Source: Pseudomonadota bacterium | Lineage (GTDB): Archaea; Thermoplasmatota; SW-10-69-26; JACQPN01; JAJPHT01 | Direction: 5' to 3' | Length of the DNA stretch: 64,000 bases | Assembly: GCA_021325135.1 (NCBI GenBank) | Contig: JAJPHT010000020.1 | Location: 1 to 64,000, forward strand | Shown here: positions 1 through 64,000 of the stretch, in pieces | Layout of the letters: each line of letters starts with the position of its first letter | How positions within the stretch are numbered: the stretch's first letter is position 1 | Translations under genes and position numbers: made by a program | The notes under the pieces: generated by a model | Database searches by the model: none | What the model saw: the letters and a program-made list of their open reading frames with translations, nothing else | What the model was told of the DNA's origin: nothing

Positions 1-1113
1 ACCTTCGAGTTCGCCTTCGTGATGGACAACCTCAAGGAGGAGCGCGAGCGCGGCGTCACCATCGACATCGCGCACAAGAAGTTCACCACGGACAAGTACT
101 ACTTCACCATCATCGACGCGCCCGGCCACCGCGACTTCGTCAAGAACATGATCACGGGCGCCTCGCAGGCCGACGCGGCCGTGCTCGTCGTCTCCGCCGT
201 CTCGGGCATCGAGGCCCAGACGAAGGAGCACGTGTTCCTGAGCCGCACCCTCGGCGTCGAGCAGCTCATCGTCTACGTCAACAAGATCGACGCGACGAGC
301 TACGACCAGAAGAAGTTCGAGGCGCTCAAGGAAGAGATCACGAAGCTGATCCGCATGGTCGGCTACAAGCCCGACAACGTGCCCATCGTCGCGGGCTCGT
401 CCTACAAGCAGGACAACATCACGAAGCCCAGCCCCAACATGCCCTGGTACAAGGGCCCCACGCTCCTCGACGCGCTCAACAACCTCAAGGAGCCCCAGAA
501 GCCCACGAACCTCCCCCTCCGCCTCCCGGTGCAGGACGTCTACTCCATCACCGGCATCGGCACGGTCCCCGTGGGCCGCGTCGAGACGGGCATCCTGAAG
601 GTCAACGACAACCTCGTCTTCCAGCCCTCCGGCGTGTCCGGTGAGTGCAAGACCATCGAGATGCACCACGAGACGCACCCCCAGGCGCTGCCCGGCGACA
701 ACGTCGGCTTCAACGTCCGCGGCATCGGCAAGAAGGACATCCGCCGCGGCGACGTGGCCGGCCACCCCAACAACCCGCCCAAGGTCGCCAAGACCTTCGT
801 CGCGCAGGTCGCCGTCCTCCAGCACCCCTCCGTGATCGCGGCCGGCTACACGCCCGTGTTCCACATCCACACGGCGCAGCTCGCCTGCACCTTCGAGGAG
901 CTGCAGAAGAAGCTCGACCCCAAGACGGGCCAGGTCAAGGAGGAGAACCCCCAGTTCCTCAAGACCGGGGACATCGCCATCGTGAAGATCCGCCCCAGCC
1001 GCCCCCTGTCCATCGAGCGCAGCAAGGACATCCCCCACATGTCCCGCTTCGCCATCCGCGACATGGGTACGACCGTCGCGGCCGGCCTCTGCCTGGACAT
1101 CGAGGAGCGCTAA
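1..1113 (+). CDS. tuf: Translation elongation factor EF-1alpha (5'-truncated by window edge)
   Basis: [33 protein letters not shown] and C-terminal RFAIRDMG motifs of archaeal EF-1alpha; reading frame is open from base 1. Confidence 0.98.
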
Positions 1114-1123
1114 ACACTTCGCC

Positions 1124-1165
1124 GGGGCGCGCCGACGCGCGCCCCCTTTTCTTTTCATTTTGTTT
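1124..1165 (+). terminator. Putative tuf terminator
   Basis: GGGGCGCG/CGCGCCCC stem followed by a long T-rich tract just after the TAA stop. Confidence 0.7.
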
Positions 1166-1204
1166 CGCTGAGCGCGAGCGCTGTCCCGCGTCGCCAGCGC
1201 GGCC

Positions 1205-1245
1205 GCCAGGCCGCGCGAGGCCGAACCCGCAGGTTCGGCCGAATC
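1205..1245. repeat. Short hairpin element, family A (copy 1)
   Basis: GGCCGAACC-CGCA-GGTTCGGCC-GAATC; its reverse complement matches 33872-33912. Confidence 0.8.
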
Positions 1246-1312
1246 CGCGACATGGGCACGACCGTGGCCGCGGGCCTCTGCCTGGATATCGAGGAGCGCT
1301 AAGCGCGCTCTA

Positions 1313-1350
1313 CGCGGCCTTGTGATATCACGAGGCCGCGCGTCTTTTTC
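1313..1350 (+). terminator. Terminator-like hairpin after the duplicated tuf tail
   Basis: CGCGGCCTTGTGATATCACGAGGCCGCG palindrome followed by CTTTTT; centred on TGATATCA. Confidence 0.55.
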
Positions 1351-2273
1351 TCATTCTCGACGTCCGAGCGCGAGCCCTCCCGCGTCGCTGCCCTTCCTTG
1401 GGCGGGGGCGCGCGGGCGCAGGAGCCACGCGAGGGCCTTGCCCGACGGCCCCGCGGGAGCGGCGGGCTCAAAGGATCTCGGGCGGGTGGTCGAGGAGCTC
1501 CGTCGCCGTCCGCTTCGAGGCCTTGACCAGAAGATATCTCGATCCGGGGATGGGGCCGTCTCCTCGAAGGGCGGCAGGCCCGCGTCGTTGAAGACGCGGA
1601 GGGCGAGCCGGGGGCTGGTCCGGTGGATCACGGGGCCGTGGGCCACCGCCGGAGCGAGGGGGGCTTTGCTGGAGCGCGGCACGGAACGTCGCATGGCCCA
1701 CGGCGGTCACCGTGGCGTGACGTTGACGGGGGCCTTCGTCTCGTGGAAGACCACAAGCGCCACCTGCCGCGGCTGGAGGGCAGCACACCTGGAAAGCGGC
1801 AGCATCATCATCGCGCACGCCGCGAAGGCCAGCCATCGCACCGGCTCCGACGGGGTGTCGGCGCATCACCGTGGCGGACCCGGGCGCGGGCCGCAACCCC
1901 TCGTTCGTGCGCCCGCGCTCCGCCTCTCCTTCGCGGCCCTGCCCACGGGCATCCCCTTGCACCAGAGGCTGGAGGTCGAGGGCGACCTCCTTGGCGCGCA
2001 CCACGCGGCGCAGGGGAAGGCCCCGCGCCTGCAGTTCGGCCGCTTCCGCGCTGGCCGGATCGTCCGGTCCTGAAGGGTGAGGGAACAGGCCGGACGGTCC
2101 GCCGCGACGGGAAGGCAGGTACGTTCGCGAACCCGGATATGGCGCGCCGGGGGGAAGTATGCGACGATGACGCGCGGAGGGCCGTGGCGCGCGGCGGTGC
2201 GCGGCGGTTCAGCGCGGTGATCCCTGGTGAAGGGACCAGAAGCTTGACGTGCGAAGCGTGCCGGGGCAGTCGC

Positions 2274-2837
2274 GTGCAACGCCTCACGATCTCGCTGGAC
2301 GACGATCTGGCCGATGCGCTGGATGCGCTCCAGGAGAACGGAGGGGACTCCAAGGCGAACCTCATCCGGCGCGCGCTGCGCATCTACGTGAAGCGTCAGC
2401 GGGGGCGCGACCGGCCGACGGACCACGACCTGCGGACGTGGACCGAGCTGCTGGCCAACCGCGAGCACGTGATCCTGGACGTCGCGCACGTGCGCCTCTT
2501 CTTCGAGCAGCTGGCGGGCGCGCCCGCGTCGTTCTGGGCGGGGCTGCGCGAGATCGGCGCGGAGCACGGGCGGCAGTACCGCGACAAGGGGATGGCGGAC
2601 GTGCTGGACATGCTGCGCGTCATGGAGTCGGCCAACTGGTTCTACCTGGCGCCGGAGTCCGAGAGGAGCTGGGCGCTCATCCTCACGGAGCCCAGCGCGA
2701 AGCCGTTCGTGAAGGCGTTCCTGGAGGGGTTCGTGAGCCAGCTGGACGCGCACGCGGAGGTCATCGAGGAGCGCACGAAGCTGCGCGTCCGCGCCTCCGC
2801 CGTCCCGAGAAGCGGGCTGGGCCGCGCGCGGGCGTGA
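2274..2837 (+). CDS. CopG-family ribbon-helix-helix transcriptional regulator with C-terminal domain
   Basis: N-terminal RLTISLDDDLADALDAL...SKANLIRRALRIY is a typical RHH; GTG start inferred. Confidence 0.8.
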   Translation: MQRLTISLDDDLADALDALQENGGDSKANLIRRALRIYVKRQRGRDRPTDHDLRTWTELLANREHVILDVAHVRLFFEQLAGAPASFWAGLREIGAEHGRQYRDKGMADVLDMLRVMESANWFYLAPESERSWALILTEPSAKPFVKAFLEGFVSQLDAHAEVIEERTKLRVRASAVPRSGLGRARA

Positions 2838-2843
2838 GGCGCC

Positions 2844-3053
2844 TCAAGGCAGGATGCTGCGGCACTCGGCGGGCGCGCCGAGCTTGACGCCCGCGCAGCC
2901 AGGCCCGTAGACGACGTTCACGTCGCCCACGTTGCAGTGCTCGTAGAGGTCGTCGTCCAGGTCGCACGACGCGGCGGGCGGGTCGCCCGCGTGGACGAGG
3001 GGGGCGAAGGTCGCAAGGAGGAGCACGAGAAGGGCGGCGGCTGCGGCGCGCAT
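2844..3053 (-). CDS. Small secreted 4-Cys protein
   Basis: Signal peptide MRAAAAALLVLLLATFAPLVHA; acidic mature region with 4 Cys; GC3-rich codons. Confidence 0.65.
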   Translation of the reverse strand: MRAAAAALLVLLLATFAPLVHAGDPPAASCDLDDDLYEHCNVGDVNVVYGPGCAGVKLGAPAECRSILP

Positions 3054-3162
3054 CGGCGCGCCATGGGCGCAGGGTGGCTTGGACTTCGCTCCGCTTCATG
3101 CGAAGCGCTCCGCGCGCGAAGCGCTCAAGACGCCCCTGCGTCATGCGGGCGCGAGGCTGTCC

Positions 3163-3384
3163 ATGAAGCTCCTTCTTGCGATCCTCGTCTGCGCCGTCGC
3201 GCTCCCCCTCGTCGCCTCCCCGGCGTCCGCCACGCCGCCGGTCTGCCTGGAGAAGGGCGCCACCGTCCTCACGACCTCGGTGGACGTCCGCCTCACCTGC
3301 GGGCCGCGCGTCGCCGTGGTCCAGTGCCCGCCCGTGGGCGAGGGCCCGTGCCTCTTCTGGAGCACGGACAACCTCCTCGCCTAG
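3163..3384 (+). CDS. Small secreted 4-Cys protein
   Basis: Signal peptide MKLLLAILVCAVALPLVASPASA; mature region with 4 Cys. Confidence 0.7.
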   Translation: MKLLLAILVCAVALPLVASPASATPPVCLEKGATVLTTSVDVRLTCGPRVAVVQCPPVGEGPCLFWSTDNLLA

Positions 3385-3508
3385 GCGGGTCGGCCTTCCG
3401 CGCGGCCCCGGGCCCGGCTGCCCGCCTGGCCGTGCTGCGCGATGGCTAGGCGAGGCTTCACGGCTGCCAGAGCGATGGCTTATCAGGGAGAAGCCCCAAC
3501 CGGGGGCG

Positions 3509-3982
3509 ATGGTTGGTTCCAATCCGTCCGGCGCCGCCGGCGTCCGGACGCAGGTCACCTGCTCGAAGTGCGGCAAGGAGACCTCCGTTCCCTTCGCGCC
3601 CACCCCCGGGCGCCCCGTCTTCTGCCGGGAGTGCTTCGCCCAGCGCGCGCCCCCCGCCCCCCGCCCGCAGCAGGGCGGCGGCTTCCGCGAGCCCAGCGCC
3701 TTCCGCGCGCCGCCCGCCGCCAACGCGCGCCAGCGCATGATGGCCCAGGGGCGCAAGGGCCACTTCATGCACGACGCCAAGGCGATCCTCGTCCGCATGG
3801 AGGGGGGCATGGACGACCAGCACATCCGCGCGTTCCTGGAGGGCCTCTTCGCCCGCGGCGCGCGCCAGAGCACCGCCGAGGCGCAGCAGTTCCTCGACGA
3901 GAAGGTCGCCGACGAGACCATCACGCGGGACCAGCGCAACGCCCTGGGCCAGCTCGTCGAGCGCTACTCCTTCTGGCGCTAG
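3509..3982 (+). CDS. CxxC-x17-CxxC zinc-ribbon domain protein
   Basis: VTCSKCGKETSVPFAPTPGRPVFCRECF matches this probable nucleic-acid-binding Zn ribbon family. Confidence 0.8.
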   Translation: MVGSNPSGAAGVRTQVTCSKCGKETSVPFAPTPGRPVFCRECFAQRAPPAPRPQQGGGFREPSAFRAPPAANARQRMMAQGRKGHFMHDAKAILVRMEGGMDDQHIRAFLEGLFARGARQSTAEAQQFLDEKVADETITRDQRNALGQLVERYSFWR

Positions 3983-4059
3983 GCGCGTCCCGCTTCCTTC
4001 CCCCGAGAACCAGGCGCCCCCCTTTTCCCGCCCAAGCCGTTGCCCATCGTGGTGATCGC

Positions 4060-4497
4060 ATGGGCGAAGACACCTTCCTCCGTCGCCCCGCGCGCGCCGC
4101 CGAGGGCCCCCGCGCGTGGGCGCGCCGCGCGTTCGTCGCCCTCGCGGCGCTCCTGGGCGCAGCCGAGGTCGCGGGCGGCGCCGGCCTGGCGTGGCGCCCC
4201 GACGGCAGCCTCCTGGGCATGCCCGTCTCCCTGCTGCGCGGCGCGTTCCCCGACTTCCTCGTCCCCGGCTCGCTCCTCTTAGGGCTGGGCGTCCTGAGCC
4301 TCGCGGCGGCGCTGGGCGCGCTGCGCGGCTGGCGCGCCGGCTGGGTCCTGGCCGGCGCCGCGACCGCGGGCGCCCTGGTGTGGATCCTCGTGGAGACGCT
4401 CCTCGTGGGCTACGTCTCGTGGCTCCAGCCGGCGGTCGCCGCCTGGGCGCTGGCGGCGGGCCTCCTCGCGCTGCCCCTCGCGCCCCGCAGGACGTAG
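4060..4497 (+). CDS. Hypothetical membrane protein (about 4 TM)
   Basis: Hydrophobic ORF with PDGSLLGMP..LL...FPDFLVPG motif; start uncertain. Confidence 0.7.
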   Translation: MGEDTFLRRPARAAEGPRAWARRAFVALAALLGAAEVAGGAGLAWRPDGSLLGMPVSLLRGAFPDFLVPGSLLLGLGVLSLAAALGALRGWRAGWVLAGAATAGALVWILVETLLVGYVSWLQPAVAAWALAAGLLALPLAPRRT

Positions 4498-4528
4498 GCT
4501 TTTCTGCCGCTCCGCCCCTGGCCGCCGC

Positions 4529-5890
4529 GTGGAGACGACGAGGCTGCCCGGGAGGCTCTCCGCGTTCGTCGCCGGCTGCTTCGTCGTCGGCTACGTCGTG
4601 GGCCTCTACACCATCGGCCTCCTCGTGCAGGCCACCTCCTCGGCCCTCATGCTCGTCGCCGTCCTCCTCGTGGGCGCGCTCTACACCGCGGCCGGATCGC
4701 TGGCGTTCGCCGAGCTTTCCACGCGCTTCCCCCGCGCGGGCGGCGAGTACGCCTACGTGGAGCGCGCGTTCGGCCCGCGCTGGGGCTTCTTCCGCGCGTG
4801 GGCCGCCTTCGCCGTCGTGATCCCCGCCACGCTGGCCCTCATCGTGCAGATCGACGTGCAGTTCCTCGAAGGGCTCTTCGGCCGCCTGACGCCCGCGGGC
4901 GAGCTCCAGGCCGCCGCGCTCCTCCTCGCGCTGGGCTTCTGGGCCAACGCCTTCGGCATCAAGGCCAGCGGCCGGCTCGTGGTCGCGTGGGCCGCGGTGA
5001 AGGCCGTCGTCCTCGCCGTCCTCGTGGCGGCCGCCCTGTGGGTCGTGGCGCGCGGCCACGTCGCGCCCGACGCCCTCGCCCCCGCGACGCCCGGCGCGCC
5101 CTGGTGGGCGCTGGCGGTGGCGGCCGTCCCCGTGGCGATGCTGCTCTACGACGGCGCCTACGACGTGGTCGCCCTGGCGGAGGACCTGCGCGAGCCGCGG
5201 CGCGCGCTCCCCCGCGCCTTGCTGGGCGGCCTCGCCGTCTCGTGCCTCCTCTTCCTCGTCATGGGCGTCGCCACCCTCGCGGTCCTGGGATTCGGCGGCG
5301 CGACCGGGAACGGGCTGGGCGTCTTCGCGTCCATCGGCGCGGCGTTCGGCCCCGGCGCGCAGCGCGCGGCGCTTCTCCTCTACTTCACCGTGGGCAGCGC
5401 AGGCGCGGCGGGCATCATGCTGGCGGGCTCGCGCTACGCCTTCGGCGCCGCCCGCGACGGGCACTTCCTTCCCCTCTTCGCGAAGCTGCACCCGCGCCTG
5501 GAGACGCCCGTCCCCGCGCTGGCCCTCGTCTTCGCCCTCGCGCTGGGCTACGCCGCGCTGGCGGGCATCCGCGGCCTCGTCTCGTTCTACGTCAGCGCGC
5601 TGGGATTGCTATCTCTCCTGGCGGTCGCGGCGCTCTTCCGCCTGCGACGCACGGGGCAGGGCGCGCCCGACCACTTCCGCGCCCCCGGCGGCGCGTGGCT
5701 CCCCATCCTGTGGGCGCTGGCCACCGTCGCGGTCACCGCGGCCTCGCTCTGGGACGCCAAGGACAACATCGGCGTGGGCGGCGCCGCGGCGGTGCTCCTC
5801 ATGCTCGCGGCCGCGTTCCCCGTGCACGCGCTCGCCGCATGGCGCCGCCGGCGCGCGCCGGCCCCGGAGGGCGAGCCCGCGGGTGCCTGA
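4529..5890 (+). CDS. APC-family amino acid permease
   Basis: About 12 TM; FAELSTRFPRAGGEYAYVERAFGP, ARDGHFLP.FAKLHPR.ETP motifs. Confidence 0.88.
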   Translation: METTRLPGRLSAFVAGCFVVGYVVGLYTIGLLVQATSSALMLVAVLLVGALYTAAGSLAFAELSTRFPRAGGEYAYVERAFGPRWGFFRAWAAFAVVIPATLALIVQIDVQFLEGLFGRLTPAGELQAAALLLALGFWANAFGIKASGRLVVAWAAVKAVVLAVLVAAALWVVARGHVAPDALAPATPGAPWWALAVAAVPVAMLLYDGAYDVVALAEDLREPRRALPRALLGGLAVSCLLFLVMGVATLAVLGFGGATGNGLGVFASIGAAFGPGAQRAALLLYFTVGSAGAAGIMLAGSRYAFGAARDGHFLPLFAKLHPRLETPVPALALVFALALGYAALAGIRGLVSFYVSALGLLSLLAVAALFRLRRTGQGAPDHFRAPGGAWLPILWALATVAVTAASLWDAKDNIGVGGAAAVLLMLAAAFPVHALAAWRRRRAPAPEGEPAGA

Positions 5891-6800
5891 GCTTCCCGAC
5901 GTGACGGTGTACGTCGAGGCACTGCGCGAGCGCGTGCTGGGCCAGCCCCTGGTGGCGGCGCGCGTCGCGAGCCCCTTCGTGCTGCGCACCTTCGAGCCTC
6001 CGCTGCGGGCCGTGCAGGGGCGCCGCGTGCTGGAGGTCCGCAGGATGGGCAAGCGCATCGTGCTCGCGCTGGAGGGGGACCTCTTCCTCGCCATCCACCT
6101 CATGATCGCGGGCCGCCTCGCGTGGCGTCCCCCTGATATCAGACCCAAGGGGCGTTCGCAGCTCGCCGCGCTGGAGTTCCCCGAGGGCTCGCTCCTCCTC
6201 ACCGAGCAGGCGACGCGCCAGCGCGCGGCGATCCACGTCGTGGCCGGCGAGGCGGAGCTTCGCGTCCTCGACGCGGGAGGGATCGAGCCCCTGGACGCGA
6301 CGCCCGCGCAGTTCGCCGAGGCGCTGCGCCGCGAGCGGCACACCCTCAAGCGCGCCATGACCGACCCCAAGATTCTCTCCGGCGTGGGGAACGCGTACAG
6401 CGACGAGATCCTCCACCGCGCGCGCCTCTCGCCCATGCAGATGACCACGAACCTCGACGAGGAGGAGATGGCGCGCCTCCACGACGCCACCCGCCTCGTC
6501 CTCCTGGAGTGGACCGACCGGCTCCGCGCCGAGCGCAAGGGGAAGTGGCCCACCAAGGTCACGGCGTTCCGCGAGGGGATGGCCGTCCACGGCCGGCACG
6601 GGGAGCCCTGCCCCGTGTGCGGGACCGAGGTGCAGCGCATCGTGCGGGGCGAGTCGGAGTCCAACTACTGCCCCCGCTGCCAGACCGGGGGGCGCATGCT
6701 GGCGGACCGCTCCCTCTCCAAGCTCATGCACGACGACTGGCCGGCCACCATCGACGAGTGGGAGGAGCGCCGCGGCCCCGGCCCGAAAGGCCCTTTATGA
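5883..6800 (+). CDS. mutM: Fpg/Nei-family DNA glycosylase/AP lyase
   Basis: N-terminal PELPDV, R.GK, H2TH motif GVGNAYSDEILHRA, C-terminal CPVCG...YCPRCQ zinc finger. Confidence 0.9.
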   Translation: MPELPDVTVYVEALRERVLGQPLVAARVASPFVLRTFEPPLRAVQGRRVLEVRRMGKRIVLALEGDLFLAIHLMIAGRLAWRPPDIRPKGRSQLAALEFPEGSLLLTEQATRQRAAIHVVAGEAELRVLDAGGIEPLDATPAQFAEALRRERHTLKRAMTDPKILSGVGNAYSDEILHRARLSPMQMTTNLDEEEMARLHDATRLVLLEWTDRLRAERKGKWPTKVTAFREGMAVHGRHGEPCPVCGTEVQRIVRGESESNYCPRCQTGGRMLADRSLSKLMHDDWPATIDEWEERRGPGPKGPL

Positions 6801-6887
6801 GGCCCCCCACGGGTCCATCCCGGGTTGACGAGTCCCCTGGATTCCGGGGCGAAGGTTGAAATGGGACCTGCCAGAGGAGTCAGGGGC

Positions 6888-7427
6888 ATGGAAGGCTACC
6901 TGCCCCGGAGGCTGGGCATGATCGCTCTCTGCTCCCTCATCGCCGTCGCGCCCGCCGCGTCGGCGCAGCTTGTCAACATCCAGCCCACCAACGACGCGCA
7001 GACGGGAGGCGTCTCCGTGTCCGGGCTCTCCGACGCCAACGCCAGCTGCGTGAGCGTCGTCGTCGCGTGCGCCCCCGGCGTCGCCGTCTCGGGCACCGGC
7101 GACGCCAGCGGCGGAAGCGCCGCCAGCGGCACGGGCTCCACCTACTCCTCGCTCGTCTCCGTGAGCGGCCTGGGGAAGGCCAACTCCAGCGGCATCGCCG
7201 TCACCACGCTGGGCGACGCCAACGGCAAGCTCCTCTCCATCACGCTCATGGGCAACGCCACCTGCGGCAGCCGCGGGCCCTGCTACGCCATCAGCCTCAC
7301 CGGCACCACCACCAACGGCACCGGCATCTCGGGCTGCTCGCTCCTGGGCCGCGCCAACATGCAGGCCTGGTGCAACCAGGGCGTCGTGGACGGCCCCTAC
7401 TACATGGCCTACGACCTCATGGGCTGA
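6888..7427 (+). CDS. Secreted Gly/Ser-rich, Cys-containing hypothetical protein
   Basis: Signal peptide ending ASA; repeated (V/I)S.xG.A units suggest a beta-solenoid. Confidence 0.7.
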   Translation: MEGYLPRRLGMIALCSLIAVAPAASAQLVNIQPTNDAQTGGVSVSGLSDANASCVSVVVACAPGVAVSGTGDASGGSAASGTGSTYSSLVSVSGLGKANSSGIAVTTLGDANGKLLSITLMGNATCGSRGPCYAISLTGTTTNGTGISGCSLLGRANMQAWCNQGVVDGPYYMAYDLMG

Positions 7428-8431
7428 TCGCCCCAGGCGAGGACGCGCGCGTCCGGCGCGAAGAGCGCCGCCAGGGGATCGCTCCCCCGCGGCGCCAGCG
7501 CGACGAACCCCGCGGGCTCGCCCTCGCGCCACGCGCGCATCCCGGGAGGGTCGAGCCGCGCGCGCGGCGCGTCCACGGCCATCGCCACCAGTTCCTCGGG
7601 CCGCACGCCGCGCAGCGCCTCGCGCGCGAAGCGAAGCTCGTCGAGCAGGCCCGTCGTCTGGAGCATCGCGTTGTCGCTGCCCAGGCACGCGGCGACGCCC
7701 GCGTCGAGCCACGCCCGCACGTCGGGCAGGCGCTTCGCGAGGCGCGCGTTGGAGCGGGGGCACGCCACCAGGGGGATCCTCGCCTCGGCGACGCGCTCCA
7801 GGTCCGCGGCGCTCGCGTGCAGCGCGTGGACCGCGAAGTCCGGCGCGAGGTCCAGCAGGGCGTCCACGCTTTCGGGCGCGGCCTCGCCCCAGTGGAGCGC
7901 GAATCGCTTGCCCGCGCGCCGGGCCGCATCGCGCTGCGCGCGCGCCTCCTCCACGCCCGCGTCGCGGATCGCCGAGAGGCCCAGCCCGTCCGCCTCGGGC
8001 AGCGCCGCGGCGGGGCGCCCCAGCACGACGGCGCGCCCCTGCGCGACCTCGCGGAGCATGCGCGCGCCCTCGGGGCCCCCCTCGCGGAAGTCGTAGACGA
8101 GCGCCGTCGCGCCCGCGCGCGCCTCCTCCAGCGCGGCCCGCATGCCGGCGCGCAGGGCGTCCGGAGGCGTCTGCGCGAGGAGCCGGTGCTTGAGCCCGTG
8201 GGGCGGAGCCACGAGGGCCTCCAGGCTGATGTCGTCCGGGATGCGGCCGCGCAGCGCGAAGTCGCCCATGTGCGTGTGCGCGTTCACGAGGCCGGGCACG
8301 AGGACGCCCGACACGTCCGCGGGGCGCGGGGGCGCACCGCGGCCCAGCGCCGCGATGCGGCCCGCCTCGACCTCGACCCACCCCTCGACGAAGGCGCCCT
8401 CCTCCCAGCGCGGGCCGCGGAAGAGGGTCAT
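7409..8431 (-). CDS. Amidohydrolase family protein (deaminase-like)
   Basis: PGLVNAHTH metal motif, H..E, CPRSN, LGSDN; ATG overlaps the sua5 stop. Confidence 0.85.
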   Translation of the reverse strand: MTLFRGPRWEEGAFVEGWVEVEAGRIAALGRGAPPRPADVSGVLVPGLVNAHTHMGDFALRGRIPDDISLEALVAPPHGLKHRLLAQTPPDALRAGMRAALEEARAGATALVYDFREGGPEGARMLREVAQGRAVVLGRPAAALPEADGLGLSAIRDAGVEEARAQRDAARRAGKRFALHWGEAAPESVDALLDLAPDFAVHALHASAADLERVAEARIPLVACPRSNARLAKRLPDVRAWLDAGVAACLGSDNAMLQTTGLLDELRFAREALRGVRPEELVAMAVDAPRARLDPPGMRAWREGEPAGFVALAPRGSDPLAALFAPDARVLAWGDQPMRS

Positions 8432-9399
8432 CCGCCCTCCGCGGCCTTGCGCAGGCGGTTCATCACGGCGAGGCCCAGCCCCTCCTCGGGGATCGCCTCC
8501 ACCACGATGGCGTCGTAGCCCTGCGCGTCGAGGTCGCGCAGCAGGGCGAAGAGCTGGCGCGCCCACGCCTCCGCGTCGCGCCGCGCGCCGGGCACGCGGA
8601 CGTGGGGCCCCGAGAGGCCGCTCTCCGCCGCCGCCACGATGGCGACGCGGCCCGTGAGGCGCTCGGCCTCCTGCGCGGCGCCGCCCGGTGGTGATATCAC
8701 GACGCGGGCGCGGGGCGCGTAGTGGCGGTAGCGGGTGCCGGGCGAGAGGACGGGCCCCTCCCGCGAGGGCTCCGCGACGCGCAGGCCGGGGACGACCGCG
8801 CGCAGCCGCTCCAGCCCGACGCCGCCGGGCCGCAGCACCGTGGGGGCCCCCACGAGGGAGACGACGGTGGACTCGACGCCCACGCGGGTCGGGCCGCCGT
8901 CGAGGTAGACCGACACGGCGTCGCCCAGGTCCGCGAGCGCGTCGGCCGCCCGCGTGGGGCTGGGGCGGCCCGAGCGGTTCGCGCTGGGCGCCGCCACAGG
9001 GAGGCCCGACTCGGCGAGGAGCGCCAGGGCGACGGGGTGCGCCGGCACGCGGAGGGCCACGCTGTCGAGCCCTCCTGTGGTGATATCAGGGACCTTGGGG
9101 TCGCGGGGGAGGACCAGCGTGAGGGGGCCGGGCCAGAAGGCGCGCGCCAGGGCGTCGGCCTCGGCGGGCCACGCGCGGCAGAGCCGCCGCGCCGCCGCGG
9201 CGTCGAGGGCGTGGACGATGAGCGGGTTGTCGGCGGGGCGCCCCTTGGCGGCGAAGACGCGCGCCACCGCGTCGGGGCGCAGCGCGTCGGCGCCCAGGCC
9301 GTACACCGTCTCGGTGGGGAACACCACGAGGTCCCCGCGGCGCAGCGCGGCCGCGGCGGCGCGGATGCCCTCGGCGTCGGGCGCCGCGAGACGGGTCAC
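8428..9399 (-). CDS. sua5: L-threonylcarbamoyladenylate synthase Sua5
   Basis: FPTETVYGLGADA, KGRP.DNPLIVH, APSAN.SG, HYAP, SUA5 C-terminal domain. Confidence 0.96.
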   Translation of the reverse strand: MTRLAAPDAEGIRAAAAALRRGDLVVFPTETVYGLGADALRPDAVARVFAAKGRPADNPLIVHALDAAAARRLCRAWPAEADALARAFWPGPLTLVLPRDPKVPDITTGGLDSVALRVPAHPVALALLAESGLPVAAPSANRSGRPSPTRAADALADLGDAVSVYLDGGPTRVGVESTVVSLVGAPTVLRPGGVGLERLRAVVPGLRVAEPSREGPVLSPGTRYRHYAPRARVVISPPGGAAQEAERLTGRVAIVAAAESGLSGPHVRVPGARRDAEAWARQLFALLRDLDAQGYDAIVVEAIPEEGLGLAVMNRLRKAAEGG

Positions 9400-9458
9400 G
9401 CGCCTGGCGAGGCGGGCGGGGGCGATAGGCCTTTCTCTCGCGGCCCGATCCAGGGGGC

Positions 9459-10040
9459 ATGGATCACGCCGTCCTCCTGCGGGGCCGCCACGTCACGCTG
9501 GAGCCCCTGCTGCCGGAGCACGCGAAGGAGCTGGCCGCCGCCATCGGGCCCGACGACGACGTGTTCCGCTGGACCAACACCGCGCCGCGCACCGAGGAGG
9601 AGATGCTCGCCTGGATCGCCGCGCGCAGGGAGGACCGCCCCACGGGGCGATCGCTGGCGTTCGCGCAGCGCGACGCCGCCACGGGCAGGCTCGTGGGGAG
9701 CACCAGCCTCTTCGACCTCAACGAGAAGGAGCGCAGCGCGGAGATCGGCCACACGTGGCTCGCGGCGCAGGCGCGGCGCAGCGGCGTCAACACCGAGGCG
9801 AAGCTCCTCCTGCTGACGCACGCGTTCGAGGCGCTCAAGCTCGCGCGCGTGCAGCTCGTGACCGACGCGCGCAACGAGCGCAGCCAGCGCGCAATCGAGC
9901 GCCTCGGCGCCACCCGCGAGGGCGTGCTGAGGAACTGGCGGCGCAACCTCGAAGGCGGCCTGCGCACGAGCGTCGTCTACAGCGTGATCGACGGCGAGTG
10001 GCCCGGCGTGAAGGCCGCGCTCCAGAAGCGCCTACGCTGA
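9459..10040 (+). CDS. GNAT N-acetyltransferase, RimJ/RimL-like
   Basis: EIGHTWL...GVNTEAKLLLLTHAFE, N.RSQRAIERLGA.REG.LR. Confidence 0.9.
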   Translation: MDHAVLLRGRHVTLEPLLPEHAKELAAAIGPDDDVFRWTNTAPRTEEEMLAWIAARREDRPTGRSLAFAQRDAATGRLVGSTSLFDLNEKERSAEIGHTWLAAQARRSGVNTEAKLLLLTHAFEALKLARVQLVTDARNERSQRAIERLGATREGVLRNWRRNLEGGLRTSVVYSVIDGEWPGVKAALQKRLR

Positions 10041-10400
10041 GCCGGTGCGCTTCGCCACCTCGGCCTGCACCTCTTGGAGGGCCGCGACGAGCTTCGCCGG
10101 GTCCTTGGCCGCGTCCTTGAACTGCGAGCCCCACGCCTGGAGGTCGGACGTGCTGACCTTGCGGACCGCGTTGTCCTTGGCCCACTCGGCCGCGATGAGG
10201 CGCCCCACGGCCTCGATCTGCCCGCGCGCCTGCGGCGCCTTGGCCACGAGGTCCTTCTCGCGCTCGGCCCACCCCGCGATGGGCGGGAAGCGCTGCCCCT
10301 CATAGAAGCGCTGCACCCACTTCTGGTACTCCGCCCAGGGCTGCTTCGCCTGGTTCGCCTTGTCGGCGTCGTACTTCGCGCGGAAGAAGGCCTCGTCCAT
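10032..10400 (-). CDS. Hypothetical protein
   Basis: Strong GC3 coding pattern; MDEAFFRAKY...GRLIAAEWAKDN.VRKV. Confidence 0.75.
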   Translation of the reverse strand: MDEAFFRAKYDADKANQAKQPWAEYQKWVQRFYEGQRFPPIAGWAEREKDLVAKAPQARGQIEAVGRLIAAEWAKDNAVRKVSTSDLQAWGSQFKDAAKDPAKLVAALQEVQAEVAKRTGSA

Positions 10401-10454
10401 GCAGGCGCCAAACGGGGGAGATCGTTTAAGCCACGCGCCCTGCATCGCGCGCTC

Positions 10455-11294
10455 GTGGTCACCCTCGTGCTGGAGGGCGGCGCCGCGCGCGCCACGTACG
10501 GCAGCGGCGTCGCGGACGCGCTGGCCGTCGCGGGCCTCGTCCCGGAGGCGATCTACGGCACGTCCGCAGGCGGCGCCATCGCCGCGTGGTACGCCGCCGG
10601 GCAGACCGCCGTGGGCGTCACGACGTGGGACCACATCGTGGACCGCTCGCTCCTCTCCTACCGCCGCGCCCTGGTGCGCCGGCCCATCCTCAACTTCTCG
10701 CGGCTCTACGGCGAGATGTACCCCAACCACTTCGGCATGGACGTCGCGAAGCTGCGCGCGGCGCCCTTCCCCGTGTGGGTCACGCTGGCGGACGCCGACC
10801 GGGCGGAGAGCGTGTACGTGGACCTCCGCAAGGCGCAGGACCCGTTCCGCGTGCTGCACGCCACCAGCGCGCTCCCCCTCGTCTCCGAGGCGCCCGTGGA
10901 GATCGAGGGCCGCCGCTACGTGGACGGCGGCATGACCGACCCCATCCCGGTGGCGAAGGCCATCGAGGACGGCCACCGTGATATCATCGTGGTCGCGAGC
11001 CGCGTCGCGGGCGAGCGCCGCCCCGAGCCGCAGATCGTCGTGCGCGCGGTGGGGCGCAGGTTCCCCGCGCTGAGGGAGGCGACAGCGCAGCACAGCGCGC
11101 TCCAGAACGCCGCGCTGCGCCTCGCGCAGAGCCCGCCCCCGGGCGTGCGCGTGCGCCTCGTGCAACCCTCCCGCGACCTGGGCGTCTCGCGCCTCACGCG
11201 CGACGTCGCGAAGCTGCGCGCCGCCGTGGAGGAGGGGCGCCGCGACGGCGCGCGCCTCGCGCAAGACCTTGGCCTCGTCCCCCGGACGGCGTAG
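10455..11294 (+). CDS. Patatin-like phospholipase
   Basis: LVLEGGAAR, GTSAGG nucleophile elbow, DGG motif. Confidence 0.9.
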   Translation: MVTLVLEGGAARATYGSGVADALAVAGLVPEAIYGTSAGGAIAAWYAAGQTAVGVTTWDHIVDRSLLSYRRALVRRPILNFSRLYGEMYPNHFGMDVAKLRAAPFPVWVTLADADRAESVYVDLRKAQDPFRVLHATSALPLVSEAPVEIEGRRYVDGGMTDPIPVAKAIEDGHRDIIVVASRVAGERRPEPQIVVRAVGRRFPALREATAQHSALQNAALRLAQSPPPGVRVRLVQPSRDLGVSRLTRDVAKLRAAVEEGRRDGARLAQDLGLVPRTA

Positions 11295-11295
11295 G

Positions 11296-12462
11296 ATGGC
11301 GCGGCACGTGGACGTCCGGCTGCACGTCGCGGTGGGGCTCGCGCTGGGCGCCCTTGCCGCCGCAAGCGCGCTGGCCCCCGCGCTGGGGAGCCCCGTGCCT
11401 GCACCCGACGCGCACGTGCCCCTCGCCCTCGCGTCGCTGACGCTCCTCGCCGAGGCGCTGGCGTTCTGGTACGTGCCCAGCTTCGCCAAGCGCTCGCTGG
11501 TGGCGCCCGCCGTCGCGCAGCACGCCGGCCCATGGCTCCTGGGCCTGGGCGCCCTGGCCGCCGCGCTGGGCGGGCCCCTGGACGCGGCGGCCGCCGTCGC
11601 GTTCGCCCTGGCGCTGGCCTCCTTCGGCGCGATCCTCCTCATGTCGGGCCTGCGCGGCGAGCCGTGGCGCGGCGGCGTCCCCTTCTGGCGCACGGAGGGG
11701 GGGCATCGCGCGGGCGACTCCGCCGCGGTCTTCGCGCTCGCATCGGGCGCGGCGGCGTTCCTCGTCGCCGGCGCCCTGCTCGCGCTGCTGCCGCTGCGCT
11801 CCACCGCGCCCACCATCGCGTGGCTCGCCGCGCTGGCCCTCTTCGCGCTGGGCGGGCTCGCGCACCTCGTCCCGCGCTCCCGCGGCGCGCCCCTGGCGGC
11901 GGGCCCGCTGCGCGCAGGCGTTGCCCTCGTCGACGCGGGCGCGCTCCTCGCGGTCCTGGTCTTCCTCGCGCCCCTGCCGCTGGGCGCCCCCGCGGCGCTG
12001 GTCCTGGGCGCGGGCGTCGTGCTCGCCGTGGGCAGCCTCGCGCGGCCGGCTCCCGAAGCGAAGCCCCGCGGTCCCCGCGCCCGCGACGCGCGCCCCTTCG
12101 CCCTCGCCGCCTCCCTCCTGGCCCTCGCTGCCGCGTTCCTCGTGGTCCTGGGCTTCCCCGACCGCGCGGACGCCGTGATCGCCGCGGCCGAGGCCGCGCT
12201 GGGCGCTCTCGCGTGCGCGATCGCCGCGCTGGCGCTCCTGGGCCTCCCGGTGGTGCTCAACAACGTGCCCGACCCGCGCTGGACGATCCCCGCGGCGGCG
12301 GGCCTTGGCCTCGGGGGCGCGCTGGGCGCGGCGGCCTCCCTCTCGCCCATGCCCTCGTGGCCCGCCGCGGTCGCCTCGTGCGCGGGCGTCGCCTTCCTCC
12401 TCGCGGCCCTCGCCCCGCTGCGCCGGCCGCGGCGGGAGTGCCCTCCGGGCGAAGATTCTTGA
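11296..12462 (+). CDS. Multi-pass membrane protein of unknown function
   Basis: About 12 Ala/Leu-rich hydrophobic segments. Confidence 0.7.
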   Translation: MARHVDVRLHVAVGLALGALAAASALAPALGSPVPAPDAHVPLALASLTLLAEALAFWYVPSFAKRSLVAPAVAQHAGPWLLGLGALAAALGGPLDAAAAVAFALALASFGAILLMSGLRGEPWRGGVPFWRTEGGHRAGDSAAVFALASGAAAFLVAGALLALLPLRSTAPTIAWLAALALFALGGLAHLVPRSRGAPLAAGPLRAGVALVDAGALLAVLVFLAPLPLGAPAALVLGAGVVLAVGSLARPAPEAKPRGPRARDARPFALAASLLALAAAFLVVLGFPDRADAVIAAAEAALGALACAIAALALLGLPVVLNNVPDPRWTIPAAAGLGLGGALGAAASLSPMPSWPAAVASCAGVAFLLAALAPLRRPRRECPPGEDS

Positions 12463-12485
12463 CGAGGCCCGGTCTCCCGAAATCC

Positions 12486-12767
12486 GTGGCCGCGCCGGAC
12501 TACAGCGTCCTGGAGCTTTGCAAGAACCGCGCCGGCTACGAGGCCGTCCCGCGCTTGCGCCTGAAGCTGAAGCTCGCCGACGTCGAGCGCGACCTCCAGG
12601 ACGCGGGCTTCGAGCCCCTGGCCAACGCCGGCATCGTCCTCGTCGTCAGGTGGGAGGACGTGGAGCTGTCGGTCTTCGAGTCGGGCAAGCTCCTCTTCAA
12701 GACGCGCGAGATGGACAAGGCCCGCGTCGCCATGGCGGCCTTCAAGGGGGCCATGGGATGGGCCTGA
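12486..12767 (+). CDS. Small hypothetical protein (LSVFESGKLLFKT motif)
   Basis: GC3-rich frame; overlaps the downstream desulfurase start. Confidence 0.7.
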   Translation: MAAPDYSVLELCKNRAGYEAVPRLRLKLKLADVERDLQDAGFEPLANAGIVLVVRWEDVELSVFESGKLLFKTREMDKARVAMAAFKGAMGWA

Positions 12768-13972
12768 ACGCCGAGGCGATCCGCAAGGACTTCCCGCTGC
12801 TGTCGAAGCCCGACGCGCCGGTCTACCTGGACAACGCCTGCATGACGCTGAAGCCCCGCAGCGTCATCGAGGCCGTCACGCGCTACTACGAGGAGACGCC
12901 CTTCTGCGCGGGTCGCGCCGTCTACGAGGGGAGCCTCCGCGTCGAGGAGCAGATGGAGGCCGCGCGCCGCGCGCTGGCCTCCTTCCTGGGCGGGCGCCCC
13001 GAGTCGACGGTCTTCACCAAGAACGCCACCGAGGCGATCAACCTCGTCGCGCACGCCCACCCCTGGAAGCGCGGCGACGTCGTGCTCACCACCGACCGCG
13101 AGCACAACAGCAACCTCGTCCCCTGGCAGATGCTATCAAGCCGCGGCGTGCGCCACGAGGTGGTGCCCTCCCGCGGGGACGGGACGCTGGACCTCTCCGC
13201 GTGGCGCGACCGCCTCGCCCGCGGCGACGTGGCCCTCGTCGCGGCCGTGCACGTCTCCAACCTCGACGGCCACGAGGTCCCCGCCCGCGAGCTGGCGGCC
13301 CTGGCCCACGAGGCGGGCGCGCGGCTCCTCCTCGACGGCGCGCAGGCCGCCGCCCACGGGCCCGTGGACGTCGCGCGGCTGGGGGCCGACTACTACGCCG
13401 TCTCGCTCCACAAGATGCTGGGCCCCACCGGCGTCGGCGCGCTCCTCGCGACGCCCGACGCCGTCGCCGCGCTGGGGCCGTTCATGACGGGGGGCGACAC
13501 CGTCGCGCGCACCACCTACGAGGACGCCGTGCTGCTGGACGCGCCCGCCAAGTTCGAGGCCGGGCTCCAGAACTACGCCGGCTTCGCCGGGAGCCTCGCC
13601 GCCATCGAGTACCTGCGCCGCCTGGGCATGGAGGAGGTGCGCGCCCACGGCAAGGCCCTCATGCAGCGCGCGGCGAAGGGCCTCGAAGGCGTCGCGGGCC
13701 TGCGACTCGTGGGCGCGCCCCTCGCCACGCGCGGCGCCATCGTCCCCTTCGCGCTGGAGGACGCCGACCCGCACACGCTGGCGATCCTGCTGGAGGACAA
13801 GCACCGCATCCTCGTGCGCAGCGGCGACCACTGCCTCCACTCGTGGTTCAACGCCCACGACGTGCCCGGCGCCGTGCGTGCCTCCTTCGGCCCCTACAAC
13901 ACGACCGTCGAGGCCGACCTTCTCGTGGAGGCCACGCGCGGCATCCTCGAAAGGCTCGCCTCTGCGCGGTGA
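12758..13972 (+). CDS. Cysteine desulfurase, SufS-like (class V PLP enzyme)
   Basis: YLDNA, EHNSN..PWQ, DGAQA, SLHKMLGPTG (PLP Lys), RSGDHC (catalytic Cys). Confidence 0.9.
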   Translation: MGLNAEAIRKDFPLLSKPDAPVYLDNACMTLKPRSVIEAVTRYYEETPFCAGRAVYEGSLRVEEQMEAARRALASFLGGRPESTVFTKNATEAINLVAHAHPWKRGDVVLTTDREHNSNLVPWQMLSSRGVRHEVVPSRGDGTLDLSAWRDRLARGDVALVAAVHVSNLDGHEVPARELAALAHEAGARLLLDGAQAAAHGPVDVARLGADYYAVSLHKMLGPTGVGALLATPDAVAALGPFMTGGDTVARTTYEDAVLLDAPAKFEAGLQNYAGFAGSLAAIEYLRRLGMEEVRAHGKALMQRAAKGLEGVAGLRLVGAPLATRGAIVPFALEDADPHTLAILLEDKHRILVRSGDHCLHSWFNAHDVPGAVRASFGPYNTTVEADLLVEATRGILERLASAR

Positions 13973-14020
13973 ACGATCGTACCGCAACCGGCTCCGCCTC
14001 CGGGGCCCCACGCGCCGGGC

Positions 14021-14293
14021 ATGGACGTCCTTGGAGGGACCTTCGGCGAGCGGCGCGGCGAGTTCGACATCGCGCTCGCGATCCTCCGCGCAGCGAACTC
14101 CGGCGAGGGGCGCACGCGCATCATGTACGCCGCCAACGTGAGCCACGCCATGCTGCGCCGCTACCTCGACGGCCTCCTCGCCCTGGGCTTCGTCGAGCGC
14201 CGCGGGCAGGCCTACGGCCTCACGCCCAAGGGGCTCGCGCTCCTGCGCGACATGGAGCGCGTCGTCACGCACTTCCGGGCGATCCCGGCGTAG
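14021..14293 (+). CDS. Archaeal winged-helix protein
   Basis: RR.EFDI...IL....TRIMYAANVS....RYLD.L...G....Y.LTPKG pattern. Confidence 0.85.
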   Translation: MDVLGGTFGERRGEFDIALAILRAANSGEGRTRIMYAANVSHAMLRRYLDGLLALGFVERRGQAYGLTPKGLALLRDMERVVTHFRAIPA

Positions 14294-14807
14294 CGGAGCT
14301 CGATCACCATGCGCGCCCGCTTGCCGGGCGCCGCCTTCGCGGCCTTGGATCCCGCCTTGCGGTACGTGGCCGCGAACCCCATGTGGCGGTGGCTGGTCGC
14401 GGGCCCCCCGCGCGTGCTCCACCGCCGCGCGCAGGATGGGCCGCGTGAGCCCGTGGCCGCGGTGGCCCGGCGCCACGAGGAGGCACGCGACGCTCCACGT
14501 TCCCGCCTCTGCCTCTGGGATCGTGCGCGCGCTCGCCATGCGGCCGTACGTCTCCCGCGGGGCCACCGAGAACCAGCCCACGGGCTCCCCCCTCTGGGTC
14601 GTAGGCGAGGATGCCCACGGGCGCGCCGCCCTTCACGAGCCGGCCCATCGCGCGCTTGCGTCCCGGGGAGTCGAGCGCCGCGAACTGCGTGCTCGTCAAA
14701 CGCCACGACATGCACCAGCAATACCCCGCGTGCGTGCCCTGGAAGAAGCGCTCCACGTCGGGCCAGCGATCCGGGGTCATGGCGTGGATGGCCAGCGGCC
14801 CGCTCAC
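14290..14807 (-). pseudogene. Frameshifted GNAT acetyltransferase
   Basis: One protein spread over three frames (TPDRWPD...CWCM.WR...GILAY / PVGWFSVAPR...WSVAC..V....RG.G / HMGF...YRKAG); breaks lie near G6 runs at about 14587 and 14404. Confidence 0.75.
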
Positions 14808-15103
14808 AGCATGCGCCAGGGCGTCTTCACGAATGGAGATTGTCCGTTGCCAGGGCACTGCTGGCTGACGAAGAAGTAGCACTGCCGGCAGTCCATGAGG
14901 TTGCACCGCGCGCCGATGACGCCGGCCTCGCGCAGGCGGCCCACGGCGTAGCGCACGGTGCGGCCGGGCATGCCGGTGGCGAGGACGAGGTCCTTGTGGG
15001 TGAGGGGGCCGCGCTGGGTCAGCGTGTCGAAGACGTGGCGCGCGGAAGGGGGGAGCCCCTCGGGGACGCTGGGGGTCGGCGGGACCGGGGCGGGCGCGTC
15101 CAT
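14804..15103 (-). CDS. Winged-HTH transcription regulator (Lrs14/MarR-like) with Cys-rich wing
   Basis: LPPSARHVF..L...GPLTHKDL...TGMP.RTVRYA..RL...G motif; TATA-like GTTATAT about 25 bp upstream. Confidence 0.8.
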   Translation of the reverse strand: MDAPAPVPPTPSVPEGLPPSARHVFDTLTQRGPLTHKDLVLATGMPGRTVRYAVGRLREAGVIGARCNLMDCRQCYFFVSQQCPGNGQSPFVKTPWRML

Positions 15104-15265
15104 GCGGGTCCCATTCCAGGGGGTGGATATAACGGTGATGGGGTCCCCCGGGGTGGGGGCGAGGGCCGGCGGGCGGGCCCTGCTATCAGGGCAGGCGGGC
15201 GGGCGCCCGCCATGGCGCTCCCGCGCCTGCGATGGGTTCAAGGCCGGGGGGCGAATGGGCCCTTC

Positions 15266-15763
15266 GTGCGCGCCGCGCCCCTCTTCGCGCTTCTCCTCGT
15301 GGCGGTCGCCCTCGCCGGGTGCTTCCGCGCCCCCGTGGCCACGGTGCAGGACGCCTTCCCCGACGACCCGGACGCGGGCTCCACCTTCCACGCGAACGCG
15401 ACCGCCCACGAGTTCGCCGTCCACCTGGACGTGGCGAAGGCGGGGCGCGTGGCGTACCGCGTGCTGGCGCGGGAGGGCGTCCGCGTGGACGCGTGCCTCC
15501 TGCCCGGCCGCGACGCGGACCTCTGGTGGGCCAACCACACCGTGCCCGTGCTGGCGTGCCAGCGCGACGCGATTCTCGCCAAGCAGGGCGCCGACCTCGA
15601 CGCGGGCCCCTGGACGCTGGCCATTCGCGCCCACGGCTGCCCCGCGGAGGCGTGCGCCGTGACGGCGGTGGTGGTGGGCGCCGAGACGCAGGGCACCTCG
15701 CAGGGGCCCGCGGACCCGGCGCGCGTCGAGGCCTTGGATCTCGCGCGCTGCGCCGTGTGCTAG
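15266..15763 (+). CDS. Putative lipoprotein
   Basis: Hydrophobic leader with LAGC lipobox. Confidence 0.7.
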   Translation: MRAAPLFALLLVAVALAGCFRAPVATVQDAFPDDPDAGSTFHANATAHEFAVHLDVAKAGRVAYRVLAREGVRVDACLLPGRDADLWWANHTVPVLACQRDAILAKQGADLDAGPWTLAIRAHGCPAEACAVTAVVVGAETQGTSQGPADPARVEALDLARCAVC

Positions 15764-16596
15764 GCCGCGACGGGCTCGGCCTCCGCGCTCTCGCGCGCGT
15801 GCGCCCGCCGCAGGAGCGCGCCCACGCCGAGCGAGACGCACCCCGCGAGGGCGACGGAGGCCAGCGTCCCCCACAGGACGCCCAGCGCGGGGTAGGCGAA
15901 CGCGACGGCCGCGCCGAAGAGGGAGGGCGCCGCGGTGCCGGCCACCATGACGCGCACGGTGGCGCCGGTGAAGTCCGCGCCGTGCTTCCTCGTGAGGATC
16001 ACCATGGTGGTGATGAAGCCGCTGGGGAACACGCTGGCGAGGCCGCCCAGGATGGGGCCGCCGTAGTGCGCGACGACGATGCTGCCCGCGACGACGGCGC
16101 CCGCGGCGCAGGCGCGAAGCGCGAGGCGCCACCACGAGAGGGGAGCGGGGTCGGCCTTGGCGCGCTTCTCGCCGCGCAGCGCGGGGATGCGCGCGAGGAG
16201 GGCGAGGGCCGCCAGGGCGACCGCGCCCCACGCCGCCAGGGACCACGCGAGCCCCTCGGGGAGCCAGAGCACGACGGCGAGCCCGGCGGCGGCCCAGAGC
16301 GCCAGCGCGGCCGCGATGGCGGGCCAGGGCGCGAGGCGGCGCACGAGGAGCGCGGTCGCCACGAGGAAGACGGCGTTGACCGCGATGCCCGCGGGGACGG
16401 CGGTGGCGCTGGTGGCCGCGAAGCCCACGCCCTCGTTGAGCGCGATGAGCACCAGCGAGACGGTGACCTTCACGGGGAAGGAGAGGAGCAGGCCCCCCAC
16501 GCGGGCGTTGCCGCGCTCGGCGACCGTGGTGAACGCCGCCACGGTGCCCCCGCCCACGACGAAGGAGAGGGCGAGGCGCAGCAGGAACGCGTCCAC
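15760..16596 (-). CDS. DUF3147-like membrane protein
   Basis: Two repeated halves with GG(L)L.SFP / GGLASVFP motifs; about 8 TM. Confidence 0.7.
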   Translation of the reverse strand: MDAFLLRLALSFVVGGGTVAAFTTVAERGNARVGGLLLSFPVKVTVSLVLIALNEGVGFAATSATAVPAGIAVNAVFLVATALLVRRLAPWPAIAAALALWAAAGLAVVLWLPEGLAWSLAAWGAVALAALALLARIPALRGEKRAKADPAPLSWWRLALRACAAGAVVAGSIVVAHYGGPILGGLASVFPSGFITTMVILTRKHGADFTGATVRVMVAGTAAPSLFGAAVAFAYPALGVLWGTLASVALAGCVSLGVGALLRRAHARESAEAEPVAA

Positions 16597-16632
16597 GCGG
16601 CGCGAGACGGCGCGCCCGATTTCAGCGTTGCG

Positions 16633-17196
16633 TCACGTCTGGGAGCGTCGCATGAGGGCCAGCATCAGGGCGAAGCCCGCCACCAGGGTCACCCCGGCGC
16701 CCAGGAGCGCGAGCTGCCCCTGCGAGGCGACGGGCCCCGGGGGGACGACGCCCACCTCCACCGCGGCGGGCTGCACGGTCGCCTGCGGGCCGGAGGGGGC
16801 CGCCGCAGGAGGGTCCGCCGAGCCGGCCGGCGCGGGCGCCGAGGCCGGGGGCGCGTCCGCGGGGGCCGCGGGAGGGGGTGCTGCGCCCACGGGCGGGTCC
16901 AGGGGCGGGGGCAGCGCGACCGGGGGCGGCGGGTCCGGCAGCGGCGGCGAGGGCGCAGGCAGGGAGGGGATCGTGGGGCTCGCGGGCGGGGTCGGCGGCG
17001 AAGGGGGCCCGGGCGTGGCCGGCGTGGGCGTGACCGGAGGGGGCGGCGAGACGGCCGAAGGGGGGTCGGGCAGCGTGGCCTTCACGGCGGGCAACGAGGC
17101 GGTGGACGTGCCGGTCACGGGGAGCGTCACGGACGCGGGGGCGGTGGGGGCCACGAGGAGGGCCAGCACGAGGCCGCCCAGGACGGGTCCGGGCAC
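16633..17196 (-). CDS. Pro-rich surface protein with C-terminal TM anchor
   Basis: Signal peptide, Pro/Ala-rich body, C-terminal hydrophobic helix followed by RR. Confidence 0.65.
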   Translation of the reverse strand: MPGPVLGGLVLALLVAPTAPASVTLPVTGTSTASLPAVKATLPDPPSAVSPPPPVTPTPATPGPPSPPTPPASPTIPSLPAPSPPLPDPPPPVALPPPLDPPVGAAPPPAAPADAPPASAPAPAGSADPPAAAPSGPQATVQPAAVEVGVVPPGPVASQGQLALLGAGVTLVAGFALMLALMRRSQT

Positions 17197-17247
17197 CCCC
17201 AGGCCTTGCCTGGCCGGCCGGATAAAGGGCGCGGGGAGTCCGTTTCC

Positions 17248-18198
17248 TCAGGGGAGCGTCCCCAGGTCGCGGTCGACGACGAGCTGGGCGTGCCCCGCGA
17301 CCGCGCCGTGCTGCCCCGTCGCGACCTCCTCCAGCAGGCGGAAGCCCAGCGCGGTCATGGCCTGCGAGTCGTCCCCCTCGTCGCCGTGCCCCGCGAGGCC
17401 ATCGACGTTCTCCCCGCCGTAGCTCGTGAGCGTCGTCCCCTCGTGGCCAGCCTCGCCGCGCAGCACGGTGTAGAACTCGGTGGGCACGCCCCGGGCCGCC
17501 AGGGCGGCCTCCATCTCGCGGCCCTGGTTGTAGGGCACGAGCCCGTCGTTCACGTCGTGGAGGAGGATCGCCTCCTGGAGGCCCTCGAACGCGTAGGCGC
17601 GCAGCGCGGCGCTGCGCTCGTGATAGCATCCTGGCGCCACGGCCGGGCTGCCGCCGCACTCCTCCTGGATGCGCTGGGCCGCGAGCTTCGCGAAGCCGTT
17701 GGCGGGGGCCAGCGCGGTGGCCTCGGCCCACGTCTCGGCCAGCTGCGAGAGCCCTTCGCTGTCGACCCAGGCCGTGAAGAAGCCGTGCTCGTCCGCGAGG
17801 ACCATGGAGGCCACCGCGGTGCCCATGCTGACGCTGAAGAGGACGCCGTGGGAGAAGCCCCACTCGCCGCGCACCTGCGCGAGGGCGGCCTCGGTGTCCA
17901 GCGCGCCGGCCCTCAGGGGGAAGCCGTCCACGGGCCCCGAGTAGTCCATGGCGAACGCGACGAAGCCCAGCTCCGCGAGGCGCGCGAGGTGCGCGTCGTG
18001 GTCCGCCGCCTGGTGGCCGTAGCCGTGGAGGATCACGACGAGGCCGCGGGGCGCGCCGCAGGGCGTGGCGATGCGGCCGTGCGCGGAGCCCACCACGAGG
18101 TCCCCCACGCTGGAGGCGCACGGGGGCGCGCCGCCCCCCGCGGCCAGGGTGGGGGCGAGGAGGGCGAGCGCGAGGCCGGCGATCGCGAGGGCGCGCAT
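17248..18198 (-). CDS. Secreted alpha/beta hydrolase
   Basis: Signal peptide; LHGYG oxyanion motif, SVSMG nucleophile, H..NDGLVP, later His. Confidence 0.8.
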   Translation of the reverse strand: MRALAIAGLALALLAPTLAAGGGAPPCASSVGDLVVGSAHGRIATPCGAPRGLVVILHGYGHQAADHDAHLARLAELGFVAFAMDYSGPVDGFPLRAGALDTEAALAQVRGEWGFSHGVLFSVSMGTAVASMVLADEHGFFTAWVDSEGLSQLAETWAEATALAPANGFAKLAAQRIQEECGGSPAVAPGCYHERSAALRAYAFEGLQEAILLHDVNDGLVPYNQGREMEAALAARGVPTEFYTVLRGEAGHEGTTLTSYGGENVDGLAGHGDEGDDSQAMTALGFRLLEEVATGQHGAVAGHAQLVVDRDLGTLP

Positions 18199-18243
18199 GC
18201 GGCGGCGAGCCGGGGCGGCGGCCCTATGGTTTCTCGTGAGACC

Positions 18244-19011
18244 CTAGTCGCTCGCGCGGCGGGCCGGGCGGCGCCACGCCTGGAGGAGCGCCTTCACGAC
18301 GACGGGGAGCACGATGAGGCAGAGCGTGACCGCGATGCTGCCGACGCGCTCCACCGTGCTGGAGACCAGCGGCTCGTGGCGCCACTCCTCCCACGAGGTG
18401 AGGACGAGGAGCTTGAGGCCCACGAAGCCCACGGCCACGTAGGCCAGGCTCTCCAGGGCGGGGAACCAGTCCATGAGCTTCCCCACGTAGTACGCCGCGA
18501 CGCGCAGGAGCAGGATGCCCGTGAACGAGGCCGCGATGATGATGAGCACCTTGGTGGAGAGCGCGACCGCGACGAGCACCTGGTCCAGCGCGAAGGCGAG
18601 GTCCGCCAATTCCACCGCGACGACGATGCTCCAGAAGGCGGTGAGTCCCAGGAACGTCTTCTGGCTGAACTTGGGCGCGTCGTGCCCCGGCGGGCCGCCC
18701 TCGTGCTCCTTGTAGTGGCGGAAGTGGTTCACGCAGAGGTAGAGCAGGTAGGCCCCGCCCACGAGCTTGAGCCACCAGAACTGGATGATGAACGACGCGA
18801 AGAGGATGACCGTCGCGCGCAGGACGTAGGCGCCGCCCAGGCCGTAGAGGAGGGCCTTGCGGCGCTCGTCCTCGGGGAGCTTCCGGACCATGGCCGCGAG
18901 GATGGCCGCGTTGTCGAAGCTCAGCACCCCTTCCAGGAGAAGGAGCGTGAAGAAGACGGCCACGTCCACCGGCTCGAAGGTGTAGCCCAGCACCATGAGA
19001 CGGGGCCCCAT
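18244..19011 (-). CDS. terC: TerC-family membrane protein
   Basis: LEGVLSFDNA, R.KAL.YG..GA...R, ELADLAFALD motifs. Confidence 0.9.
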   Translation of the reverse strand: MGPRLMVLGYTFEPVDVAVFFTLLLLEGVLSFDNAAILAAMVRKLPEDERRKALLYGLGGAYVLRATVILFASFIIQFWWLKLVGGAYLLYLCVNHFRHYKEHEGGPPGHDAPKFSQKTFLGLTAFWSIVVAVELADLAFALDQVLVAVALSTKVLIIIAASFTGILLLRVAAYYVGKLMDWFPALESLAYVAVGFVGLKLLVLTSWEEWRHEPLVSSTVERVGSIAVTLCLIVLPVVVKALLQAWRRPARRASD

Positions 19012-19056
19012 GCGGGGTCCCCCCGGATAGCCCTTGCCGGGAAGCTTCCGGGCGCC

Positions 19057-19207
19057 AAATCGTTAAGTAGGGGCCCCAGCATCGGCGGCCACCGCGAGAA
19101 CGTTCGGCCCCCGAGGCGGACGGTCCGGTGACGACCCCCTGGGGTCCGCTCCTGGACACGCCGCCGCGAGCCCCCGGGCCGAAAAACTCGCGCTGGAGAC
19201 TCCGCAC
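19057..19207 (+). promoter_or_regulatory. Putative rpsJ promoter and structured 5' leader
   Basis: TATA-like GTTAAGTA at 19062-19069; long-range stem 19093-19110 pairing with 19176-19192; GGAG before the ATG. Confidence 0.45.
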
Positions 19208-19519
19208 ATGGCTCACACGGCCCGCATCAGCCTCGCCGGCAACGACCCCAAGAAGATCGACGGCGTCGCTGGCCAGATCAAGACCATCGCCGAGCGCACG
19301 GGCGTCCGCATCGCGGGCCCCATCCCGCTGCCCACGCGCCGCCTCAACATCCCCGTCCGCAAGGCCCCCAACGGCAGCGGCTCGGAGACCTACGACCACT
19401 GGGAGATGCGCATCCACAAGCGCCTCATCGACATCGACGCCGACGAGCGCGCCCTGCGCCAGCTCATGCGCATCCAGGTCCCCGACTCGGTGAACATCGA
19501 GATCGTGCTCCGCACCTGA
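19208..19519 (+). CDS. rpsJ: 30S ribosomal protein S10 (uS10)
   Basis: [31 protein letters not shown]; archaeal type. Confidence 0.98.
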
Positions 19520-19644
19520 GGGCGCCCCCAGGGCCCCCTCCGGCGCCGTGACGCTTTTCCTTCATATCCGGCGCCCCCAGTGTCGCCTCCGGCAACGGAC
19601 TCGGACCAACGGTTCATATCCCCGATGCGACACACCCCGGGCCC

Positions 19645-19854
19645 ATGGCCGACCTGCGCGCGTTCCTGGGATCGAAGTGCCCCTCCTGCAAGATGGACAT
19701 CCTCCAGCAGGAGCCCAGCACGAACCGCATGCCCGGCCCCGACCGCGCGTGGTGCCCCTCGTGCGGCGCGCGCATGACTGTCGAGCAGCTTGCCTCCGGC
19801 CCCGCGCGGGGCGGGCTCCTCAAGCGCCTCTTCTCCAAGCCCCAGCACGGGTGA
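19645..19854 (+). CDS. Small zinc-finger protein (CPxC...CPxCG)
   Basis: KCPSCK and WCPSCG motifs. Confidence 0.7.
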   Translation: MADLRAFLGSKCPSCKMDILQQEPSTNRMPGPDRAWCPSCGARMTVEQLASGPARGGLLKRLFSKPQHG

Positions 19855-19930
19855 CCGCGCGGCGCGGCCGGGACCTTCCGAAAGCCTTTCCCGCCCCTTG
19901 GCGGCTGCGCGCCGCGTGAGCCGAGTGGCC

Positions 19931-20494
19931 ATGCTCCGGGCGGGATACGGCGCCTTCGGTGTCGCCTTCCTCTCCCTTGCCGGCGCGCAGCTGGCGGGGA
20001 ACCTCGTGCTCCTCGCCCTCCTCGCGGGCCTCGCGGGCGGGCTCTGCCTCGCCCTCTCCAAGGACGACCTGCCCAAGTGGGCGGGCCTCGCCATGCTGGC
20101 GTACTTCGCGCTCTCGCTCCTGGCCTTCCTGGCGGCGACGCCCATCACCATCGGGCGCGGGGGCGGCTACTTCGTCAACGACAAGCCCTCGGCGGTCTTC
20201 GACGCGCTCTACTACTACGTCGTGCTCGCGTTCCCCATCATGCTGGGCGCCACCGCGCTCGCCTCCACGTGGGAGCGGGAGCTTCCGCCCCGCGCGCTCC
20301 TCATGGGCGCCGTGGCGGGCTCCGCGCTGTGGGCCGTGCTGAGCTACGCGCTCGTGCCGCGCGTGGACCCCAGCCTCGGCGTGGGCGCGGCCACCGCGCA
20401 GAACAACCTCCTGGCGCTCCTCGCGGCGGCCAGCGCGCTGGCGGGCGCCGCAGGCGCGGCATGGGCCGCGTCGCGCCCCGACGAATACGCGTGA
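19931..20494 (+). CDS. Hypothetical membrane protein
   Basis: About 6 hydrophobic segments; coding-like codon use. Confidence 0.7.
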   Translation: MLRAGYGAFGVAFLSLAGAQLAGNLVLLALLAGLAGGLCLALSKDDLPKWAGLAMLAYFALSLLAFLAATPITIGRGGGYFVNDKPSAVFDALYYYVVLAFPIMLGATALASTWERELPPRALLMGAVAGSALWAVLSYALVPRVDPSLGVGAATAQNNLLALLAAASALAGAAGAAWAASRPDEYA

Positions 20495-20498
20495 GCCC

Positions 20499-21059
20499 AT
20501 GCGCGCGATCCTCCTCTACGAAGGCGTGAGCGCGCACGAGGCCCTGGGCGCCCTGGCCGCGCTGCGCGCCGCGGGCCTCGACGCGGACCTCGTGGCCGCC
20601 GAGGCCCTCGTCGCGACGCGAGAAGGCGCGCGCCTCGTGCCCCACGCGCTGGGCTACGCGAAGCTGGAGGCGGCCCGCGTGGCCATCATTCCCGGCGGCG
20701 ACGCGGAGAAGGCGCTGCGCGACGCGGGCCTTCTGCGCGCGCTGCGGGCCCGCCGCGGCCAGTGGACCCTCGCCTCGGGCGACGCCGTGCGCCTCGCCGC
20801 CGCGGCCGGCCTCGCGGAGGGGCGCCGCGTCGCGCGCCTGCCCGGCGAGGCGCTCATCCCGGGCGCGGCCGAGAACGCGGCCTCGCGCCTCGTGGCGGAC
20901 GGCCGCCTCCTCACGTGCTTCCCCGGCGAGCCCCTCGTCGACCTCGTGCTCCACCTCGTCGAGCGCGAGGAGGGCGCCCCCGCCGCGCAGCGCGCCGCGC
21001 ACGCGCTGGGGCGCGAGCTTCGGACGTTCGCGCTGGGCGCCTCCCCGGGCGAACCCTGA
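20499..21059 (+). CDS. DJ-1/PfpI-family protein (divergent)
   Basis: ILLYEG....E, IIPGG, AAAGL..GRR, V.DGRLLT; canonical nucleophile-elbow Cys is absent. Confidence 0.65.
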   Translation: MRAILLYEGVSAHEALGALAALRAAGLDADLVAAEALVATREGARLVPHALGYAKLEAARVAIIPGGDAEKALRDAGLLRALRARRGQWTLASGDAVRLAAAAGLAEGRRVARLPGEALIPGAAENAASRLVADGRLLTCFPGEPLVDLVLHLVEREEGAPAAQRAAHALGRELRTFALGASPGEP

Positions 21060-21086
21060 AACCCCCGCGAAGGGTTCGCGCGGACC

Positions 21087-21542
21087 ATGCCCGTCGACGA
21101 GCAGATCCTCAAGACGCTGCACATCCCGCGGGAGGAGGCGCCGGTCGCGCGGCTCATCGGGATGCGCCTCGCCAGCGCGGGGCCCGGCCTCGCGACGTTC
21201 GAGCTGGACGTGGACCAGCGCCACCACAACCCCATGGGGAGCGTGCATGGCGGCATCCTGGGCGACCTCGCCGACGCGGCCATGGGCTACGCGGTCATCA
21301 GCACGCTGGCGCCCGACGAGACGTTCACGACGCTGGAGATCAAGGTGAACTTCCTGCGCCCCGCCTTCGAGGGGCGGCTGCGCTGCCACGCCAAGGTGGA
21401 GAGCCGCGGCAGGACCATCGTGTACGCGACCGCGGACGTGGTGAACGACGAGGGGAAGCCCATCGCCAAGGCCGTGAGCACGAACCTCGTGCAGAAGCGC
21501 CCCGGCGCGGCCGACGCGTTCCACCACCGGCCCAAGGCATAG
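21087..21542 (+). CDS. PaaI-family thioesterase
   Basis: NPMGSVHGG....LADAAMG, T.EIKVNFLRP hot-dog fold motifs. Confidence 0.92.
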   Translation: MPVDEQILKTLHIPREEAPVARLIGMRLASAGPGLATFELDVDQRHHNPMGSVHGGILGDLADAAMGYAVISTLAPDETFTTLEIKVNFLRPAFEGRLRCHAKVESRGRTIVYATADVVNDEGKPIAKAVSTNLVQKRPGAADAFHHRPKA

Positions 21543-21610
21543 GCGGCGCGCGACAGCGTTCGATCCCTAGAGACCATCTCCCCCCGCCTCGTCCGCAGGG
21601 GGGAAGACCC

Positions 21611-24052
21611 ATGCGCACGCCCGTCGCACCCCTCGCCGCGCTCCTGGTCCTGCTCCTCGCGGGCGCTCCCCTGGCGCCCCTCGTGCAGGGCGCCTACCTC
21701 GTCCCCGCGCCCGACCTCGTCGTCGACTCCATGACGACGCCCGACGCGGTCGCGGGCGCCTCGGTGACCTTCAGCGCGGTCGTGCGCAACGCGGGCAACG
21801 CCCCGGCGGGCCCCTTCGACGTGCAGTTCCAGGTGGACGCCGCCATCGTGGGCACGGGCCACGTCAACGCCGCCGCTCCGGGCAACGCCTACGCCGTCTC
21901 CTGCCCCACGGCGTGGGTCGCGCTCGCGGGCAACCACACGCTCGCCGTCGTCGTGGACCCGGGCTACGCCGTCTCGGAGTCCAACGAGACGAACAACTCG
22001 GGGAACCAGACCTTCCACGTGCGCGCGCCCGACCTCGTGGTCCTGGACTTCTCGACGACGCCCGCCAACCCCATCGTGGGCGACGGGATCACCTTCCACG
22101 CCAATGTCACCAACCGCGGCGACGCCGGGACCGGCGTCAACGTCGCGGTGAGCTTCTACGTGCGCGTCAACGGCACGGGCTACGAGCAGCTCTACCCCGC
22201 CCCCGACGGCGCGCCCCTGGCTCCCGGGGCCACCGCCACGTTCACCAGCGGGACCTTCGTGGGCGTCGAGGGCAACCACACCGTGCGCGTGGAGACGGAC
22301 CACTACAACCGCGTGCGCGAGAGCGACGAGACGAACAACAACCTCACCGCGGGCTTCGTCGTCACGCAGCCCCGCCCCGGCATGATGCCCGACCTGCTGG
22401 CCTCCCTCGTCGCGCCCAACAAGTCCCCCCTCCGCGCGGGCGACTCCGTGACCTTCAGCGCCAACCTCAGGAACGTCGGCAACGCGAGCGCGGGCGCCTT
22501 CACCGTGCGCTTCGAGATCGACGGCGCCCCCTTCGACGACGTCCGCAGCGGCGGCCTGCGCCAGGGCTTCCCCTACTACCCCACCAGCCGCGCGTGGAGC
22601 GCGACGCCGGGCAACCACGTCATCCGCGCCACGGCCGACGTCTTCGACGAGGTCGCGGAGCTCGACGAGTCCAACAACGCCGCGAGCGCCACGTTCCGCG
22701 TGAACGTCACGGGCATCGACCTCGCGCCCACGTCCGTCGGCGTCAAGGCACCCTTGGCCGGCGACACGACGCAGATCAACGCCACCATCGGCAACCTGGG
22801 CGACACCGGCTCGGGCGCCTTCTCGGTGCGCTTCTTCCTCGACGGCGCGCAGGTGGGCACGGACCAGGTCGTGACGAGCCTCGCTGCGGGCGCCACGAAG
22901 GCGCTCTCCTCCTCGACGTTCACCGCCACGCTGGGCTCCCACGTCGCGGGCGTGCAGGTGGACCCCCTCAACACCGTGGGCGAGGGCGACGAGACCAACA
23001 ACTGGGGCAACGCGACGTTCGACGCCACGGAGCGCAACCCGCCCGCGGACCTCGTCGTCACCGACGTGGGCGTGAGCCCTGCGAGCCCCATCTACGGCGA
23101 CCTCCTCGTCTACCACGCCAACGTCACGAACGCGGGCCCGGGCGCCGCGGGCACGTTCGACGCGTGGTTCTACTCGGGGCTCAACGGCACGCAGGGCGCG
23201 CGCACGTGCACGACCTCGGCCTACGCGGGCCCCCTCGCGGCCGGCCAGTCGCAGACCATCACCTGCGTCGGCCCCCGCGCGACCCAGGTGGGCACGCTCT
23301 TCCTGCGCGCGGAGGCGGACCCCACCAACCGCGTGCGCGAGAGCGACGAGTCCAACAACCTCACGACCACCTTCGACGTGACGGGGCCGCGCCCCGGCAT
23401 GCTGCCCGACCTCGTGATCAACTCCCTGGACGCGGGCAGCAACGTCAAGGCGGGCGACCGCCCCACCTTCCGCGTGGCCGTCCAGAACCAGGGCAACGCC
23501 ACCGCCAACGGCACCGTCGTGCGCCTCTACGTCGACGGCCAGGCCGTGGGCGACGTCGTCATCCCCACGCTCTACCAGGGCACGACGCTGGGCGGCGCGG
23601 TCGCCAACTGGACCGCCACCGAGGGGCCGCACACCCTCCTGGCCGTCGCCGACCCGGACGGCGCCATCGCGGAGCTCAACGAGGCGAACAACAACCGCAC
23701 GGTGAACTTCACCGTCGCCCCGGCCAGCGGCATCGACCTCGTGCCCACGTCGCTCTACCCGACGCCTGCGTACCCCTCCGCAGGCTACCCGGCGACGTTC
23801 AGCGCGAACGTGCGCAACCAGGGCGACACCCCCTCGACGTCCTTCTACGTCCGCTTCCTCGTGGACGGCGTCGCCGTCGGGGCCGACAAGCTCGTGCCCG
23901 CCCTCCAGGCCGGCGGCTCGACCACCGTGACCAGCGACTCGTGGATCGCGACCCGCGGCACGCACACGGTGACGGTCGTGGTGGACAGCGGCAACAACGT
24001 GGGCGAGACGCACGAGGACAACAACTCGCTCTCGACGAGCGTCGTGGTGTGA
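21611..24052 (+). CDS. Secreted protein with 7 tandem CARDB (Ig-like) domains
   Basis: Signal peptide; seven (P/I/A)DL...N.G...D..N.V.E..E.NN units. Confidence 0.9.
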   Translation: MRTPVAPLAALLVLLLAGAPLAPLVQGAYLVPAPDLVVDSMTTPDAVAGASVTFSAVVRNAGNAPAGPFDVQFQVDAAIVGTGHVNAAAPGNAYAVSCPTAWVALAGNHTLAVVVDPGYAVSESNETNNSGNQTFHVRAPDLVVLDFSTTPANPIVGDGITFHANVTNRGDAGTGVNVAVSFYVRVNGTGYEQLYPAPDGAPLAPGATATFTSGTFVGVEGNHTVRVETDHYNRVRESDETNNNLTAGFVVTQPRPGMMPDLLASLVAPNKSPLRAGDSVTFSANLRNVGNASAGAFTVRFEIDGAPFDDVRSGGLRQGFPYYPTSRAWSATPGNHVIRATADVFDEVAELDESNNAASATFRVNVTGIDLAPTSVGVKAPLAGDTTQINATIGNLGDTGSGAFSVRFFLDGAQVGTDQVVTSLAAGATKALSSSTFTATLGSHVAGVQVDPLNTVGEGDETNNWGNATFDATERNPPADLVVTDVGVSPASPIYGDLLVYHANVTNAGPGAAGTFDAWFYSGLNGTQGARTCTTSAYAGPLAAGQSQTITCVGPRATQVGTLFLRAEADPTNRVRESDESNNLTTTFDVTGPRPGMLPDLVINSLDAGSNVKAGDRPTFRVAVQNQGNATANGTVVRLYVDGQAVGDVVIPTLYQGTTLGGAVANWTATEGPHTLLAVADPDGAIAELNEANNNRTVNFTVAPASGIDLVPTSLYPTPAYPSAGYPATFSANVRNQGDTPSTSFYVRFLVDGVAVGADKLVPALQAGGSTTVTSDSWIATRGTHTVTVVVDSGNNVGETHEDNNSLSTSVVV

Positions 24053-24068
24053 GGCCGCCTCGGGGCTG

Positions 24069-25640
24069 CTACTCCACGCCCTTCGCCACGTAGGGCCCCA
24101 GGCGGGAGTAGCCCAGCTTCGCGTAGTAGGGCCGCACGCCGACGCCCGCCGTGACCACCACGCGCGAGAGGCCGCGCTCGCGGGCCAGGTCCTCGGCCTC
24201 GCGCACGAGGCGCGCGCCGTGGCCCTGGTGCTGGTGCGCGCCCTCGCGGTGGTCGCCGATGGGCACCTCGCTGCCGAAGACCTTCAGCTCGCGCAGGAGC
24301 AGCGCGCCCCGGCACTCGGGGCGGTGCGCGAGGGGCGAGGGCTCGCGCAGGCGCACGAAGCCCACGAGGATGTCCTGCTCCACGTCCTCCAAGGCCAGGA
24401 AATGCTCCGTGCCGCCGGCGCTGGGGTAGCTCTGGCGCGTGAGCGTGATAGCAGCCGGCTCGCGCCCCTCCTTGTTGGCGACGTGGCCCGCCTCGCGGCA
24501 GCGGATGCAGCGGCAGCGCGTCCCGCGGCGCGCCATCTCGGCGTGGACCAGCTCGCGGAGATTGAGCTTCTTGACGCCCGCCTCGATGCGCGGCGTGGGG
24601 ATGTCGCGGTCGATGCGCTGGATGCGCATCCACGGGGGCGTCTCCGCCTTGGCCTCCGCGAGGAGGTCCGCGCAGGCCTCCTCCGCGAGGGGCTCGAACC
24701 TCCCGGCCTTCCACATGCGGTGGAGCGCCGTGCCCTCGATGACGAGGGTGGGGTAGATCTTCAGCATGTCCGGCGCGAAGCGCGGGTCCGCGAACATGGC
24801 GCGCAGCGTCGCGAGGTCGCGCTCGCGGCTGCTCCCCGGCTGGCCGGGCATGACGTGGGCGCACAGCTTGAGCCCCGCGTCCTTCACCACCTGGAACGCC
24901 TCCACCGTCTCCTTCATGGTGTGCCCGCGGTGCGTGAGCCTGAGCACGTCGTCGAAGACCGTCTGCACGCCAAGCTCGTAGCGCGTGCAGCCCAATTCCA
25001 GCGAGAGGTCGACGTGGGGCGAGAGCGCCCAGTCGGGCTTCGTCTCGATGGTCAGGCCGATCATGCGCGACGGCGCCGACTCGTTGAGCGCCTGCGCCTC
25101 GGCGAGGGAGGCGCTCTCGCGGCCGTTCATGGCGTCCAGCGCGCGCTGCACGAACCAGCGCTGATAGCTTTCGTCGCGCGCCGTGAACGTGCCGCCCTGG
25201 ACGATGAAGTCCACCTTGTCGGTGGGGTGGCCCGTCTTGTGGAGGTCCGCGAGGCGGCCCGCGGTCTGCCCGTGGGGATCGAAGCCGTGGCGCGCGGCGC
25301 GGCGCGCGGCGGGCTCGTCGCCGGTGTAGCTCTGCGCGGTGCCGAAATCGGGGCCGCCGGGGCAGTACGTGCACTTCCCGTGCGGGCACGCCTCGGGGCT
25401 CGACTGCACGGTGACGATGGTCACGCCGCTGATGCTGCGCGTGGGCCGGATTCTCAGCGCGGGCTCGACGACCCGGCGCTCCTCGGGCGTCGCGGCGGCG
25501 AGGATGTCCGCGTTGCTGGGCAGCCGCGCGACGCCAAGCTCGGAGGCGAGGCGGATCTTCGCGTTCTGCACCGCGGCGCGGTCCAGGGCGCCCGAGAGGA
25601 TGCCCTCCACGATGCGGCGCGCGAGGACCTGCTCGCTCAT
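24069..25640 (-). CDS. elp3: tRNA uridine(34) acetyltransferase Elp3 (radical SAM + GNAT)
   Basis: CPHGKCTYCPGG, QSYTG.EP, GGTF, LKIYPTLVI, CRCIRCRE, RELKVFG, QHQG.G. Confidence 0.96.
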   Translation of the reverse strand: MSEQVLARRIVEGILSGALDRAAVQNAKIRLASELGVARLPSNADILAAATPEERRVVEPALRIRPTRSISGVTIVTVQSSPEACPHGKCTYCPGGPDFGTAQSYTGDEPAARRAARHGFDPHGQTAGRLADLHKTGHPTDKVDFIVQGGTFTARDESYQRWFVQRALDAMNGRESASLAEAQALNESAPSRMIGLTIETKPDWALSPHVDLSLELGCTRYELGVQTVFDDVLRLTHRGHTMKETVEAFQVVKDAGLKLCAHVMPGQPGSSRERDLATLRAMFADPRFAPDMLKIYPTLVIEGTALHRMWKAGRFEPLAEEACADLLAEAKAETPPWMRIQRIDRDIPTPRIEAGVKKLNLRELVHAEMARRGTRCRCIRCREAGHVANKEGREPAAITLTRQSYPSAGGTEHFLALEDVEQDILVGFVRLREPSPLAHRPECRGALLLRELKVFGSEVPIGDHREGAHQHQGHGARLVREAEDLARERGLSRVVVTAGVGVRPYYAKLGYSRLGPYVAKGVE

Positions 25641-25727
25641 CGCGCCGGCCCAGGCGGCTCCTCCTTCAAAAGCCCATCCGATGGCCGCGCCACAAGACGA
25701 AAACCCTGACGCCGGGCAGGAGCCGCC

Positions 25728-26033
25728 ATGAGCAGCCTCAGCGCGGACGAGATCCGGGGGCGCAACGTGGTGGACAAGGAAGGCATCCAGCTTGGCGAGG
25801 TGCGGGACGTCGTCTTCGACCCCGAGCGCTGGCGCGTCACCGGCCTCCGCGTCGGCCTCGACCGCGACATCGCGGGCCGCCTCCAGGTCGAGCGCCCGCT
25901 CCTGGGCTCGCCCGTCCTCACCTTCTCGGCGGACCGCGTGCAAGCGGTGGGCGACACGATCATCCTCAACCTGGAGGCCCAGACGATCGCGGACCTGCTG
26001 CGCGAGGGGGGTTCGGGGGGCGCAGCCCCCTGA
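25728..26033 (+). CDS. PRC-barrel domain protein
   Basis: G..VVD..G..LGEV.DVVFD...W.V, V.AVGD.IIL; the final codons derive from the adjacent palindrome. Confidence 0.85.
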   Translation: MSSLSADEIRGRNVVDKEGIQLGEVRDVVFDPERWRVTGLRVGLDRDIAGRLQVERPLLGSPVLTFSADRVQAVGDTIILNLEAQTIADLLREGGSGGAAP

Positions 26034-26097
26034 CGTTTTGGTCGTCTGCTGGAACGGCTCTTTCACGTCAGGGGGGCGAGCCCCCCTGAAACCCCCC
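26006..26097. repeat. REPIN-like inverted doublet of G5-C-GNA-G-C5 hairpins (family B)
   Basis: GGGGGGTTCGGGGGGCGCAGCCCCCTGACGT ... ACGTCAGGGGGGCGAGCCCCCCTGAAACCCCCC, between convergent genes. Confidence 0.75.
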
Positions 26098-26134
26098 ATT
26101 TTGCGCGCGCTGCGGCGCGCGCGACGAACCGATC

Positions 26135-26809
26135 CTATTCCTCGCGCTCCATCGCCCCAAGCGCCTCGCCGAACCCGCGCACGAGCGTCTCCACGAGCTT
26201 CTCCCGCGGGACGCGGACGCCCTCCTCCCCCAGGCTCGTGACGCGCGCGCGGATCTGCGCCTCGTCCGTGCGGAAGAGGCGCGCCATGCGCGCCTCGTCG
26301 CGCTCCACGATCACGGTGCCGTGCTGGAGGAGCGCGCGGCCGTCGCGCCGCTGCGCGCCGCCGCTCACCTTGCGGCCGTTCACGACGACGTTGGTGCCCT
26401 GGCGGCGCACGTAGCAGAGCGTCTCCCGCGTGTTGTCGGGCACGCTCTCGATCTCCGCGGGCAGGCCCAGGTGCCGCAGCGCGCGCACGATGCCCTCGGA
26501 CACGAACGCGAAGGAGCCCGTGATATCGCGAGGGAGCCCCGGGTGGTCAAGGGGCAGGACGACGGCGTAGGTGACCTCGCTCTCGTTGTGCAGGATCGCG
26601 CCGCCCCCCGTCGCGCGGCGCACGACGCCCAGGCCCCACGCGCGCGCCGCGTCGAGGTCCACGTCGGCCTCCGTCTGCGAGCGGCCCAGGCTCACCGCCG
26701 CCGGGCGCCACCCGTAGAGGCGGACCGTGGGGACCCCTTCCGCGAGGAGCGCCTCGTCGCGCGCCATGTTGGCGTGCGCGTCGAGGTGGCCGTCGAGGAG
26801 GAGGCGCAT
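26135..26809 (-). CDS. lplA: Lipoate-protein ligase A family protein
   Basis: NMARDEALL, SLGRSQ, VVRR.TGGGAILH, GRKVSGGAQ, LQHGT. Confidence 0.92.
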   Translation of the reverse strand: MRLLLDGHLDAHANMARDEALLAEGVPTVRLYGWRPAAVSLGRSQTEADVDLDAARAWGLGVVRRATGGGAILHNESEVTYAVVLPLDHPGLPRDITGSFAFVSEGIVRALRHLGLPAEIESVPDNTRETLCYVRRQGTNVVVNGRKVSGGAQRRDGRALLQHGTVIVERDEARMARLFRTDEAQIRARVTSLGEEGVRVPREKLVETLVRGFGEALGAMEREE

Positions 26810-26865
26810 GGCGGAGCCACGCGGGGGATTGGAGATGAAGGTTTGCTGACTCCGGCGAGCGCGGA

Positions 26866-27087
26866 TCACTCCTGCCTCCGTCTCCATGAGATGCGCAAGC
26901 CGTCGATCTGGAACGACTCCGCGCCGCTCTTGAGCATGGCCACCAAGGCGAGGAGAATCGCGCCAAGGATGCCCACGAGGGCCACCAAGGGCCAACCGAT
27001 GATCATCATGACCACCGGAGCGGCCATTCCCAGAAGGCTCCAGGCGATTCTTCGCGGCTCGATCACGGGCATCGCTCCGGGTAACAC
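26866..27087 (-). CDS. Small membrane protein in an atypical-composition patch
   Basis: Two hydrophobic stretches and a basic tail; more A/T-ending codons than neighbouring genes. Confidence 0.45.
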   Translation of the reverse strand: MLPGAMPVIEPRRIAWSLLGMAAPVVMMIIGWPLVALVGILGAILLALVAMLKSGAESFQIDGLRISWRRRQE

Positions 27088-27582
27088 GGAGCCGTGAAGG
27101 TGGGACGTGATACATATTCTCGACGTTCACGAGCGGATGCTATCGGACCTGGAGCGCTGTTCCCTATGATGCTTGCCATCCCATAGCATCGATGCTTCTG
27201 ACGCCCGCGCGAGGCGATGGGGCGCTAGCCCGGGCGCTGGCCTGGAGGATCGTATCCCGCTCCGGTCCGCATATGAAAGAGCGACTTGCGCTATCATGGC
27301 GGGATGGGTGGGGCCCGCCTCAGCGAAGGCGCGCTCGGGGACGAGAGCAGCATGCCGAGGAAGGAAGCAGGCGCGGGGGAGCCCGCGATGAAGGTTGCCG
27401 CGCCTTGGGCTTCGGGGCGCCCCGTCGAAGAGCATCCTCGAAGCTCAACGGCGCGGGCCGCCCAAGGGCGGACCTTGCCGGGGGCTCCCCGGCGGCTCCC
27501 TCGGGGCCATCGCCTTGCCTCGCACGCGGGGCCCAACGGGGAGGGAAGGCAAGCCCCTTGTCGTGGCGCTGCTTGAGGGTCC

Positions 27583-28884
27583 TCACCCGGCGGGGACCGG
27601 CGCGACGCCGGCGAGCACGCGCTGGGCGCCGCCGGGCGTCGCCACGACGAGGTCGCTCCCCGCGTGGGCGAGGAGCGTCGGCCCCAGGAGGCCGCCGTCG
27701 GCCACGGCGATCGTGCTCGCGGGGATGCCGAAGAGGTCGCGCAGGGTCGCGCCCAGGTCCAGCTCCGAGACGAGGAAGTCCTCGAAGCTCCCGGCGTCCT
27801 CGCTGGCGGCCTTGACGTGGAGGCGCACCGAGGACGCGGAGGTCGCGTCGCCCGTGCCGCCCACGTCGGGGAAGCCCAGGAGGAACTGCCCCGTGGAGCC
27901 CCCGGGCACCTGATCCGCCCACACGATGGGGGCCGAGCCCTCCGCCTTCTCCTGGCCCAGGGAGACGCCGCCGTCCCACGTCCCCGCGGTGACGGCGCCG
28001 GGGAAGTAGAGGCCGAAGAGGTCGCTCCAGCCGTGGGGGTAGGGCGATGCGGCGGAGAGGGTCTGGTCGCGGGCCGCGGCGGCGGGGCGCGCGTCGGGGG
28101 AGACGCTCCCCTCCACCTTGGGATCGCCGATGCGGATGGCCTCGGCGAGGGGGAAGAGGGGCAGGCCCGAGACCTCGTCGTACACGGCGACGTGGAGCCC
28201 CTGCCCGGTGGCCACCACGGGGAGCGCGATGGGGGCGCGCCCCTGCTGGGCCCGCACGAAGTCGTCCGGCGTCGCGGGGGGCGTGGCGGAGAGCTTGGGC
28301 GCCTCGGCGAGGAAGCGCAGGCCGAACGCCGCATCCGCCTGGGCCCCGCGGAGCGCGACGACCACGTGGAGGAGCGTGCCCTCCTGGCGGCCGTTCATGA
28401 AGACCTCGCCGAAGGCAGGGCTCGACCTGGCCTCGATCTTCTGGGCCTGCCCACCCAGGAGCCCCAGGGGCTCCACGGTCCCCGAGACGCTTCCCACGCT
28501 GAGGACCTCGATGAGCTTCCCGTCCTTCTCCGCGAACGCCGCCATCATCCACGCGCTGAGGTTGCCGCCCTCGGGGAGGAGGGGGGAGACAAGGAGGTCG
28601 ACGGCGTCGTACTGGTTGAAGAAGCGGTCCTTGTGGACGCTGCCCGCGGGCACCGTGACGTTGAACGCGGTGAGCGCGCCTTCGGGGGCGACGCTGGCGT
28701 TCACCACGAGCCAGTCGTCCAGCGTGGGGGCCCGGCTTGCGTTGGCGGGCGTCGCGTTGAGCCGCGCCAGGGCGGGGGGTGGGGGCTCGGAGGCCAGCGT
28801 CGGGGGCACCGAAGAGGGGGAGAGGCAGCCGGCGAGGCCGGTGCCTAGGATGGCGAGGACGGTGATCAGGGTCAGGGCACGCAC
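27583..28884 (-). CDS. Putative lipoprotein of unknown function
   Basis: VRALTLITVLAILGTGLAGC lipobox; long GC3-rich frame. Confidence 0.75.
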   Translation of the reverse strand: MRALTLITVLAILGTGLAGCLSPSSVPPTLASEPPPPALARLNATPANASRAPTLDDWLVVNASVAPEGALTAFNVTVPAGSVHKDRFFNQYDAVDLLVSPLLPEGGNLSAWMMAAFAEKDGKLIEVLSVGSVSGTVEPLGLLGGQAQKIEARSSPAFGEVFMNGRQEGTLLHVVVALRGAQADAAFGLRFLAEAPKLSATPPATPDDFVRAQQGRAPIALPVVATGQGLHVAVYDEVSGLPLFPLAEAIRIGDPKVEGSVSPDARPAAAARDQTLSAASPYPHGWSDLFGLYFPGAVTAGTWDGGVSLGQEKAEGSAPIVWADQVPGGSTGQFLLGFPDVGGTGDATSASSVRLHVKAASEDAGSFEDFLVSELDLGATLRDLFGIPASTIAVADGGLLGPTLLAHAGSDLVVATPGGAQRVLAGVAPVPAG

Positions 28885-29002
28885 GGGCGAAGCCTCCAAG
28901 CGCGCCGGCCAGTCCCGCGCCCTAACAAAGGCATTTTGGCGATTGGATGCAACTCTGCGGGGGGCCGAAACCCTCAAGGGTGGACCCTTCGTCGCCCCAA
29001 GC

Positions 29003-29923
29003 GTGACCTCGGCCCCCGCGCAGCCCAAGCCGCGCTGGCTCGTGCGCCCCCTGCCCAGCGGGCCCAAGGTCGCGCAGATCCAGGGCCTCCTGGCCGAGCA
29101 CAACCTCCACACCGTGTGCGAGGAGGCGCGCTGCCCCAACCGCGGCGAGTGCTGGAGCCAGGGCGAGGCGACGCTCATGATCATGGGCGACACGTGCTCG
29201 CGCGGCTGCCGCTTCTGCGACGTGAAGACGGGGAGCAAGCTGGAGATGATGGCGCTCCCCCTGGACCCGCTGGAGCCCGCCAAGGTGGCGAACACCGTCA
29301 AGACGCTGGGCCTCTCCTACGCGGTCATCACCAGCGTGGACCGCGACGAATTGCCCGACCAGGGCGCGGACCACTGGGCGCGCACCATCCAGGCGTGCCG
29401 ATACCTTGCGCCCGACACCGTGCTGGACGTGCTGCTGCCGGACTTCCGCGGCGAGCGGGACCTGATCCGGCGCGTCGTGGAGGCGAAGCCCCACGTCCTC
29501 GCGCACAACGTCGAGACCGTCGAGCGCCTCCAGGGGAAGGTCCGCGACCACCGCGCGAGCTATCAGCAGACCCTCGACGTGCTGCGCGCGTTCAAGGAGA
29601 TGGCGCCGCGCACGCCCACCAAGAGCGGCATCATGGTGGGGCACGGCGAGACGCGGGAGGAGCTTCTCCAGACGCTCCGGGACCTGCGCGCGGCGGGCGT
29701 CGACTTCGTGACCGTGGGCCAGTACCTCCGCCCTTCGGAGTGGCACCTGCCCGTCCAGGACTACGTCCACCCCAACGACTTCGTGGAGATCGAGCAGGCC
29801 GCGTGGGCCCTGGGGTTCAAGCATGTCGTGGCGGGCCCTTTCGTGCGCTCCAGCTACCGGGCCTGGGAGGTCGAGCGCCTCGTGCGCGAGGCCCACGGCA
29901 TGCCCGCCAGCAAGAAAGGCTAA
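29003..29923 (+). CDS. lipA: Lipoyl synthase
   Basis: CEEARCPNRGEC plus CSRGCRFC (two Fe-S motifs), HNVETV, GQYLRP, RSSY. Confidence 0.97.
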   Translation: MTSAPAQPKPRWLVRPLPSGPKVAQIQGLLAEHNLHTVCEEARCPNRGECWSQGEATLMIMGDTCSRGCRFCDVKTGSKLEMMALPLDPLEPAKVANTVKTLGLSYAVITSVDRDELPDQGADHWARTIQACRYLAPDTVLDVLLPDFRGERDLIRRVVEAKPHVLAHNVETVERLQGKVRDHRASYQQTLDVLRAFKEMAPRTPTKSGIMVGHGETREELLQTLRDLRAAGVDFVTVGQYLRPSEWHLPVQDYVHPNDFVEIEQAAWALGFKHVVAGPFVRSSYRAWEVERLVREAHGMPASKKG

Positions 29924-29950
29924 GTGGGGCCTCCAGGCGTCCGCCTCACC

Positions 29951-31540
29951 ATGAAGGGCCCCCTTGCCGCTCTGCTCCTCGTCGCCACCCTCCTGGGCGC
30001 GGGATGCCTCTCCTCCACCGAGACGCCCGCCTCCACCGCGGGGGCGAAGCTGGGCGCCGGGGCCACCATCAAGGACACCCTCGCCCTGGTGAGCACCGCG
30101 GGGGACAACCTCAGCGGCGCGCCCGTCTCGGGCGTCGTCCCCGCCATCTTCGACGTGCACCACGACGGCGGCGAGCCCACCATCGGCATCACGAAGGACG
30201 GCACGCTCTTCTACGCCGGCGCGACGTTCAAGAACGACGTCGCGGGCCAGAACCCCTGCACGGGCCTCTTCCCCGCCAACCCCGTCGCGGGCGACCCCCT
30301 CTGCTTCCCGCGCACGGACATCCTGCGCAGCGAGGACGGCGGCAAGACGTGGAAGGACGTGACGCCCTACCTCCCGGGAGGCCTCGTGCGCGAGCACTGG
30401 GACACGGGCGACCCCTACGTCTACGTCGACCCCGCCACCGACCGCGTGTTCGACATCGACCAGCGCCTCCAGCTCACCTGCCACACCGTCACGACCAGCG
30501 ACGACAAGGGCGCCTCGTGGGACCCCGTGGACGGCAAGGCGTGCCAGACGCCCCCCGCGGACCACCAGACCATCGTCGCCGCCAAGCCGCGCATGCTGGT
30601 GACGACGCCCCTCTACCCCGACGTCGTCTACTACTGCAACAACCAGATCGCGGCCTCCTCCTGCGCGCGCAGCCTGGACGGCGCGCAGACCTTCCAGGCC
30701 ATCCCGCCCCCCTACCTGGGCGCGAGCCCCTCGGACGGCCTTCCCGTCGACCCGGACAACGTGTTCGGCCCCGGCTTCTGCGGCGGCCTGCACGGCCACC
30801 TCAAGGCGGCGCCCGACGGCACGGTCTACCTTCCCAAGGCCCAGTGCGGCCACCCCGAGGTCGCCGTGACGCAGGACGACGGCACCAGCTGGAGCGAGGT
30901 CGTCGTGGCGCCCGGCATGCGCGCCGCGGGCGACCCCACCGTGGCCGTGGACCGCAACAACACCGCCTACTACGTGTTCATCGACCGCGACGACTGGCAC
31001 CTCTACCTGTCCAGCAGCAAGGACGCGGGCGCCCACTGGACGAAGCCCGTGGACGTGACCGTCCCCGGCGTCGAGGCCACGAACCTCCCCGCCCTCGTCG
31101 CGGGCGACGACGGCCGCCTCGCCCTCGCCTACGTGGGCACGACGACGCGCAACGCGTACAACATCAGCGCCGACAACGTCAGTGCCCTCAACAACGAGAC
31201 GTGGGACGGCTACCTCGCCGTCATCACCGGCGCCAACGCCGAGAAGCCCACCGTCACCACCGCCCGCGTGAACGCCCCCGGCGACCCCATCGTGCGCGGC
31301 CAGTGCGGGCCCGGCCGCTGCCGCACGCTCTTCGACTTCATCGACGTGCAGATGGACAAGGACGGCCGCCCCTGGGTCGCCCTCGTGGACAACTGCGTCG
31401 ACGCGTGCGCCAACGCCACCGGCACCGCCAAGGACAGCGTCGCGCGCGCCGGCTTCGTCACCACCTTCGAGCAGGGGCCCGGGCTCCTCGCCGCCATGCC
31501 TACGCTGCCTCCCATCCACGCGGCGGGCAAGACGGGTTGA
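29951..31540 (+). CDS. BNR/Asp-box (sialidase-like beta-propeller) lipoprotein
   Basis: GAGC lipobox; SEDGGKTW, SDDKGASW, SLDGAQTF, QDDGTSW, SKDAGAHW Asp-boxes. Confidence 0.85.
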   Translation: MKGPLAALLLVATLLGAGCLSSTETPASTAGAKLGAGATIKDTLALVSTAGDNLSGAPVSGVVPAIFDVHHDGGEPTIGITKDGTLFYAGATFKNDVAGQNPCTGLFPANPVAGDPLCFPRTDILRSEDGGKTWKDVTPYLPGGLVREHWDTGDPYVYVDPATDRVFDIDQRLQLTCHTVTTSDDKGASWDPVDGKACQTPPADHQTIVAAKPRMLVTTPLYPDVVYYCNNQIAASSCARSLDGAQTFQAIPPPYLGASPSDGLPVDPDNVFGPGFCGGLHGHLKAAPDGTVYLPKAQCGHPEVAVTQDDGTSWSEVVVAPGMRAAGDPTVAVDRNNTAYYVFIDRDDWHLYLSSSKDAGAHWTKPVDVTVPGVEATNLPALVAGDDGRLALAYVGTTTRNAYNISADNVSALNNETWDGYLAVITGANAEKPTVTTARVNAPGDPIVRGQCGPGRCRTLFDFIDVQMDKDGRPWVALVDNCVDACANATGTAKDSVARAGFVTTFEQGPGLLAAMPTLPPIHAAGKTG

Positions 31541-31596
31541 GAGATCGCGGGGCGCGCCGCAACGCTGATCGCCTCCGCCCGCGGTCTGCGCCGCGC

Positions 31597-31827
31597 ATGC
31601 GCGCCTCCGTCCTGCTCCTGGCCTCCCTCGCCCTCCTCCTCGCCGCCGTCCCGCTGACGCCCGGGGCCTCCGCGGCCTCCTGCGCCGTCCGCGACCCCGG
31701 CGTGGGGCCCATCGGCACGGACACCGCGGAGTACGCCACCGACGTGTGCAACGACACGCTGGGATACGCCCAGGCCGTCTGCAACGACGCCCTCAACCCC
31801 TTCGGCCTCGGCTGCACGATCGCGTAG
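31597..31827 (+). CDS. Small secreted 4-Cys protein
   Basis: Signal peptide MRASVLLLASLALLLAAVPLTPGASA; 4 Cys; internal YA..VCND repeat. Confidence 0.7.
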   Translation: MRASVLLLASLALLLAAVPLTPGASAASCAVRDPGVGPIGTDTAEYATDVCNDTLGYAQAVCNDALNPFGLGCTIA

Positions 31828-31848
31828 GGGCCGCTCTCGTCCCTGTTG

Positions 31849-31899
31849 TCGCTGGGGGCGGAGCCCCCAGAAAGAGCAAGAGGGGGCTTGCCACAAAGC
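31849..31899 (+). repeat. Family B REP-like hairpin (CTGGGGGCGGAGCCCCCAG)
   Basis: Same core and similar 3' flank as the reverse complement of 38995-39055. Confidence 0.7.
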
Positions 31900-31945
31900 G
31901 GGCCCGCTCGAAACCCCCAAATCCCCCCGGCGGGTTCGCCCCGGC

Positions 31946-32989
31946 ATGAAGGGCCCGACGCGGAGCTTCGCCAGCGACAACAACTCCGGCGTGCACCCGC
32001 GGGTCATGCGCGCGCTGGAGGACGCGAACCGCGACCACGTCCTGGCCTACGGCGACGACCCATACACCGAGGCGGCGCGGCGGCGCTTCAAGCAGGTCCT
32101 CGGCGAGCACGCCGAGGCGTTCTTCGTCTTCAACGGCACGGCAGCCAACGTGCTGGGCCTCGCGTCGCTGGTGAAGCCGTACCACGCGGTGATCACCAGC
32201 GAGTGGGCGCACGTCGCGCAGGACGAGTGCGGAGCCCCCGAGAAGCACCTGGGCACGAAGCTCCTCCTCGTGGCCGCGCCGGATGGCAAGCTGACGCCCG
32301 AGCGCGTGGCGCCCCACGTCAAGGGCCTGGGCGACCAGCACCACGTCCAGCCGCGCGTCGTCTCCATCACGCAGAGCACCGAGCTTGGCACCGTCTACAC
32401 GCCCGCCGAGGTGCGCGCGCTGGCGGACTACTGCCACGCGCGGGGCATGTTCCTCCACGTGGACGGCGCGCGCATCGCCAACGCCGCCGCGGCGCTGGGC
32501 GTCGAGCTGCGGGCCATCACCACCGACGCGGGCGTGGACGTGCTCAGCTTCGGGGGCACCAAGAACGGGCTCATGTTCGGCGAGGCCGTCGTGCTCCTGC
32601 GCGCGGGGCTCGCGGACGACTTCCGCTTCCTGCGCAAGCAGGGCATGCAGCTGGCCAGCAAGATGCGCTTCGTCGCCGCGCAGTTCGACGCGCTCCTCCA
32701 GGACGACCTGTGGCGCAAGAGCGCGGAGCACGCGAACCGCATGGCGAAGCTCCTCGCCGCCGAGACCACCAAGGTCCCCGGCGTCAAGCTCGCGCGCCCC
32801 GTGGAGGCCAACGCGGCCTTCCCCCTCCTGCCCGCCCGCGTCGCCGAGGCGCTCCAGAAGGACTGGCTCTTCTACCCGTGGGACCCCGCGCGCGGCGAGT
32901 ACCGCTGGGTCTGCTCCTTCGACACCACCGAGGCCGACGTCAAGGCGTTCGTGGCGGCGCTGCGCGACGCGATGGCGAAGCACGGGTGA
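31946..32989 (+). CDS. ltaE: Low-specificity L-threonine aldolase
   Basis: FASDN, YGDD, NGTAAN, DECGAPE, TELGTVY, HVDGARIANA, FGGTKNG. Confidence 0.93.
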   Translation: MKGPTRSFASDNNSGVHPRVMRALEDANRDHVLAYGDDPYTEAARRRFKQVLGEHAEAFFVFNGTAANVLGLASLVKPYHAVITSEWAHVAQDECGAPEKHLGTKLLLVAAPDGKLTPERVAPHVKGLGDQHHVQPRVVSITQSTELGTVYTPAEVRALADYCHARGMFLHVDGARIANAAAALGVELRAITTDAGVDVLSFGGTKNGLMFGEAVVLLRAGLADDFRFLRKQGMQLASKMRFVAAQFDALLQDDLWRKSAEHANRMAKLLAAETTKVPGVKLARPVEANAAFPLLPARVAEALQKDWLFYPWDPARGEYRWVCSFDTTEADVKAFVAALRDAMAKHG

Positions 32990-33007
32990 TGGTCGCTCTC
33001 CCGGTCG

Positions 33008-33093
33008 CCTCCGGCGAGGGGAATCCCCGAATCTCCGAATCTCAGAATCACCCTCGGCGATCCGGCGATTCGGGGCGTTTCCCTCGCCGGAGG
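33008..33093. repeat. Nested inverted repeat with internal 8-bp tandem (CCGAATCT)
   Basis: CCTCCGGCGAGGG/CCCTCGCCGGAGG arms, inner CCCCGAATC/GATTCGGGG arms, three C(C/A)GAATC(T/A) units. Confidence 0.7.
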
Positions 33094-33146
33094 AGCGGGG
33101 ATCGCCGCAAGGGTGAAGTGCGAAGCCCGGCCTGGCCCGACGCAGC

Positions 33147-33839
33147 ATGAGCCGCAAGTGGCTGCGCGAGCGCAGCAAGGACTTCTGGTACAAGCTCGCC
33201 AAGAAGGAGGGGTGGCGCACCCGGGCGAGCTTCAAGCTCATGCAGCTGGACGAGAAGTTCGAGCTTCTCTTCGAGGGCGCGCGGGTGGTGGACCTGGGCG
33301 CAGCCCCTGGCGGCTGGAGCCAGGTCGCGGTGGAGCTGGTCGGCCCCGAGGGGAAGGTCGTGGGCGTGGACCTCGACCGCATCGAGCCCATGGAGGGCGT
33401 CACCTTCCTGCGCGGCGACATGACGGACCCCGAGACGGTCTCCCGCGTCATGGAGGCCTGCGGCGGCGTGGCCGACGTGGTCATCAGCGACATGAGCCCC
33501 AACATCAGCGGCGCCTACGCCACGGACCACGCGCGCAGCATCCACCTCTGCGAGATGGCCCTGGAGTTCGCCGGCAAGGTGCTCGTGCGCGACGGCGCGT
33601 TCGTCTGCAAGGTCTTCGAAGGCGACATGTTCCACGACCTCCTGGGCAAGGTGCGCGCCCAGTTCGCGGACGTGAAGGTCGCGAACCCCGCCGCGTCGCG
33701 CTCCGCCAGCAGCGAGGTCTACGTCGTCGCGCAGGGCTTCCGCGGCCCCGGCCGGTACCCGCCCCTGGCGAAGCCCAAGGAGTGGCAGGAAGGGGACGAG
33801 CTTCCCCCCAGCCGCAAGGAGCGGAGGAAGCCGGAGTGA
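33147..33839 (+). CDS. rlmE: 23S rRNA 2'-O-methyltransferase RlmE/FtsJ
   Basis: R.RASFKL, VVDLGAAPGGWSQV, SDMSPNISG, KVFEG, SR..SSEVY. Confidence 0.96.
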   Translation: MSRKWLRERSKDFWYKLAKKEGWRTRASFKLMQLDEKFELLFEGARVVDLGAAPGGWSQVAVELVGPEGKVVGVDLDRIEPMEGVTFLRGDMTDPETVSRVMEACGGVADVVISDMSPNISGAYATDHARSIHLCEMALEFAGKVLVRDGAFVCKVFEGDMFHDLLGKVRAQFADVKVANPAASRSASSEVYVVAQGFRGPGRYPPLAKPKEWQEGDELPPSRKERRKPE

Positions 33840-34735
33840 GGACCCTCCGCGTCCGCGTCGGCCATTCTCCCGATTCGGCCGAAGCTGCGGCCTCGGCCTC
33901 TCGTGAGCATGGCCTCCGCGTCCGCGTCGGCCATTCTCCCGATCCGGACGACGCCTTCATGGTGTGGGCCCTGCACGCCGGCCTCGTCCGCGAGGATGAT
34001 ATCACCATCGAGCTTGTCCCCAAGGACATCGAGTCCCTGAACCAGATGGCGCTGCGCGGCGAGGGGCCCGAGGCCAGCGCGCTCTCCATGGCGACGTTCG
34101 CCCGCGTCGCGGACACCCACTGGCTCCTGCCCCACGGCGCGTCGTTCGGCGACGGGTACGGGCCCATCGTGGTCGCGCGGGAGGACGTGGACCTGCGGCG
34201 CGTCGCTATCGCGGCGCCCGGCGAGGGCACCACCGCCTACGCGACGCTGAGGATGGCGCTTCCCGGCGCGCGCTGCGTGCAGATGCCCTTCGACGAGATT
34301 CTCCCCGCCGTGCAGCAGGGCAAGGCCGAGGCGGGCCTGCTCATCCACGAGGGGCAGATCACCTGGCAGCGCGAGGGCGTGCGCAGGCTCCTGGACCTGG
34401 GCGTGTGGTGGAAGGGCGAGACGGGCCTCCCCCTGCCGCTGGGCATCAACGCGCTGCGCAAGGACCTGGGCCCTACGCTGGGCGCGCGCGTGAACCGGCT
34501 CCTCGCGCGCAGCGTCGAGGCGGGGCTCGCGCATCGCGCGGAGGCCCTGGAGTACGCACGCGGCTTCGGGCGTGGCCTCCCCACGCAGGACGCCGACACG
34601 TTCGTCTCCATGTACGTCAACGCGCTGACGCGCGACATGGGCGAGCGCGGCCGCGCCGCGGTGGCCGAATGGCTGCGCCGGGCCGCGGACGCGGGGCTCG
34701 TGCCTCGCGGGGCGCGGGTCGAGATGGCTCCTTGA
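33836..34735 (+). CDS. mqnD: 1,4-dihydroxy-6-naphthoate synthase with a 23-aa in-frame insertion/duplication
   Basis: GHSPDPDDAFM, DIE.LN, G.GYGPIVV, GLLIHEG, PLPLG, MYVN; GTG overlaps the rlmE stop. Confidence 0.92.
   Translation: MRTLRVRVGHSPDSAEAAASASREHGLRVRVGHSPDPDDAFMVWALHAGLVREDDITIELVPKDIESLNQMALRGEGPEASALSMATFARVADTHWLLPHGASFGDGYGPIVVAREDVDLRRVAIAAPGEGTTAYATLRMALPGARCVQMPFDEILPAVQQGKAEAGLLIHEGQITWQREGVRRLLDLGVWWKGETGLPLPLGINALRKDLGPTLGARVNRLLARSVEAGLAHRAEALEYARGFGRGLPTQDADTFVSMYVNALTRDMGERGRAAVAEWLRRAADAGLVPRGARVEMAP
33844..33943. repeat. 31-bp direct repeat flanking family A hairpin element (copy 2)
   Basis: CCTCCGCGTCCGCGTCGGCCATTCTCCCGAT at 33844-33874 and 33913-33943; 38-bp spacer begins TCGGCCGAAGCTGCGGCCTCGGCC. 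Confidence 0.92.
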
Positions 34736-34807
34736 GCGTTCGCGACTGGCGCGATCTCCTTCGTCACCACGCAACGCGACGAAGGGGCATCCACAGAACG
34801 GGAGCGC

Positions 34808-35551
34808 CTAGGCCCCGCGCTCCTCGCGCACGATGCGCCCCGACTCCATGTGCACGGTGCGGTCGCACAGCGACGCGACGTGCGGGTCGTGCGTCACGAC
34901 GACGTAGGTCTGCCCGCGCTCGCGGTTGAGGCCGCGCATGAGGGCGAACACCTCGCGGCCGGTGGCGGTGTCGAGGTTGCCCGTGGGCTCGTCGGCCCAG
35001 ACGATGGCGGGGTCGTTCACCAGCGAGCGCGCGATGGCGACGCGCTGCTGCTGGCCGCCCGACAATTCCGCGGGGCGGTGGTCCGCGCGCTCCGCGATGC
35101 CCACGGCGGCCAGCGCGCCGAGGGCCTTGCTGCGCGCCTCCTCGGGGGCGAGCCCTGCCACGAGGAGGGGCACCTCGACGTTCTCGATGGCCGTGAGCAC
35201 GGGGAGGAGGTTGAACGCCTGGAAGACGAAGCCCATGCGCTTCGCGCGCTGGAGCGTGCGCGAGCGCTCGGAGCGCGCCGCGAGGGCGACGCCCTCGATC
35301 TCCACCGTGCCGCCGTCGATGGCGTCGAGGCCGGCGAGGCAGTTGAGGAGCGTCGTCTTGCCGCAGCCGGAGGGGCCCATGATGGCCAGCATCTCGCCGC
35401 GCGCGACGTCGAGGTCCACGCCCTGGAGCGCCGGCGTCTCGACGCCCTCGCCCCGGTAGACCTTGGTCACGCCACGCGCGCGCACGATGGGCGCCGCGGG
35501 GTCGGGCGCGGGCTCGGGGGCGGCGGGCGCGCGGCGCAGGCGCAGGGGCAC
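34808..35551 (-). CDS. ABC transporter ATP-binding protein (LolD/MacB type)
   Basis: [43 protein letters not shown]. Confidence 0.93.
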
Positions 35552-35623
35552 GCACGCGCATGGAGCCCGTGCCATAAAGGCCGCCGCCACAAGCTTGATG
35601 GCCGATCCTTCGGCTCGCCGCGC

Positions 35624-38600
35624 GTGGCGCGCCTCGGGCTCGCGGCCAAGCTCGCGCGGCGCAACCTGCTGCGCCGCCGCGCGCAGACCGCCATCGTCCT
35701 CGCCGGGCTCTTGGTGGGCACCGCCGTCGTCGCGGCCTCGCTCTCCGTGGCGGACAGCCTCCGCTACGGCATCCGCCGCTCCACCTTCGACGGGCTGGGC
35801 CCCGCCGACGAGTTCGTCCAGCTTGCGGGCCAGCGCTACTTCCCCGCCGGCGTCTACGACGCGCTGAAGAACGACAGCGCGCTGCGCGGCGCGACGCGCG
35901 GGCTCTCGCCGGTGGTGATCGACTCGGGGAGCGTCCGCGACGCGCGCACCCGCGAGACCGAGCCCGCCGTGGGCATCGCGGGCTTCGACCCCGCCGCGGA
36001 CCGCCCCTTCGGCCTCTTCACGCTCCAGGACGGGCGCCGCACGGACGGCGGCGAGCTTGGGCCGCAGGACGCGTACCTCGCGGAGGACGTCGCGGCGCGC
36101 CTCGACGCGAAGCCGGGCGACACGCTGGTGGTGGGCGTGCAGCGCGCGGGGTTGCCGCTCTCCGACGTGGTGTTCAGCATCCACGGCAACATCTCGGGCG
36201 TGGGCGGCGGCTGCGTCTCGCCCCCGGTGCCTGTTCCCGTCGTCCCCGGCGCGCCCCCCGTGCCGCCCGTCCCGTGCGCCTACACGCCCGACCCGGTGGA
36301 CAACGTCACGTACACGATCCCCGTGGGGCGCGGCGCCGCGCTGCTCACCGTGCTGCTGGAGCCCATCGGAGCCGAGGACTCGCCGACCCGGCCCGATCTG
36401 GATATCATCGCGACCTCGCCCAGCGGCAACCGCACCGAGGCGACGCAGGGGCTTCCCGGCGCGCCCAGCGACCCCGCCGTGCTCCGCATCGAAGGGAATC
36501 GATATCTCGAGCGCGGCGACTGGACGATCCAGGTCACGACCAAGGGGGGCGCGGAGGGCAAGTTCAACGGCGGCATCTTCGTCTCCTACGCGCAGTACGA
36601 CGCCACCGGGCAGGGCGCGGGCGCCGGGGAGACGGTCATCGGCGACGCGGACGCCTCGGCCTACCTCGCGGTGGGCGCCAGCGCCGCGGCGCACGAGAAC
36701 GTCACGCTCAAGGGCATCGTCAAGCGCGAGGGCAAGGGGCAGTTCCTCGGCACGACGGGCCTCTTTCTCAACCTCCCCGGCGCGCAGGCTCTCGTGGGGC
36801 AGCCCGGGCAGGTCAACGCCGTGAAGATGAGCAACGACGGCAGCGTCGAGACGGGCTGGCAGCGCGGCGCCGCCGCGACCGCTGCCGCCACGCGCGTCCT
36901 GGACGCGCAGCGCGCCGCGCACCCGGACGACCCCGTGTACGACCACCTCGCGCCCGCGCCCGTGAAGGCGCTGGGCCTCGCGGGCGCGGAGCAGGAGAGC
37001 AGGTTCTACCGCGACTTCCTCGCCGCCGTCTCCACGCTCACCGTCATCGCGGGCGTGCTGCTGGTGGTCAACGTCTTCGTGCTCCTCGCGCAGGAGCGCC
37101 AGCGCGAGCTTGGCGCCGCGCGCGCCATCGGCCTCTCGCGCGCCGACGTCGTCGCCTCCTTCGTCGTCGAAGGCGCGATCCTCGCCGCCCTCGCCGCGGT
37201 GGGCGGCGTGCTCGTGGGCCTCGTCGGCGCCGCGGGCGTCCTCTTCGGCTTCGACTTCATCCTCAGCGCCGTGGGCACGGGGCTGGGCACGTTCGTTCTC
37301 CATCCCGAGCCCGCGAGCCTCGCCCTCGCGGCGGGGCTCGGCTTCGTCGTGACGCTGGCCGCGGCCGCAGGGGCGTCGTACCGCATCGGCGGCATGAACG
37401 TCGTGCGCGCCCTGCGCGGCCTGGAGGACGACCCCGCCCACCGGCGCGGCGCATGGGCCGGCGCGGCTGCGCTCGTCCTCCTGGCCGTCGTCTCGCTCCT
37501 CCTGGGCCCCTTCGCCGCATGGGCCTTTGCGCCCCCCCTCCTCACGGGCGCCGCCGCGGCGCTCCTCGCGCGCCGTCGCTGGGCCCCGCCGCTGGCGGGG
37601 CTCCTTCTCGTGGCGGAGGGCGGGCTTGCCATCTTCCTCCTCACGCCGCCCGCGGACGCCGTGGGCCGCGTCCTGGGCGTCCTGCGCGGCGTGCCCGTCG
37701 CGCTGGGCCTGACGCTCCTGGCCCTGGGCGCGCCCGCCCTCGCGCGCGGCGCGGAGCGATTGCTATCACGCGTGCGCGCGCTGCGGCCCACCGCGCCCCT
37801 CGCGGTGCGCTATCCCCTCCGCCGCCGCGGGCAGACGGGGCTCACGGTCACGATGTTCGCCTTCGTGACGCTGATCCTCGTCTTCTTCAGCATCTTCGGC
37901 ACGACCTTCGCGCTGGACATCGCGGGCGAGACGGGCGGCTACGACGTGTACGCCACCACCGACGCGCCCTACAGCGACCTGCGCTACGCCTACGACCAGC
38001 AGCCCCCCGGCGCGCGCGACGCCTACGCCCTGGCCAACGTCACCTCGCAGGACCCGCTCCTCGTCGCCACCGTCGCGGGCGGGAGCCTCCTCACGCTGGA
38101 CGGCGCGCGGCCGCACTACAAGGGCGCGCCCGTGGACCGCGTCTTCGCCTCGCTGCCCAGCTTCCCCAAGCGCGAGCAGTTCGCCTTCGCCGAGCTCGAC
38201 CCCGCCTACCCCAACGGCAGCGCCGCCTTCGAGGCCCTCCTCAAGGACCCCACCCTCGCCATCGTCAGCGTCGCATACACGCTCGACGAGACGGGCAACC
38301 CCGGCGCGCACCACGTCGGCGCGGACCTCACGCTCCACTTGGCCACGGGCGACAAGCATCTGCGCGTCATCGGCGTCATGAAGGAGCTCTACCTGGGCGG
38401 CGTGTGGGTGAATCCCCTGGTGCTGCGCACGGGCTTCCAGCAGGTCAGCGGCGGCTACCTCCTCAAGGCCGCGCCGGGCCACGAGCCCGCAGCCGTCGCG
38501 CGGCAGCTGGAGCGCAGCTTCGACGGCACGGGCCTCCACGCGGTCGACCTGCGCACCGAGGCGGGCGTCGTCCTGGAGGAGAACGAGCAGTTCCTCCGCA

Positions 38601-38992
38601 TGTTCCAGATGTTCCTGGGCTTCGGCCTCCTCGTGGGCATCGCGTCGCTGGCGGTCGTCTCCGCGCGCAGCGTGCTGGAGCGCCGCGCCCACATCGGCGT
38701 GCTGCGCGCGCTGGGCCACACGCGCCTCTCCATCCTCACGTGGCTCCTGGGCGAGTCGCTCCTGGTCACCATCCTGGGCACGCTCGTGGGCGTCGCCGCC
38801 GGCTCGCTCCTCGCCTTCGGCGTGTGGTTCACCACCGTGCGCCCCGTCATGGCGGTGCCCTTCGCGTACTCGTACATCGTGATCCCGGTGATCCTCCTCA
38901 TCACGTGGGGCTGCGCGCTGGCGGCCGTCTTCCTCCCGGGATTCCTCGCGACTCGGGCCACGCCCGCCGAGATGGTGCGGCGCGTCGATTGA
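35624..38992 (+). CDS. Large FtsX/MacB-type ABC permease (two repeats, extracellular insertions)
   Basis: [29 protein letters not shown] motifs; about 1120 aa. Confidence 0.9.
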
Positions 38993-39014
38993 TTGCTTTT
39001 TTGAAGACCTCCTT

Positions 39015-39055
39015 TTGCCTTCTCGCTGGGGGCTCCGCCCCCAGCGAGAAGGCAA
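39015..39055. repeat. Family B REP-like hairpin with 18-bp arms
   Basis: TTGCCTTCTCGCTGGGGG-CTCCG-CCCCCAGCGAGAAGGCAA. Confidence 0.78.
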
Positions 39056-39102
39056 GTCTCGACTGCGGAAACCCTCAAGGGGGCGCACGCCGAGGCGGGG
39101 CG

Positions 39103-39753
39103 GTGCCCGAGCGCCGTCGCGCGACGCGCAGCGTCCTCCCGTGGCTCACGCACCGGAGGATGATCCCCAAGTGGGTGGCGCTCGTGGCGGCGGCCGCGCT
39201 GGCCTTCGCGCGCGGCCCCGCGCCCCACGCGGGCTGGCTCCTCCTCGCGGGGCTCCTGGCGTTCTTCCCCAGCGAGTACCTCGTCCACCGCGGCGTGTTC
39301 CACTTCTTCGCCGACAAGAGGGCGGGCGCCGTCGTCTCGCGCCAGCACGTCGAGCACCACCGGAGGCCCGACGACCTGGACTTCCTCTTCAACAACCCGC
39401 TCATCAGCGTGGGCGTGGGCGTCCTCTACTTCCTCGTCGCGCTGGCGGTCTCGCGCAGCGTGGCGGCCGCGGCGGCGTTCTCCCTGGGCAACTTCGCGGG
39501 GCTCCTCTACTACGAGCACGTCCACTTCACCGCGCACCGCCCCGGGAGCCGGCCGTGGACGCCGTGGAGCCGCCGCATGAAGCGGTTCCACCTCTGGCAC
39601 CACTACAAGCACGAGCGGCTCTGGTTCGGCGTCACCTCGCCCCTCTTCGACCGCGCGTTCGGCTCCGACGCGGACCCCTCCCAGGTGCCCCCCAGCGCCA
39701 CCGTGCGCACCCTGGTCCCCACCGCCGAACAGCAAGAATGGATGCGACGTTGA
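39103..39753 (+). CDS. Fatty acid hydroxylase / sterol desaturase family protein
   Basis: His boxes EY..HR..FH, H..HH, YE..H...H, FHLWHH, FGVTS..D..FG. Confidence 0.88.
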   Translation: MPERRRATRSVLPWLTHRRMIPKWVALVAAAALAFARGPAPHAGWLLLAGLLAFFPSEYLVHRGVFHFFADKRAGAVVSRQHVEHHRRPDDLDFLFNNPLISVGVGVLYFLVALAVSRSVAAAAAFSLGNFAGLLYYEHVHFTAHRPGSRPWTPWSRRMKRFHLWHHYKHERLWFGVTSPLFDRAFGSDADPSQVPPSATVRTLVPTAEQQEWMRR

Positions 39754-39785
39754 GGCGTGCCACGCGCCAGCGCACAGTTTATCCA

Positions 39786-39968
39786 TTCCATCGCCTTGTG
39801 GGGGCTGCGCGAGGCGCGCCAGCGCGCCCGAAAACCCTCGTTTCCGCTGGACCATCGGCACCCGCGCCATCACCTGGATTTCCACTGGAGCCGGCTCCCG
39901 TTTGTCGCCGGAATCCACACCAGACTTGGGTTTGGGCGCGGCTCCGCTCTCCATCTGAAGCGTGGGGG
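39786..39968. other. Cluster of ORB-like boxes; candidate replication origin
   Basis: Minus strand TCCAGCGGAAACGAGGG (39835-39851) and TCCAGTGGAAAT (39878-39889); plus strand TCCATCTGAAGCGTGGGGG (39950-39968); lies in a 280-bp intergenic gap. Confidence 0.5.
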
Positions 39969-40036
39969 TTGCTCCAGCCGGCCCGCGGCAGGCCGGTCGG
40001 CGCACGTTCAAATCCCCCTCCCGCGCAGCCGGGCGC

Positions 40037-41122
40037 ATGAAGCTCTGGCCCCTGGTCGTGGGCGCCGTGCTCTTCGTCGCGGGCGTCCAGGCCTGGAGCG
40101 CGGCGGCCCTCCTGCGCGACCGCGCCGAGGAGACCTCCCTGGCCACGCAGCTTGCCGCGGAGCGGGCGCGCTCCCACGCGCTGGCGACGGAGGCGGACCG
40201 CGCGGACGCGCAGCTCCAGGCGGCTCGCGCCGAGGCGGGCGCCCTCTCGGGCGCGCTGGCGGGGAACCAGAGCCGCGCGGCGTCGCTCTCCACCGATCTC
40301 GCTGCGCTGGGGCGCGAGCGCGACGCGGCCCTTGCCCAGGTGAACGCGACCGAGGCGGAGCTGGCCGACGCCAAGGGCGGCATCTTCGACCGGCAGCAGC
40401 TCCTGGGCGAGCTTCAGGCGCAGCGGGCGGACTACGCGGCCCTCGACGCGCGATATCAATCGGCGCTCGATGGCGCGTTCCCGACGCTGGCGAGCATCCA
40501 GGCGGGGAACGTGACGTGGCGCTTCGTGGACGCCGAGGGCGTCGCGCATGCGTGGCGCTACCCCCTGGAGGACTACCAGGCCTACGCGCAGCGGGCGCGG
40601 CCCGACGCGGTGGTCGCCATGCGCACGGCGGACGGGACGATCCTCACGGCGGCGGACCCGCGCCCCTACGTCACGCCCTCGTTCTTCGCCTCCGACATCG
40701 GGGACCTCACCCGGGGGAAGACCGACCGGGAGTTCGTGCGCGACGCGTTCGCGGTGAAGGGCCAGCTGGTGGTCTACGGCTTCGCGCTGGCGGACCAGGA
40801 GGGGCACGCGTACAAGTATCCCGCCGAGACGCTGACCGAGGGGTCGGGCCTCTGCGGCGACACCACCATCCTCCTGGCGAGCCTGCTCCTGGCGGGCGAG
40901 GCGCAGGCCCACTACGGGCTCAGGCTCAAGGTGTGGATCGTGGACGTGGACCCCGAGCGCGCGGTCACGATCGCGGACCCCGAGACGGTGAACCACGCGC
41001 TCCTGGAGGTGGACTTCCGCGACGGCGAGACGTGGGACCTGGAGACCACCACCGCGGGGCTCTACCGGTATCCGGAGGTCCACGGGTGGAGCTTCGACGT
41101 CGAGCCGCCCGCCGGGGCGTGA
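40037..41122 (+). CDS. Membrane-anchored coiled-coil protein with transglutaminase-like Cys-protease domain
   Basis: N-terminal TM, heptad region, YP.ETL..G.GLCGD.TILLASLL, HALLEV, LETT. Confidence 0.78.
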   Translation: MKLWPLVVGAVLFVAGVQAWSAAALLRDRAEETSLATQLAAERARSHALATEADRADAQLQAARAEAGALSGALAGNQSRAASLSTDLAALGRERDAALAQVNATEAELADAKGGIFDRQQLLGELQAQRADYAALDARYQSALDGAFPTLASIQAGNVTWRFVDAEGVAHAWRYPLEDYQAYAQRARPDAVVAMRTADGTILTAADPRPYVTPSFFASDIGDLTRGKTDREFVRDAFAVKGQLVVYGFALADQEGHAYKYPAETLTEGSGLCGDTTILLASLLLAGEAQAHYGLRLKVWIVDVDPERAVTIADPETVNHALLEVDFRDGETWDLETTTAGLYRYPEVHGWSFDVEPPAGA

Positions 41123-41173
41123 CCGCCGGCAAAGGCACCAGGTCCATAAACCCGCGCGCCCTGCTCGAGAGGC

Positions 41174-41386
41174 ATGCCTCCCGGGAAGACCACGGAGAAG
41201 TCGTACACCATGAAGCACGCGCTGTCGGACGCGGCGGCCATGCTCAAGGAGCAGTTCGGGAAGGACCCCGACCAGCAGGCGACCGTCGCGCTGGCGACCT
41301 TCCTCTACACGGCGCACGAGCGCGAGGAGTTCCTCAAGAACCGCCCCGAGGCGGACGGCACGGCGTATGGCGCGCCCGTGCGTTGA
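41174..41386 (+). CDS. Small hypothetical protein
   Basis: GC3-rich 70-aa ORF with TATA-like CATAAA about 30 bp upstream. Confidence 0.65.
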   Translation: MPPGKTTEKSYTMKHALSDAAAMLKEQFGKDPDQQATVALATFLYTAHEREEFLKNRPEADGTAYGAPVR

Positions 41387-41389
41387 GCC

Positions 41390-41623
41390 TCACAGCGGGG
41401 GGCCGATGAACTCCACGCAGTGCTCGTAGCCCGCGACGCCGAAGACGGTCGCGCAGAAGTCGTTGACGTTGCCGTAGTCCAGCGTCGCGCACTCGTAGGG
41501 CATGGGGTTGATGAACGCCAGGTAGCGGGTGGGCGTGCAGGCCGTCTTGGTGACGCGGGCCGACGCGGCGGGGATCGCCAGGAGGGCGACGAGCAGGAGG
41601 CTGAGCAGGAGGGTGCGTCGCAT
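41390..41623 (-). CDS. Small secreted 4-Cys protein
   Basis: Signal peptide MRRTLLLSLLLVALLAIPAASA; 4 Cys. Confidence 0.7.
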   Translation of the reverse strand: MRRTLLLSLLLVALLAIPAASARVTKTACTPTRYLAFINPMPYECATLDYGNVNDFCATVFGVAGYEHCVEFIGPPL

Positions 41624-41727
41624 GGGGACCGCGCCTGCGACCGGCGCGGAAGGGGAAGGCCCTTTCGCGGGCGCACCCGGGGGGACACGAGGGAAAGCCC
41701 TAAGCCGGCGGCCGGGCTCGCGGGCGC

Positions 41728-42621
41728 GTGGAGCGCCCCTCCCGCGCGCGGACGATCCTCGAGTTCGTGAAGATCGAGCACGCCCTCTTCGCGCTCCCCT
41801 TCGTGCTCGCGGGCATGATCGAGGGGTTCCGCGAGCGCGGCGTCCCGCTGCGCCCCACCGCGGAGGGCGCGCGCCTCCTGCTCCTCGTCCTCGTGGCGGC
41901 CGTCTCCGCGCGGACGCTGGCCATGACGCTCAACCGCATCGTGGACCGCGGCCTCGACGCGCGCAACCCGCGCACCGCAGGCCGCGCCATCCCCGCGGGC
42001 CTCCTCTCCACGCGCGCCGCGTGGGCGCTGGCCGCGGTCTCGCTCGTCCTCCTCGTCGCGGCCTCGGCGCTCCTCAACCCCCTGGTGCTGGCGCTGACGC
42101 CCGTCCTCGCGCTCCTCTTCTTCGCCTACCCCTACGCGAAGCGCGTCACCTGGGCGTGCCACTTCGTGCTGGGCCTCGCCTTCCTCTGCGCGCCCGCGGG
42201 CGGCTTCCTGGCGGTGACGGGCTCCTTCGCGGGCTGGACGCGCGTGCTGCCCCTGTCGCTGGCGGCCATGGCGTGGGTGTCCGGCTTTGATATCATCTAC
42301 GCCCTGCTGGACCTCCCCTTCGACCGCGCGAACGAGGTCAGGAGCGTGCCCGCCGTCTTCGGCGAGGGCCCCGCGCGGCGCGTGGCGGTGGGGCTCCACG
42401 TGCTCACCGTGCTCCTCCTCGCCATCTACGCCCGCCTCGCGGGCTTGGGCTGGCCCATGTACCTCGCCGTCGTCGCCATCGCGGCGCTCCTCGCCTACGA
42501 GCACGCGACCGTCGACCCCAGCGACCCGGTGGCCATCAACAAGGCGTTCTTCCAGGTCAACGCCGTCGTGGGCTGGGTCGCGCTGGCGGGCGTCGCCGCC
42601 GCCCTCTGGCTCGCCGCGTGA
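41728..42621 (+). CDS. ubiA: UbiA-family polyprenyltransferase (MqnP-like)
   Basis: KIEH..FALPF, AM..NR..DR..DA.NPRT..R.IP, YPY.KR, GFDIIYA..D..FD. Confidence 0.92.
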   Translation: MERPSRARTILEFVKIEHALFALPFVLAGMIEGFRERGVPLRPTAEGARLLLLVLVAAVSARTLAMTLNRIVDRGLDARNPRTAGRAIPAGLLSTRAAWALAAVSLVLLVAASALLNPLVLALTPVLALLFFAYPYAKRVTWACHFVLGLAFLCAPAGGFLAVTGSFAGWTRVLPLSLAAMAWVSGFDIIYALLDLPFDRANEVRSVPAVFGEGPARRVAVGLHVLTVLLLAIYARLAGLGWPMYLAVVAIAALLAYEHATVDPSDPVAINKAFFQVNAVVGWVALAGVAAALWLAA

Positions 42622-42683
42622 CGCATACGCTCTCGGGACAAACCGCATCTCCGCCCGCGGAGGGTCCCCCGCGGGATTCGGGC

Positions 42684-43205
42684 ATGCGCACGCCTTGGCT
42701 TCTCCTTGCGCTCCTCGCCTTCGCCGGCGCGGCGCAGGGATCGGACGCGATCGGCTACCAGAGCGGGACCAACCAGTGCGCGATCCTCGCCTACGAGGCC
42801 ATAACACCACCGTCCCTTTGCCCCCACGTCGACCAGTCGGGCACGGCCACGCTGCTGGGCTGCGCGGGCGACCGCTGCACGGTGCGCGTCGACGCCAGCG
42901 CCCTCGCCCTGGGCGTCCTCCCCGCGGCGCAACGCGCGCTGGCGGTGGAGGCGCAGATCGCGGACGCCTCGGAGCCCGCGGCCCCTGCGTGCAGCGTGCT
43001 CAGCGAGGGCCCCAACGTCGCGTGCGACGGCGCGGCGGACCTCGACCTCCCGGTGGCGGCCGGCGCGTGCACCCTCTTCCGCGTGCGCGCCGCCCTCTCG
43101 GACCTGGGCGCTGACGGCGTGACCTTCGTCTACCGCCTCGCCACCGAGCGCGAACTTCAGGTGTGCCGCGACCTCGGCGGCTCCGCGACGATCTCCCTGG
43201 GCTGA
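42684..43205 (+). CDS. Secreted Cys-rich hypothetical protein
   Basis: Signal peptide; 8 Cys in the mature region. Confidence 0.68.
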   Translation: MRTPWLLLALLAFAGAAQGSDAIGYQSGTNQCAILAYEAITPPSLCPHVDQSGTATLLGCAGDRCTVRVDASALALGVLPAAQRALAVEAQIADASEPAAPACSVLSEGPNVACDGAADLDLPVAAGACTLFRVRAALSDLGADGVTFVYRLATERELQVCRDLGGSATISLG

Positions 43206-43208
43206 GCC

Positions 43209-44600
43209 CTACGAGAGGCGCGGCGCCGCGGCCATGAGCCCCACGCCCTGCTTGAGCACGGCCACGTTGGTCTCGCTGTTGCGCGTCGCCGGGTCGGTCG
43301 CGCACTTGTGGTTGCAGCCGTCGGTGTACGCGACGTACACTCGCCCCTGGCCGTCGCGCTGCATGTCGAAGAAGTCCAGCAGGTTGCGGTCGGGCGTGCC
43401 GTCGTCGCCGCCGTTGTGGACGCGCCCGATGGAGACGGGGTTGTCGTCGGGCGTCAGCTGCTGCGTGACCATCGTCGCGTTCGCGCCGGAGAGGAGGCCG
43501 GTGGTCCACGTGACGTAGAGGTGCCAGCGCGCGTCCTTCGCGGCGTCGTCGGAGTTGGGCGACTTCCACGAGGAGGTGTCCGCCGTGGTTCCATAGTAGC
43601 CGAACATGACGCGGCCCGGGTCGCCCGCGATGGAGACGGCCATCATGCTGGACTTGACCTCGGGGGGAGAGACCTTGATGGCGGGGCCCCACGTCTTGCC
43701 CTTGTCCGTGGAGACGCTGGCGTACATGTGCGCGTCCTTGCCGGGCCAGACGAGGTACGCGTTGCCTGCGGTGTCGATGGCGATGCTGGGATCGTCGCCG
43801 GGCGTGGAGCGGCCCACGCCTCCGGTCTCGATGACGTGCTGCTCCCACGTCATGCCCGAGTCGCGGGAGACGGCCACGACGGGCTGGTCGCAGCCGGCCG
43901 CGGGCAGGTAGAGGATGCCGTCCTTGTCGGACTTGAGGTGGCCGTTGAGGCCGCCGCAGTGCGCCTGGTCGATGGCGATGACGCCGCCCGCGAAGGTGAG
44001 GCCGCCGTCCAGCGAGCGCGCGATGCCGCTGAACGCCGCGCCGTTCCAGCCGTAGTAGACCACGTCGGGGTAGCCCACGGTCACCGTCGTCGCGCCCTGG
44101 GGCTTGCCGGTGCCCACGGTCTGGTGGTCGTCCGCGGGGATGCCGCACGCGGCGGGGTTGTAGAGCCACGTCGCGCCCTCGTCGTCGCTGAACGCCAGGT
44201 AGCTGCACGCGACGTAGAGGTGGTCGAGGAAGACGCGCCCCGTGTCCTGGTCGACCCACAGCATGGGGTCCAGCGTGCGCGGGAAGTTCGCGGGGGGCGA
44301 CGCCAGCGTCCACGAGCTGCCGTTGTCGGTGGAGCGGAACACGTCGTTGGACGACACGACGAAGATCGTCCCCTTGCCCGTGACGCCCAGCGTGGGCTCG
44401 GCGCCCGAGTGCTTCACGTCGCTGAGGAGCCACGTCGCGTTGGCGCCCTCCGGGAGGGGCACCGCCTTGCCGGTCCCGTCGTAGGCGTAGAGCCCGTGCG
44501 TGGCGGGGGGCTGCACGACGGCGCCCGGCACCGAAGGGGGCACGGACTGGAAGCAGCCCGCCAGGAGGAGGGCGACGAGGAGGAGCAGCGAGGCGCGCAC
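43209..44600 (-). CDS. BNR/Asp-box (sialidase-like) lipoprotein, paralogue of 29951-31540
   Basis: LAGC lipobox; EPT.GVT, STDNGSSW, SDDEGATW, DHQT, CGGL.GHLK, L.DF.D shared with the paralogue. Confidence 0.85.
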   Translation of the reverse strand: MRASLLLLVALLLAGCFQSVPPSVPGAVVQPPATHGLYAYDGTGKAVPLPEGANATWLLSDVKHSGAEPTLGVTGKGTIFVVSSNDVFRSTDNGSSWTLASPPANFPRTLDPMLWVDQDTGRVFLDHLYVACSYLAFSDDEGATWLYNPAACGIPADDHQTVGTGKPQGATTVTVGYPDVVYYGWNGAAFSGIARSLDGGLTFAGGVIAIDQAHCGGLNGHLKSDKDGILYLPAAGCDQPVVAVSRDSGMTWEQHVIETGGVGRSTPGDDPSIAIDTAGNAYLVWPGKDAHMYASVSTDKGKTWGPAIKVSPPEVKSSMMAVSIAGDPGRVMFGYYGTTADTSSWKSPNSDDAAKDARWHLYVTWTTGLLSGANATMVTQQLTPDDNPVSIGRVHNGGDDGTPDRNLLDFFDMQRDGQGRVYVAYTDGCNHKCATDPATRNSETNVAVLKQGVGLMAAAPRLS

Positions 44601-44714
44601 GCACGGTCACGGCCAGCGGGGGCATTTCACGTTTGCGGAGGCAACGCTGCGCTTGCCTGCGTCAAGACGCCTCTGACTCGGCTTGAGCACCCCCCTTGGC
44701 CTTCTCCTGGCCGC

Positions 44715-46454
44715 ATGACGCGCACCATCCTCGCGCTCCTGACCACCTCGATCCTGCTCGCGGCCCTGGCGCCCTTGTCCCAGTCGGCCGCGCTCCCAGC
44801 CCTCGACGACGCCGGAAGGTTCGTGCTCCCCGAGGGGGCCACGCTGCGCCTCCACGCGGACACGAAGATCGTCGCCCCCCAGGGGATCCGCATCGACGGC
44901 ACGATCCTGGGCGAGCGCACGCTGGACGGGCGCGGCGCGAGCCTCGTGCTGGAGACGCCCGGCGACGTCACCCTGCGCGGCAGCATCGTGCTGGCCGACG
45001 GGGCGGACGGCGTGGCCGGCCAGCGCGGCGGCGACGGGGGCGGCCTGGTGGTCGTCTCCCGCAGCGTCCGCCTTGAGCCTGGCTCCCTCGTCGCCCTGGG
45101 CGCGGGGGGGCACGGCGGCGACGTCCGGACCGAAGACCCCCTCTCCGTGGCGCGCGGCGGCGACGGCGGCCGCGGCGGCCCCCTCGTCCTGCAGGCGACC
45201 GAGGCCTTCCTGGATGGGATGGTCCTCCTGGGCAGGGGCGGCGACGGCGGCAGGGCGGACGCGGTCCTCGCGGCCGTGGGCGGCTCGGGCGGGCCCTCCT
45301 CGGTGCTGGTCGCGCCGCGCGGCCACACCGCGATCGCGGGGGGCGCCTGCGCCGACGAGACGTGCCTCGGCCTCTCCACGCTCCTGGCCTGCGGCGCCGA
45401 CGCGGATTGCGCAGGCCGCGAGGTCTGCCTCCCCTCCTGCGAAGGGCTCTCGATCCCGTGCCTCCAGGTCGCGTGCGCGGCGCCCCTGGACGCCCGGCCC
45501 TCCGTCCACGCGCCCCTGCCTGGCCAGCCCGCGAGCCCGGCCATCGTCGCGACGTGCGGCGGGAACGGCGCCGGGGCCACCACGTCCGCGGCCCCGAGCC
45601 CCAGCGGCCTCCCCGGCTCCAACGGCGCGGCTCCGGGCGACCCGGGGACCTCGGGCACCGGAGGCTTCCCGGGCATCAGCACCACGGCGACGGGAGGCGA
45701 CGGCGGGCCCGGCCTCCTCTGCGGCGGCACGGGCGGGAGCGCCACCGCCTTCGGAGGCACCGGAGGCAACGGCGGCAACGGAGGCAACGGCGGATCCGAC
45801 CCGTCCCTCCCTGGCGGCAAGGGCGGGGGCGGCGGCCCCGGAGGCGTGGGCGGCAACGGCGGCGCGACCGGGGGCGCCGGCGGAGCCGCGACGCTGGGCA
45901 CGGGCGGTGCGGGCGGCGACGCCTCGGGCATCGGAGGCAACGGCGGCTGCGGAGGGAACGGAGGCAACGGCGGCTCCGTGGGCGGCTCGGGCGGCGATGG
46001 AGGCCTCGGCGGCGCGGCCGGCGCTGGCGTCGCCACGGGAGGGGTCGGGGGCACCAGCGTGGTCGGCCTCGGAGGGAACGCGGGCAAGGCCAATGCCTTC
46101 GGCGGCTACGGAGGCTGCGGGGGGAGCGGCGGCAACGGCGACTTCTTCGGCGGCGCCGGCGGCAGCGGCGGCGACGGCGGCGTGGGGGGAGGAGCCGGGG
46201 CCTTCGGTTCCGCGGGCGGCAGCGCCCTGGTGGGCGTCAGCGGCAACGGCGGCGACGCCACGAACCAGCCCGGAGGCGGCGGCGACGGTGGCTACGGCGG
46301 CTATGGAAGCCCCGACGGCTGTGGCGGGTCCGGCGGCGCGGGCGGCGCCGGCAGCTCCACCCCGGGCCTGCCGGGCGGCACGCTGCCAGGGAGCGCCGGC
46401 AACAGCAATGGGCCCACCACGGGCCCCTCCGGCTACGGCCCGTCGTGCTCGTGA
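44715..46454 (+). CDS. Secreted glycine-rich (PGRS-like GGxGGx) protein
   Basis: Signal peptide; N-terminal mixed beta/Gly domain; Cys-rich linker; about 290-aa GGNGGNGG/GGAGG tail. Confidence 0.8.
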   Translation: MTRTILALLTTSILLAALAPLSQSAALPALDDAGRFVLPEGATLRLHADTKIVAPQGIRIDGTILGERTLDGRGASLVLETPGDVTLRGSIVLADGADGVAGQRGGDGGGLVVVSRSVRLEPGSLVALGAGGHGGDVRTEDPLSVARGGDGGRGGPLVLQATEAFLDGMVLLGRGGDGGRADAVLAAVGGSGGPSSVLVAPRGHTAIAGGACADETCLGLSTLLACGADADCAGREVCLPSCEGLSIPCLQVACAAPLDARPSVHAPLPGQPASPAIVATCGGNGAGATTSAAPSPSGLPGSNGAAPGDPGTSGTGGFPGISTTATGGDGGPGLLCGGTGGSATAFGGTGGNGGNGGNGGSDPSLPGGKGGGGGPGGVGGNGGATGGAGGAATLGTGGAGGDASGIGGNGGCGGNGGNGGSVGGSGGDGGLGGAAGAGVATGGVGGTSVVGLGGNAGKANAFGGYGGCGGSGGNGDFFGGAGGSGGDGGVGGGAGAFGSAGGSALVGVSGNGGDATNQPGGGGDGGYGGYGSPDGCGGSGGAGGAGSSTPGLPGGTLPGSAGNSNGPTTGPSGYGPSCS

Positions 46455-46509
46455 GGGCTCCTTGCCGCCGCCCCTCGCTGTTTTCGCACCCTTCGCCGTT
46501 GGGGAAGGC

Positions 46510-47193
46510 ATGGCCGAAGCGGCGTCGCGCGCCGGGGAGGAGCCTGACGACCTGACCCGCGCGCTGGTGGCGGTGGGGAACCGCACGAGGCTGCGCATCC
46601 TGCACCGGCTCGCGCAGCCGGCGTTCGTCCCCGACCTGGCGCGCGAGATGGGCCTCACGCGCCAGGCGGTGGCGCATCACCTGGAGGAATTGATGGCCGT
46701 GGGCCTCGTGGAGGCGGAGCGCGGCGCGCGCCGGGGCATCCTGCCCGCCACGCGTTACGTCGCCAGCGCGTGCGGCCTCTTCGCGTTCAAGGAGAGCGTG
46801 CTGGGCCTCGCCGTGATGCCCAGCGCGAGGGCGGAGCCGCCGCTGCCCACCCGCCCCCTGGGCCCGGGCCGGGTGGGGAGCGCGTCGCGGGGCGCGGGGC
46901 TCCTCCTCGCCCACGGCGACGCGCCGGGACGGTGGTTCGACCTGCGCGCGGGGACGAGCTGGATCCTGGGGCGCGACGCCAAGGCGGACGTGCGCCTCGC
47001 ATACGATCCCTTCGTGAGCACGCGCCACGCCCACCTGCGCCGCGAGGGGGCGCGCTGGAGCCTCACCGACCTGCACAGCACCAACGGCACGCTGGTGAAC
47101 TTCGAGCCCCTGGACGCGGGCGAGGAGCGCGAGGTCGAGCCGGGCGACCTGCTCACGGTGGGAAGGAGCCGGCTTCTCCTGCGGAGCCCGTGA
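46510..47193 (+). CDS. ArsR-type HTH + FHA domain transcription regulator
   Basis: N.TRLRIL..L......DLAR.MGLTRQAV.HHL..L...GLV; FHA motifs LGR, VSTRHA, DL.STNGT.VN. Confidence 0.9.
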   Translation: MAEAASRAGEEPDDLTRALVAVGNRTRLRILHRLAQPAFVPDLAREMGLTRQAVAHHLEELMAVGLVEAERGARRGILPATRYVASACGLFAFKESVLGLAVMPSARAEPPLPTRPLGPGRVGSASRGAGLLLAHGDAPGRWFDLRAGTSWILGRDAKADVRLAYDPFVSTRHAHLRREGARWSLTDLHSTNGTLVNFEPLDAGEEREVEPGDLLTVGRSRLLLRSP

Positions 47194-47197
47194 TAGC

Positions 47198-49150
47198 TTG
47201 GACGCCATCGCCCTGGCCTTCGCGGCGGACCTGGCCCTCGGGCTCTTTCTCCTGGCGCTGGCCGCCCTGGCGCCAAGGGCCGCGCGTCCCGGCCCCTCGC
47301 GCTGGCTCCTGGCGGCCTACCTTGCCCTCGTGGGGCTCGACTACGTCTCGGACGGCCTGGCGCGGCTGCTGGACGTGAAGACCCACACCCCGCTGCTCGA
47401 TTGGCTCTCCATCGGCACGCAGGCGCTCGACCCGCCCGTGCTCTTCCTCTTCGCCCTGGCCGTGACGGGCGCGCGGGTGCGGTGGTCCCGCGCGCTCCCC
47501 GCGTGCGCCGGGATCCTCCTCGTCACGTTCCGGCCGCAGCTTCTGGGCATCCCCGTGCAGGTCGGGCCCTTCGCCTACGCGGCCGTGGCGCTGGCGGCCT
47601 ACGTCGGGAGCTTCGCCCTCCTGGCGCGCAGCCACCTCGCGGCCGCCGATGGCGACGAGCGCGAGCCGCGCGGCGTGCTGGTCGTCGCCTTCGGCGTCGT
47701 GTGCCTCACGCGAGTTCCCCTGGCGCTCATCGACTTCCGCATCCTGCCCGTCGGGCCGCCCGGCCGGCAGGGAAGCGCCAGCTGGATGCTGGAGGCCCTT
47801 CTCTTCGGCGCGTTCGTCGCCTTCGCGCTGCTCTCGCGCGCCTTCGCCCGGCCCTCCGCGTGGCCCCACGCCCGCCGCGTCCTCATCGCCACCGGAGCGC
47901 TGCTCACGGTCCTGGATGGCGAGTGGCTGCTGCGGTTCGTCCCCTACCTCCAGGCGCCCTCCTACGCGCTGCTCTGGTCGGCGCGGTGGTTCCTCTTCCT
48001 TGCCGTCGTCATCGCGGGGCTGCGCCGCCACGACCTGCTCGGGCTCTCCGCCACCGTGGCGCCTTGGCTGCGCAGGACGTATGCGGCGCTCCTTGGCGTC
48101 GTGGCGGCCGTGCTCGCCGCCTCCTTCGCGCGGGCGCTCCCGGGCGTGTCGGACCTGGGCGCGGCCGCAGCCGGCGCCGCCGTGGTGGGCGCGGGGGTGG
48201 GCGCCGGCTTCGCCATCCGCGCGGCGGTGCCCAGGACGCCTTCGGAGGCCGAGTGGCGGCGCGCCGCCGTCTATCGCGCGCACCTGGCGCTGGGCTCGCC
48301 GCCTGCGGAGCTGGACGCCGCTCGCCGCGAGCTTGGCCTCTCGGAGCGGGAGGCGCGCGCCATCGCGAGCGCCTTCCGCGTGGAGCGGGAGGTCCCCGCC
48401 GACGCGCTGCCGGAGCGCGTGGAGCCCGGCCACGTCCTCCTGGGCCGCTATCGCGTGGAGCGGGTGCTGGGCGTGGGCGCCTTCGGCCGCGCCTACTCCG
48501 CCGTGGACCTTGCCGAGGAGCGTCGCGTCGTCCTGAAGGAGTTGCTCCCGTCGTGGCGCGGAGACGAGGAGGCCCTCGCCCGGTTCCTCCGCGAGGCGGA
48601 GGTCGCGCTGCGCGTCCGCCACCCCAACCTCGTGGGGCTGCGCGGCATCGAGCGGCTCGCCTCGGGGCACGTCCTGGTGCTGGACCACGTCGAGGGCGAG
48701 ACGCTCGCGGCGCGCCTGGCCCGCGGACCCCTGGAGGAGGCGGAGTCGCGCCGCCTCGCCCGGGACGTCCTGGAGGCGCTCGACGCCCTGCATCGGCGCG
48801 GCATCCTGCATCGCGACGTGAAGCCCGAGAACGTCATGCTGCGGCCCGACGGCTCCGCGGTGCTGCTGGACTTCGGCGCCGCCACGGCCCCCGGGACCGG
48901 CACGCGCCCCGCGCTGGGCCACCCCGGCACGCCGGGGTACGCGAGCCCCGAGCAGCGCCGCGGCGAGCCTTTGGCCCCCTCCAGCGACCTCTATGGCGTG
49001 GGCGCGCTCCTGTGGCGGGGCCTCACCGGCGAGCCGCACCCTCGGGGCCGGGCGCCTCCGTCCTGGGCCGCGCCCCTGGCGAAGGCCACCTCGCCGCGCC
49101 CGGAGGATCGATATCAGGACGCGGACGCGTTCCTCGCCGCCCTCTCGTGA
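47198..49150 (+). CDS. Multi-TM membrane Ser/Thr protein kinase (C-terminal Hanks-type domain)
   Basis: About 8-9 N-terminal TM segments; LG.GAFG, VVLK, HRDVKPEN, DFG, GTPGYASPEQ, DLYGVG, P.DR. Confidence 0.92.
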   Translation: MDAIALAFAADLALGLFLLALAALAPRAARPGPSRWLLAAYLALVGLDYVSDGLARLLDVKTHTPLLDWLSIGTQALDPPVLFLFALAVTGARVRWSRALPACAGILLVTFRPQLLGIPVQVGPFAYAAVALAAYVGSFALLARSHLAAADGDEREPRGVLVVAFGVVCLTRVPLALIDFRILPVGPPGRQGSASWMLEALLFGAFVAFALLSRAFARPSAWPHARRVLIATGALLTVLDGEWLLRFVPYLQAPSYALLWSARWFLFLAVVIAGLRRHDLLGLSATVAPWLRRTYAALLGVVAAVLAASFARALPGVSDLGAAAAGAAVVGAGVGAGFAIRAAVPRTPSEAEWRRAAVYRAHLALGSPPAELDAARRELGLSEREARAIASAFRVEREVPADALPERVEPGHVLLGRYRVERVLGVGAFGRAYSAVDLAEERRVVLKELLPSWRGDEEALARFLREAEVALRVRHPNLVGLRGIERLASGHVLVLDHVEGETLAARLARGPLEEAESRRLARDVLEALDALHRRGILHRDVKPENVMLRPDGSAVLLDFGAATAPGTGTRPALGHPGTPGYASPEQRRGEPLAPSSDLYGVGALLWRGLTGEPHPRGRAPPSWAAPLAKATSPRPEDRYQDADAFLAALS

Positions 49151-49184
49151 TGGCGCCAGGGATCGTCGGGGCGGCGCCGTCGCC

Positions 49185-50384
49185 CTAGCGCGGCCCGCCG
49201 CCCAGCTTCACGGGCACGCCGCGGCCGCGGTTCCCGACCTTGCCCAGGTGCACGGAGAGCTGCCCCGTGTCGTGGGGCTTCTCGTCCTCGGTGGGGTCGT
49301 CGAAGCGCCGCAGGATCGCGTAGTACGTGTCGCGCTGCGCGGGGACGTAGCCCCCTTCGCGGAGGTAGCGCCGCGCCGCGGGCGGGTCCATGCCGAAGAG
49401 CGTGCCCGCCGCGCTGATGACGTTCTCCTCCATGAGCACGCCGCCCCAGTCGTTGGCGCCCATCTGGAGCGCCACCTGCGCGACCTTCGGGCCCTCGGTG
49501 ACCCAGCCGGCCTGCACGTTGGCGAAGTTGTCCAGGTAGAGCCGCGAGAGCGCGATGGTCCTCAGGTAGTCCTCGGTGGTGGCGTGGCTCTTCTTGAGGC
49601 GCGTGCTGCCGTCGGTCTGGAAGCTCCACGGGATGAAGGCGGTGAAGCCGCGCGCTCCGCGGGCGACGGCGCGGTCCTGCACCTCGCGCACGCGGTCCAG
49701 GTGCTCCACGCGGTGGCGCCACTCCTCGCCCATGCCGAACATCATGGTGGCGGTGGAGGTCATGCCCAGCTTGTGGCACTCCTCGTGGATCTCCATGTAG
49801 ACCGAGGCCTTGGTCTTCAGCGGCGAGACGCGGTCGCGGATCTCGTCCGAGAGGATCTCCATGCCGCCGCCGGGCAGCGACTTCAAGCCCGCGGCGCGGA
49901 AGCGCTCCAGCACCTCGCGGTAGGAGAGCTTCTCCTGCTGGGCGTAGAACTCGATCTCCGTCGCTGTAAGTGAGTGGATGTCCACCTGAGGGAAGCGCTC
50001 GCGCACCGCGCGGAAGAGCTGCTCAAGGTAGCTCATGGGCAGGTCGGGGTTGAGGCCGCCCTGGAGGAGCACCTGCGTGCCGCCCCACGCGACCAGGGGC
50101 TCGATCTTGGCGAGCACCTGCTCGATGGAGAGCGAGTAGGCGTCCTTCTCCTTCGCGGTGCGGTAGAAGCCGCAGAAGTCGCAGAGCGCGACGCACACGT
50201 TGGTGTAGTTGATGTTGCGGTCCACGACGTAGGTGACCACCTTGGGGTCGGTCACGGCGTTGCGGCGCGCGTTGGCCGCCGCCGCGAGGTCGAGGAAGGG
50301 CGCCTGCGCGACGAGGACGCCCTCCTCCGGGGTCAGGCGGCCGCCCTGCGCGGCCTTGTCGAGAAGCTGCTGGACGCGGGTCAT
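49185..50384 (-). CDS. mqnC: Cyclic dehypoxanthinyl futalosine synthase
   Basis: VTYVVDRNINYTNVC...CDFC.F, LLQGG.NP, PGGG.EIL, FTAFIPW.FQ, MEENV. Confidence 0.92.
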   Translation of the reverse strand: MTRVQQLLDKAAQGGRLTPEEGVLVAQAPFLDLAAAANARRNAVTDPKVVTYVVDRNINYTNVCVALCDFCGFYRTAKEKDAYSLSIEQVLAKIEPLVAWGGTQVLLQGGLNPDLPMSYLEQLFRAVRERFPQVDIHSLTATEIEFYAQQEKLSYREVLERFRAAGLKSLPGGGMEILSDEIRDRVSPLKTKASVYMEIHEECHKLGMTSTATMMFGMGEEWRHRVEHLDRVREVQDRAVARGARGFTAFIPWSFQTDGSTRLKKSHATTEDYLRTIALSRLYLDNFANVQAGWVTEGPKVAQVALQMGANDWGGVLMEENVISAAGTLFGMDPPAARRYLREGGYVPAQRDTYYAILRRFDDPTEDEKPHDTGQLSVHLGKVGNRGRGVPVKLGGGPR

Positions 50385-51295
50385 GGCGCGACCTCCAGGG
50401 GCGTCAGCGGCGGGACTTTGGGCATCTCCCCCACCTTGCGCGCCAGGTCGAAGTAGCGCGCGAGGCCCGCGAGCTTGGGCGCGTCGAGGTCGTAGTTGAG
50501 GTCGCGGAAGTAGCGCTCCATGAACGCCCGCGAGAGGAAGAGCTTGCGGCGCGCGTGCTCCACGATGGGCGCGCGGTTGGCGCGCCCCCACGCCTTGCTG
50601 GCCAGGAGCGCGTGGTGCACGGCGCGCAACGCCTCGGGGTCGCGCTGGGCGAAGTCGCGGCGGGCGGCCCACACGGCGAACACCATGGGCGTGCCGGTCC
50701 AGCGCGTCCACTCGTCGGCGAGGTCGAGGCGCCCCAGGTTGGGGTACGCCAGCGAGGCGCGCAGCGCGGCGTCGCCGATGAGGAGCACGCCGTCGTAGGC
50801 GTGGCCGATCTCCTCCAGGTCCGCGTCGCCCTGCACGATCGCGGCGTCGAGGCCGAGGCGCTCGCGCATGAGGATCTTCAGCAGCACGACGCTGGTGGCG
50901 CTCTCTCCGGTCACGCACACCTTCCCGCCGCGCAGCGATTCGACGCCGTTGCGGAAGAAGAGGGACACGCTGTGGACGAACCCCGTGCTGTTGATGGAGA
51001 GGCCCGGCAGAAGCTCCAGCGAGTCCGCATGCTGCGCGTAGGCGAAGCTGGACACGGGGCTCACCTGGAGGGCACCCGAGGCCAGCTGCGCGTTGAGCGT
51101 CGTGGGCGGCGCCTTCACGAGCTCCGCGCCCGGGGGCAGCGGCACCGCGCCCGTCTCCAGGCCGTAGTAGACGGGGAGCGAGTTGAGGTAGTCGATATAC
51201 CCGAGTCTTACGGGGGCGGCTCGCGAGCCGCCCCCGTAAGACTCGGGTGCGCGACGAACGCTGCGTTCGTCGCTGTAGCCCACGCGGACCTTCAT
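50381..51295 (-). CDS. mqnA: Chorismate dehydratase with a 26-aa palindromic in-frame insertion
   Basis: GYIDYLNSLP, P..LN, V.SV.L, SATSV.LL, LLIGD.AL, DL...W...TG.P.VFAVW. Confidence 0.92.
   Translation of the reverse strand: MKVRVGYSDERSVRRAPESYGGGSRAAPVRLGYIDYLNSLPVYYGLETGAVPLPPGAELVKAPPTTLNAQLASGALQVSPVSSFAYAQHADSLELLPGLSINSTGFVHSVSLFFRNGVESLRGGKVCVTGESATSVVLLKILMRERLGLDAAIVQGDADLEEIGHAYDGVLLIGDAALRASLAYPNLGRLDLADEWTRWTGTPMVFAVWAARRDFAQRDPEALRAVHHALLASKAWGRANRAPIVEHARRKLFLSRAFMERYFRDLNYDLDAPKLAGLARYFDLARKVGEMPKVPPLTPLEVAP
51196..51273. repeat. 78-bp double-palindrome insertion in mqnA
   Basis: Perfect 50-bp palindrome 51199-51248 and an 11-bp-arm hairpin 51251-51273; deleting 51196-51273 restores GGC TAC ATC GAC (GYID). 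Confidence 0.92.
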
Positions 51296-52408
51296 TCAGG
51301 CCACCGCCAGGGGCGTCAGCTCGCGGGGGATGGGGTGATAGCTTCCGAAGGCGTACTCGGGGACGAAGCCCGCGCTGGTGATGAGGGGCGTGAGGTCCTC
51401 CTTCTTGACGAAGGCCCACGTCTTGCCTCCGGCCGCCTGGAGGATGCGCTCCTCGAAGGCCGCGCCGCCGATGTCGTCGACGCCGAAGTGCAGCGCGACC
51501 TGCGCCATGGGCTTGCCCACGGTGACCCACGGGAGCTTGATGTGGGAGACGTTGTCCAGGTAGAGCCGCGCGATGCTCACCATGCGCAGCGTGTCGAACG
51601 CGCTGGGGCCCATGGCGCCGGTCTTGGCGTGGAGCTCCGTGTTCTCGGGGTTCCACGCGAGGCCCAGGAAGGCGTTGAAGCCGCGGGTGCGGTCCTGCAT
51701 CTCGCGGACGCGGCGCAGGTGGTCGACGCGCTCCTCCGCCGTCTCCACGTGGCCGTAGAGGATGCTCACGTTGGTGGGGATGCCCAGCGCGTGCGCCTCC
51801 TCGTGGACCTGGAGGAAGCGGTCGCCCGCGATCTTGGTGGCCATCATGCGCTTGCGCGCCTCGGGATGGAACACCTCCGCGCCGCCCCCGGGAATGCTAT
51901 CAAGGCCAGCGGCACGGAGACGCCGCAGCGTCTCCGTGATCGACAGCTTCTCGCGCTTGGCGAGGAAGTCGACCTCGACGCCGGTCATGCCCTGGATGTG
52001 GGCCTGGGGGCTGACCTTCTTGAGGCGCCGGAACATCTCCTCGAAGTAGGCGAGGTCGCACTCAGGGGTGAGGCCGCCCACGACGTGCCACTCGTTGACG
52101 CCCACCTTGGCGGCGGCCTTGGCTTTCTCCTCGATCTCGTCCAGGGTCATGAGGTAGGCCTTCTCGCTGCCGCTCTTGGCGAAGAAGGCGCAGAACCCGC
52201 AGTCCGCGGCGCAGATGTTGGTGTGGTTGACGTTGAGGTCCGTGCGGGTGTAGACCTTGTTGCCGTGGCGCTTCGCGCGCTCGCGGTGCGCCAGCCTGCC
52301 CAGGGCGACGACGTCCTGCACGGCGAAGAGGGCCAGGGCGTCCTCGTCGGTGATCCGCTCGCTCCTGGCGAGCTTGCGCTCGACCTCGTCCAGGATGGGC
52401 ATTCTCAT
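51296..52408 (-). CDS. mqnE: Aminofutalosine synthase (radical SAM)
   Basis: N.TNIC...CGFCAF, E.HVVGG, PGGGAEVF, LYGHVET.EERVDH, IARLYLDN..HIK; operonic with mqnA and mqnC. Confidence 0.88.
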   Translation of the reverse strand: MRMPILDEVERKLARSERITDEDALALFAVQDVVALGRLAHRERAKRHGNKVYTRTDLNVNHTNICAADCGFCAFFAKSGSEKAYLMTLDEIEEKAKAAAKVGVNEWHVVGGLTPECDLAYFEEMFRRLKKVSPQAHIQGMTGVEVDFLAKREKLSITETLRRLRAAGLDSIPGGGAEVFHPEARKRMMATKIAGDRFLQVHEEAHALGIPTNVSILYGHVETAEERVDHLRRVREMQDRTRGFNAFLGLAWNPENTELHAKTGAMGPSAFDTLRMVSIARLYLDNVSHIKLPWVTVGKPMAQVALHFGVDDIGGAAFEERILQAAGGKTWAFVKKEDLTPLITSAGFVPEYAFGSYHPIPRELTPLAVA

Positions 52409-52507
52409 CGGCATCGGCGAGGGGGCGGCGGCTTTTAAGGGTATCACCCTGGAGCCACGTTGGGATGGGGGTTTTCCGCCGGGGGGCGGCCCACTCCGCC
52501 GCGAGTG

Positions 52508-53359
52508 TCACGCGAGGCGCGGGGCCGCGAAGGTGACCGGGTCCAGGGGGCCGGTGGTGGCGTGGCTGCCGTCGGCGAAGCCCAGGGTGGCGACGGGGTC
52601 GATCTCGGCGGGGGGCGAGGCGTCCTCCAGCGTGAAGAGCATCCCCATCATGGCGCCCGCGGGCACGACCACGTGGTAGGGGTCCGCCGCGTCGTCCAGG
52701 CCCGCGAGGCGCCCGGCGTCAGAGCGGGCGAGGACGCTGAACGCCTTGCCGTCGGAGACGAGGGGGCGGCCGGTGCGCAGGTCGCGGAAGGAGACGTCCA
52801 CGGTCTCGTTGCGCCCGGTGCCGTTGCACAGGACGTAGGCGTAGCGCGCGCCGCCGCCGGTGGGCACGTCCTTGGCGCCCGCGCTCTGCACCACGGAGAC
52901 GCGCCCAGGGCAGGGCGGGCCGTCGGGGACCGCGACGGTGCGCGACTCGCCGTGGCCCACGGCCTGCCCGTCCTGGGCGAAGGAGTACGAGACGTGGAGG
53001 TCCGCGGGCGCGTCCGCGGGGACCGGGAGGAACGAGGTCGCGATGAGGAAGCCGTCCTGCCCGAACGCCTTCATGGGCGCGTGGATCGAGTCGTCGACGC
53101 CCGCTTCAGGCACGCGGATGAGCAGGTCGCCGGTGAAGTCCTGGGCGCCTGCGTTGGAGGCCAGGGAGAAGATGGCGGCCACGTGCCCGCGAGGAGCGGG
53201 GAAGATCACGAGGGGGTCGAGGGTGGGGTAGGGGCCCGTGGCGCTGGCGAGCCACGGCGATCCCGTGGGGTCGAGGGCGGGGTCGGCGCGCGTCGCGCCG
53301 GGAAGGACCAGGGGGGCAAGCAGCGCCAGGAGGGTGGCGGCCCGCAGGATGCCTCGCAC
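52508..53359 (-). CDS. Secreted hypothetical protein
   Basis: Signal peptide; GC3-rich frame. Confidence 0.65.
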   Translation of the reverse strand: MRGILRAATLLALLAPLVLPGATRADPALDPTGSPWLASATGPYPTLDPLVIFPAPRGHVAAIFSLASNAGAQDFTGDLLIRVPEAGVDDSIHAPMKAFGQDGFLIATSFLPVPADAPADLHVSYSFAQDGQAVGHGESRTVAVPDGPPCPGRVSVVQSAGAKDVPTGGGARYAYVLCNGTGRNETVDVSFRDLRTGRPLVSDGKAFSVLARSDAGRLAGLDDAADPYHVVVPAGAMMGMLFTLEDASPPAEIDPVATLGFADGSHATTGPLDPVTFAAPRLA

Positions 53360-53405
53360 GCGCGGGAAGCGCCTCGGCCCTCCATCACGCTTCGGGTGTC
53401 ACCCG

Positions 53406-54272
53406 TCAGTGGGAACGCTGCACGGCCTCGGCCTGGAGCCCGCCCACGACGACGGGGAGCGCGGCGCGGACGAGCGCGAGGACCTTGCCGTCCAGCGAGC
53501 CCGAGGGCGCGGGGGTCCACGTCCAGTCGATCCCTGCGAACGGGTCGCGCCCCGTTCGCGAGGCCGGATCGTCGGCCTGCTGGTCCAGCGGGGCCACGCG
53601 GCAGAGGGAGTCGGAGAGCACCAGCATGGCGCCCGCGCGGAAGCCGCGCTTCTTGGCCACGGCATAGAGGCCGGCGGTCTCCATGTCCACGGCGTGCGCG
53701 CCGCGGGCGCGGTACCGCTTGGCCTTGCCCACGGTTTCCCGGTAGGGCGTGTCGGTGGTCCAGACGGTGCCGCACTGGTACGCGACGCCCGGGTCCTCGC
53801 CCAGGCTCATCTCCAGCGCGTCCTTCATGATGGGCGTCGCCGCGACCTCGTCGGTGGAGTCCAGGTACGCGCGCGACGTGCCGTCCTCGCCCAGCGCGCG
53901 CTCCACCACGAGGAGGTCGCCGCTTTGGAGGAGCGGGTGGACGATGCCCGCGAAGCCGATGCCCACGAACGTGTCGACGCCGCACGCGTGGAGCTTGTCC
54001 GCGACCAGCGCCGTGGCGGGCGCGCCAATTCCAGGGTTGACGAGGATGAAAGGCTCGCCGGCCCACGTTCCGCGGTAGAGCTTCGCGACGCCGGCCTTGA
54101 GGTCCGTGGGCTTGGCGTGCGACACCTGCCGCACGACCTCGAAGAGGGGCTCGCCCCACGTCAGGAGCGCGCGCATGGGCACGCTTCCGGGCGCGACCTG
54201 CGCGCCCCCGTGCTCCGCGCGCCGCTTGAGGCCCGCGAGGGGCGTCACGATCTCGCGGTCGTCGTCGCTCAT
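53406..54272 (-). CDS. Nucleoside phosphorylase (PNP/UDP family)
   Basis: GIGAP, G.AG, EDGTS..Y, G.VWTTD..YRET, AVDMETA, VLSDSL. Confidence 0.88.
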   Translation of the reverse strand: MSDDDREIVTPLAGLKRRAEHGGAQVAPGSVPMRALLTWGEPLFEVVRQVSHAKPTDLKAGVAKLYRGTWAGEPFILVNPGIGAPATALVADKLHACGVDTFVGIGFAGIVHPLLQSGDLLVVERALGEDGTSRAYLDSTDEVAATPIMKDALEMSLGEDPGVAYQCGTVWTTDTPYRETVGKAKRYRARGAHAVDMETAGLYAVAKKRGFRAGAMLVLSDSLCRVAPLDQQADDPASRTGRDPFAGIDWTWTPAPSGSLDGKVLALVRAALPVVVGGLQAEAVQRSH

Positions 54273-54433
54273 GCTGCCGCCCAAGCCGCCCCCCGCACTT
54301 ATGTCTATTCGTGCGCGGCGATGGCTTGGGGGCCACCGGGACGCCGAAGGAACAAACTCGCGGGGGCGGGGCGTCTTGGCGGGCCGGAACGGCGAGGATA
54401 CCTTCAAGATTGGAACCCGCTCTCGCCGCCCTC

Positions 54434-54664
54434 ATGCCCGAGCCCTCGGAGAAGCCCGCGCCCGTGGAGGCCACGAAGAAGTTCGAGGGCCCCGTCACCA
54501 TCGAGCGCTCGTTCAAGGTGGACGGCAAGAAGCTCACCGTCCTCGTCACGTTCCCCGCGGGGGTGGTCAAGGAGGTGGGCATGGAGCAGCTTCTCCTGGC
54601 CGCGAACCGCGCCATCGTGACGGTGGACTCCAAGAACCACGCCGTGGACCAGTTCCGCCCGTGA
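54434..54664 (+). CDS. Small hypothetical protein
   Basis: GC3-rich frame, followed 6 bp later by the next gene. Confidence 0.7.
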   Translation: MPEPSEKPAPVEATKKFEGPVTIERSFKVDGKKLTVLVTFPAGVVKEVGMEQLLLAANRAIVTVDSKNHAVDQFRP

Positions 54665-54670
54665 GGGGCC

Positions 54671-55300
54671 ATGCGGCGCGTCGCGGTGGACGGGGGCGAG
54701 GTCATCCTCGTGGCCACCGTGCAGGGGCTCGTCGCGGAGGCGGAGCGCGTGCGGGAGGCCTTCGAGGCGACGCAGCCGCGCGCCGTGGCGCTGGGCGTCT
54801 CGCCCGAGGCCGCCGCGGCGCTGCTGCGCCATGAGCCCGTGGAGGGCGTGGACCCCTTCGACGACCTGCCCGACGCGGAGCTCGCCTACTCCGTGCGCCT
54901 CCAGGAGTACGGGCCCGTCGCGCTGCCTCCGCCCGACCTCATGGAGGCCGTGCGCCTCGCGCGCGCCGCTGATGTGCCCGTGCGCGGCGCGGACCTGCCC
55001 GAGGCGCGCTACGAGGACGTGTTCGCCTCCGAGGTCTCCGCGTGGGGCCTGCTGCGCTACGGGCGCGTGCAGCGCAAGCTCGTGAAGCGCCCCCCGAAGG
55101 CGGCCGACGCGCGCGCGTTTGCCCTGGCGTGGGACGCCGCCGTGCGTCGCGTCAAGGGCATCGACCGCGTCGAGCGCGCGCGGGAGGCGCACATCGCCAG
55201 CGCCGCGCGCCTCATCGCGCGGGAGGTGGGCAGCCCCGCCCTCCTCGTGCTGGACGCCGCGCGGGAAGCCGGCGTGCTCCAGGCCCTCGGCGTTGCGTGA
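54671..55300 (+). CDS. Hypothetical protein (possibly TraB-like fold)
   Basis: V.GL..E...V.......P..VALG.SPE, P....D, E..RE..IA pattern. Confidence 0.65.
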   Translation: MRRVAVDGGEVILVATVQGLVAEAERVREAFEATQPRAVALGVSPEAAAALLRHEPVEGVDPFDDLPDAELAYSVRLQEYGPVALPPPDLMEAVRLARAADVPVRGADLPEARYEDVFASEVSAWGLLRYGRVQRKLVKRPPKAADARAFALAWDAAVRRVKGIDRVERAREAHIASAARLIAREVGSPALLVLDAAREAGVLQALGVA

Positions 55301-55364
55301 AGGGTCGCGGCAGGCCGCCTGGATTGCGGGTAGCTTCATGTGGAGAAGCGGCTAAAGGGTCCCG

Positions 55365-55658
55365 ATGCGCGCTGCCCTCCGCGAGACCGGGTCCATCCTC
55401 GTCCGCGCGCCCCGCGACCGGGTCTTCGAGGCGATCAAGGAGGCGATGGAGGGCGAGCCCGACCTCCGCGCCGAGGCGGCCCGCCGCGTCGAGTCCCCCT
55501 TCTCCACCTTCGTCCTGCGGGACGCCCCCGGAGGGGGCACCGAGGTCATCCACGCGCGCCGCGAGAGCCTCACCCTGGGCGCGTCGCGCCGCCCCCGCGA
55601 CGAGCTTCGCGCGCAGGTCGAGCTTGATCTGTTCCGGTTGGCGCAGAAGTTCTCCTGA
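55365..55658 (+). CDS. Hypothetical protein (SRPBCC-like fragment)
   Basis: SILVRAP.DRVF...GGTEV; coding-like codon use. Confidence 0.6.
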   Translation: MRAALRETGSILVRAPRDRVFEAIKEAMEGEPDLRAEAARRVESPFSTFVLRDAPGGGTEVIHARRESLTLGASRRPRDELRAQVELDLFRLAQKFS

Positions 55659-55665
55659 GCCCTTT

Positions 55666-55780
55666 GGTCAAGGGTCCAAAGAACGCGACGAGCGCCACGA
55701 GCGCAAAGGGCGCGACGACGAAAGACACCGTGGCGACCTTGGCGCTCTTTGCGCTCATCGCGTTCTTTGGACCCTTGACC
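55666..55780. mobile_element. MITE-like 115-bp palindromic element, family C (copy 1)
   Basis: 23-bp perfect terminal inverted repeats GGTCAAGGGTCCAAAGAACGCGA; internal 9-bp periodicity; between convergent genes. Confidence 0.7.
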
Positions 55781-55800
55781 GAGGAGATGCCCCTAAGGGG

Positions 55801-56082
55801 TCACGCCACGCCGGGGTCCCACCCAGGCGCGGCGGCCGCGGGGGCGCTCTTCGGGGCTCGGGGAAGCGCCTTGACCAGCGTGATCTCGCTGATGGCGGTG
55901 AGGGGGAAAAGGCGCACTTCGGCCTTCTGGTCGTCCTCCAGGACGAGGTGCTCGGAGGTGCCCACGCTCTGGACGCCGGCGAAGCGGCCTTCGTCGGTGA
56001 CCTTCTGGACCACGCCGTCCACGAGGTAGCGGCGCTCGATCCGAAGCACGTCGCCCAGCACGAGGGTGATCTCCTGGCTCAT
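55801..56082 (-). CDS. Small hypothetical protein
   Basis: EG.F.G...VG..E.LVLE....RLFP..AI..I beta-barrel-like pattern. Confidence 0.7.
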   Translation of the reverse strand: MSQEITLVLGDVLRIERRYLVDGVVQKVTDEGRFAGVQSVGTSEHLVLEDDQKAEVRLFPLTAISEITLVKALPRAPKSAPAAAAPGWDPGVA

Positions 56083-56109
56083 GCTCCCCGTGTCGGCGCG
56101 CGGATCGTA

Positions 56110-58221
56110 TCATAGGCTGCGGCTCGTCCGCTCGCCCGGAGGCCCCCCGGGGACCTGGGAACCCGCGGGGAGCGTGAACCGGAACGTGGACCCGCGCCCG
56201 GTCCCCTGGCTCTCGCAGCCGATCTGCCCGCCGTGGGACTCCACGATCCCCTTGGCGACGTAGAGGCCCAGCCCCGCGCCGGAGCGCGTCTTGTCCATGT
56301 GGTCGTGGAGCTGGCTGAAGGGCTTGAAGAGGCGCCCGATGTCGTCGGCCGCGATGCCGGCGCCCGTGTCGGCCACCTCCACGCACGCGCTCCCGTCGCG
56401 CATCCTCACGGAGACGAGGACGCGCCCCCCGGCGGGCGTGAACTTCAGGGCGTTGCGGATGAGGTTGAACAGCACCTGCGTGATGCGGGGCGCGTCGGCG
56501 GGCACGACCGCGGCCTCTCCTTCCAGGTCGAGGGAGATGCCCTCCTGGAGCGCGGCCTCGTGGAACGACTCCACGGCCTCCTCCGCGAGGCGGCGCACGT
56601 CGGTGGGCGCGGGGCGCACGTCGAGGCGCCCCGACTGCACGCGCGCCGAGTCGATGACGTCGCGCAGCAGAAGGCCAAGCTGGTCCACGTTGCGCGAGAG
56701 CACCGAGACGCTGGTGCGCTGGCGGTCGGAGAGGGGCCCCAGCTTCTCGGAGCGGAGCATGTGCGCCTGGAGCTTGATGGGCGTGAGCGGCGTGCCGAGC
56801 TCGTGGGCGGCGTTGTTGATGAACTGCGTCTTGATGCGGTCGATCTCGCGGAGGCGCTCGTTCATGGACTGCAGCTCGCGCTGCTCGGCCAGGGCGCGCT
56901 CGGTGCGGCGCCGCTCGGTCACGTCGCGGAAGCTCCACACGCGGCCGATGACGTCGTCGCCCACGCGCTGGGGCTGCGAGTAGCGCTCGAAGGTGCGCCC
57001 GTCGCGGAACTCCAGCACGTCGAAGCTCGCCGTCTCGCGGTCCTGGTAGAGGTCGTCCACCTTGGCGCGGAAGCCGGAGGGGTCGAGGAGCTGGTCCTGC
57101 ACGTAGGAGAGGGCGCGCGCGTCCTCGCCCGCCTCCAGGATGGACATGGGGATGCCCCACATCTCGACGAACTTCTTGTTGAAGCCCGCGATCTTGCCCC
57201 CCTGGTCGACGACGAGGATGCCGTCGGTGGTGGACTCCAGCGTCGCGGTGAGGGTGGAGACGGCGCGGCGCAGCGCCTCCTCGGCGCGCTTGCGCTCGGT
57301 GACGTCGCGCAGCGTGATGACGGTCCCGATGATGGCGTCGTTGTTGCGGATGGGCGTGCGCTCGATCTCCACGGGGACCTGGGCGCCGTCCTTGCGGCGC
57401 ACGTGCACGGGCGCGTCGCTCACCAGGTGGGGCCCGCGGGGCAGCCAGGCAAGCTCCAGGGGCGCCGCGCCGTCGCTGGTCTGGATGAGCGCGTCGATGC
57501 TCTTGCCCTGGAGGTCGCCCACGGCGTGCTGCGTCATGGCGGCCGCGGCGGGGTTGGCGAACGTCACGAGGCCGTCGAGGTCCAGGCCGATGATGCCCTC
57601 GCCCGCGGAGTCCAGCACGAGCGCCGTGCGGCGGCGCGCCGTCTCCGCGACCTTCCACCCCATGAGGAGCGCGACGCTCTCGCCCAACACGAGGGAGGCG
57701 TGGATGAGCGCCCACTTCCAGGGGTGCGCGTAGGCGTCTCCGTGGTTGTAGACGAGGGTGGGGAAGAGCGTCCCGATGATGCCGTGGTCCAGCGCGACGT
57801 AGGCGATGGCCAGGAGGAAGGGGATCCAGTCCTGGTAGAGCGCGATCACGGCCAGCACGACGAAGAAGTGGAAGTGCGCCTCGATGTAGCCCCCGGAGAA
57901 CTGGACGATCATCGCCGAGGAGGTCACGAGGGCGAGGGCCGCGACCGCGCCCCGGAAGCGGCGCCGGGCGCCCGGCCACGACGCGACGAGGCCGATGGCG
58001 CCCACCAGCGCGCCCTCCGCCAGCGCGAGCGCGGGGAGGACGCCCATGTAGAGGCCGAAGGCGGCGACGCCCGCGGCGTGGCCGTAGATCACGAAGAGGA
58101 TCGCGCGGTGCCTCGCCCTCCACTCGTCCTCGGGCAGCTCGCGCCCTTCGGGCAGCGCGCGGCGCAGGGCGTCCGAGAGGCGGGCGGCGAAGGGGCTGCC
58201 GGCGGGGAGGGCGCTGGACAC
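56110..58221 (-). CDS. Membrane sensor histidine kinase with two PAS domains
   Basis: TM region with EAHFHFF; 2 PAS domains; HELGTPLT H-box; NLIRNALKFT, DTGAGI, GAGLGL. Confidence 0.93.
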   Translation of the reverse strand: MSSALPAGSPFAARLSDALRRALPEGRELPEDEWRARHRAILFVIYGHAAGVAAFGLYMGVLPALALAEGALVGAIGLVASWPGARRRFRGAVAALALVTSSAMIVQFSGGYIEAHFHFFVVLAVIALYQDWIPFLLAIAYVALDHGIIGTLFPTLVYNHGDAYAHPWKWALIHASLVLGESVALLMGWKVAETARRRTALVLDSAGEGIIGLDLDGLVTFANPAAAAMTQHAVGDLQGKSIDALIQTSDGAAPLELAWLPRGPHLVSDAPVHVRRKDGAQVPVEIERTPIRNNDAIIGTVITLRDVTERKRAEEALRRAVSTLTATLESTTDGILVVDQGGKIAGFNKKFVEMWGIPMSILEAGEDARALSYVQDQLLDPSGFRAKVDDLYQDRETASFDVLEFRDGRTFERYSQPQRVGDDVIGRVWSFRDVTERRRTERALAEQRELQSMNERLREIDRIKTQFINNAAHELGTPLTPIKLQAHMLRSEKLGPLSDRQRTSVSVLSRNVDQLGLLLRDVIDSARVQSGRLDVRPAPTDVRRLAEEAVESFHEAALQEGISLDLEGEAAVVPADAPRITQVLFNLIRNALKFTPAGGRVLVSVRMRDGSACVEVADTGAGIAADDIGRLFKPFSQLHDHMDKTRSGAGLGLYVAKGIVESHGGQIGCESQGTGRGSTFRFTLPAGSQVPGGPPGERTSRSL

Positions 58222-58340
58222 GGTCGTCTCCTCCCCCCATGGTCTGGGGACCCGACCTTAAGGAGTGGGATACGGACGGAAGAGACGGGGCGTTCGGACC
58301 CGTCGCAAGGGGGATGCGCCACCCCGCCCGTGCCCCCGCC

Positions 58341-58763
58341 ATGAGGGCCTTGGAGCGGGCGGCCGGGGGGCTCTCCCTCTTCGCGGGGCTCGTCCACGCC
58401 GACCTGGGGCCCGCCCACTTCCGCGTCTGGTGGGGCTACGGCCTCTTCTTCGCCGTCGCCGCCCTTGCGCAACTTCTCCTGGGGCTGGCGCTCCTCCTGG
58501 ACGCCCTCGACCCCGCCCGCCTGGGGCCCTCCCTGCCGAGGCTGAAGCGCGCGATGTACGCCTCGGGCATCGTGGGGAACGCGCTCCTCATCGGCCTCTA
58601 TGTCCTCACGCGCACGTGGGGCATCCCCCTCTTCGGGCCCGCGGCGGGGGGCATCGAGCGCGTGGCGCCGCTGGACGTCGCGACGGAGATCGCGCAGGCG
58701 GGGACCATCGCGCTCCTTGCGACGCTCCTCGCGAGGACCCCCAAGGGTTATGCGGCGCGCTGA
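58341..58763 (+). CDS. Hypothetical membrane protein
   Basis: AG.VH.....HF..WW.YG.FF, Y..TRT.G.P.GP motif. Confidence 0.75.
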   Translation: MRALERAAGGLSLFAGLVHADLGPAHFRVWWGYGLFFAVAALAQLLLGLALLLDALDPARLGPSLPRLKRAMYASGIVGNALLIGLYVLTRTWGIPLFGPAAGGIERVAPLDVATEIAQAGTIALLATLLARTPKGYAAR

Positions 58764-58777
58764 GGGTGCGCGGCGCC

Positions 58778-59719
58778 ATGGCGCTCCTCCCGGTGGGGTG
58801 GGTCCCGAAGCTGGAGCTGCTCGTCATCGCCGCGGGCCTCGCCTACGTCCTGCGCCCCGCTGTGCCCAAGGCCTACGCGCTGGGCATCCTCATGCTCGCC
58901 GTCTACGCGCTGGACGTCGTGGGCGGCCTGCTGGGCCAGGGGAGCGTCACGCCGGAGCTTGGCTTCCGCGCGGACCGCCTCCTCCACGGCGACGCGTGGT
59001 GGACGCCCGTCACCGCGATGTTCGTCCACGCCGGGCTCGCCCACCTCGTGGGCAACCTGTTCATCCTCCTCACCGCGGGCCCCGCGCTGGAGGACCGCGT
59101 CGGCGAGCGCAAGTTCCTCGTCATCTTCTTCGCCGCCGGCCTCGCCGGCTTCGCCGCGCACGCGATCCTGGCGTACACGACGACCATCGTCACGCCCGGA
59201 GAGCTGGCCGTGGGCGCGTCGGGCGCCATCTTCGGCGTGCTCACCGCCTTCGCGCTGCGCCACCCGCGGGAGCGCCTGCCGCTGATCATGCTCTTCGTGC
59301 TCTGGCTCCCCGCCATCGCGGTCCTGGGCATCTACCTCGTCTACAACGTCGCGCTCATGTTCCTGGACAGCGGCGTCGCGTGGTGGGGCCACTTCGCCGG
59401 CTTCCTCGTGGGCATGGCCTTCGCGTACACGCTCCCCCGCGTCGACCCGCGCTCGCCCGTGGGGCGCAGGCCCCGCGTGGACGCCGAGAAGCTGGCGCCC
59501 TACGCCACGACGCCCGAGACCCGCCGCATCGTCGAGCAGGTGCGCACGCTGAGCACCGGCACGCCCACCAAGGACGACGCCGTCTTCGCCGACGCCTGGG
59601 TGGATCGCTTCTTCTCCAAGGCCACCTGCCCCCAGGGGCACGCCTTCACGCGCTCCGGGACGCACGCCACCTGCTCTGGAGGCGAGACGACGGTGGAGTT
59701 CGCGCGGGCCGCGAAATGA
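58778..59719 (+). CDS. Rhomboid-family intramembrane serine protease
   Basis: T.MF.H....H..GN, GASGAIFG, H..GF..G. Confidence 0.92.
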   Translation: MALLPVGWVPKLELLVIAAGLAYVLRPAVPKAYALGILMLAVYALDVVGGLLGQGSVTPELGFRADRLLHGDAWWTPVTAMFVHAGLAHLVGNLFILLTAGPALEDRVGERKFLVIFFAAGLAGFAAHAILAYTTTIVTPGELAVGASGAIFGVLTAFALRHPRERLPLIMLFVLWLPAIAVLGIYLVYNVALMFLDSGVAWWGHFAGFLVGMAFAYTLPRVDPRSPVGRRPRVDAEKLAPYATTPETRRIVEQVRTLSTGTPTKDDAVFADAWVDRFFSKATCPQGHAFTRSGTHATCSGGETTVEFARAAK

Positions 59720-59732
59720 TATCTCCATTCGC

Positions 59733-59841
59733 CCAGGGTCCAAAGAACGCGATGAGCGCGAAGAGCGCAAAGGACGCGACGACGAAAGGAACCCTCGCGA
59801 CCTTGGCGCTCTTCGCGCTCATCGCGTTCTTTGGACCCTGG
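59733..59841. mobile_element. MITE-like 109-bp palindromic element, family C (copy 2)
   Basis: CCAGGGTCCAAAGAACGCGATGAGCGCGAAGAGCGC ... reverse complement; closely similar to 55666-55780; between convergent genes. Confidence 0.7.
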
Positions 59842-59854
59842 ACCAGAGCAGTCA

Positions 59855-60367
59855 TCACCGCCGCTGCGCCGCCAGGTAGTCCACCACGCGGGAAGCCAGA
59901 GCCCGCGCGTCCCGCGTCGCCTTGAGGTCCATGAGGATCTCGCCCTCGCGCGCGGCGCGGCCCACGACGTACCCGACGAAGGCCATGCGGTGGACGGCGA
60001 AGAAGTGGGCGAGACCCATGCAGGCCAGCTCGCCGCCGCTCTCGGACTCCACCGCGAGGGCCGCGCCGACCTTGCCTTCGAACGCGCCGCGCCGGGCGTC
60101 CTCCCACGTCGCGTCCAGGAGGGCCTTGAGGCGCGCGGCGGGCATGCCGAAGTGGCTGGGCGTCCCCAGGAGGATCGCGTCGGCCTCGCGCATCTTGGCC
60201 GTGATGATATCAAAGGCGTCCGTATTGCGCCGGCCGGGCGCGCCGTAGTCCGCCAGCGCGACGAGGTCCACCTGCGCGCGGCCGCGCACGGCCTTCAGCG
60301 CCTCGTCCAGGAGGACCGTGGTGTTGCCCTTCGCCCGGGGGCTGCCGGAGATCGCCAGGACCCTCAT
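59855..60367 (-). CDS. Flavodoxin / NADPH-dependent FMN reductase family protein
   Basis: ISGSPR..GNT, ADAI.LGTP..F, LKALLD, GKVG. Confidence 0.85.
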   Translation of the reverse strand: MRVLAISGSPRAKGNTTVLLDEALKAVRGRAQVDLVALADYGAPGRRNTDAFDIITAKMREADAILLGTPSHFGMPAARLKALLDATWEDARRGAFEGKVGAALAVESESGGELACMGLAHFFAVHRMAFVGYVVGRAAREGEILMDLKATRDARALASRVVDYLAAQRR

Positions 60368-61185
60368 CCCTGCGCCCTCCTGCGGGGCTCGCGCCAGTCC
60401 CAGCCCGGCGTGCGGAAGCCCATCTTGGGGATCACAAGGGGGTTGCGCTTGTGGGCGCCCGCGAGGATGCGACGCTCCACGGCGCGCACGGTCTCCAGGG
60501 GCATGCCGCTCCTGCGCGCGACGGTGGCGGCGTCGTGCCCGCCCTCGAACTCCGCCAGCACGCGGTCCAGGTCCGCGTAGCGGATGCCCATCTCGCCCTC
60601 GTCGGTCTGGCCGGCGAAGAGGCCCGCCGTGGGGGGCTTCTCCACGATGGCGTCGGGAATCCCGACGTGCCGCGCCAGGGCCCACACCTCGGTCTTGTAG
60701 AGGTCGCCAATGGGGTACACGTCCGCCGCGCCGTCGCCCCACTTGGTGAAGTAGCCCGTGAGAAGCTCGCTCTTGTTGCCCGTGCCCAGCACGAGGCGGC
60801 CCGTGGCCGCGGCGTGCGCGTAGAGGACCAGCATCCTCGCGCGGGGCCTCACGTTGTGCGCGCCCATGCCCGTGGGCCGATGCGCGGGGCACGCCTCCTC
60901 CACCGCCGAGACGATGCGGGTGATCTCGACGCGCTCGTGGGGGATGCCCAGGTGGCGGCAGACCATCTCGCCGTGCGCCGCGTCCTGCGGGTCCGACGTC
61001 GCGTGGGGCAGCAGAAGGCCCAGCACGCGCTCCGCCCCCACGGCCTCCTTGGCGAGCGCCGCCACCAGCGCGCTGTCGATGCCGCCCGAGACGCCCAGGA
61101 CGTATCCCGAGGCGCCCGCCTCCTCGCCATACGTGCGGAGGAAGTCCACGAGCTGCCGCCGCGCGGCCTCGGGGTCGAACGCCAT
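60364..61185 (-). CDS. nadE: NH3-dependent NAD+ synthetase
   Basis: GVSGGIDSA, N...RARM, GTGNKSE..GYFTKWGDG, PIGDLYKTEV, KPPTAGL..GQTDE, HKR. Confidence 0.96.
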   Translation of the reverse strand: MAFDPEAARRQLVDFLRTYGEEAGASGYVLGVSGGIDSALVAALAKEAVGAERVLGLLLPHATSDPQDAAHGEMVCRHLGIPHERVEITRIVSAVEEACPAHRPTGMGAHNVRPRARMLVLYAHAAATGRLVLGTGNKSELLTGYFTKWGDGAADVYPIGDLYKTEVWALARHVGIPDAIVEKPPTAGLFAGQTDEGEMGIRYADLDRVLAEFEGGHDAATVARRSGMPLETVRAVERRILAGAHKRNPLVIPKMGFRTPGWDWREPRRRAQG

Positions 61186-61324
61186 CGGGCGGCCATCCTG
61201 GGGGCGCGGGAAAAGGGTTCCTCCCCGGGGGCCGGCCCCTTCGGCCCGCCAGGAGGGCCCTCCATTGGAAGCATCCACGCACATCCTGAAACGTCGCCGG
61301 GTCCATGCGAGGCCTGACCAAAGC

Positions 61325-62422
61325 ATGGCCGACCCGATCTTCACGGTGCTCGCCGTCCTCATCGTCATCGCCCTCCTGGTGCTCGCCCTCAGCGGCATCC
61401 GCATCGTGCAGCCCTACGAGCAGGGGCTCTGGATCGTGCTGGGCAAGTTCCGCGGCAAGCTGAACCCCGGCTTCAACTGGGTCTACCCGCTGGTCTCCCA
61501 GGTGGTGAAGCTCGACCTGCGCACGCAGGTCCTCGAGGTGCCGCGCCAGGAGGTCATCACCAAGGACAACTCGCCCACCAACGTGGACGCCATCGTGTAC
61601 CTGCGCGTGCTCACGCCCGACAAGGCGTTCTTCGAGGTCACGGACTACCGGCACGCCACCATCGCGCTGGCGCAGACGACGCTGCGCAGCATCATCGGCG
61701 ACATGGACCTCGACGAGGTGCTCTACAACCGCGAGCGCATCAACACGCGCCTGCGCGACATCCTCGACGAGGCGACCAGCAACTGGGGCGTCAAGGTGGA
61801 GAGCGTCGAGATCCGCGAGGTCGACCCCGTCGGCCGCGTCAAGACCGCCATGGAGGAGCAGACCTCCGCCGAGCGTGAGCGACGCGCGGCCATCCTGCGC
61901 GCGGACGGCGAGAAGCGCGCCAAGATCCTCACCGCCGAAGGCGACAAGAGGAGCCGCATCCTCCAGGCGGAGGGCGTGCGCCAGGCGAAGGTCCTGGAGG
62001 CCGAAGGCACGCGCGTCGCGCAGATCCTGGAGCGCCAGGGCCAGGCGCAGGGCCTCCGCATCCTCGCGCTTGGCGGCGCCACGCTGGACCAGAAGAGCCT
62101 CACCGTCCTCTCGCTGGACGCGCTCACCTCCCTGGGCGAAGGGCAGGCCACCAAGATCGTGCTCCCCTTCGAGGTCTCCACGCTGCTCAAGAACGCCAGC
62201 GAGTACGTGAAGGGCGGCGCGCAGGAGCCGCCGCGCCAGCCCAGCGACGTGCGCCAGCTGGAAGGCATCATCGGCGAGGCCGACAAGGTGCTGGGCCGCA
62301 TCCCCAGCCCCGACGAGCTGACCAAGGAGCTCTCCGTCATCGAGAAGGAGATCGAGGACGAGACCAAGAGCGCCGAGGACATGGCCAACGCCACCAAGGG
62401 GAAGTCGCCTCCCCCCGCCTGA
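61325..62422 (+). CDS. SPFH/band 7 (stomatin-like) protein
   Basis: N-terminal TM; QEVITKDN...VDA, AQTTLR.IIG...LDE, WGVKV..VE, AER.RRA.IL.A.G. Confidence 0.93.
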   Translation: MADPIFTVLAVLIVIALLVLALSGIRIVQPYEQGLWIVLGKFRGKLNPGFNWVYPLVSQVVKLDLRTQVLEVPRQEVITKDNSPTNVDAIVYLRVLTPDKAFFEVTDYRHATIALAQTTLRSIIGDMDLDEVLYNRERINTRLRDILDEATSNWGVKVESVEIREVDPVGRVKTAMEEQTSAERERRAAILRADGEKRAKILTAEGDKRSRILQAEGVRQAKVLEAEGTRVAQILERQGQAQGLRILALGGATLDQKSLTVLSLDALTSLGEGQATKIVLPFEVSTLLKNASEYVKGGAQEPPRQPSDVRQLEGIIGEADKVLGRIPSPDELTKELSVIEKEIEDETKSAEDMANATKGKSPPPA

Positions 62423-62583
62423 CCTCCCGAGCCCGGGTCGCATCATCTCCACCTAACACCGTTCCCCCGGGAGACGATGCGGCCCGCGGGCGGCCTCCAG
62501 GCGGAGGTCCTCTCTTCTGTAAGTCATTCTTCACAGGAATCCTCCGAAAATGGCTTTCCACCACCATCGTTGGTGGAGCGCGC

Positions 62584-62991
62584 ATGGCCATGTCCCGAAG
62601 CCTGGTTTCCGTCGGTCTGAGCCTCTTCGCCCTCCTCGCCACGGCCCTCCCCGCGGGCTCCGCCCTGGGCCACGTGCCCAGCCAGATCTCCGTCCACCTG
62701 CAAGGGGTCGCCAACTGCAACCTTTGCAGCTTCGACGTCCACACGTGGACCTTCGACTACGACGGCGCCAACGGCGGCTGCACGAGCGAGGTCCACCTCG
62801 ACGACAACGGCGTCGACGTCCCCTCGGACCCCGTCTGCGTGTACGTCACCGAGACGGCCATCACCATCACGGGCAACGGGGCCCACCTGGGCGGCGCGGG
62901 CGATGGCGAGGACGCCGGGGCCTTCGAGGTCTCGGGCGAGATCTGGGGCCAGCTCTCCGTGGGCGGCGGTCTCGTCACCGACGACGCCTAG
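62584..62991 (+). CDS. Small secreted acidic protein
   Basis: Signal peptide; Asp/Gly-rich mature region with 4 Cys. Confidence 0.65.
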   Translation: MAMSRSLVSVGLSLFALLATALPAGSALGHVPSQISVHLQGVANCNLCSFDVHTWTFDYDGANGGCTSEVHLDDNGVDVPSDPVCVYVTETAITITGNGAHLGGAGDGEDAGAFEVSGEIWGQLSVGGGLVTDDA

Positions 62992-63067
62992 GCGCAGGCG
63001 AGGGCGCCCCGCGTCCCACAGCCTATCGCAAAGCCTTATGTAGGGTCCTGGGCTCCTTTTCGCTCCG

Positions 63068-63979
63068 ATGGGCCTGGATTCTCCAGTGGTGCAAGCCCTC
63101 CTTCTGGCGGTCGTCTGGGCGGGCATCGGCCTCCTGGCCCTGGGCTACTTCTGGAAGGACAAGCGCAGCCACCTGCTGCGGGCGTGGGGCTGGGTCCTCT
63201 TCGCCTCGTACTGGCCCTTCCAGGCGCCGCACTTCTTCGGCGGCGACGAGCCCGACCCCATCAACGGCTGGTTCACGCTGCTGGGCCCGCTCTTTCTGCT
63301 TTGGGTCGCGTGGCACGAGTGGCGCTCCTACGCGTGGGACGAGGACCCTGCCGCGCTGCGCTGGTTCGCCGGCGCCTCCGCCGTCTCGGCGGCCACGTAC
63401 TTCGTCATCTTCCAGATCCCCGGCGTGCAGAATTGGATCATGCAGGGCACCGCGCAGCAAAGCGCGTGGCTCTACAACGTCCTCTTCAGCCACGCCAGCG
63501 GACACGTCGCCTACGTCCCCACCTCCAGCCTTTCCCCCGACGGCTACGACATCATGCTCACGGGCGACGGCAGCCCCTACGCCGTCACGGTCGTCCTGGC
63601 ATGCACGGCCATCCAGAGCATGATGATCTTCGTGGGCGCCATCGCGTGCCTCGCCGCCGACACGCGCCGCAAGATGTGGGGCTACCTCATGACGGTGCCC
63701 ACCATCTACTTCCTCAATCTCTTCCGCAACGCGGGCATCATCTACGGCTACCACGACCTGCATTGGAGCATGTTCGGCCTGGAGCCCTTCGAGTGGATGC
63801 ACTCCTACGTGGGCAAGATCGGCTCGCTGCTGGCGCTTGTGGTGATCGCGCTGGGCGTCTTCGCGACGCTCCCCGAGCTCCACAGCAACATCCTCGACCT
63901 CTTCGACCTCAGGAAGAGGAACAAGCCCGGCTTTTTCAAGCAGCCGCCCAAGGAGCAGGCTCCCGCGCCCGAGGCGTAA
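63068..63979 (+). CDS. artA: Archaeosortase A
   Basis: Multi-TM; LACTAIQS (catalytic Cys), LNLFRN (Arg), H...GK.GSL. Confidence 0.88.
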   Translation: MGLDSPVVQALLLAVVWAGIGLLALGYFWKDKRSHLLRAWGWVLFASYWPFQAPHFFGGDEPDPINGWFTLLGPLFLLWVAWHEWRSYAWDEDPAALRWFAGASAVSAATYFVIFQIPGVQNWIMQGTAQQSAWLYNVLFSHASGHVAYVPTSSLSPDGYDIMLTGDGSPYAVTVVLACTAIQSMMIFVGAIACLAADTRRKMWGYLMTVPTIYFLNLFRNAGIIYGYHDLHWSMFGLEPFEWMHSYVGKIGSLLALVVIALGVFATLPELHSNILDLFDLRKRNKPGFFKQPPKEQAPAPEA

Positions 63980-64000
63980 CGGGCCTCACGCGTGGTGCGC

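Follow-up and report, generated by a model that had tools for sequence, protein, structure and literature searches.

Why does tuf, the gene for archaeal EF-1alpha, carry a second copy of its own 3' end just downstream, and why does a hairpin lie exactly where that copy begins? The window in which this question arises is the whole stretch of DNA analysed here, 64,000 nucleotides in length (G000:C36:1-64000), from a MAG designated G000 (94% complete, 5.6% contamination).

The two tuf ends and the DNA between them

The tuf coding sequence occupies positions 1 to 1113 of the forward strand as an open frame, its 5' end being cut by the contig start, and matches the Pfam domains GTP_EFTU, D2, D3 and eEF1A_C. 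Its last 19 codons and TAA stop (1054-1113; X1, the live tail, contiguous with the gene body) recur on the same strand at an offset of 189 nt (1243-1302; X2, the orphan tail), with 55 of 60 bases identical. No third copy was found in the window or in the genome. The five differences, at 1068, 1077, 1080, 1083 and 1098 (copy 1/copy 2: T/C, C/G, G/C, C/G, C/T), are all silent third-position changes, and the same 19 residues are encoded. Because merely 25% of the possible single changes there are silent, five silent changes out of five have a probability of about 1e-3, which bears out the initial annotation, where a duplicated tuf end with silent-only differences had been reported. The further similarity that it described was also recovered, about 100 nt beyond the tails: non-coding positions 1114-1216 and 1303-1405 share 69 of 103 aligned bases, a score reached by 1 of 500 shuffles. 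As it had likewise noted, each copy is followed by its own terminator-like stem and T-tract in the forward direction (1124-1145 and 1313-1340, from a terminator scan; shuffle expectation 0.3). A stem, a T-tract and a conserved downstream box thus occur twice, in the segment 1114-1196, which we read as the non-coding part of an inserted unit, and in 1303-1405, which its alignment and its G003-like flank suggest to be the original region downstream of tuf.

The 129 nt between the two tails hold no credible ORF. No stop codon interrupts frame 1 between 1114 and 1302, an event of probability about 0.3 by chance at this G+C content by our own estimate. Stop read-through to an alternative C-terminus was rejected, since the equivalent spacer in the relative G007 is 56 nt long and out of frame. 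What had been described as about 45 bp of cargo (1197-1242) turned out to be two hairpins, both on the forward strand. The first is a small perfect one, GCGCGGCC-GCCA-GGCCGCGC (1197-1216, from sequence and fold), with no counterpart 3' of copy 2. The second is a conserved hairpin that forms the right end of the insert (1217-1242), and consists of GA, a 9-bp stem, a CGCA loop, the other stem arm and GA. Its core, GGCCGAACC-CGCA-GGTTCGGCC, lies at 1219-1240; GA follows, and copy 2 starts at the ATC at 1243, exactly at the GA|ATC boundary initially proposed. Positions 1182-1195 are able to pair with the start of the orphan, and a fold of 1160-1262 joins 1190-1194 to 1249-1253 (z = -2.9).

The duplication in independent assemblies

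Two tuf copies that resemble two alleles, on a contig that begins inside tuf and belongs to a MAG with measurable contamination, could be thought to come from the tuf ends of two strains fused during assembly. The initial annotation had proposed that a lack of reads across both copies would betray such a chimera. A Logan contig from the probable source run, made by a second assembler, covers 800-1600 with zero differences and spans both copies. In an independent run from a second, unrelated sample, a 162-nt contig over 1168-1329 shows the same hairpin-to-orphan junction, again with zero differences; two other runs (X3 and X4) gave short contigs over parts of the stretch only. Moreover, independently assembled genomes have the same layout at tuf and at many other genes, and a chimera would not put a dispersed hairpin at its joint. 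A fusion of strains is therefore scarcely credible, and we conclude that the tuf duplication is not an assembly artefact. If the explanation favoured below holds, annotators and assemblers should be aware that such duplicated gene tails are real, and that contigs break at tuf both in this MAG and in the related genome G004. In the latter, tuf is found on two contigs; a gene duplication was rejected, as these are overlapping contigs of a single-copy gene.

A dispersed hairpin linked to flanking repeats

A scan of 185,579 species genomes with the exact hairpin pattern gave about 100 matches, all but one without stem complementarity, and the sole true match was in G002, a Thermoplasmata MAG. The exact sequence family being so narrow, a covariance model (R1) was needed. 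With this model, which scores the tuf hairpin at 56.9 bits, 10 copies were found in G000 and 5 to 23 in each of six relatives from the same Thermoplasmata family; over all 15 genomes examined, the number ranges from 0 to 23. Across copies, 5 of the 9 stem pairs are changed on both sides, which none of 500 shuffles reached. Assignment to a known RNA family was rejected: the Rfam 15 matches are terminator-like and below threshold (28.7 compared to 46 bits, and 17.9 compared to 41 bits).

The initial annotation had suggested searching the genome for the hairpin and for adjacent duplications, and the search was productive. In 23 of the 53 hairpin copies across genomes (43%), a direct repeat begins no more than 3 nt from the 3' end of the hairpin, compared to 1 of 201 shifted controls (0.5%). 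The other 57% have no flanking repeat, which counts against the explanation we favour below. Complementarity between the flanks across the hairpin was found at 14% of copies, compared to 0.7%. This pairing is clear at the MqnA/MqnD gene, at aRF1, and at loci on contigs C111 of G002 and C109 and C170 of G004; it is weak at tuf.

The MqnA/MqnD gene lies in the window itself. Its native GTG start, which overlaps with the stop of the preceding gene, and its first 13 codons (33836-33874, forward strand) are split from the gene body by an insert of 69 nt. The insert begins with the conserved hairpin on the opposite strand (33875-33902; R1, 51.2 bits) and continues, on the forward strand, with 33903-33943. 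In this last segment, 33903-33914 forms pairs, across the hairpin, with the native copy, and 33913-33943 is a copy of the 5' end, identical over its 31 nt to 33844-33874. The fold of 33860-33935 has a z score of -4.15 (0 of 200 shuffles). The insert preserves the frame, giving an ORF of 299 amino acids (33836-34735) in which the Pfam VitK2_biosynth match starts at residue 30. A composite element bounded by the two hairpins of the window, which are 32.6 kb apart and face inward, was considered and dropped, because the two hairpins are located at separate gene ends and the MqnA/MqnD 'orphan' remains contiguous with the gene upstream of it.

Gene ends at other loci

Hairpins between diverged gene-end copies were also found in G000 at aRF1 (contig C31), a HAD phosphatase gene, a GlyRS-like gene and the gene for a transketolase C subunit, besides MqnA/MqnD. 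In the relatives, the same layout occurs at ahcY, tfb, rpoN, secY, rps10, the genes for citrate synthase and an aminoacyl-tRNA synthetase, and tRNA genes. Hairpin units are thus present at many essential genes in this soil-archaeal group. In 11 coding 3'-end cases, about 32 differences are silent and none outside the junction codon is a replacement, the counts for rpoN and for the short secY and citrate synthase tails having been read by eye.

The direction of replacement is best seen at ahcY. Compared with the single-copy end of this gene in G000, the orphan of G002 is identical at 55 of 60 positions, and the live copy of G002 at only 37 of 60. The gene body keeps 89% identity right up to the ATC, beyond which 17 of the 20 codons in the live copy are different. 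Judged by these alignments, ahcY shows that the copy 3' of the hairpin is the resident end, and the live copy the imported one. At tfb, the orphan has the genus-typical CGC codons and the live copy has AGG. Units usually also contain an inverted copy of the gene end. At tfb, the HAD phosphatase gene, rpoN and aRF1, this inverted copy agrees with X1 and not with X2, and at aRF1 it is missing from the native flank.

Units may also be stacked, and in G004 the citrate synthase gene has 3 of them and secY has 4. In some nested cases (C130 of G004, C118 of G002 and rpoN), the genus-typical copy is the live one and not the orphan, which counts against the favoured explanation; in our reading, the orphans there are older units. 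Finally, several young units have identical or nearly identical copies (59/59, 32/32, 26/26, 21/21, 36/37 and 59/60), for which a simple duplication of a long target is just as good an explanation. Units regarded as young include those at aRF1 of G000, on C62 of G008 and on C147 of G004. The regular arrays of G004, with a period of 56 to 65 nt, were rejected as CRISPR arrays: each 'spacer' consists of the last codons of the neighbouring gene, copied once directly and once in inverted form. Such an inverted copy, usual in the units, did not figure in the initial annotation.

A layout that is direct, inverted and again direct is also the product expected of fold-back and template switching. Local tandem duplication by slippage or template switching at strong hairpins would involve no mobile element, and the hairpin would be a native terminator or an mRNA-stabilising motif under selection. 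Loops of the CGCA or GNA type make very stable DNA hairpins, a perfect 24-bp inverted repeat lies 3' of a tRNA gene in G000 (C37:55260), and no transposase was found. The hairpin is nevertheless common to unrelated loci and genomes, with compensatory stem changes, and must therefore be dispersed rather than made locally. Slippage cannot yield a live copy only 62% identical to the orphan, and silent-only divergence requires two working alleles. We regard this alternative as highly improbable.

Origin of the two tuf tails

The codons GTC GCG GCC of copy 1 are of the type found in G002 and G003, and the corresponding GTG GCC GCG of copy 2 are of the G004 type. Copy 1, taken with its terminator region, is similar to the downstream flank of the single-copy tuf of G002 (z = 8.0); the flank of copy 2 resembles that of G003 (z = 3.6), and the DNA beyond the copy 2 region is syntenic with the DNA downstream of tuf in G003. 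The two copies are 91.7% identical, and tuf identity between species of the genus is 90 to 93%. The proposal that both tails stem from working tuf alleles of different lineages is supported by these codons and flanks and by this between-species level of divergence. By analogy with ahcY and tfb, we infer that X1, which lies 5' of the hairpin, is a replacement end brought in from outside, and that copy 2 is the displaced resident tail.

The tuf locus is less simple than ahcY in several respects. G000 tuf is most similar to that of G002 for at least 240 nt upstream of the junction (96 to 97%, compared to 92.6% overall), so that the left edge of the imported DNA cannot be placed at the ATC; ordinary homologous recombination may have moved the whole tuf structure. 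Both copies share the TAA stop and a nearly identical 3' half, absent from relatives, which could reflect an in-place duplication or a gene conversion of that half. The tuf hairpin of G000 has no clear inverted X1 copy beside it, the weak pairing there involving 5 to 9 nt alone, and this counts against the favoured explanation. Duplicates of the tuf tail occur at three different junctions, in G000, G001, G006 (twice) and G007. None was found in 80 diverse metagenomic archaeal tuf loci, and a metagenome scan for an empty-site tuf allele of this species gave a best match of 89% protein identity, and no such allele.

The shared stop and 3' half, and the G002 likeness upstream of the junction, are features that a different history would account for, as it would for the units with copies matching at 59/59 to 36/37. 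The mobile part would be the hairpin alone, inserted with a long target duplication of variable length through staggered breaks 25 to 165 nt apart; the copies would be identical at birth, and allelic recombination would later act on the live copy. In two further cases (C191 of G004 and C62 of G008), the hairpin after the stop is also present after the last copy, and is native for that reason. At ahcY, however, the live copy is foreign in nearly every codon next to a body that is native to the ATC, and a recombination tract would have to stop exactly at the repeat boundary. The inverted copy tracks X1 at four loci and is absent from the native flank of aRF1, which also speaks against a hairpin moving alone. 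This history seems unlikely to us, although it is the most probable of the rivals.

A possible mechanism and the search for an enzyme

The alignments and counts establish the anatomy of the units, their recurrence, the link between hairpin and flanking repeat, the silent-only divergence of the copies, and the imported nature of X1 at ahcY. As an explanation, we consider it probable that positions 1054-1242 are one non-coding insertion unit, and that it belongs to a family of hairpin-ended units for 'gene-end recapping' that is abundant in this Thermoplasmata family. The unit's point of entry into tuf would be the ATC that lies 19 codons ahead of the stop. Besides its own tuf tail, stop codon included, the unit would supply a terminator and part of the sequence beyond, and would end in the 26-nt hairpin. 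As it would carry its own tail and stop, the gene would stay intact, and the resident tail with its terminator would be displaced as an untranslated orphan. A typical unit would comprise the X1 gene end, a loop often containing a stop codon, an inverted copy of X1 and the conserved hairpin, whose terminal GA or GG would lie beside the native (A/G)TC. Insertion would recreate the target at the new gene end, and units could therefore stack, the newest presumably adjoining the gene. Replacement of the resident 3' end, as initially proposed, holds in its element-mediated form; a one-off single crossover is not supported, given the same hairpin at dozens of gene ends.

We suggest that transfer between related lineages may involve each unit as a discrete substrate, single-stranded and folded, in which homology with the target would come from X1 and its inverted copy. 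The hairpin is the predicted site for a recombinase or nuclease, much like an integron attC. A more speculative proposal, which we advance tentatively and rate below even chances, is that they form a new class of non-autonomous mobile cassette, in which a folded strand would combine a direct and an inverted target copy with a hairpin recognised by a protein. The enzyme joining this strand to the homologous gene end of a new host would either belong to none of the known transposase and integrase families or be a Xer-type recombinase of the host, acting in trans. Recombination would then follow the logic of an integron, with no integron involved. In full-text literature searches, no description was found of hairpin units replacing gene ends.

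Searches for an enzyme covered the main candidate families. The Y1 HUH transposase (PF01797) was found in 0 of 15 genomes of the order, with the control search positive in 6 of 14 reference genomes. Reverse transcriptase (PF00078), expected of a retroelement, had no match in the 15 genomes, and the five differences between the tuf copies do not show the adenine specificity of a DGR. In G000, no match was found to Cas1 (PF01867), to the IS110 DEDD transposase (PF01548) or to TnpB (PF07282), and DDE candidates were not found. The best IntI match (TIGR02249) scored 68.4 bits, compared to a cut-off of 265, and comparable matches below the cut-off occur in all 14 control genomes. That reverse transcriptase, Cas1, DDE and Y1 candidates were not found argues further against the long target duplication, and we know of no enzyme family that makes such long and variable staggers. 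Neither an enzyme nor a free or circular form of a unit was found, and both negatives count against the favoured explanation.

G000 does encode three tyrosine recombinases (PF00589; on C10, C19 and C26), which brings up the att-type scar envisaged in the initial annotation. The tuf 3' end would be the attB of a classical integrative element, a provirus or plasmid, that brought a replacement tail and later lost most of its body. Such elements leave gene-end repeats of 26 to 60 nt with silent differences (e14: icd/icdC, PMC13626634), and 3' parts of tRNA genes are targets here as well. On the other hand, there is no ORF between the repeats and no integrase on C36, deletions that happened independently would not have spared one and the same 26-nt hairpin right at the junction in dozens of loci, and units of 56 to 65 nt stack in tandem. 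A classical scar is thus very unlikely, and that part of the initial interpretation is not supported.

If recapping by hairpin units is the correct explanation, essential conserved genes (tuf, aRF1, tfb, rpoN, secY, rps10 and tRNA genes) serve as landing pads for miniature selfish units, which avoid damage to the host gene by bringing a spare gene end. The 3' UTRs and terminators of the most highly expressed genes would be rewritten in the process, and 'fossil' alleles beside living genes would record DNA exchange between species. The R1 hairpin with its flanking repeat would then be a signature for finding the responsible enzyme.

Comparison with known systems

Elements e14 and phage 21 integrate at icd of E. 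coli, giving icd/icdC (PMC13626634; Hill et al. 1989, PMC210168). As with e14 and with archaeal elements in tRNA genes, entry takes place a short way inside a conserved gene's 3' end, the element is the source of the live end, which differs from the orphan mostly by silent changes, and the 3' parts of tRNA genes are targeted. When this comparison is applied to tuf, the direct repeat of the gene 3' end is present and the protein is preserved by the live end. Unlike e14, the tuf-type insert has no integrase or other gene and is 56 to 190 nt long, and the units described here end in a dispersed hairpin, usually hold an inverted gene-end copy, hit 5' ends as well and stack.

Casposons are archaeal elements that target the 3'-distal part of the aEF-2 gene or tRNA genes with target duplication (PMC4046053), a choice of targets close to that of the hairpin units, which likewise duplicate their target in the 3' part of an elongation factor gene or in tRNA genes. 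They differ in being 8 to 20 kb long, in encoding Cas1 and PolB, and in having terminal inverted repeats and duplications of 14 to 15 bp (PMC4046053).

The likeness to integron cassettes with attC sites (for archaeal integrons, see PMC9668308) is one of architecture: the 3' end of the unit is formed by an imperfect palindrome, and pairing of the palindrome's 5' arm with the bases that open the unit is clear at some loci but weak at tuf. Recombination would take place just beyond the hairpin, insertion would regenerate the site, and the newest unit would be nearest to the entry point. Very short units imply a single-stranded folded substrate. Unlike integrons, the units here come with no IntI match above the cut-off, no attI platform and no cassette ORFs, and their target is the end of a housekeeping gene, which is copied in the unit.

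Short hairpins dispersed at gene 3' ends, sometimes in arrays, are familiar from REP/BIME with RAYT, the palindromes of IS200/IS605, the RPE of Rickettsia and the MJRE of Methanocaldococcus. To our knowledge, none of these (REP/BIME, IS200/IS605-associated repeats, RPE or MJRE) duplicates or replaces the adjoining gene end. Some such palindromic repeats insert in frame into coding sequence, and the same is true of the three 5'-end units found here.

The duplicated 3' end of tuf

The genome under study (G000) is a metagenome-assembled genome of 3.77 Mb in 51 contigs (94% complete, 5.6% contaminated). The window comprises the first 64 kb of its contig C36, which begins within tuf, identified by Pfam as the archaeal EF-1alpha gene. 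The last 19 codons of this gene and its TAA, at 1054-1113 (the 'live copy', still joined to the gene body), recur at 1243-1302 (the 'orphan'), with 55 of 60 bases identical; no third copy was found in the window or in the whole G000 genome. As the initial annotation had reported, all five differences are silent, third-position changes; 25% of the possible single changes in this tail would be silent, so that P is about 1e-3. Its other observations also held: each copy is followed by its own G+C-rich stem and T-tract (1124-1145 and 1313-1340), and weaker similarity extends over the next 100 nt or so (69 of 103 aligned positions, equalled by 1 of 500 shuffles). The remaining 46 nt before the orphan comprise two hairpins, one small and perfectly paired (1197-1216), the other (1217-1242) the one singled out in that annotation; immediately 3' of the latter, the orphan starts with ATC.

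A misassembly of two strains had been named as an artefact to exclude. The region 800-1600 was spanned without a single difference by a contig that another assembler produced from the probable source run, and a 162-nt contig from an unrelated mine metagenome covers 1168-1329, including the hairpin, the junction and the orphan, with zero differences. In addition, the DNA 3' of the orphan is syntenic with the DNA downstream of tuf in a relative (G003), and independently assembled genomes show the same layout of hairpin and duplicated end. Together, these four observations rule out an assembly artefact.

The proposal that the two tails are different alleles was supported by codons, flanks and divergence. 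The live copy carries the codons GTC GCG GCC of the relatives G002 and G003, and the region downstream of it resembles the tuf flank of G002 (z = 8.0); the orphan carries the codons GTG GCC GCG of a third relative, G004, with a flank similar to that of G003 (z = 3.6). The copies are 91.7% identical, and tuf genes of different species of the genus are 90-93% identical. We consider it likely that a discrete, hairpin-ended unit went in at the ATC, pushing the resident tail downstream. At this locus the imported DNA need not begin at the ATC, however, because the two copies have in common their TAA and an almost identical 3' half, both absent from the relatives, and because the last 240 nt of tuf ahead of the junction are closest to G002. 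The locus may later have undergone homologous exchange or gene conversion. Along positions 1-1113, the closest relative of tuf shifts from G004 (442-591) to G003 (592-741) and G002 (817-1041), a mosaic suggesting that species of the genus often recombine within this gene.

A hairpin dispersed at gene ends

The genome search advised in the initial annotation retrieved the motif GAGRGGCCGA...CGCA...TTCGGCCGA|ATC at four sites in G000 and one in G002, each with a copy of a gene end on either side. In a covariance model built on 10 copies, five of nine stem pairs vary on both sides, a level reached by none of 500 shuffles. This model detected 10 copies in G000, 23 in G002, 17 in G004, 14 in G007, 13 in G008, 5 each in G001 and G003, 1 in G006, and almost none outside the family. 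A repeat of upstream sequence, at most 260 nt away, began within 3 nt after the hairpin in 23 of 53 copies (43%), compared to 1 of 201 shifted control positions.

Besides the 3' end of tuf, the units of G000 occupy the 3' end of aRF1 (C31:6931-6968) and the 5' end of MqnA/MqnD, of menaquinone biosynthesis (window 33836-33943). The sites at C34:36949-36988, C34:70454-70493, C33:165977-166016, C37:55260-55297 and C42:11332-11373 comprise the 5' end of a HAD phosphatase gene (where the frame is kept and the copy is recoded and AT-rich), the 5' end of a gene which we take to be GlyRS-like and which had no Pfam match, the 5' end of a transketolase C-subunit gene (whose ribosome-binding site and ATG come from the unit), a tRNA trailer with a perfect 24-bp inverted repeat, and a position between ABC-transporter genes. 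In the relatives, units were found at ahcY, tfb, rpoN, secY, rps10, citrate synthase, one aminoacyl-tRNA synthetase gene and tRNA genes. Duplicates of the tuf tail occur in G001, G007 and G006 (two, nested), with three different junctions; a set of 80 diverse metagenomic tuf loci of archaea contained no such duplicate.

Other repeats were encountered. At five G007 loci (C14:8543, C110:31108, C18:43293, C109:21558 and C102:35842; L161, L168, L187, L194 and L195), the hairpin is a module of a longer intergenic repeat of at least five successive hairpins, possibly an extended or master version of the element. A second, unrelated family in G000 consists of inserts of about 100 nt with two hairpins, with stems on GCCGCTGGCGCACCAGCGGC and CCCCGCTCCGC, with long direct repeats, nearly identical and 24 to 74 nt in length, on either side (C12:16024-16188, C12:109355-109600, C12:112093-112343 and C5:39756-39909). 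Two contig ends of G000 (C27:1-107 and C47:23610-23716, the latter just 5' of ahcY) have an identical 45-nt repeat, spaced by 62 nt, which is probably a repeat unit at which the assembly broke. Short identical repeats resembling tRNA gene fragments, at C2:26464-26640, may mark a further integration site.

Polarity of the replacement

The ahcY gene was the most informative for distinguishing the imported from the resident copy. In G002, its live copy and orphan differ in 17 of 20 codons. In G000, where ahcY is single-copy, the gene end matches the G002 orphan at 55 of 60 positions and the live copy at 37 of 60, and the gene bodies are 89% identical up to the ATC itself. As judged from this comparison, the orphan is the resident end, because the single-copy end matches it and the gene body is native up to the ATC; the live end, the spacer and the hairpin make up an insert whose left edge is sharp. 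The tfb locus concurs, with genus-typical CGC codons in the orphan and AGG in the live copy. In some nested cases the genus-typical copy is the live one, and their orphans are read as older units.

The silent divergence seen at tuf recurs elsewhere: in 11 coding 3'-end cases we counted about 32 silent differences and no protein-altering one outside the junction codon (counts corrected by eye), with the exception of ahcY and of secY and citrate synthase, whose tails are very short. Since a decaying duplicate would lack this pattern, both copies were working gene ends until recently.

Anatomy of the units

Read with the hairpin forward, a typical unit shows the order gene body, X1 (the live gene-end copy, which begins with (A/G)T(C/T)), a loop in which the stop codon is often found, X1 again in inverted orientation (the inverted copy), the conserved hairpin with GA or GG as its last bases, X2 (the orphan) and native flank. 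Pairing between the flanks across the hairpin was found for 14% of copies, compared to 0.7% of permuted pairs. The fold of the MqnA/MqnD unit gave a z of -4.15; in the tuf unit of G000, the longest of all with 163 nt ahead of two hairpins, the inverted element is only weak.

Where X1 and X2 differ (tfb, HAD, rpoN and aRF1), the inverted copy agrees with X1 and not with X2, as in tfb (AGGAACAGGT with ACCTGTTCCT) and HAD (AACAAAAAC with GTTTTTGTT). This bears on the main rival explanation, in which the hairpin alone inserts, with a long staggered target duplication, and allelic exchange follows. Such a scheme is compatible with the identical copies of young units, but is at odds both with the way the inverted copy follows X1 and with the ahcY polarity.

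Units can stack: in G004, three 56-nt units are present at citrate synthase and four units at secY, and stacks of two or three were found at further genes. These G004 loci (C147:365-516, L152; C254:8568-8796, L143) look like regular CRISPR arrays with a period of 56-65 nt, in which the 'spacers' are the last few codons of the gene, as copy and inverted copy, with a stop codon in the loop. Three 5'-end units keep the frame, with inserts of 69, 54 and 51 nt (the last counted by hand), and the fourth supplies its own GGAGGTG and ATG. The 69-nt insert is that of MqnA/MqnD, whose 31-nt repeat is identical; the predicted protein would have 23 additional residues close to its N-terminus.

Possible mechanism and comparison with known systems

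Insertion of the units would likely proceed through a single-stranded folded intermediate, because 56-nt units are too short for double-stranded circles. By analogy with attC sites, R'' would be represented by the inverted copy, the L''-loop-L' core by the hairpin, and R', with the crossover point, by 'GA|ATC-X'; X1 and the inverted copy would pair within a circular form of the unit. This parallel would account for the match between the inverted copy and the X1 of the same unit, and also for the regeneration of the target upon insertion, hence the stacking. Neither an integron integrase nor Cas1, IS110 or TnpB was found in G000, and neither a Y1 transposase nor a reverse transcriptase in 15 genomes of the order. 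Three tyrosine recombinases are encoded elsewhere in G000; the enzyme could be one of these, a host Xer-type enzyme or some other protein.

We found no published description of hairpin units that replace gene ends. The parts that define the e14-type, casposon, integron and Y1 families (integrase, Cas1, IntI and Y1 transposase, respectively) were looked for: the tuf unit has no integrase, and the other three were not found in the genomes searched. The units share features with known systems. Replacement of a gene end follows the same logic as for e14 at icd (PMC13626634) and for archaeal elements in tRNA genes. Casposons, like the tuf unit, insert at the 3' end of a gene for a translation factor, in their case aEF-2 (PMC4046053). 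Finally, integron cassettes, which occur in archaea (PMC9668308), have a hairpin-dependent, stackable layout that resembles that of the units described here.

Follow-up and report, generated by a model that had tools for sequence, protein, structure and literature searches.

Why should a GC-rich archaeal chromosome carry one and the same AT-rich word again and again? The window, a stretch of 64,000 nucleotides with a GC content of 70-77% along its length, holds eight sites of the 8-letter palindrome TGATATCA, where dinucleotide shuffles predict 0.02, and six sites of the variant TGCTATCA or its complement, where 0.21 are expected. The sequence-only reading of this DNA had taken the word for a dispersed chromosomal signal, with selection acting on the DNA and not on the protein. 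Here, we follow the word through the source genome (3.77 Mb, 51 contigs, 71.6% GC, in agreement with the earlier estimate of about 72%), referred to as G000, and through its genus of five species. The assignment to archaea is borne out by a TBP found in the analysis.

The word in the window and in the genome

The sites in the window are as follows.

1323..1330, TGATATCA, outside called genes
6134..6141, TGATATCA, in gene 5883-6800(+), read CCT GAT ATC AGA; counterpart in G002 TGATGTCA
8692..8699, TGATATCA, in the Sua5 gene 8428-9399(-), read GTG ATA TCA CCA; counterpart in G002 the variant TGATAGCA
9081..9088, TGATATCA, in the Sua5 gene 8428-9399(-), read CCT GAT ATC ACC; same in G002 and G004
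10979..10986, TGATATCA, in gene 10455-11294(+), read CGT GAT ATC ATC; counterpart in G002 CGATATCA
13131..13138, plus strand, TGCTATCA, in the SufS-type cysteine desulfurase gene 12758-13972(+), read ATG CTA TCA; same in G002, missing from G001 and G004
15181..15188, plus strand, TGCTATCA, outside called genes
17621..17628, minus strand, TGCTATCA, in gene 17248-18198(-), read TGC TAT CAC
24446..24453, minus strand, TGCTATCA, in the Elp3 gene 24069-25640(-), read GCT GCT ATC ACG
33997..34004, TGATATCA, in gene 33959-34735(+), read GAT GAT ATC ACC
37761..37768, plus strand, TGCTATCA, in the permease-like gene 35624-38992(+), read TTG CTA TCA CGC
42288..42295, TGATATCA, in gene 41728-42621(+), read TTT GAT ATC ATC
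51895..51902, plus strand, TGCTATCA, antisense to gene 51296-52402(-), read CTT GAT AGC ATT
60205..60212, TGATATCA, in gene 59855-60367(-), read TTT GAT ATC ATC
26521..26528, one-off form TGATATCG, of the enriched class CGATATCA/TGATATCG
36400..36407, one-off form GGATATCA
40451..40458, one-off form CGATATCA
49109..49116, one-off form CGATATCA
59717..59724, one-off form TGATATCT, outside called genes

All 14 exact sites were thus correctly located by the earlier reading, which also placed 12 of them within genes; our own gene calls give the same count, the exceptions being 1323 and 15181, and the four codon readings it quoted (for SufS, the permease, Sua5 and gene 5883-6800) are right. From its list of 12 one-mismatch copies, the five tabulated above stand, while the others are not one letter from TGATATCA; the copy at 47191, for example, is TGATAGCT, which is one letter off the variant rather than off the palindrome.

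Across the 3.77 Mb, we counted 210 copies of TGATATCA and 151 of TGCTATCA/TGATAGCA. The palindrome occurs on nearly all contigs and belongs to no longer repeat, its flanks lacking conservation; at 38 of the 210 sites it is extended to the preferred form G-TGATATCA-C. A spacing of one site per 2-5 kb, as proposed earlier, fits the window (one per 4.6 kb) but overstates the genome-wide density, which is about one per 10 kb for exact sites alone and one per 5 kb once relaxed forms are counted. Only three one-off forms are enriched in G000, namely TGCTATCA (17-fold), AGATATCA (10-fold) and CGATATCA (6-fold), the remaining ones with an expectation of at least 10 being near 1-fold, and the spectrum in G002 is the same. 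Such a pattern is what a strict half-site paired with a tolerant one would give, the tolerated forms of TGATATCA being [T>A>C]G[A>C]TATCA with the core GMTAKC.

Codon usage and placement along the genome

As null model, we used 30 within-gene synonymous-codon shuffles over 3,764 genes, a count that had been proposed together with the original claim. The enrichment is strong: genes contain 155 copies of TGATATCA versus 2.0 expected, rank 1 of all 65,536 8-mers. The two rare synonymous states required by the word are tightly coupled: among 530 x-Asp-Ile-[A..] contexts, both are present in 138 (137 with the full word), one in 54 and neither in 338. GAC-ATC outnumbers GAT-ATC by 1353 to 227, yet in 137 of the GAT-ATC pairs the additional T and A are present as well. 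The palindrome is confined almost wholly to the frame NNT-GAT-ATC-A (6/7 genic copies in the window; 137/155, or 88%, in the genome) and not in different frames as had been stated, because TGA is a stop codon and ATA and TCA are costly. The sequence-only reading had itself named a single frame, combined with an enrichment fully explained by Asp-Ile frequency, as grounds for dropping its claim; the single frame is real, but dipeptide frequency falls short by about 70-fold. For the variant, whose orientation follows coding constraints, sense copies (106 versus 6.3 expected under the same shuffle) and antisense copies (about 21 versus 1) are enriched alike, and therefore duplex DNA is read, not mRNA. 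Density is 1.28 per 10 kb in the lowest codon-score quartile but 0.54 in the highest, and about 30% of permissive contexts are occupied by the word.

Could the word then be a coding or expression artefact, i.e. an Asp-Ile dipeptide, a codon-pair effect, a promoter/TATA or a Shine-Dalgarno element? The frame bias speaks for it, as do 21 operon junctions of the form TGA-TATC-ATG, some with a preceding GG as in GGTGAT, which produce the only upstream peak, at -7. However, the amino-acid-preserving null, the GAC-ATC/GAT-ATC counts and the antisense copies speak against it, sites are uniform along gene length, and a search for promoter concentration gave no peak at the TATA position, the sole exception being the arrays described below; the actual promoter words are AAACCC plus CTTAT[CG]/TTTAT at -40 to -20. 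We consider such an artefact most improbable and reject it for the bulk of sites on the synonymous null, the antisense enrichment and the uniform placement.

Between genes, 20 copies were found versus 0.8 expected, and the density of about 41 per Mb there compared to 47 per Mb within genes amounts to no intergenic excess; plain selection on site number would favour the cheap intergenic sites. Regular spacing was sought in G000, but the spacing is random (Poisson, at short range only, the genome being in 51 contigs), and neither the non-promoter sites nor this spacing resemble a regulon or give a sign of density-dependent function. On C46, the word is absent across 160 kb of 66-68% GC and present six times in the adjacent 57 kb; the lower-GC stretch is probably an integrated element.

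Genus comparison and promoter arrays

The five species of the genus carry 210, 111, 378, 141 and 53 copies, a 7-fold range, whereas four sister genera carry 2-5 and the remainder of the order and class 0-9. The iteration of TGATATCA is therefore genus-specific. Conservation in related genomes, which had been suggested as a check, lies far above neutral expectation, albeit in a small sample and with high turnover: where the amino-acid context is conserved, G002 retains six of seven sites of each class, compared to a baseline of 19% for third-position T and 30% for third-position A, and the Asp-Ile table alone gives p = 0.08. Only 3/22 aligned G004 sites are common to G000, and many sites fall at positions of differing amino acids. 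Some of the common sites could have been written independently, the same contexts being permissive in both genomes. The comparison shows that the word is inherited between species above the neutral rate and that new copies are still arising in each. Taken with the enrichment over the null, the coupling, both orientations and the intergenic enrichment, the genus specificity upholds the original claim of a dispersed signal, with a force acting at the level of DNA and not of protein.

A new finding of the follow-up concerns arrays of 4-7 copies in 50-80 bp, which adjoin the start of a METTL5-type rRNA methyltransferase gene in four species of the genus. The fifth species has a single copy at this position, and seven genomes of other genera have none. 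A second array adjoins NMD3 and is not conserved.

Known systems and the weighing of explanations

The word resembles HIP1 (GCGATCGC) and the alternate highly iterated palindromes of cyanobacteria (Elhai 2015, PMC4390886; Xu, Lawrence and Durand 2018, PMC5861425), which are reported to recur periodically over 10-90 kb (Xu et al. 2018, PMC5861425) and to go together with a cognate orphan methyltransferase where the word is abundant (Elhai 2015, PMC4390886). Both are 8-bp palindromes, over-represented 15- to 300-fold, that occur within genes as well as between them and are specific to a lineage. Both have spread by substitution and are conserved more than neutrality would predict, and the one-off forms of both differ preferentially at the outer letters. 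TGATATCA exceeds composition and codon-aware nulls more than 10-fold (8 vs 0.02; 155 vs 2.0), is dispersed over the chromosome in genes and spacers outside any longer repeat, and is conserved between genomes (6/7 and 6/7 vs 19-30%; small sample). In contrast to HIP1, its host is an archaeon, it is AT-rich in a 72% GC genome and thus opposed by mutation pressure as well as by codon bias, its density is about 10 times lower (1 per 5-10 kb vs about 1 per kb), an inner-position variant is enriched too, no cognate methyltransferase was found, and dense arrays are added at one promoter. The DUS of Neisseriaceae and USS of Pasteurellaceae are likewise genus- or family-specific, with hundreds of copies, preferred coding frames, enriched partial forms and absence from foreign DNA. 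However, they are non-palindromic words of 9-12 nt, enriched between genes or at terminators and dependent on a known receptor and competence machinery, whereas TGATATCA lacks an intergenic excess. Chi (e.g. GCTGGTGG in E. coli) is another over-represented 8-mer, which recurs about once in 5 kb and serves as a mark of host DNA. It differs in being asymmetric, oriented along with replication and recognised by RecBCD/AddAB; TGATATCA is palindromic and therefore cannot carry polarity. Nor does the word, apart from the METTL5-type arrays, keep a fixed upstream distance as a regulon element would. In TrmB-family operators, such as the Thermococcales glycolytic motif TATCAC-N5-GTGATA, the half-site letters equal those of the G-TGATATCA-C extension, and the promoter arrays are operator-like; here, however, half-sites overlap rather than lie 5 apart, most copies are genic, and no TrmB-type gene was linked to the word.

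We favour, at a probability of roughly 0.55, a HIP1-like, genus-specific iterated palindrome read by a putative sequence-specific protein. The word would be written into duplex DNA by point substitution wherever coding permits, in genes, stop-start junctions and spacers. Its reader, probably a dimeric DNA-binding or DNA-modifying protein, may have arisen or switched specificity at the base of the genus; each copy would confer a small advantage or transmission bias, so that copies settle where they are cheapest. The METTL5-type arrays may be the strongest binding platform, and bound sites genome-wide may serve host-DNA marking, nucleoid organisation or another role. Against this explanation count the non-promoter placement, the spacing and the even density described above, the possible parallel writing of common sites, the low overlap with G004, the unconserved NMD3 array and the fact that the genome analysis found no reader.

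Following the model that Elhai put forward for HIP1, GATATC/GMTAKC would be marked by an orphan methyltransferase, and methylation-directed repair or sequestration would favour keeping mutations toward the word; on this view, the arrays would be comparable to the cluster of GATC sites at the replication origin of E. coli. Type II enzymes typically recognise a 6-bp core such as that of the palindrome, one-off forms differ preferentially at the outer letters as for HIP1 (PMC4390886), several methyltransferases are present in G000, and other palindromes are strongly avoided there (CTCGAG 0.11x, CTTAAG 0.05x, CGATCG 0.23x). We nevertheless regard this model as unlikely. G000 has no match to the D12 class (PF02086; the class of M.EcoRV and Dam), which leaves the earlier suggestion of a methylation-linked role without confirmation and speaks against an EcoRV-type restriction-modification site. 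A search for a genus-specific methyltransferase family (N6/N4, C5) found none: the one N6/N4 enzyme common to the genus also occurs in sister genera without the word, and C5 enzymes are family-wide or species-specific. Moreover, the inner variant TGCTATCA disrupts GATATC, and one-off intermediates are not depleted. Specificity may have changed in a conserved methyltransferase. The EcoRV-family nuclease profile PF09233 gave no match, but its control was silent everywhere, which makes it uninformative.

Molecular drive by biased DNA transfer, in which word-bearing DNA is favoured in uptake, packaging or recombination with no benefit to the cell, agrees with a genus-specific word that is missing from the 160-kb stretch, written where codons are cheapest, enriched in partial forms and subject to high turnover. 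We think it improbable, as known uptake sequences are non-palindromic and intergenic-enriched, we know of no uptake signal or receptor in archaea, and arrays fixed at one promoter in 4/5 species are left unexplained. Just as improbable is a by-product of biased mutation or short-patch repair that depends on sequence context, the finished word having no reader: sites that are spaced at random, are as dense in spacers as in genes, fill about 30% of permissive contexts and range 7-fold in number between species do resemble a mutation-decay equilibrium, and two Vsr-type endonucleases adjoin C5 methyltransferases in G000. But Vsr repairs T:G toward C:G, opposite to the change CGAC to TGAT, not every species of the genus has the Vsr pairs, single-step intermediates are at baseline and not depleted, retention is well above neutral, many sites lie where amino acids differ, and a uniform bias would not be expected to build arrays at one locus. 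None of the roles suggested originally (a nucleoid, segregation or SMC-loader binding site, an uptake signal, a methylation-linked site) found confirmation; spacing is random, and the palindrome is without polarity.

To our knowledge, the purpose of HIP1 in cyanobacteria has found no explanation after about 30 years. An independent archaeal case, with an AT-rich word set against GC pressure and codon bias, indicates that iterated palindromes are not a cyanobacterial peculiarity. The cause can be sought in a clear-cut comparison of five species with 53-378 copies and same-family sister genera with 2-5, and the arrays fixed at one promoter supply a defined piece of DNA with which to fish for the reader. 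In practice, the word allows host DNA to be told from integrated elements in these metagenome-assembled genomes. More speculatively, a dedicated protein of the genus might read TGATATCA genome-wide as a mark of its own chromosome, one that incoming DNA lacks, and control ribosome-biogenesis genes via the METTL5-type and NMD3 arrays. If true, this would be the first archaeal iterated-palindrome system with an identifiable reader, accessible through five species compared to sister genera without the word.

Enrichment of an AT-rich palindrome at the DNA level

The source of the window (C36:1-64000) is genome G000, a metagenome-assembled genome of 3.77 Mb in 51 contigs with 71.6% GC. No rRNA was found in the assembly, and we regard the organism as archaeal since it encodes TBP and Elp3; the window itself encodes a full-length radical SAM/GNAT tRNA modification enzyme of the Elp3 type at 24069-25640 on the minus strand (674 bits to TIGR01211). 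GC along the window is 70-77%. All exact motif coordinates listed by the sequence-only reading were correct, giving eight copies of the palindrome TGATATCA (the word) against 0.02 expected from dinucleotide-preserving shuffles, and six of the asymmetric variant TGCTATCA or its complement against 0.21. The whole genome holds 210 copies of TGATATCA and 151 of TGCTATCA/TGATAGCA, while alternative substitutions at the same positions, complements included, yielded eight copies for TGTTATCA and one for TGGTATCA.

The earlier reading had proposed a dispersed chromosomal signal under selection on the DNA rather than the protein, and had named the comparison of 8-mers with an amino-acid-preserving codon shuffle as a way to check it. 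Genes were called by scoring codons with a log-likelihood model for which long frames of high GC3 served as training set, giving 3,764 genes. On shuffling synonymous codons inside each gene in 30 rounds, we found TGATATCA to rank first in enrichment among the 65,536 8-mers (155 genic copies, 2.0 expected), with TGCTATCA at 106 versus 6.3 and AGCTATCA at 90 versus 8.4. The codons involved are rare: CTA accounts for 0.6% of Leu, TCA for 2.1% of Ser and GAT for 5.6% of Asp codons. As TGA is a stop codon, the palindrome is nearly restricted to a single frame, NNT-GAT-ATC-A, which accounts for 137 of the 155 copies within genes, and the variant occurs mostly as xTG-CTA-TCA (78), followed by TGC-TAT-CAx (26) and antisense xxT-GAT-AGC-A (20). 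Confinement to one frame together with an explanation by Asp-Ile frequency had been named as grounds to abandon the proposal; the former was largely found, but the latter was not, as Asp-Ile is spelled GAC-ATC 1,353 times and GAT-ATC 227 times. Among 530 contexts able to hold the word without protein change, 138 show both rare states, 54 one and 338 neither, hence the two rare synonymous choices are coupled; the full word stands in 137 of the 138, and occupancy of permissive contexts is about 30%.

Enrichment of the variant is about equal in sense (106 vs 6.3) and antisense orientation (~21 vs 1), and intergenic copies are likewise in excess (palindrome 20 vs 0.8 expected; variant 17 vs 2.8), indicating that duplex DNA matters. 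The observation is thus real and its attribution to a force at the DNA level right. Enriched one-letter neighbours are only TGCTATCA (17x), AGATATCA (10x) and CGATATCA (6x); the other neighbours with an expectation of at least 10 lie at ~1x, ratios being unreliable where the expectation is tiny. The tolerated forms can be summarised as [T>A>C]G[A>C]TATCA (core GMTAKC); GCTAGC itself is avoided, as are all CTAG words. Apart from a mild preference for G-TGATATCA-C (38/210 sites), flanking positions show no conservation and the word is therefore not part of a longer repeat.

Further word biases were seen in the same genome. Glu-Leu is written GAA-TTG, a pair of rare codons, 253 times versus 23 expected (in 233 genes), an excess confined to the sense strand (antisense 60 vs 55), and GAGCTC is depleted (0.33x) and GAGCTT raised (2.7x). 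Copy numbers of GGAATTGG vary irregularly across the order (host genus: 98, 59, 41, 11 and 2; two further genera: 92 and 98), so this bias is separate from that of TGATATCA and perhaps reflects restriction avoidance. Strongly avoided in coding sequence relative to the synonymous null are CTTAAG (0.05x), CTATAG (0.04x), CTCGAG (0.11x) and CGTACG (0.15x), and also CGATCG (0.23x), CTGCAG (0.31x), TATA (0.2x) and TTAA (0.1x).

Extent, retention and placement

Copy numbers of TGATATCA are 210, 111, 378, 141 and 53 in the five species of the host genus (G000-G004), 2-5 in four sister genera from its family, and 0-9 in the remaining order and class. High counts elsewhere in the phylum (160-215 copies in G030, G032 and G037) were set aside: at 41-53% GC they are only ~4-6x the composition expectation.

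For a comparison with G002, 400 kb of that genome were taken, of which 237 kb aligned at 80% identity. Here, 7 of 18 palindromes and 5 of 8 TGCTATCA sites of G000 are identical in G002, and several others, with examples inside the window, show a tolerated variant instead; outside the word, third-position T is retained in 19% and third-position A in 30%. Considering contexts with amino acids conserved in both genomes, Asp-Ile contexts are written in both in 6 cases, in G000 only in 1, in G002 only in 8 and in neither in 12 (p = 0.08), and the respective counts for [MLV]-Leu-Ser are 6, 1, 6 and 35 (p = 0.0005). Synonymous-site conservation in relatives, another proposed check, was thus supported in a small sample, with 6/7 sites kept in each kind of context. 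The spectrum of tolerated variants is the same in both species. The G000 sites are nearly a subset of those in G002, which has many further sites of its own; this pattern argues for inheritance and maintenance and not only parallel writing. Turnover is nevertheless substantial, as just 3 of 22 alignable G004 sites are exact in G000. Where a site is species-specific, the other species usually shows the common-codon form CGACATCA or the Asp-Val form CGACGTCG, and single-step intermediates are rare. Amino-acid changes are weak as proof of a force: 40 of 53 species-specific sites fall in differing four-codon windows versus a roughly estimated background of ~60%.

Sites are evenly distributed along gene bodies and occur on nearly all contigs at ~1 per 10 kb. 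Their spacing is Poisson-like (coefficient of variation 0.97 vs 0.98 simulated), by which regular or clustered spacing was rejected. Density falls with codon-model score from 1.28 per 10 kb in the lowest quartile to 0.54 in the highest. Exact copies are missing from C46:1-160000 (66-68% GC), in contrast to six in the adjoining 57 kb of host DNA at 73% GC. The copy-free stretch is probably an integrated element; it bears its own N6/N4 (C46:36104) and C5 (C46:29727-31520) methyltransferase matches.

Genome-wide, AT content peaks at -35 to -26 before start codons. Promoter words (AAACCC with CTTAT[CG]/TTTAT) lie at -40 to -20 and starts are mostly leaderless, which indicates a BRE/TATA form AAACCC-TTATC and mostly leaderless transcripts. 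The motif has no peak at this position and was rejected as a general TATA/BRE element. The motif peaks at -7 instead, owing to the sequence TGA-TATC-ATG at 21 of the 148 starts that have a TGA there; stop-start junctions also carry the written word.

Arrays at a METTL5-type gene and NMD3

A scan for paired copies and inspection of G000 revealed two arrays:

Array 1: G000 C33:188576-188670 (L045:2576-2672), at the start of the METTL5-type gene; orthologous spacers L113, L114, L115, L116.
Array 2: G000 C33:201900-201970 (L046:2401-2471) and G004 L050:1429-1492, next to NMD3.

Array 1 occupies the spacer between an unnamed gene following dnaJ and the gene of a METTL5-type rRNA m6A methyltransferase; among solved structures, PH1948 (1wy7) and human METTL5 (6h2u) are the most closely related to this enzyme. 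This spacer holds 4-7 copies within 50-80 bp in G000, G001, G002 and G004 and one in G003, and the last copy always abuts the start codon or is separated from it by a few bases at most. Although the copies are ordered differently from species to species, the array persists at this one promoter throughout the genus; in seven genomes of the order that belong to other genera and families, the spacer of the same gene has no copies. Local density in the arrays exceeds 1000x the genome average, with some copies forming compound palindromes (TGATAGCAGCTATCA) and others standing in tandem (TGATATCATGATATCA); the NMD3 array includes compound palindromes of 15-16 bp, TGATAGCAGCTATCA and TGATAGCATGCTATCA. 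Judged by this density and by its persistence at one promoter, the METTL5 array looks like a platform to which a sequence-specific protein binds.

The NMD3 array was rejected as a conserved operator: it lies upstream of the gene in G000 but directly behind the stop codon in G004, whose DUF424-NMD3 segment has the opposite orientation to that of G000, and it is absent from G001-G003. A link to replication origins was also discarded, the Orc1/Cdc6 genes being on C45 and C35 and the arrays on C33. Neighbours of the arrays encode DnaJ, the unnamed protein (which matched no family and resembles SecB by eye only), the METTL5-type methyltransferase, TruD, DUF424 and NMD3, among which no evident DNA binder offers itself as an adjoining reader gene.

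Known systems and the candidate cause

The closest described phenomenon is HIP1 with the alternate iterated palindromes of cyanobacteria (PMC4390886, PMC5861425). Both share the kind of word, the order of over-representation, genic and intergenic presence, conservation above neutral, one-off forms biased to the outer letters and an obscure function. In contrast to HIP1, the host here is archaeal, the word is AT-rich and kept against GC pressure, density is about tenfold lower, an inner-position variant is enriched, promoter arrays occur and no cognate methyltransferase was found. Uptake sequences and Chi also mark host DNA, but their symmetry, location and machinery are different. A literature search for the word returned only primers and constructs, and no description of iterated palindromes in archaea was found in the literature searched.

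What, then, maintains the word? A methylation-linked mechanism, raised in the sequence-only reading, appears unlikely. G000 has no D12-class (Dam/EcoRV) methyltransferase; a search for the EcoRV nuclease family gave no match either, a result that carries no weight since its control was silent everywhere. One of four N6/N4 methyltransferase matches in G000 (C40:132877) has orthologues in G001 and G002 and also in the word-poor sister genera G006-G008, and the other three are not common to the host genus; C5 methyltransferases are family-wide or sporadic. With neither a D12-class enzyme nor N6/N4 or C5 distributions matching the genus, this route is not supported, specificities themselves being unreadable from sequence.

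A Vsr-type endonuclease gene adjoins a C5 methyltransferase gene twice in G000 (C8:39295-40792, C27:116672-118609), the C8 pair inside a ~10-kb stretch without called genes. Vsr repair runs toward C:G. Very-short-patch repair driven by Vsr was rejected as the writer of the word, since it acts in the opposite direction and the pairs do not occur throughout the genus. Any repair bias acting without a reader is improbable in view of dense arrays at one promoter across the genus, and we consider a transfer-biased drive, in which the word would spread with exchanged DNA, similarly doubtful. It is mainly the METTL5-promoter array that leads us to prefer a protein reader to a pure mutational by-product. 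Thus, we suggest, with a probability of roughly 55%, that the word is the target of a dedicated sequence-specific protein that would read it throughout the genomes of this archaeal genus.

Follow-up and report, generated by a model that had tools for sequence, protein, structure and literature searches.

Protein-less hairpin cassettes that duplicate gene ends in a family of archaea

How does a conserved enzyme gene come to carry its own beginning twice, with a hairpin between the two copies? The question is raised by mqnD in the window analysed here, the first 64 kb (64,000 nt) of contig C36 of a metagenome-assembled archaeon (genome G000; 3.77 Mb, 72% G+C, assembly completeness 94%). The mqnD reading frame has 299 codons, belongs to the MqnA/MqnD family (Pfam VitK2_biosynth, E = 6e-64) and starts at a GTG (33836) that overlaps the stop codon of rlmE (Table 1). 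Its product begins in the order MRTLRVRVGHSPD-SAEAAASASREHG-LRVRVGHSPD-PDDAF, and the DNA beneath holds an exact 31-bp repeat, its two copies separated in frame by a 38-bp spacer (33875-33912) that contains the hairpin GGCCGAAGC-TGCG-GCCTCGGCC. A sequence-only reading of the window had described this in-frame insert and its flanking duplication, and the sequence facts given there were all correct when reread from the window.

Table 1 Coordinates of the features discussed, in the window unless a contig or locus is named
Feature	Position	Strand	Basis or remark
mqnD (1,4-dihydroxy-6-naphthoate synthase family) ORF	33836..34735	+	ORF reading, Pfam, protein match
Copy A of the 31-bp repeat (orphan)	33844..33874	+	retains start context; terminal GAT abuts core
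Core element TC-GGCCGAAGC-TGCG-GCCTCGGCC-TCTC	33875..33902	+	9-bp stem, one A.C mismatch
Imperfect inverted copy (12/14) of the repeat's last bases	33901..33914	+	extends the hairpin together with copy A
Copy B of the repeat, contiguous with the mqnD remainder; functional first strand	33913..33943	+	
69 bp absent from isogenic contig L083	33875..33943	+	placement ambiguous within the repeat
Second window core GGCCGAACC-TGCG-GGTTCGGCC, behind tuf	1215..1242	-	
tuf 3' end (last 20 codons) and terminator region, attached to the gene	1054..1200	+	allele type of sisters G002 and G003
Orphan copy of the tuf 3' end, plus a terminator region belonging to it	1243..1390	+	allele type of sister G004
Related insert of 78 nt with two palindromes, in frame in mqnA (mqnD paralogue)	51197..51274	-	VRVGY repeated as VRLGY
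TTCGCTTCGC sites	G000:C15:198153, C19:50144, C6:35603, C20:1455, C23:12898; L044, L048		

The 69-bp addition had been said to keep the frame and to regenerate the first strand of the protein, and the domain boundaries agree: VitK2_biosynth covers residues 30-284, and residue 30 falls in the second repeat copy, so the first copy and the insert make up an N-terminal extension. The price that mqnD appears to pay for the insert is thus an extension of 23 aa. In the public protein collection the gene is called from an internal Met (P0002, 258 aa), 41 codons short (window 33836-33958), because of the insert. In the nearest relative (G002, contig C79), an extra gene of ~690 nt, apparently for a membrane protein, lies between rlmE and mqnD, which overlap in G000.

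A protein search returned a 276-aa protein identical to this MqnD except that it lacks the 23 residues. It is encoded on a 423-kb contig of another metagenome assembly (L083; ENA ERZ27279688, k141_2735500), which matches the window at 100% over 3823 nt to the right and at 3045/3047 nt to the left, with exactly 69 bp missing, and whose junction reads ...CATTCTCCCGAT|CCGGACGACGCC. The contig name suggests assembly at k=141, and as this exceeds the 31-bp repeat, collapse of the repeat is an unlikely cause of the empty site. In three genomes of the same genus (G001, G002 and G004), GHSPDPDDAF is likewise single-copy and the mqnD site is empty; sister taxa thus have empty sites of the kind that the sequence-only reading had proposed to look for in an MqnD alignment. 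Since L083 lacks exactly the 69 bp, the cassette is polymorphic inside one strain-level population. Either it was gained very recently, or it was gained earlier and has recently been excised precisely through the repeat; the second course would also account for the stem having one mismatch and the inverted copy two. An assembly artefact was considered and rejected: the architecture recurs in several independent assemblies, and an assembler cannot invent the inserted sequence.

Scanning the window with the 24-nt core gave a sole other match, on the minus strand behind tuf (1219-1242; three mismatches; chance expectation 0.00). The alignment of the mqnD insert with the reverse complement of a tuf element, claimed earlier, is sound, as is the observation that a host GAT precedes the element at both loci. 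Genome-wide copies were sought with blastn-short and exact hairpin scans and then with a covariance model, which gave matches at E<=1e-4 in six of the nine genomes of this archaeal family. Strong matches numbered seven in G000, 21 in G002, six in G008, two each in G004 and G005 and one in G007; among 32 more distant genomes of the same order, class and phylum there were none. The skeleton C-GGCCG-N2-5-CTGCGG-N2-5-CGGCC-T is invariant in 25 copies from five genomes. By their flanks these cores form two types, TTC...TCTC and (C)AC...T(G/A)TC, and are nearly identical base for base between unrelated loci and genomes. No donor with the mqnD core variant (GAAGC) occurs elsewhere in the G000 assembly. 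The many copies, the empty sites in relatives and the isogenic empty allele bear out the earlier proposal of a mini mobile element. We conclude that the element family is real, active and unusual, and that its cassettes are gained and lost.

Between the mqnD and tuf cores, the C-G/G-C swap in the stem and the A.C mismatch (G.T on the other strand) are real, as had been reported, and the inference drawn from them, a strand-specific hairpin, is weak, because only two or three such mismatches occur family-wide and one transition is as likely to produce the one outcome as the other. Compensatory changes in the stem need not imply selection on a single strand; arm-to-arm copying yields the same pattern.

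A separate REP-like repeat, which shares the TGCG loop, is far more abundant in G000. It is bipartite and is present in the window (26070-26125) and at dozens of G000 sites, its first half reading AAACCCCCCATTTT-GCGCGCGC/GGCCGCGC-TGCG-...-GACGAC and its adjoining second half CAAAATGGGGGGTT-TCAGGGGGG-CTCG-CCCCCCTGA-CGTGAAG; by far the commonest perfect-stem hairpins in the genome have CTCG or TGCG loops. A perfect TGCG hairpin with an 11-bp stem (51913-51938, minus strand) was not counted as a member of the core family, being conserved coding sequence without a flank duplication. It lies inside a radical-SAM gene beside mqnA (..LSITETLRRLRAAGL..) and may be native sequence.

Direct repeats of the flank, with the left copy ending within 4 nt of the core, accompany 16 of 31 core copies, as against 0.63% of 3000 random positions, and seven of the 31 have an adjacent inverted flank copy, as against 0.23%. 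The duplicated segment, X, ranges from 9 to about 150 nt, so that a fixed left end with a flank duplication of variable length, as first noted for two loci, is a property of the family. When a cassette is read with its TGCG loop uppermost, orphan X is usually followed by the core, then by a partial reverse complement of X and finally by X joined to the gene body; in some cassettes a second small hairpin lies between the inverted copy and the attached X. This direct-inverted-direct layout, in which a partial inverted copy stands between the two repeats, is frequent, and the picture of a simple flank duplication must be amended: the repeats are real, but they are copies of gene ends, and in older pairs the two copies come from different lineages. 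A cassette, then, consists of a conserved hairpin core next to a truncated orphan of the gene end, in most cases a partial inverted copy of that end, and a complete end joined to the gene. Because this second end stays joined, the gene survives.

Cassettes are sited at gene starts, gene ends and the 3' halves of tRNAs, and leave one intact and one orphan end. X mostly ends in CGAT, CGAC or CGA, and the strict GAT junction claimed earlier relaxes to approximately YCGAY, with other sequences at some sites. The gene body lies nearly always to the right of the core. Genes targeted at the 5' end (mqnD, two HAD phosphatases, the transketolase C-terminal subunit and vapC) are in sense, and those targeted at the 3' end (tuf, many G002 genes and three tRNAs) in antisense. 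This polarity tracks the gene end, whichever way the gene is transcribed, and speaks for a process acting on DNA. In the tRNA and small-gene cases, orphan pieces flank the core on both sides, and at operon junctions older cassettes read as short bridging ORFs. Several 3' cassettes carry a second conserved module, TTCGCTTCGC, after the new stop codon, forming the opposite tip. Written as TTCGCTTCGC(TCA), this second tip of the 3'-end cassettes corresponds, in complement, to a stop codon with a GCGAAGC mini-hairpin after it.

Tandem units occur at vapC, at contig ends, and in G008 (contig C62), and would fit a history in which the intact copy was hit more than once. The vapC unit, 62 nt long, combines an AA-loop variant of the core, a Shine-Dalgarno sequence and the first seven codons of a vapC-like PIN gene. 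It is repeated at two contig ends (G000:C47:23612-23716 and C27:1-130), where it probably broke the assembly.

How the two gene ends of a cassette relate to each other was assessed at the nucleotide level. In the youngest copies the repeats are exact (mqnD 31/31, L055 21/21, C15 17/17). Across 11 loci with ungapped pairs, with reading frames chosen by GC3, all of the differences between orphan and attached copies are synonymous (23/23). Both ends of the older cassettes have therefore evolved as coding sequence, and are best regarded as alleles, not as decaying duplicates.

The window itself opens within one such case, tuf, the archaeal EF-1alpha gene. Its duplicated 3' end (1054-1113 versus 1243-1302) is 55/60 identical, and the likeness becomes patchy in the untranslated part up to ~1390; the duplication of ~140 bp noted earlier thus stands for the 60 coding nucleotides and only in patches beyond them. 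All five differences within the 60 nt are synonymous and at third codon positions. At three adjacent differing sites the attached copy agrees with G002 and G003 and the orphan with G004, to which the orphan end is 57/60 identical, and the terminator regions of the two copies resemble those of different species. The match of the two tuf ends to alleles of different sister species indicates that ends have been exchanged between lineages. A second, independent tuf cassette was observed in the sister genome G001 (L067, contig C89), where the final 27 nt, stop codon included, recur 64 nt further down, with a minimal tip, GCC-CGCA-GGC, and a full-length inverted copy bearing G-to-A changes in between. 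In the window, ~2 kb (1400-3400) separate the orphan tuf end from a gene that lies ~0.65-1.5 kb behind tuf in G003; a ribbon-helix-helix-like ORF lies in this interval, which may be a small insertion.

At mqnA, where the site of the insert is empty in sister genomes, the upstream copy equals the orthologue in G002, and the functional copy, which lies downstream, has been recoded in rare codons; heavy recoding of the junction-adjacent copy is seen both here and in one HAD phosphatase gene. Comparing G002 cassettes with empty orthologous sites in G000, we found in the adenosylhomocysteinase (AhcY) of G002 a whole replacement C-terminus beside the native orphan: the functional end reads IDALTAAQRAYLAGWQEGT, the native orphan IDTLTKVQKDYMAGWQEGT and the empty site of G000 IDQLSKVQKDYMAGWQEGT, each up to its stop. 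Which copy looks native differs by locus (mqnA, tuf, AhcY). Together, the synonymous divergence, the tuf alleles and the AhcY replacement indicate that older cassettes passed between lineages with the gene end attached.

By our estimate, and with a little over an even chance of being right, what mqnD has received is a young copy of a hairpin cassette that is specific to this archaeal family, encodes no protein, arises through break repair with template switching and spreads by recombination. A cassette would be born when a break or stalled 3' end is repaired at a YCGAY site. The 3' end would copy the core from an existing cassette by way of a few bases of microhomology, the new palindrome would snap back and copy part of the flank in reverse, and synthesis would then switch to the intact sister chromosome further out and copy the flank again, yielding a duplication of variable length. 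Only events that rebuild the whole gene end would survive selection. Once established, cassettes could be handed on among related lineages through homologous recombination in the gene end, which would place the recipient's and the donor's ends side by side.

We infer this path from its products alone. The target resembles the left arm of the core (GAT|CCGGACGACGC versus GAT|TCGGCCGAAGC), a candidate microhomology; the bases after the mqnD core agree with a snap-back copy of the flank at 10/12 positions (12/14 with the shared TC; hand alignment), and the fold predicted for the RNA has this extended palindrome too; and the duplications stop at different outer positions, as they should if the final template switch has no set landing point. 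The imperfect inverted copy in a seemingly fresh mqnD cassette is left unexplained by such a path, since faithful snap-back synthesis would leave no mismatch; its two mismatches may reflect an older cassette (with a recently excised empty allele), error-prone synthesis or a donor tail. Nor is the recurring second module, TTCGCTTCGC, easily explained by undirected template switching. The lack of a GAAGC donor in the G000 assembly and the change, from locus to locus, in which copy looks native also count against this path. A possible but doubtful alternative is a new class of gene-less selfish element in which two conserved hairpin modules enclose the inverted gene-end copy as an address, serving as a guide for a host-encoded nuclease or as a homology arm. 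Were this so, a cassette would home to the same gene in related archaea, replacing its end each time, with occasional retargeting to similar genes, such as a move from mqnD to its paralogue mqnA or from one of the two HAD phosphatase genes to the other.

The divergence between ends would also be expected from nuclease-driven homing of gene-end replacement cassettes, in which a site-specific endonuclease encoded elsewhere cuts the intact gene end and repair from the cassette allele installs the donor end and displaces the native one. This unlikely reading draws on coding-type divergence between orphan and functional ends, tuf ends matching different species, the replaced AhcY C-terminus, the recoded junction-adjacent copies at mqnA and one HAD phosphatase gene, the choice of conserved motifs in essential genes and tRNAs as targets, the tandem arrays and the precedent of the WHO mechanism (PMC7282813). 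Against it, the cassettes are 30-100 nt long without an ORF and hence without a homing endonuclease of their own, and no LAGLIDADG_3 gene was found in G000. The functional copies at mqnD and tuf also keep the orphan's site, and so have no immunity, and a two-lineage pattern equally results, with no drive at all, from ordinary recombination that uses short homology in the orphan copy. Cassettes thus share with WHO and mobile-ORF elements a replacement end beside the displaced old one, with divergence of coding type, and lack the encoded nuclease. An enzyme making widely staggered cuts (an HUH enzyme of an undetected family, a tyrosine recombinase or some other) would nick one strand at YCGAY and the other at a variable distance, join the hairpin and leave a true but variable target-site duplication after fill-in. 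We rate it as rather unlikely, although the left junction is fixed with a YCGAY preference, repeats are exact in the youngest copies, the core resembles a recombinase site with two 8-9-bp arms around CTGCGG, and G000 has three tyrosine recombinase genes. The HUH or reverse-transcription engine proposed in the sequence-only reading found no support in the 94%-complete G000: Y1 HUH transposase/RAYT (PF01797) gave no match there and matched 6/14 control genomes, reverse transcriptase (PF00078) gave none and matched control genomes, and a TnpB gene was not found; the Y2 HUH transposase of IS91-type rolling-circle elements (PF04986) was without a match in G000, but the controls were equally silent. 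Staggered cutting would, moreover, leave unaccounted for the inverted copy, the second conserved tip, the two-sided orphan pieces of tRNAs and small genes, and the purely synonymous divergence.

Established classes were rejected on similar grounds. IS200/IS605 palindromic elements and REP/RAYT would fit the YCGAY preference, yet no Y1 HUH gene was found in G000 and 16/31 copies carry duplications of 9-150 nt; a target-primed retroelement would need a reverse transcriptase, and none was found there. A DDE-transposon MITE, whose poor fit had already been pointed out, would have terminal inverted repeats and a short duplication of fixed length, and does not match a single central palindrome with duplications of 9 to ~150 nt. 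Off-target CRISPR spacer integration, which a 31-bp repeat and 38-bp spacer might bring to mind, does not accord with the same core serving as 'spacer' at many loci between repeats of 9-150 nt. Tandem inversion duplication and ODIRA require a parental junction palindrome, and the isogenic empty site lacks the core. It is for a related reason that we consider it very unlikely that the copies are not mobile at all and reflect independent local replication errors (short-range template switching, tandem inversion duplications) at GC-rich hairpin sites. The direct-inverted-direct order is a known product of snap-back template switching (PMC4689423, PMC10766183), and template switching can create perfect stems (PMC8794818), but the 28-nt core is absent from the empty allele and is common to unrelated loci and genomes nearly base for base. 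There is scarcely any likelihood that the insert is a functional device in RNA that is removed or skipped, be it a regulatory hairpin, an archaeal bulge-helix-bulge intron or a site where ribosomes take off and land again (GAT to GAT). In favour of this, the reading frame is kept and the two junctions have the same GAT codon, older operon-junction cassettes read as bridging ORFs, and the predicted RNA fold is a strong, extended palindrome (z = -4.3). Its minimum-energy form, however, is a continuous imperfect hairpin without a bulge-helix-bulge motif, an Rfam search gave no match, the element points one way along the transcript in 5' cases and the other way in 3' cases with its polarity towards the gene body kept, and the isogenic strain dispenses with the element.

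The cassette would be a mobile element of ~30 nt that encodes no protein and enters essential genes (tuf, tRNAs, ahcY, mqnA, mqnD) non-lethally, the host gene being spared since its end is restored with every insertion. The presence of an allele with the insert and one without it in a single strain provides a concrete, datable event for work on the mechanism, and gene ends are seen to pass between related archaeal lineages. The cassettes also account for odd N-terminal extensions, upstream mini-ORFs and duplicated tails in metagenome-assembled archaea, which annotation pipelines mis-call. If a dedicated nuclease or guide mechanism lies behind them, it would represent a new integration chemistry.

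Several known systems resemble the cassettes in part. C-terminal gene duplications are made by fungal mitochondrial mobile-ORF elements, for example in Allomyces atp6. Gene-end replacement is described for the WHO homing elements of Torulaspora and Lachancea (PMC7282813). As in the cassettes, the end of a conserved gene is replaced, the displaced old end lies adjacent, differences are allele-like and arrays arise by repeated integration; WHO and mobile-ORF elements, however, are kilobase-sized with their own endonuclease, whereas cassettes are non-coding, measure 30-100 nt and act at 5' ends and tRNAs as well as at 3' ends. REPs and the in-frame Rickettsia palindromic elements are likewise GC-rich palindromes of 20-40 nt, present in many copies with species-specific subfamilies and an unpaired tag at one end, without a protein of their own and in some cases within ORFs near the N- or C-terminus. 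CGTC-tagged REPs have no dedicated transposase (Di Nocera et al. 2013, PMC3733652), and flank duplication is not reported in that survey, from which the word 'duplication' is absent. REPs, described for bacteria, show neither an inverted flank copy nor gene-end replacement, whereas cassettes are low in copy number (about 7-21 in a genome) and keep to gene termini.

The inverted triplications formed by ODIRA or snap-back synthesis (PMC4689423, PMC10766183) share the direct-inverted-direct order, palindromic junctions and variable length, but they and tandem inversion duplications use pre-existing junction palindromes at kilobase scale, whereas cassettes import a conserved palindrome and span tens of bases. 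Mitochondrial mobile GC clusters, small inverted repeats and double-hairpin elements are similarly tiny, protein-less hairpins with signs of mobility, at times found in coding regions and with a mechanism given as unknown (reviewed in PMC3787672). These elements, unlike the cassettes, are organellar, and systematic gene-end duplication is not described for them. Our literature search returned no description, in archaea or bacteria, of a gene-less hairpin of ~30 nt with variable gene-end duplication, and none of the systems compared here unites these two features. New in this analysis are the isogenic empty allele and the count of 23/23 synonymous differences between the two gene ends.
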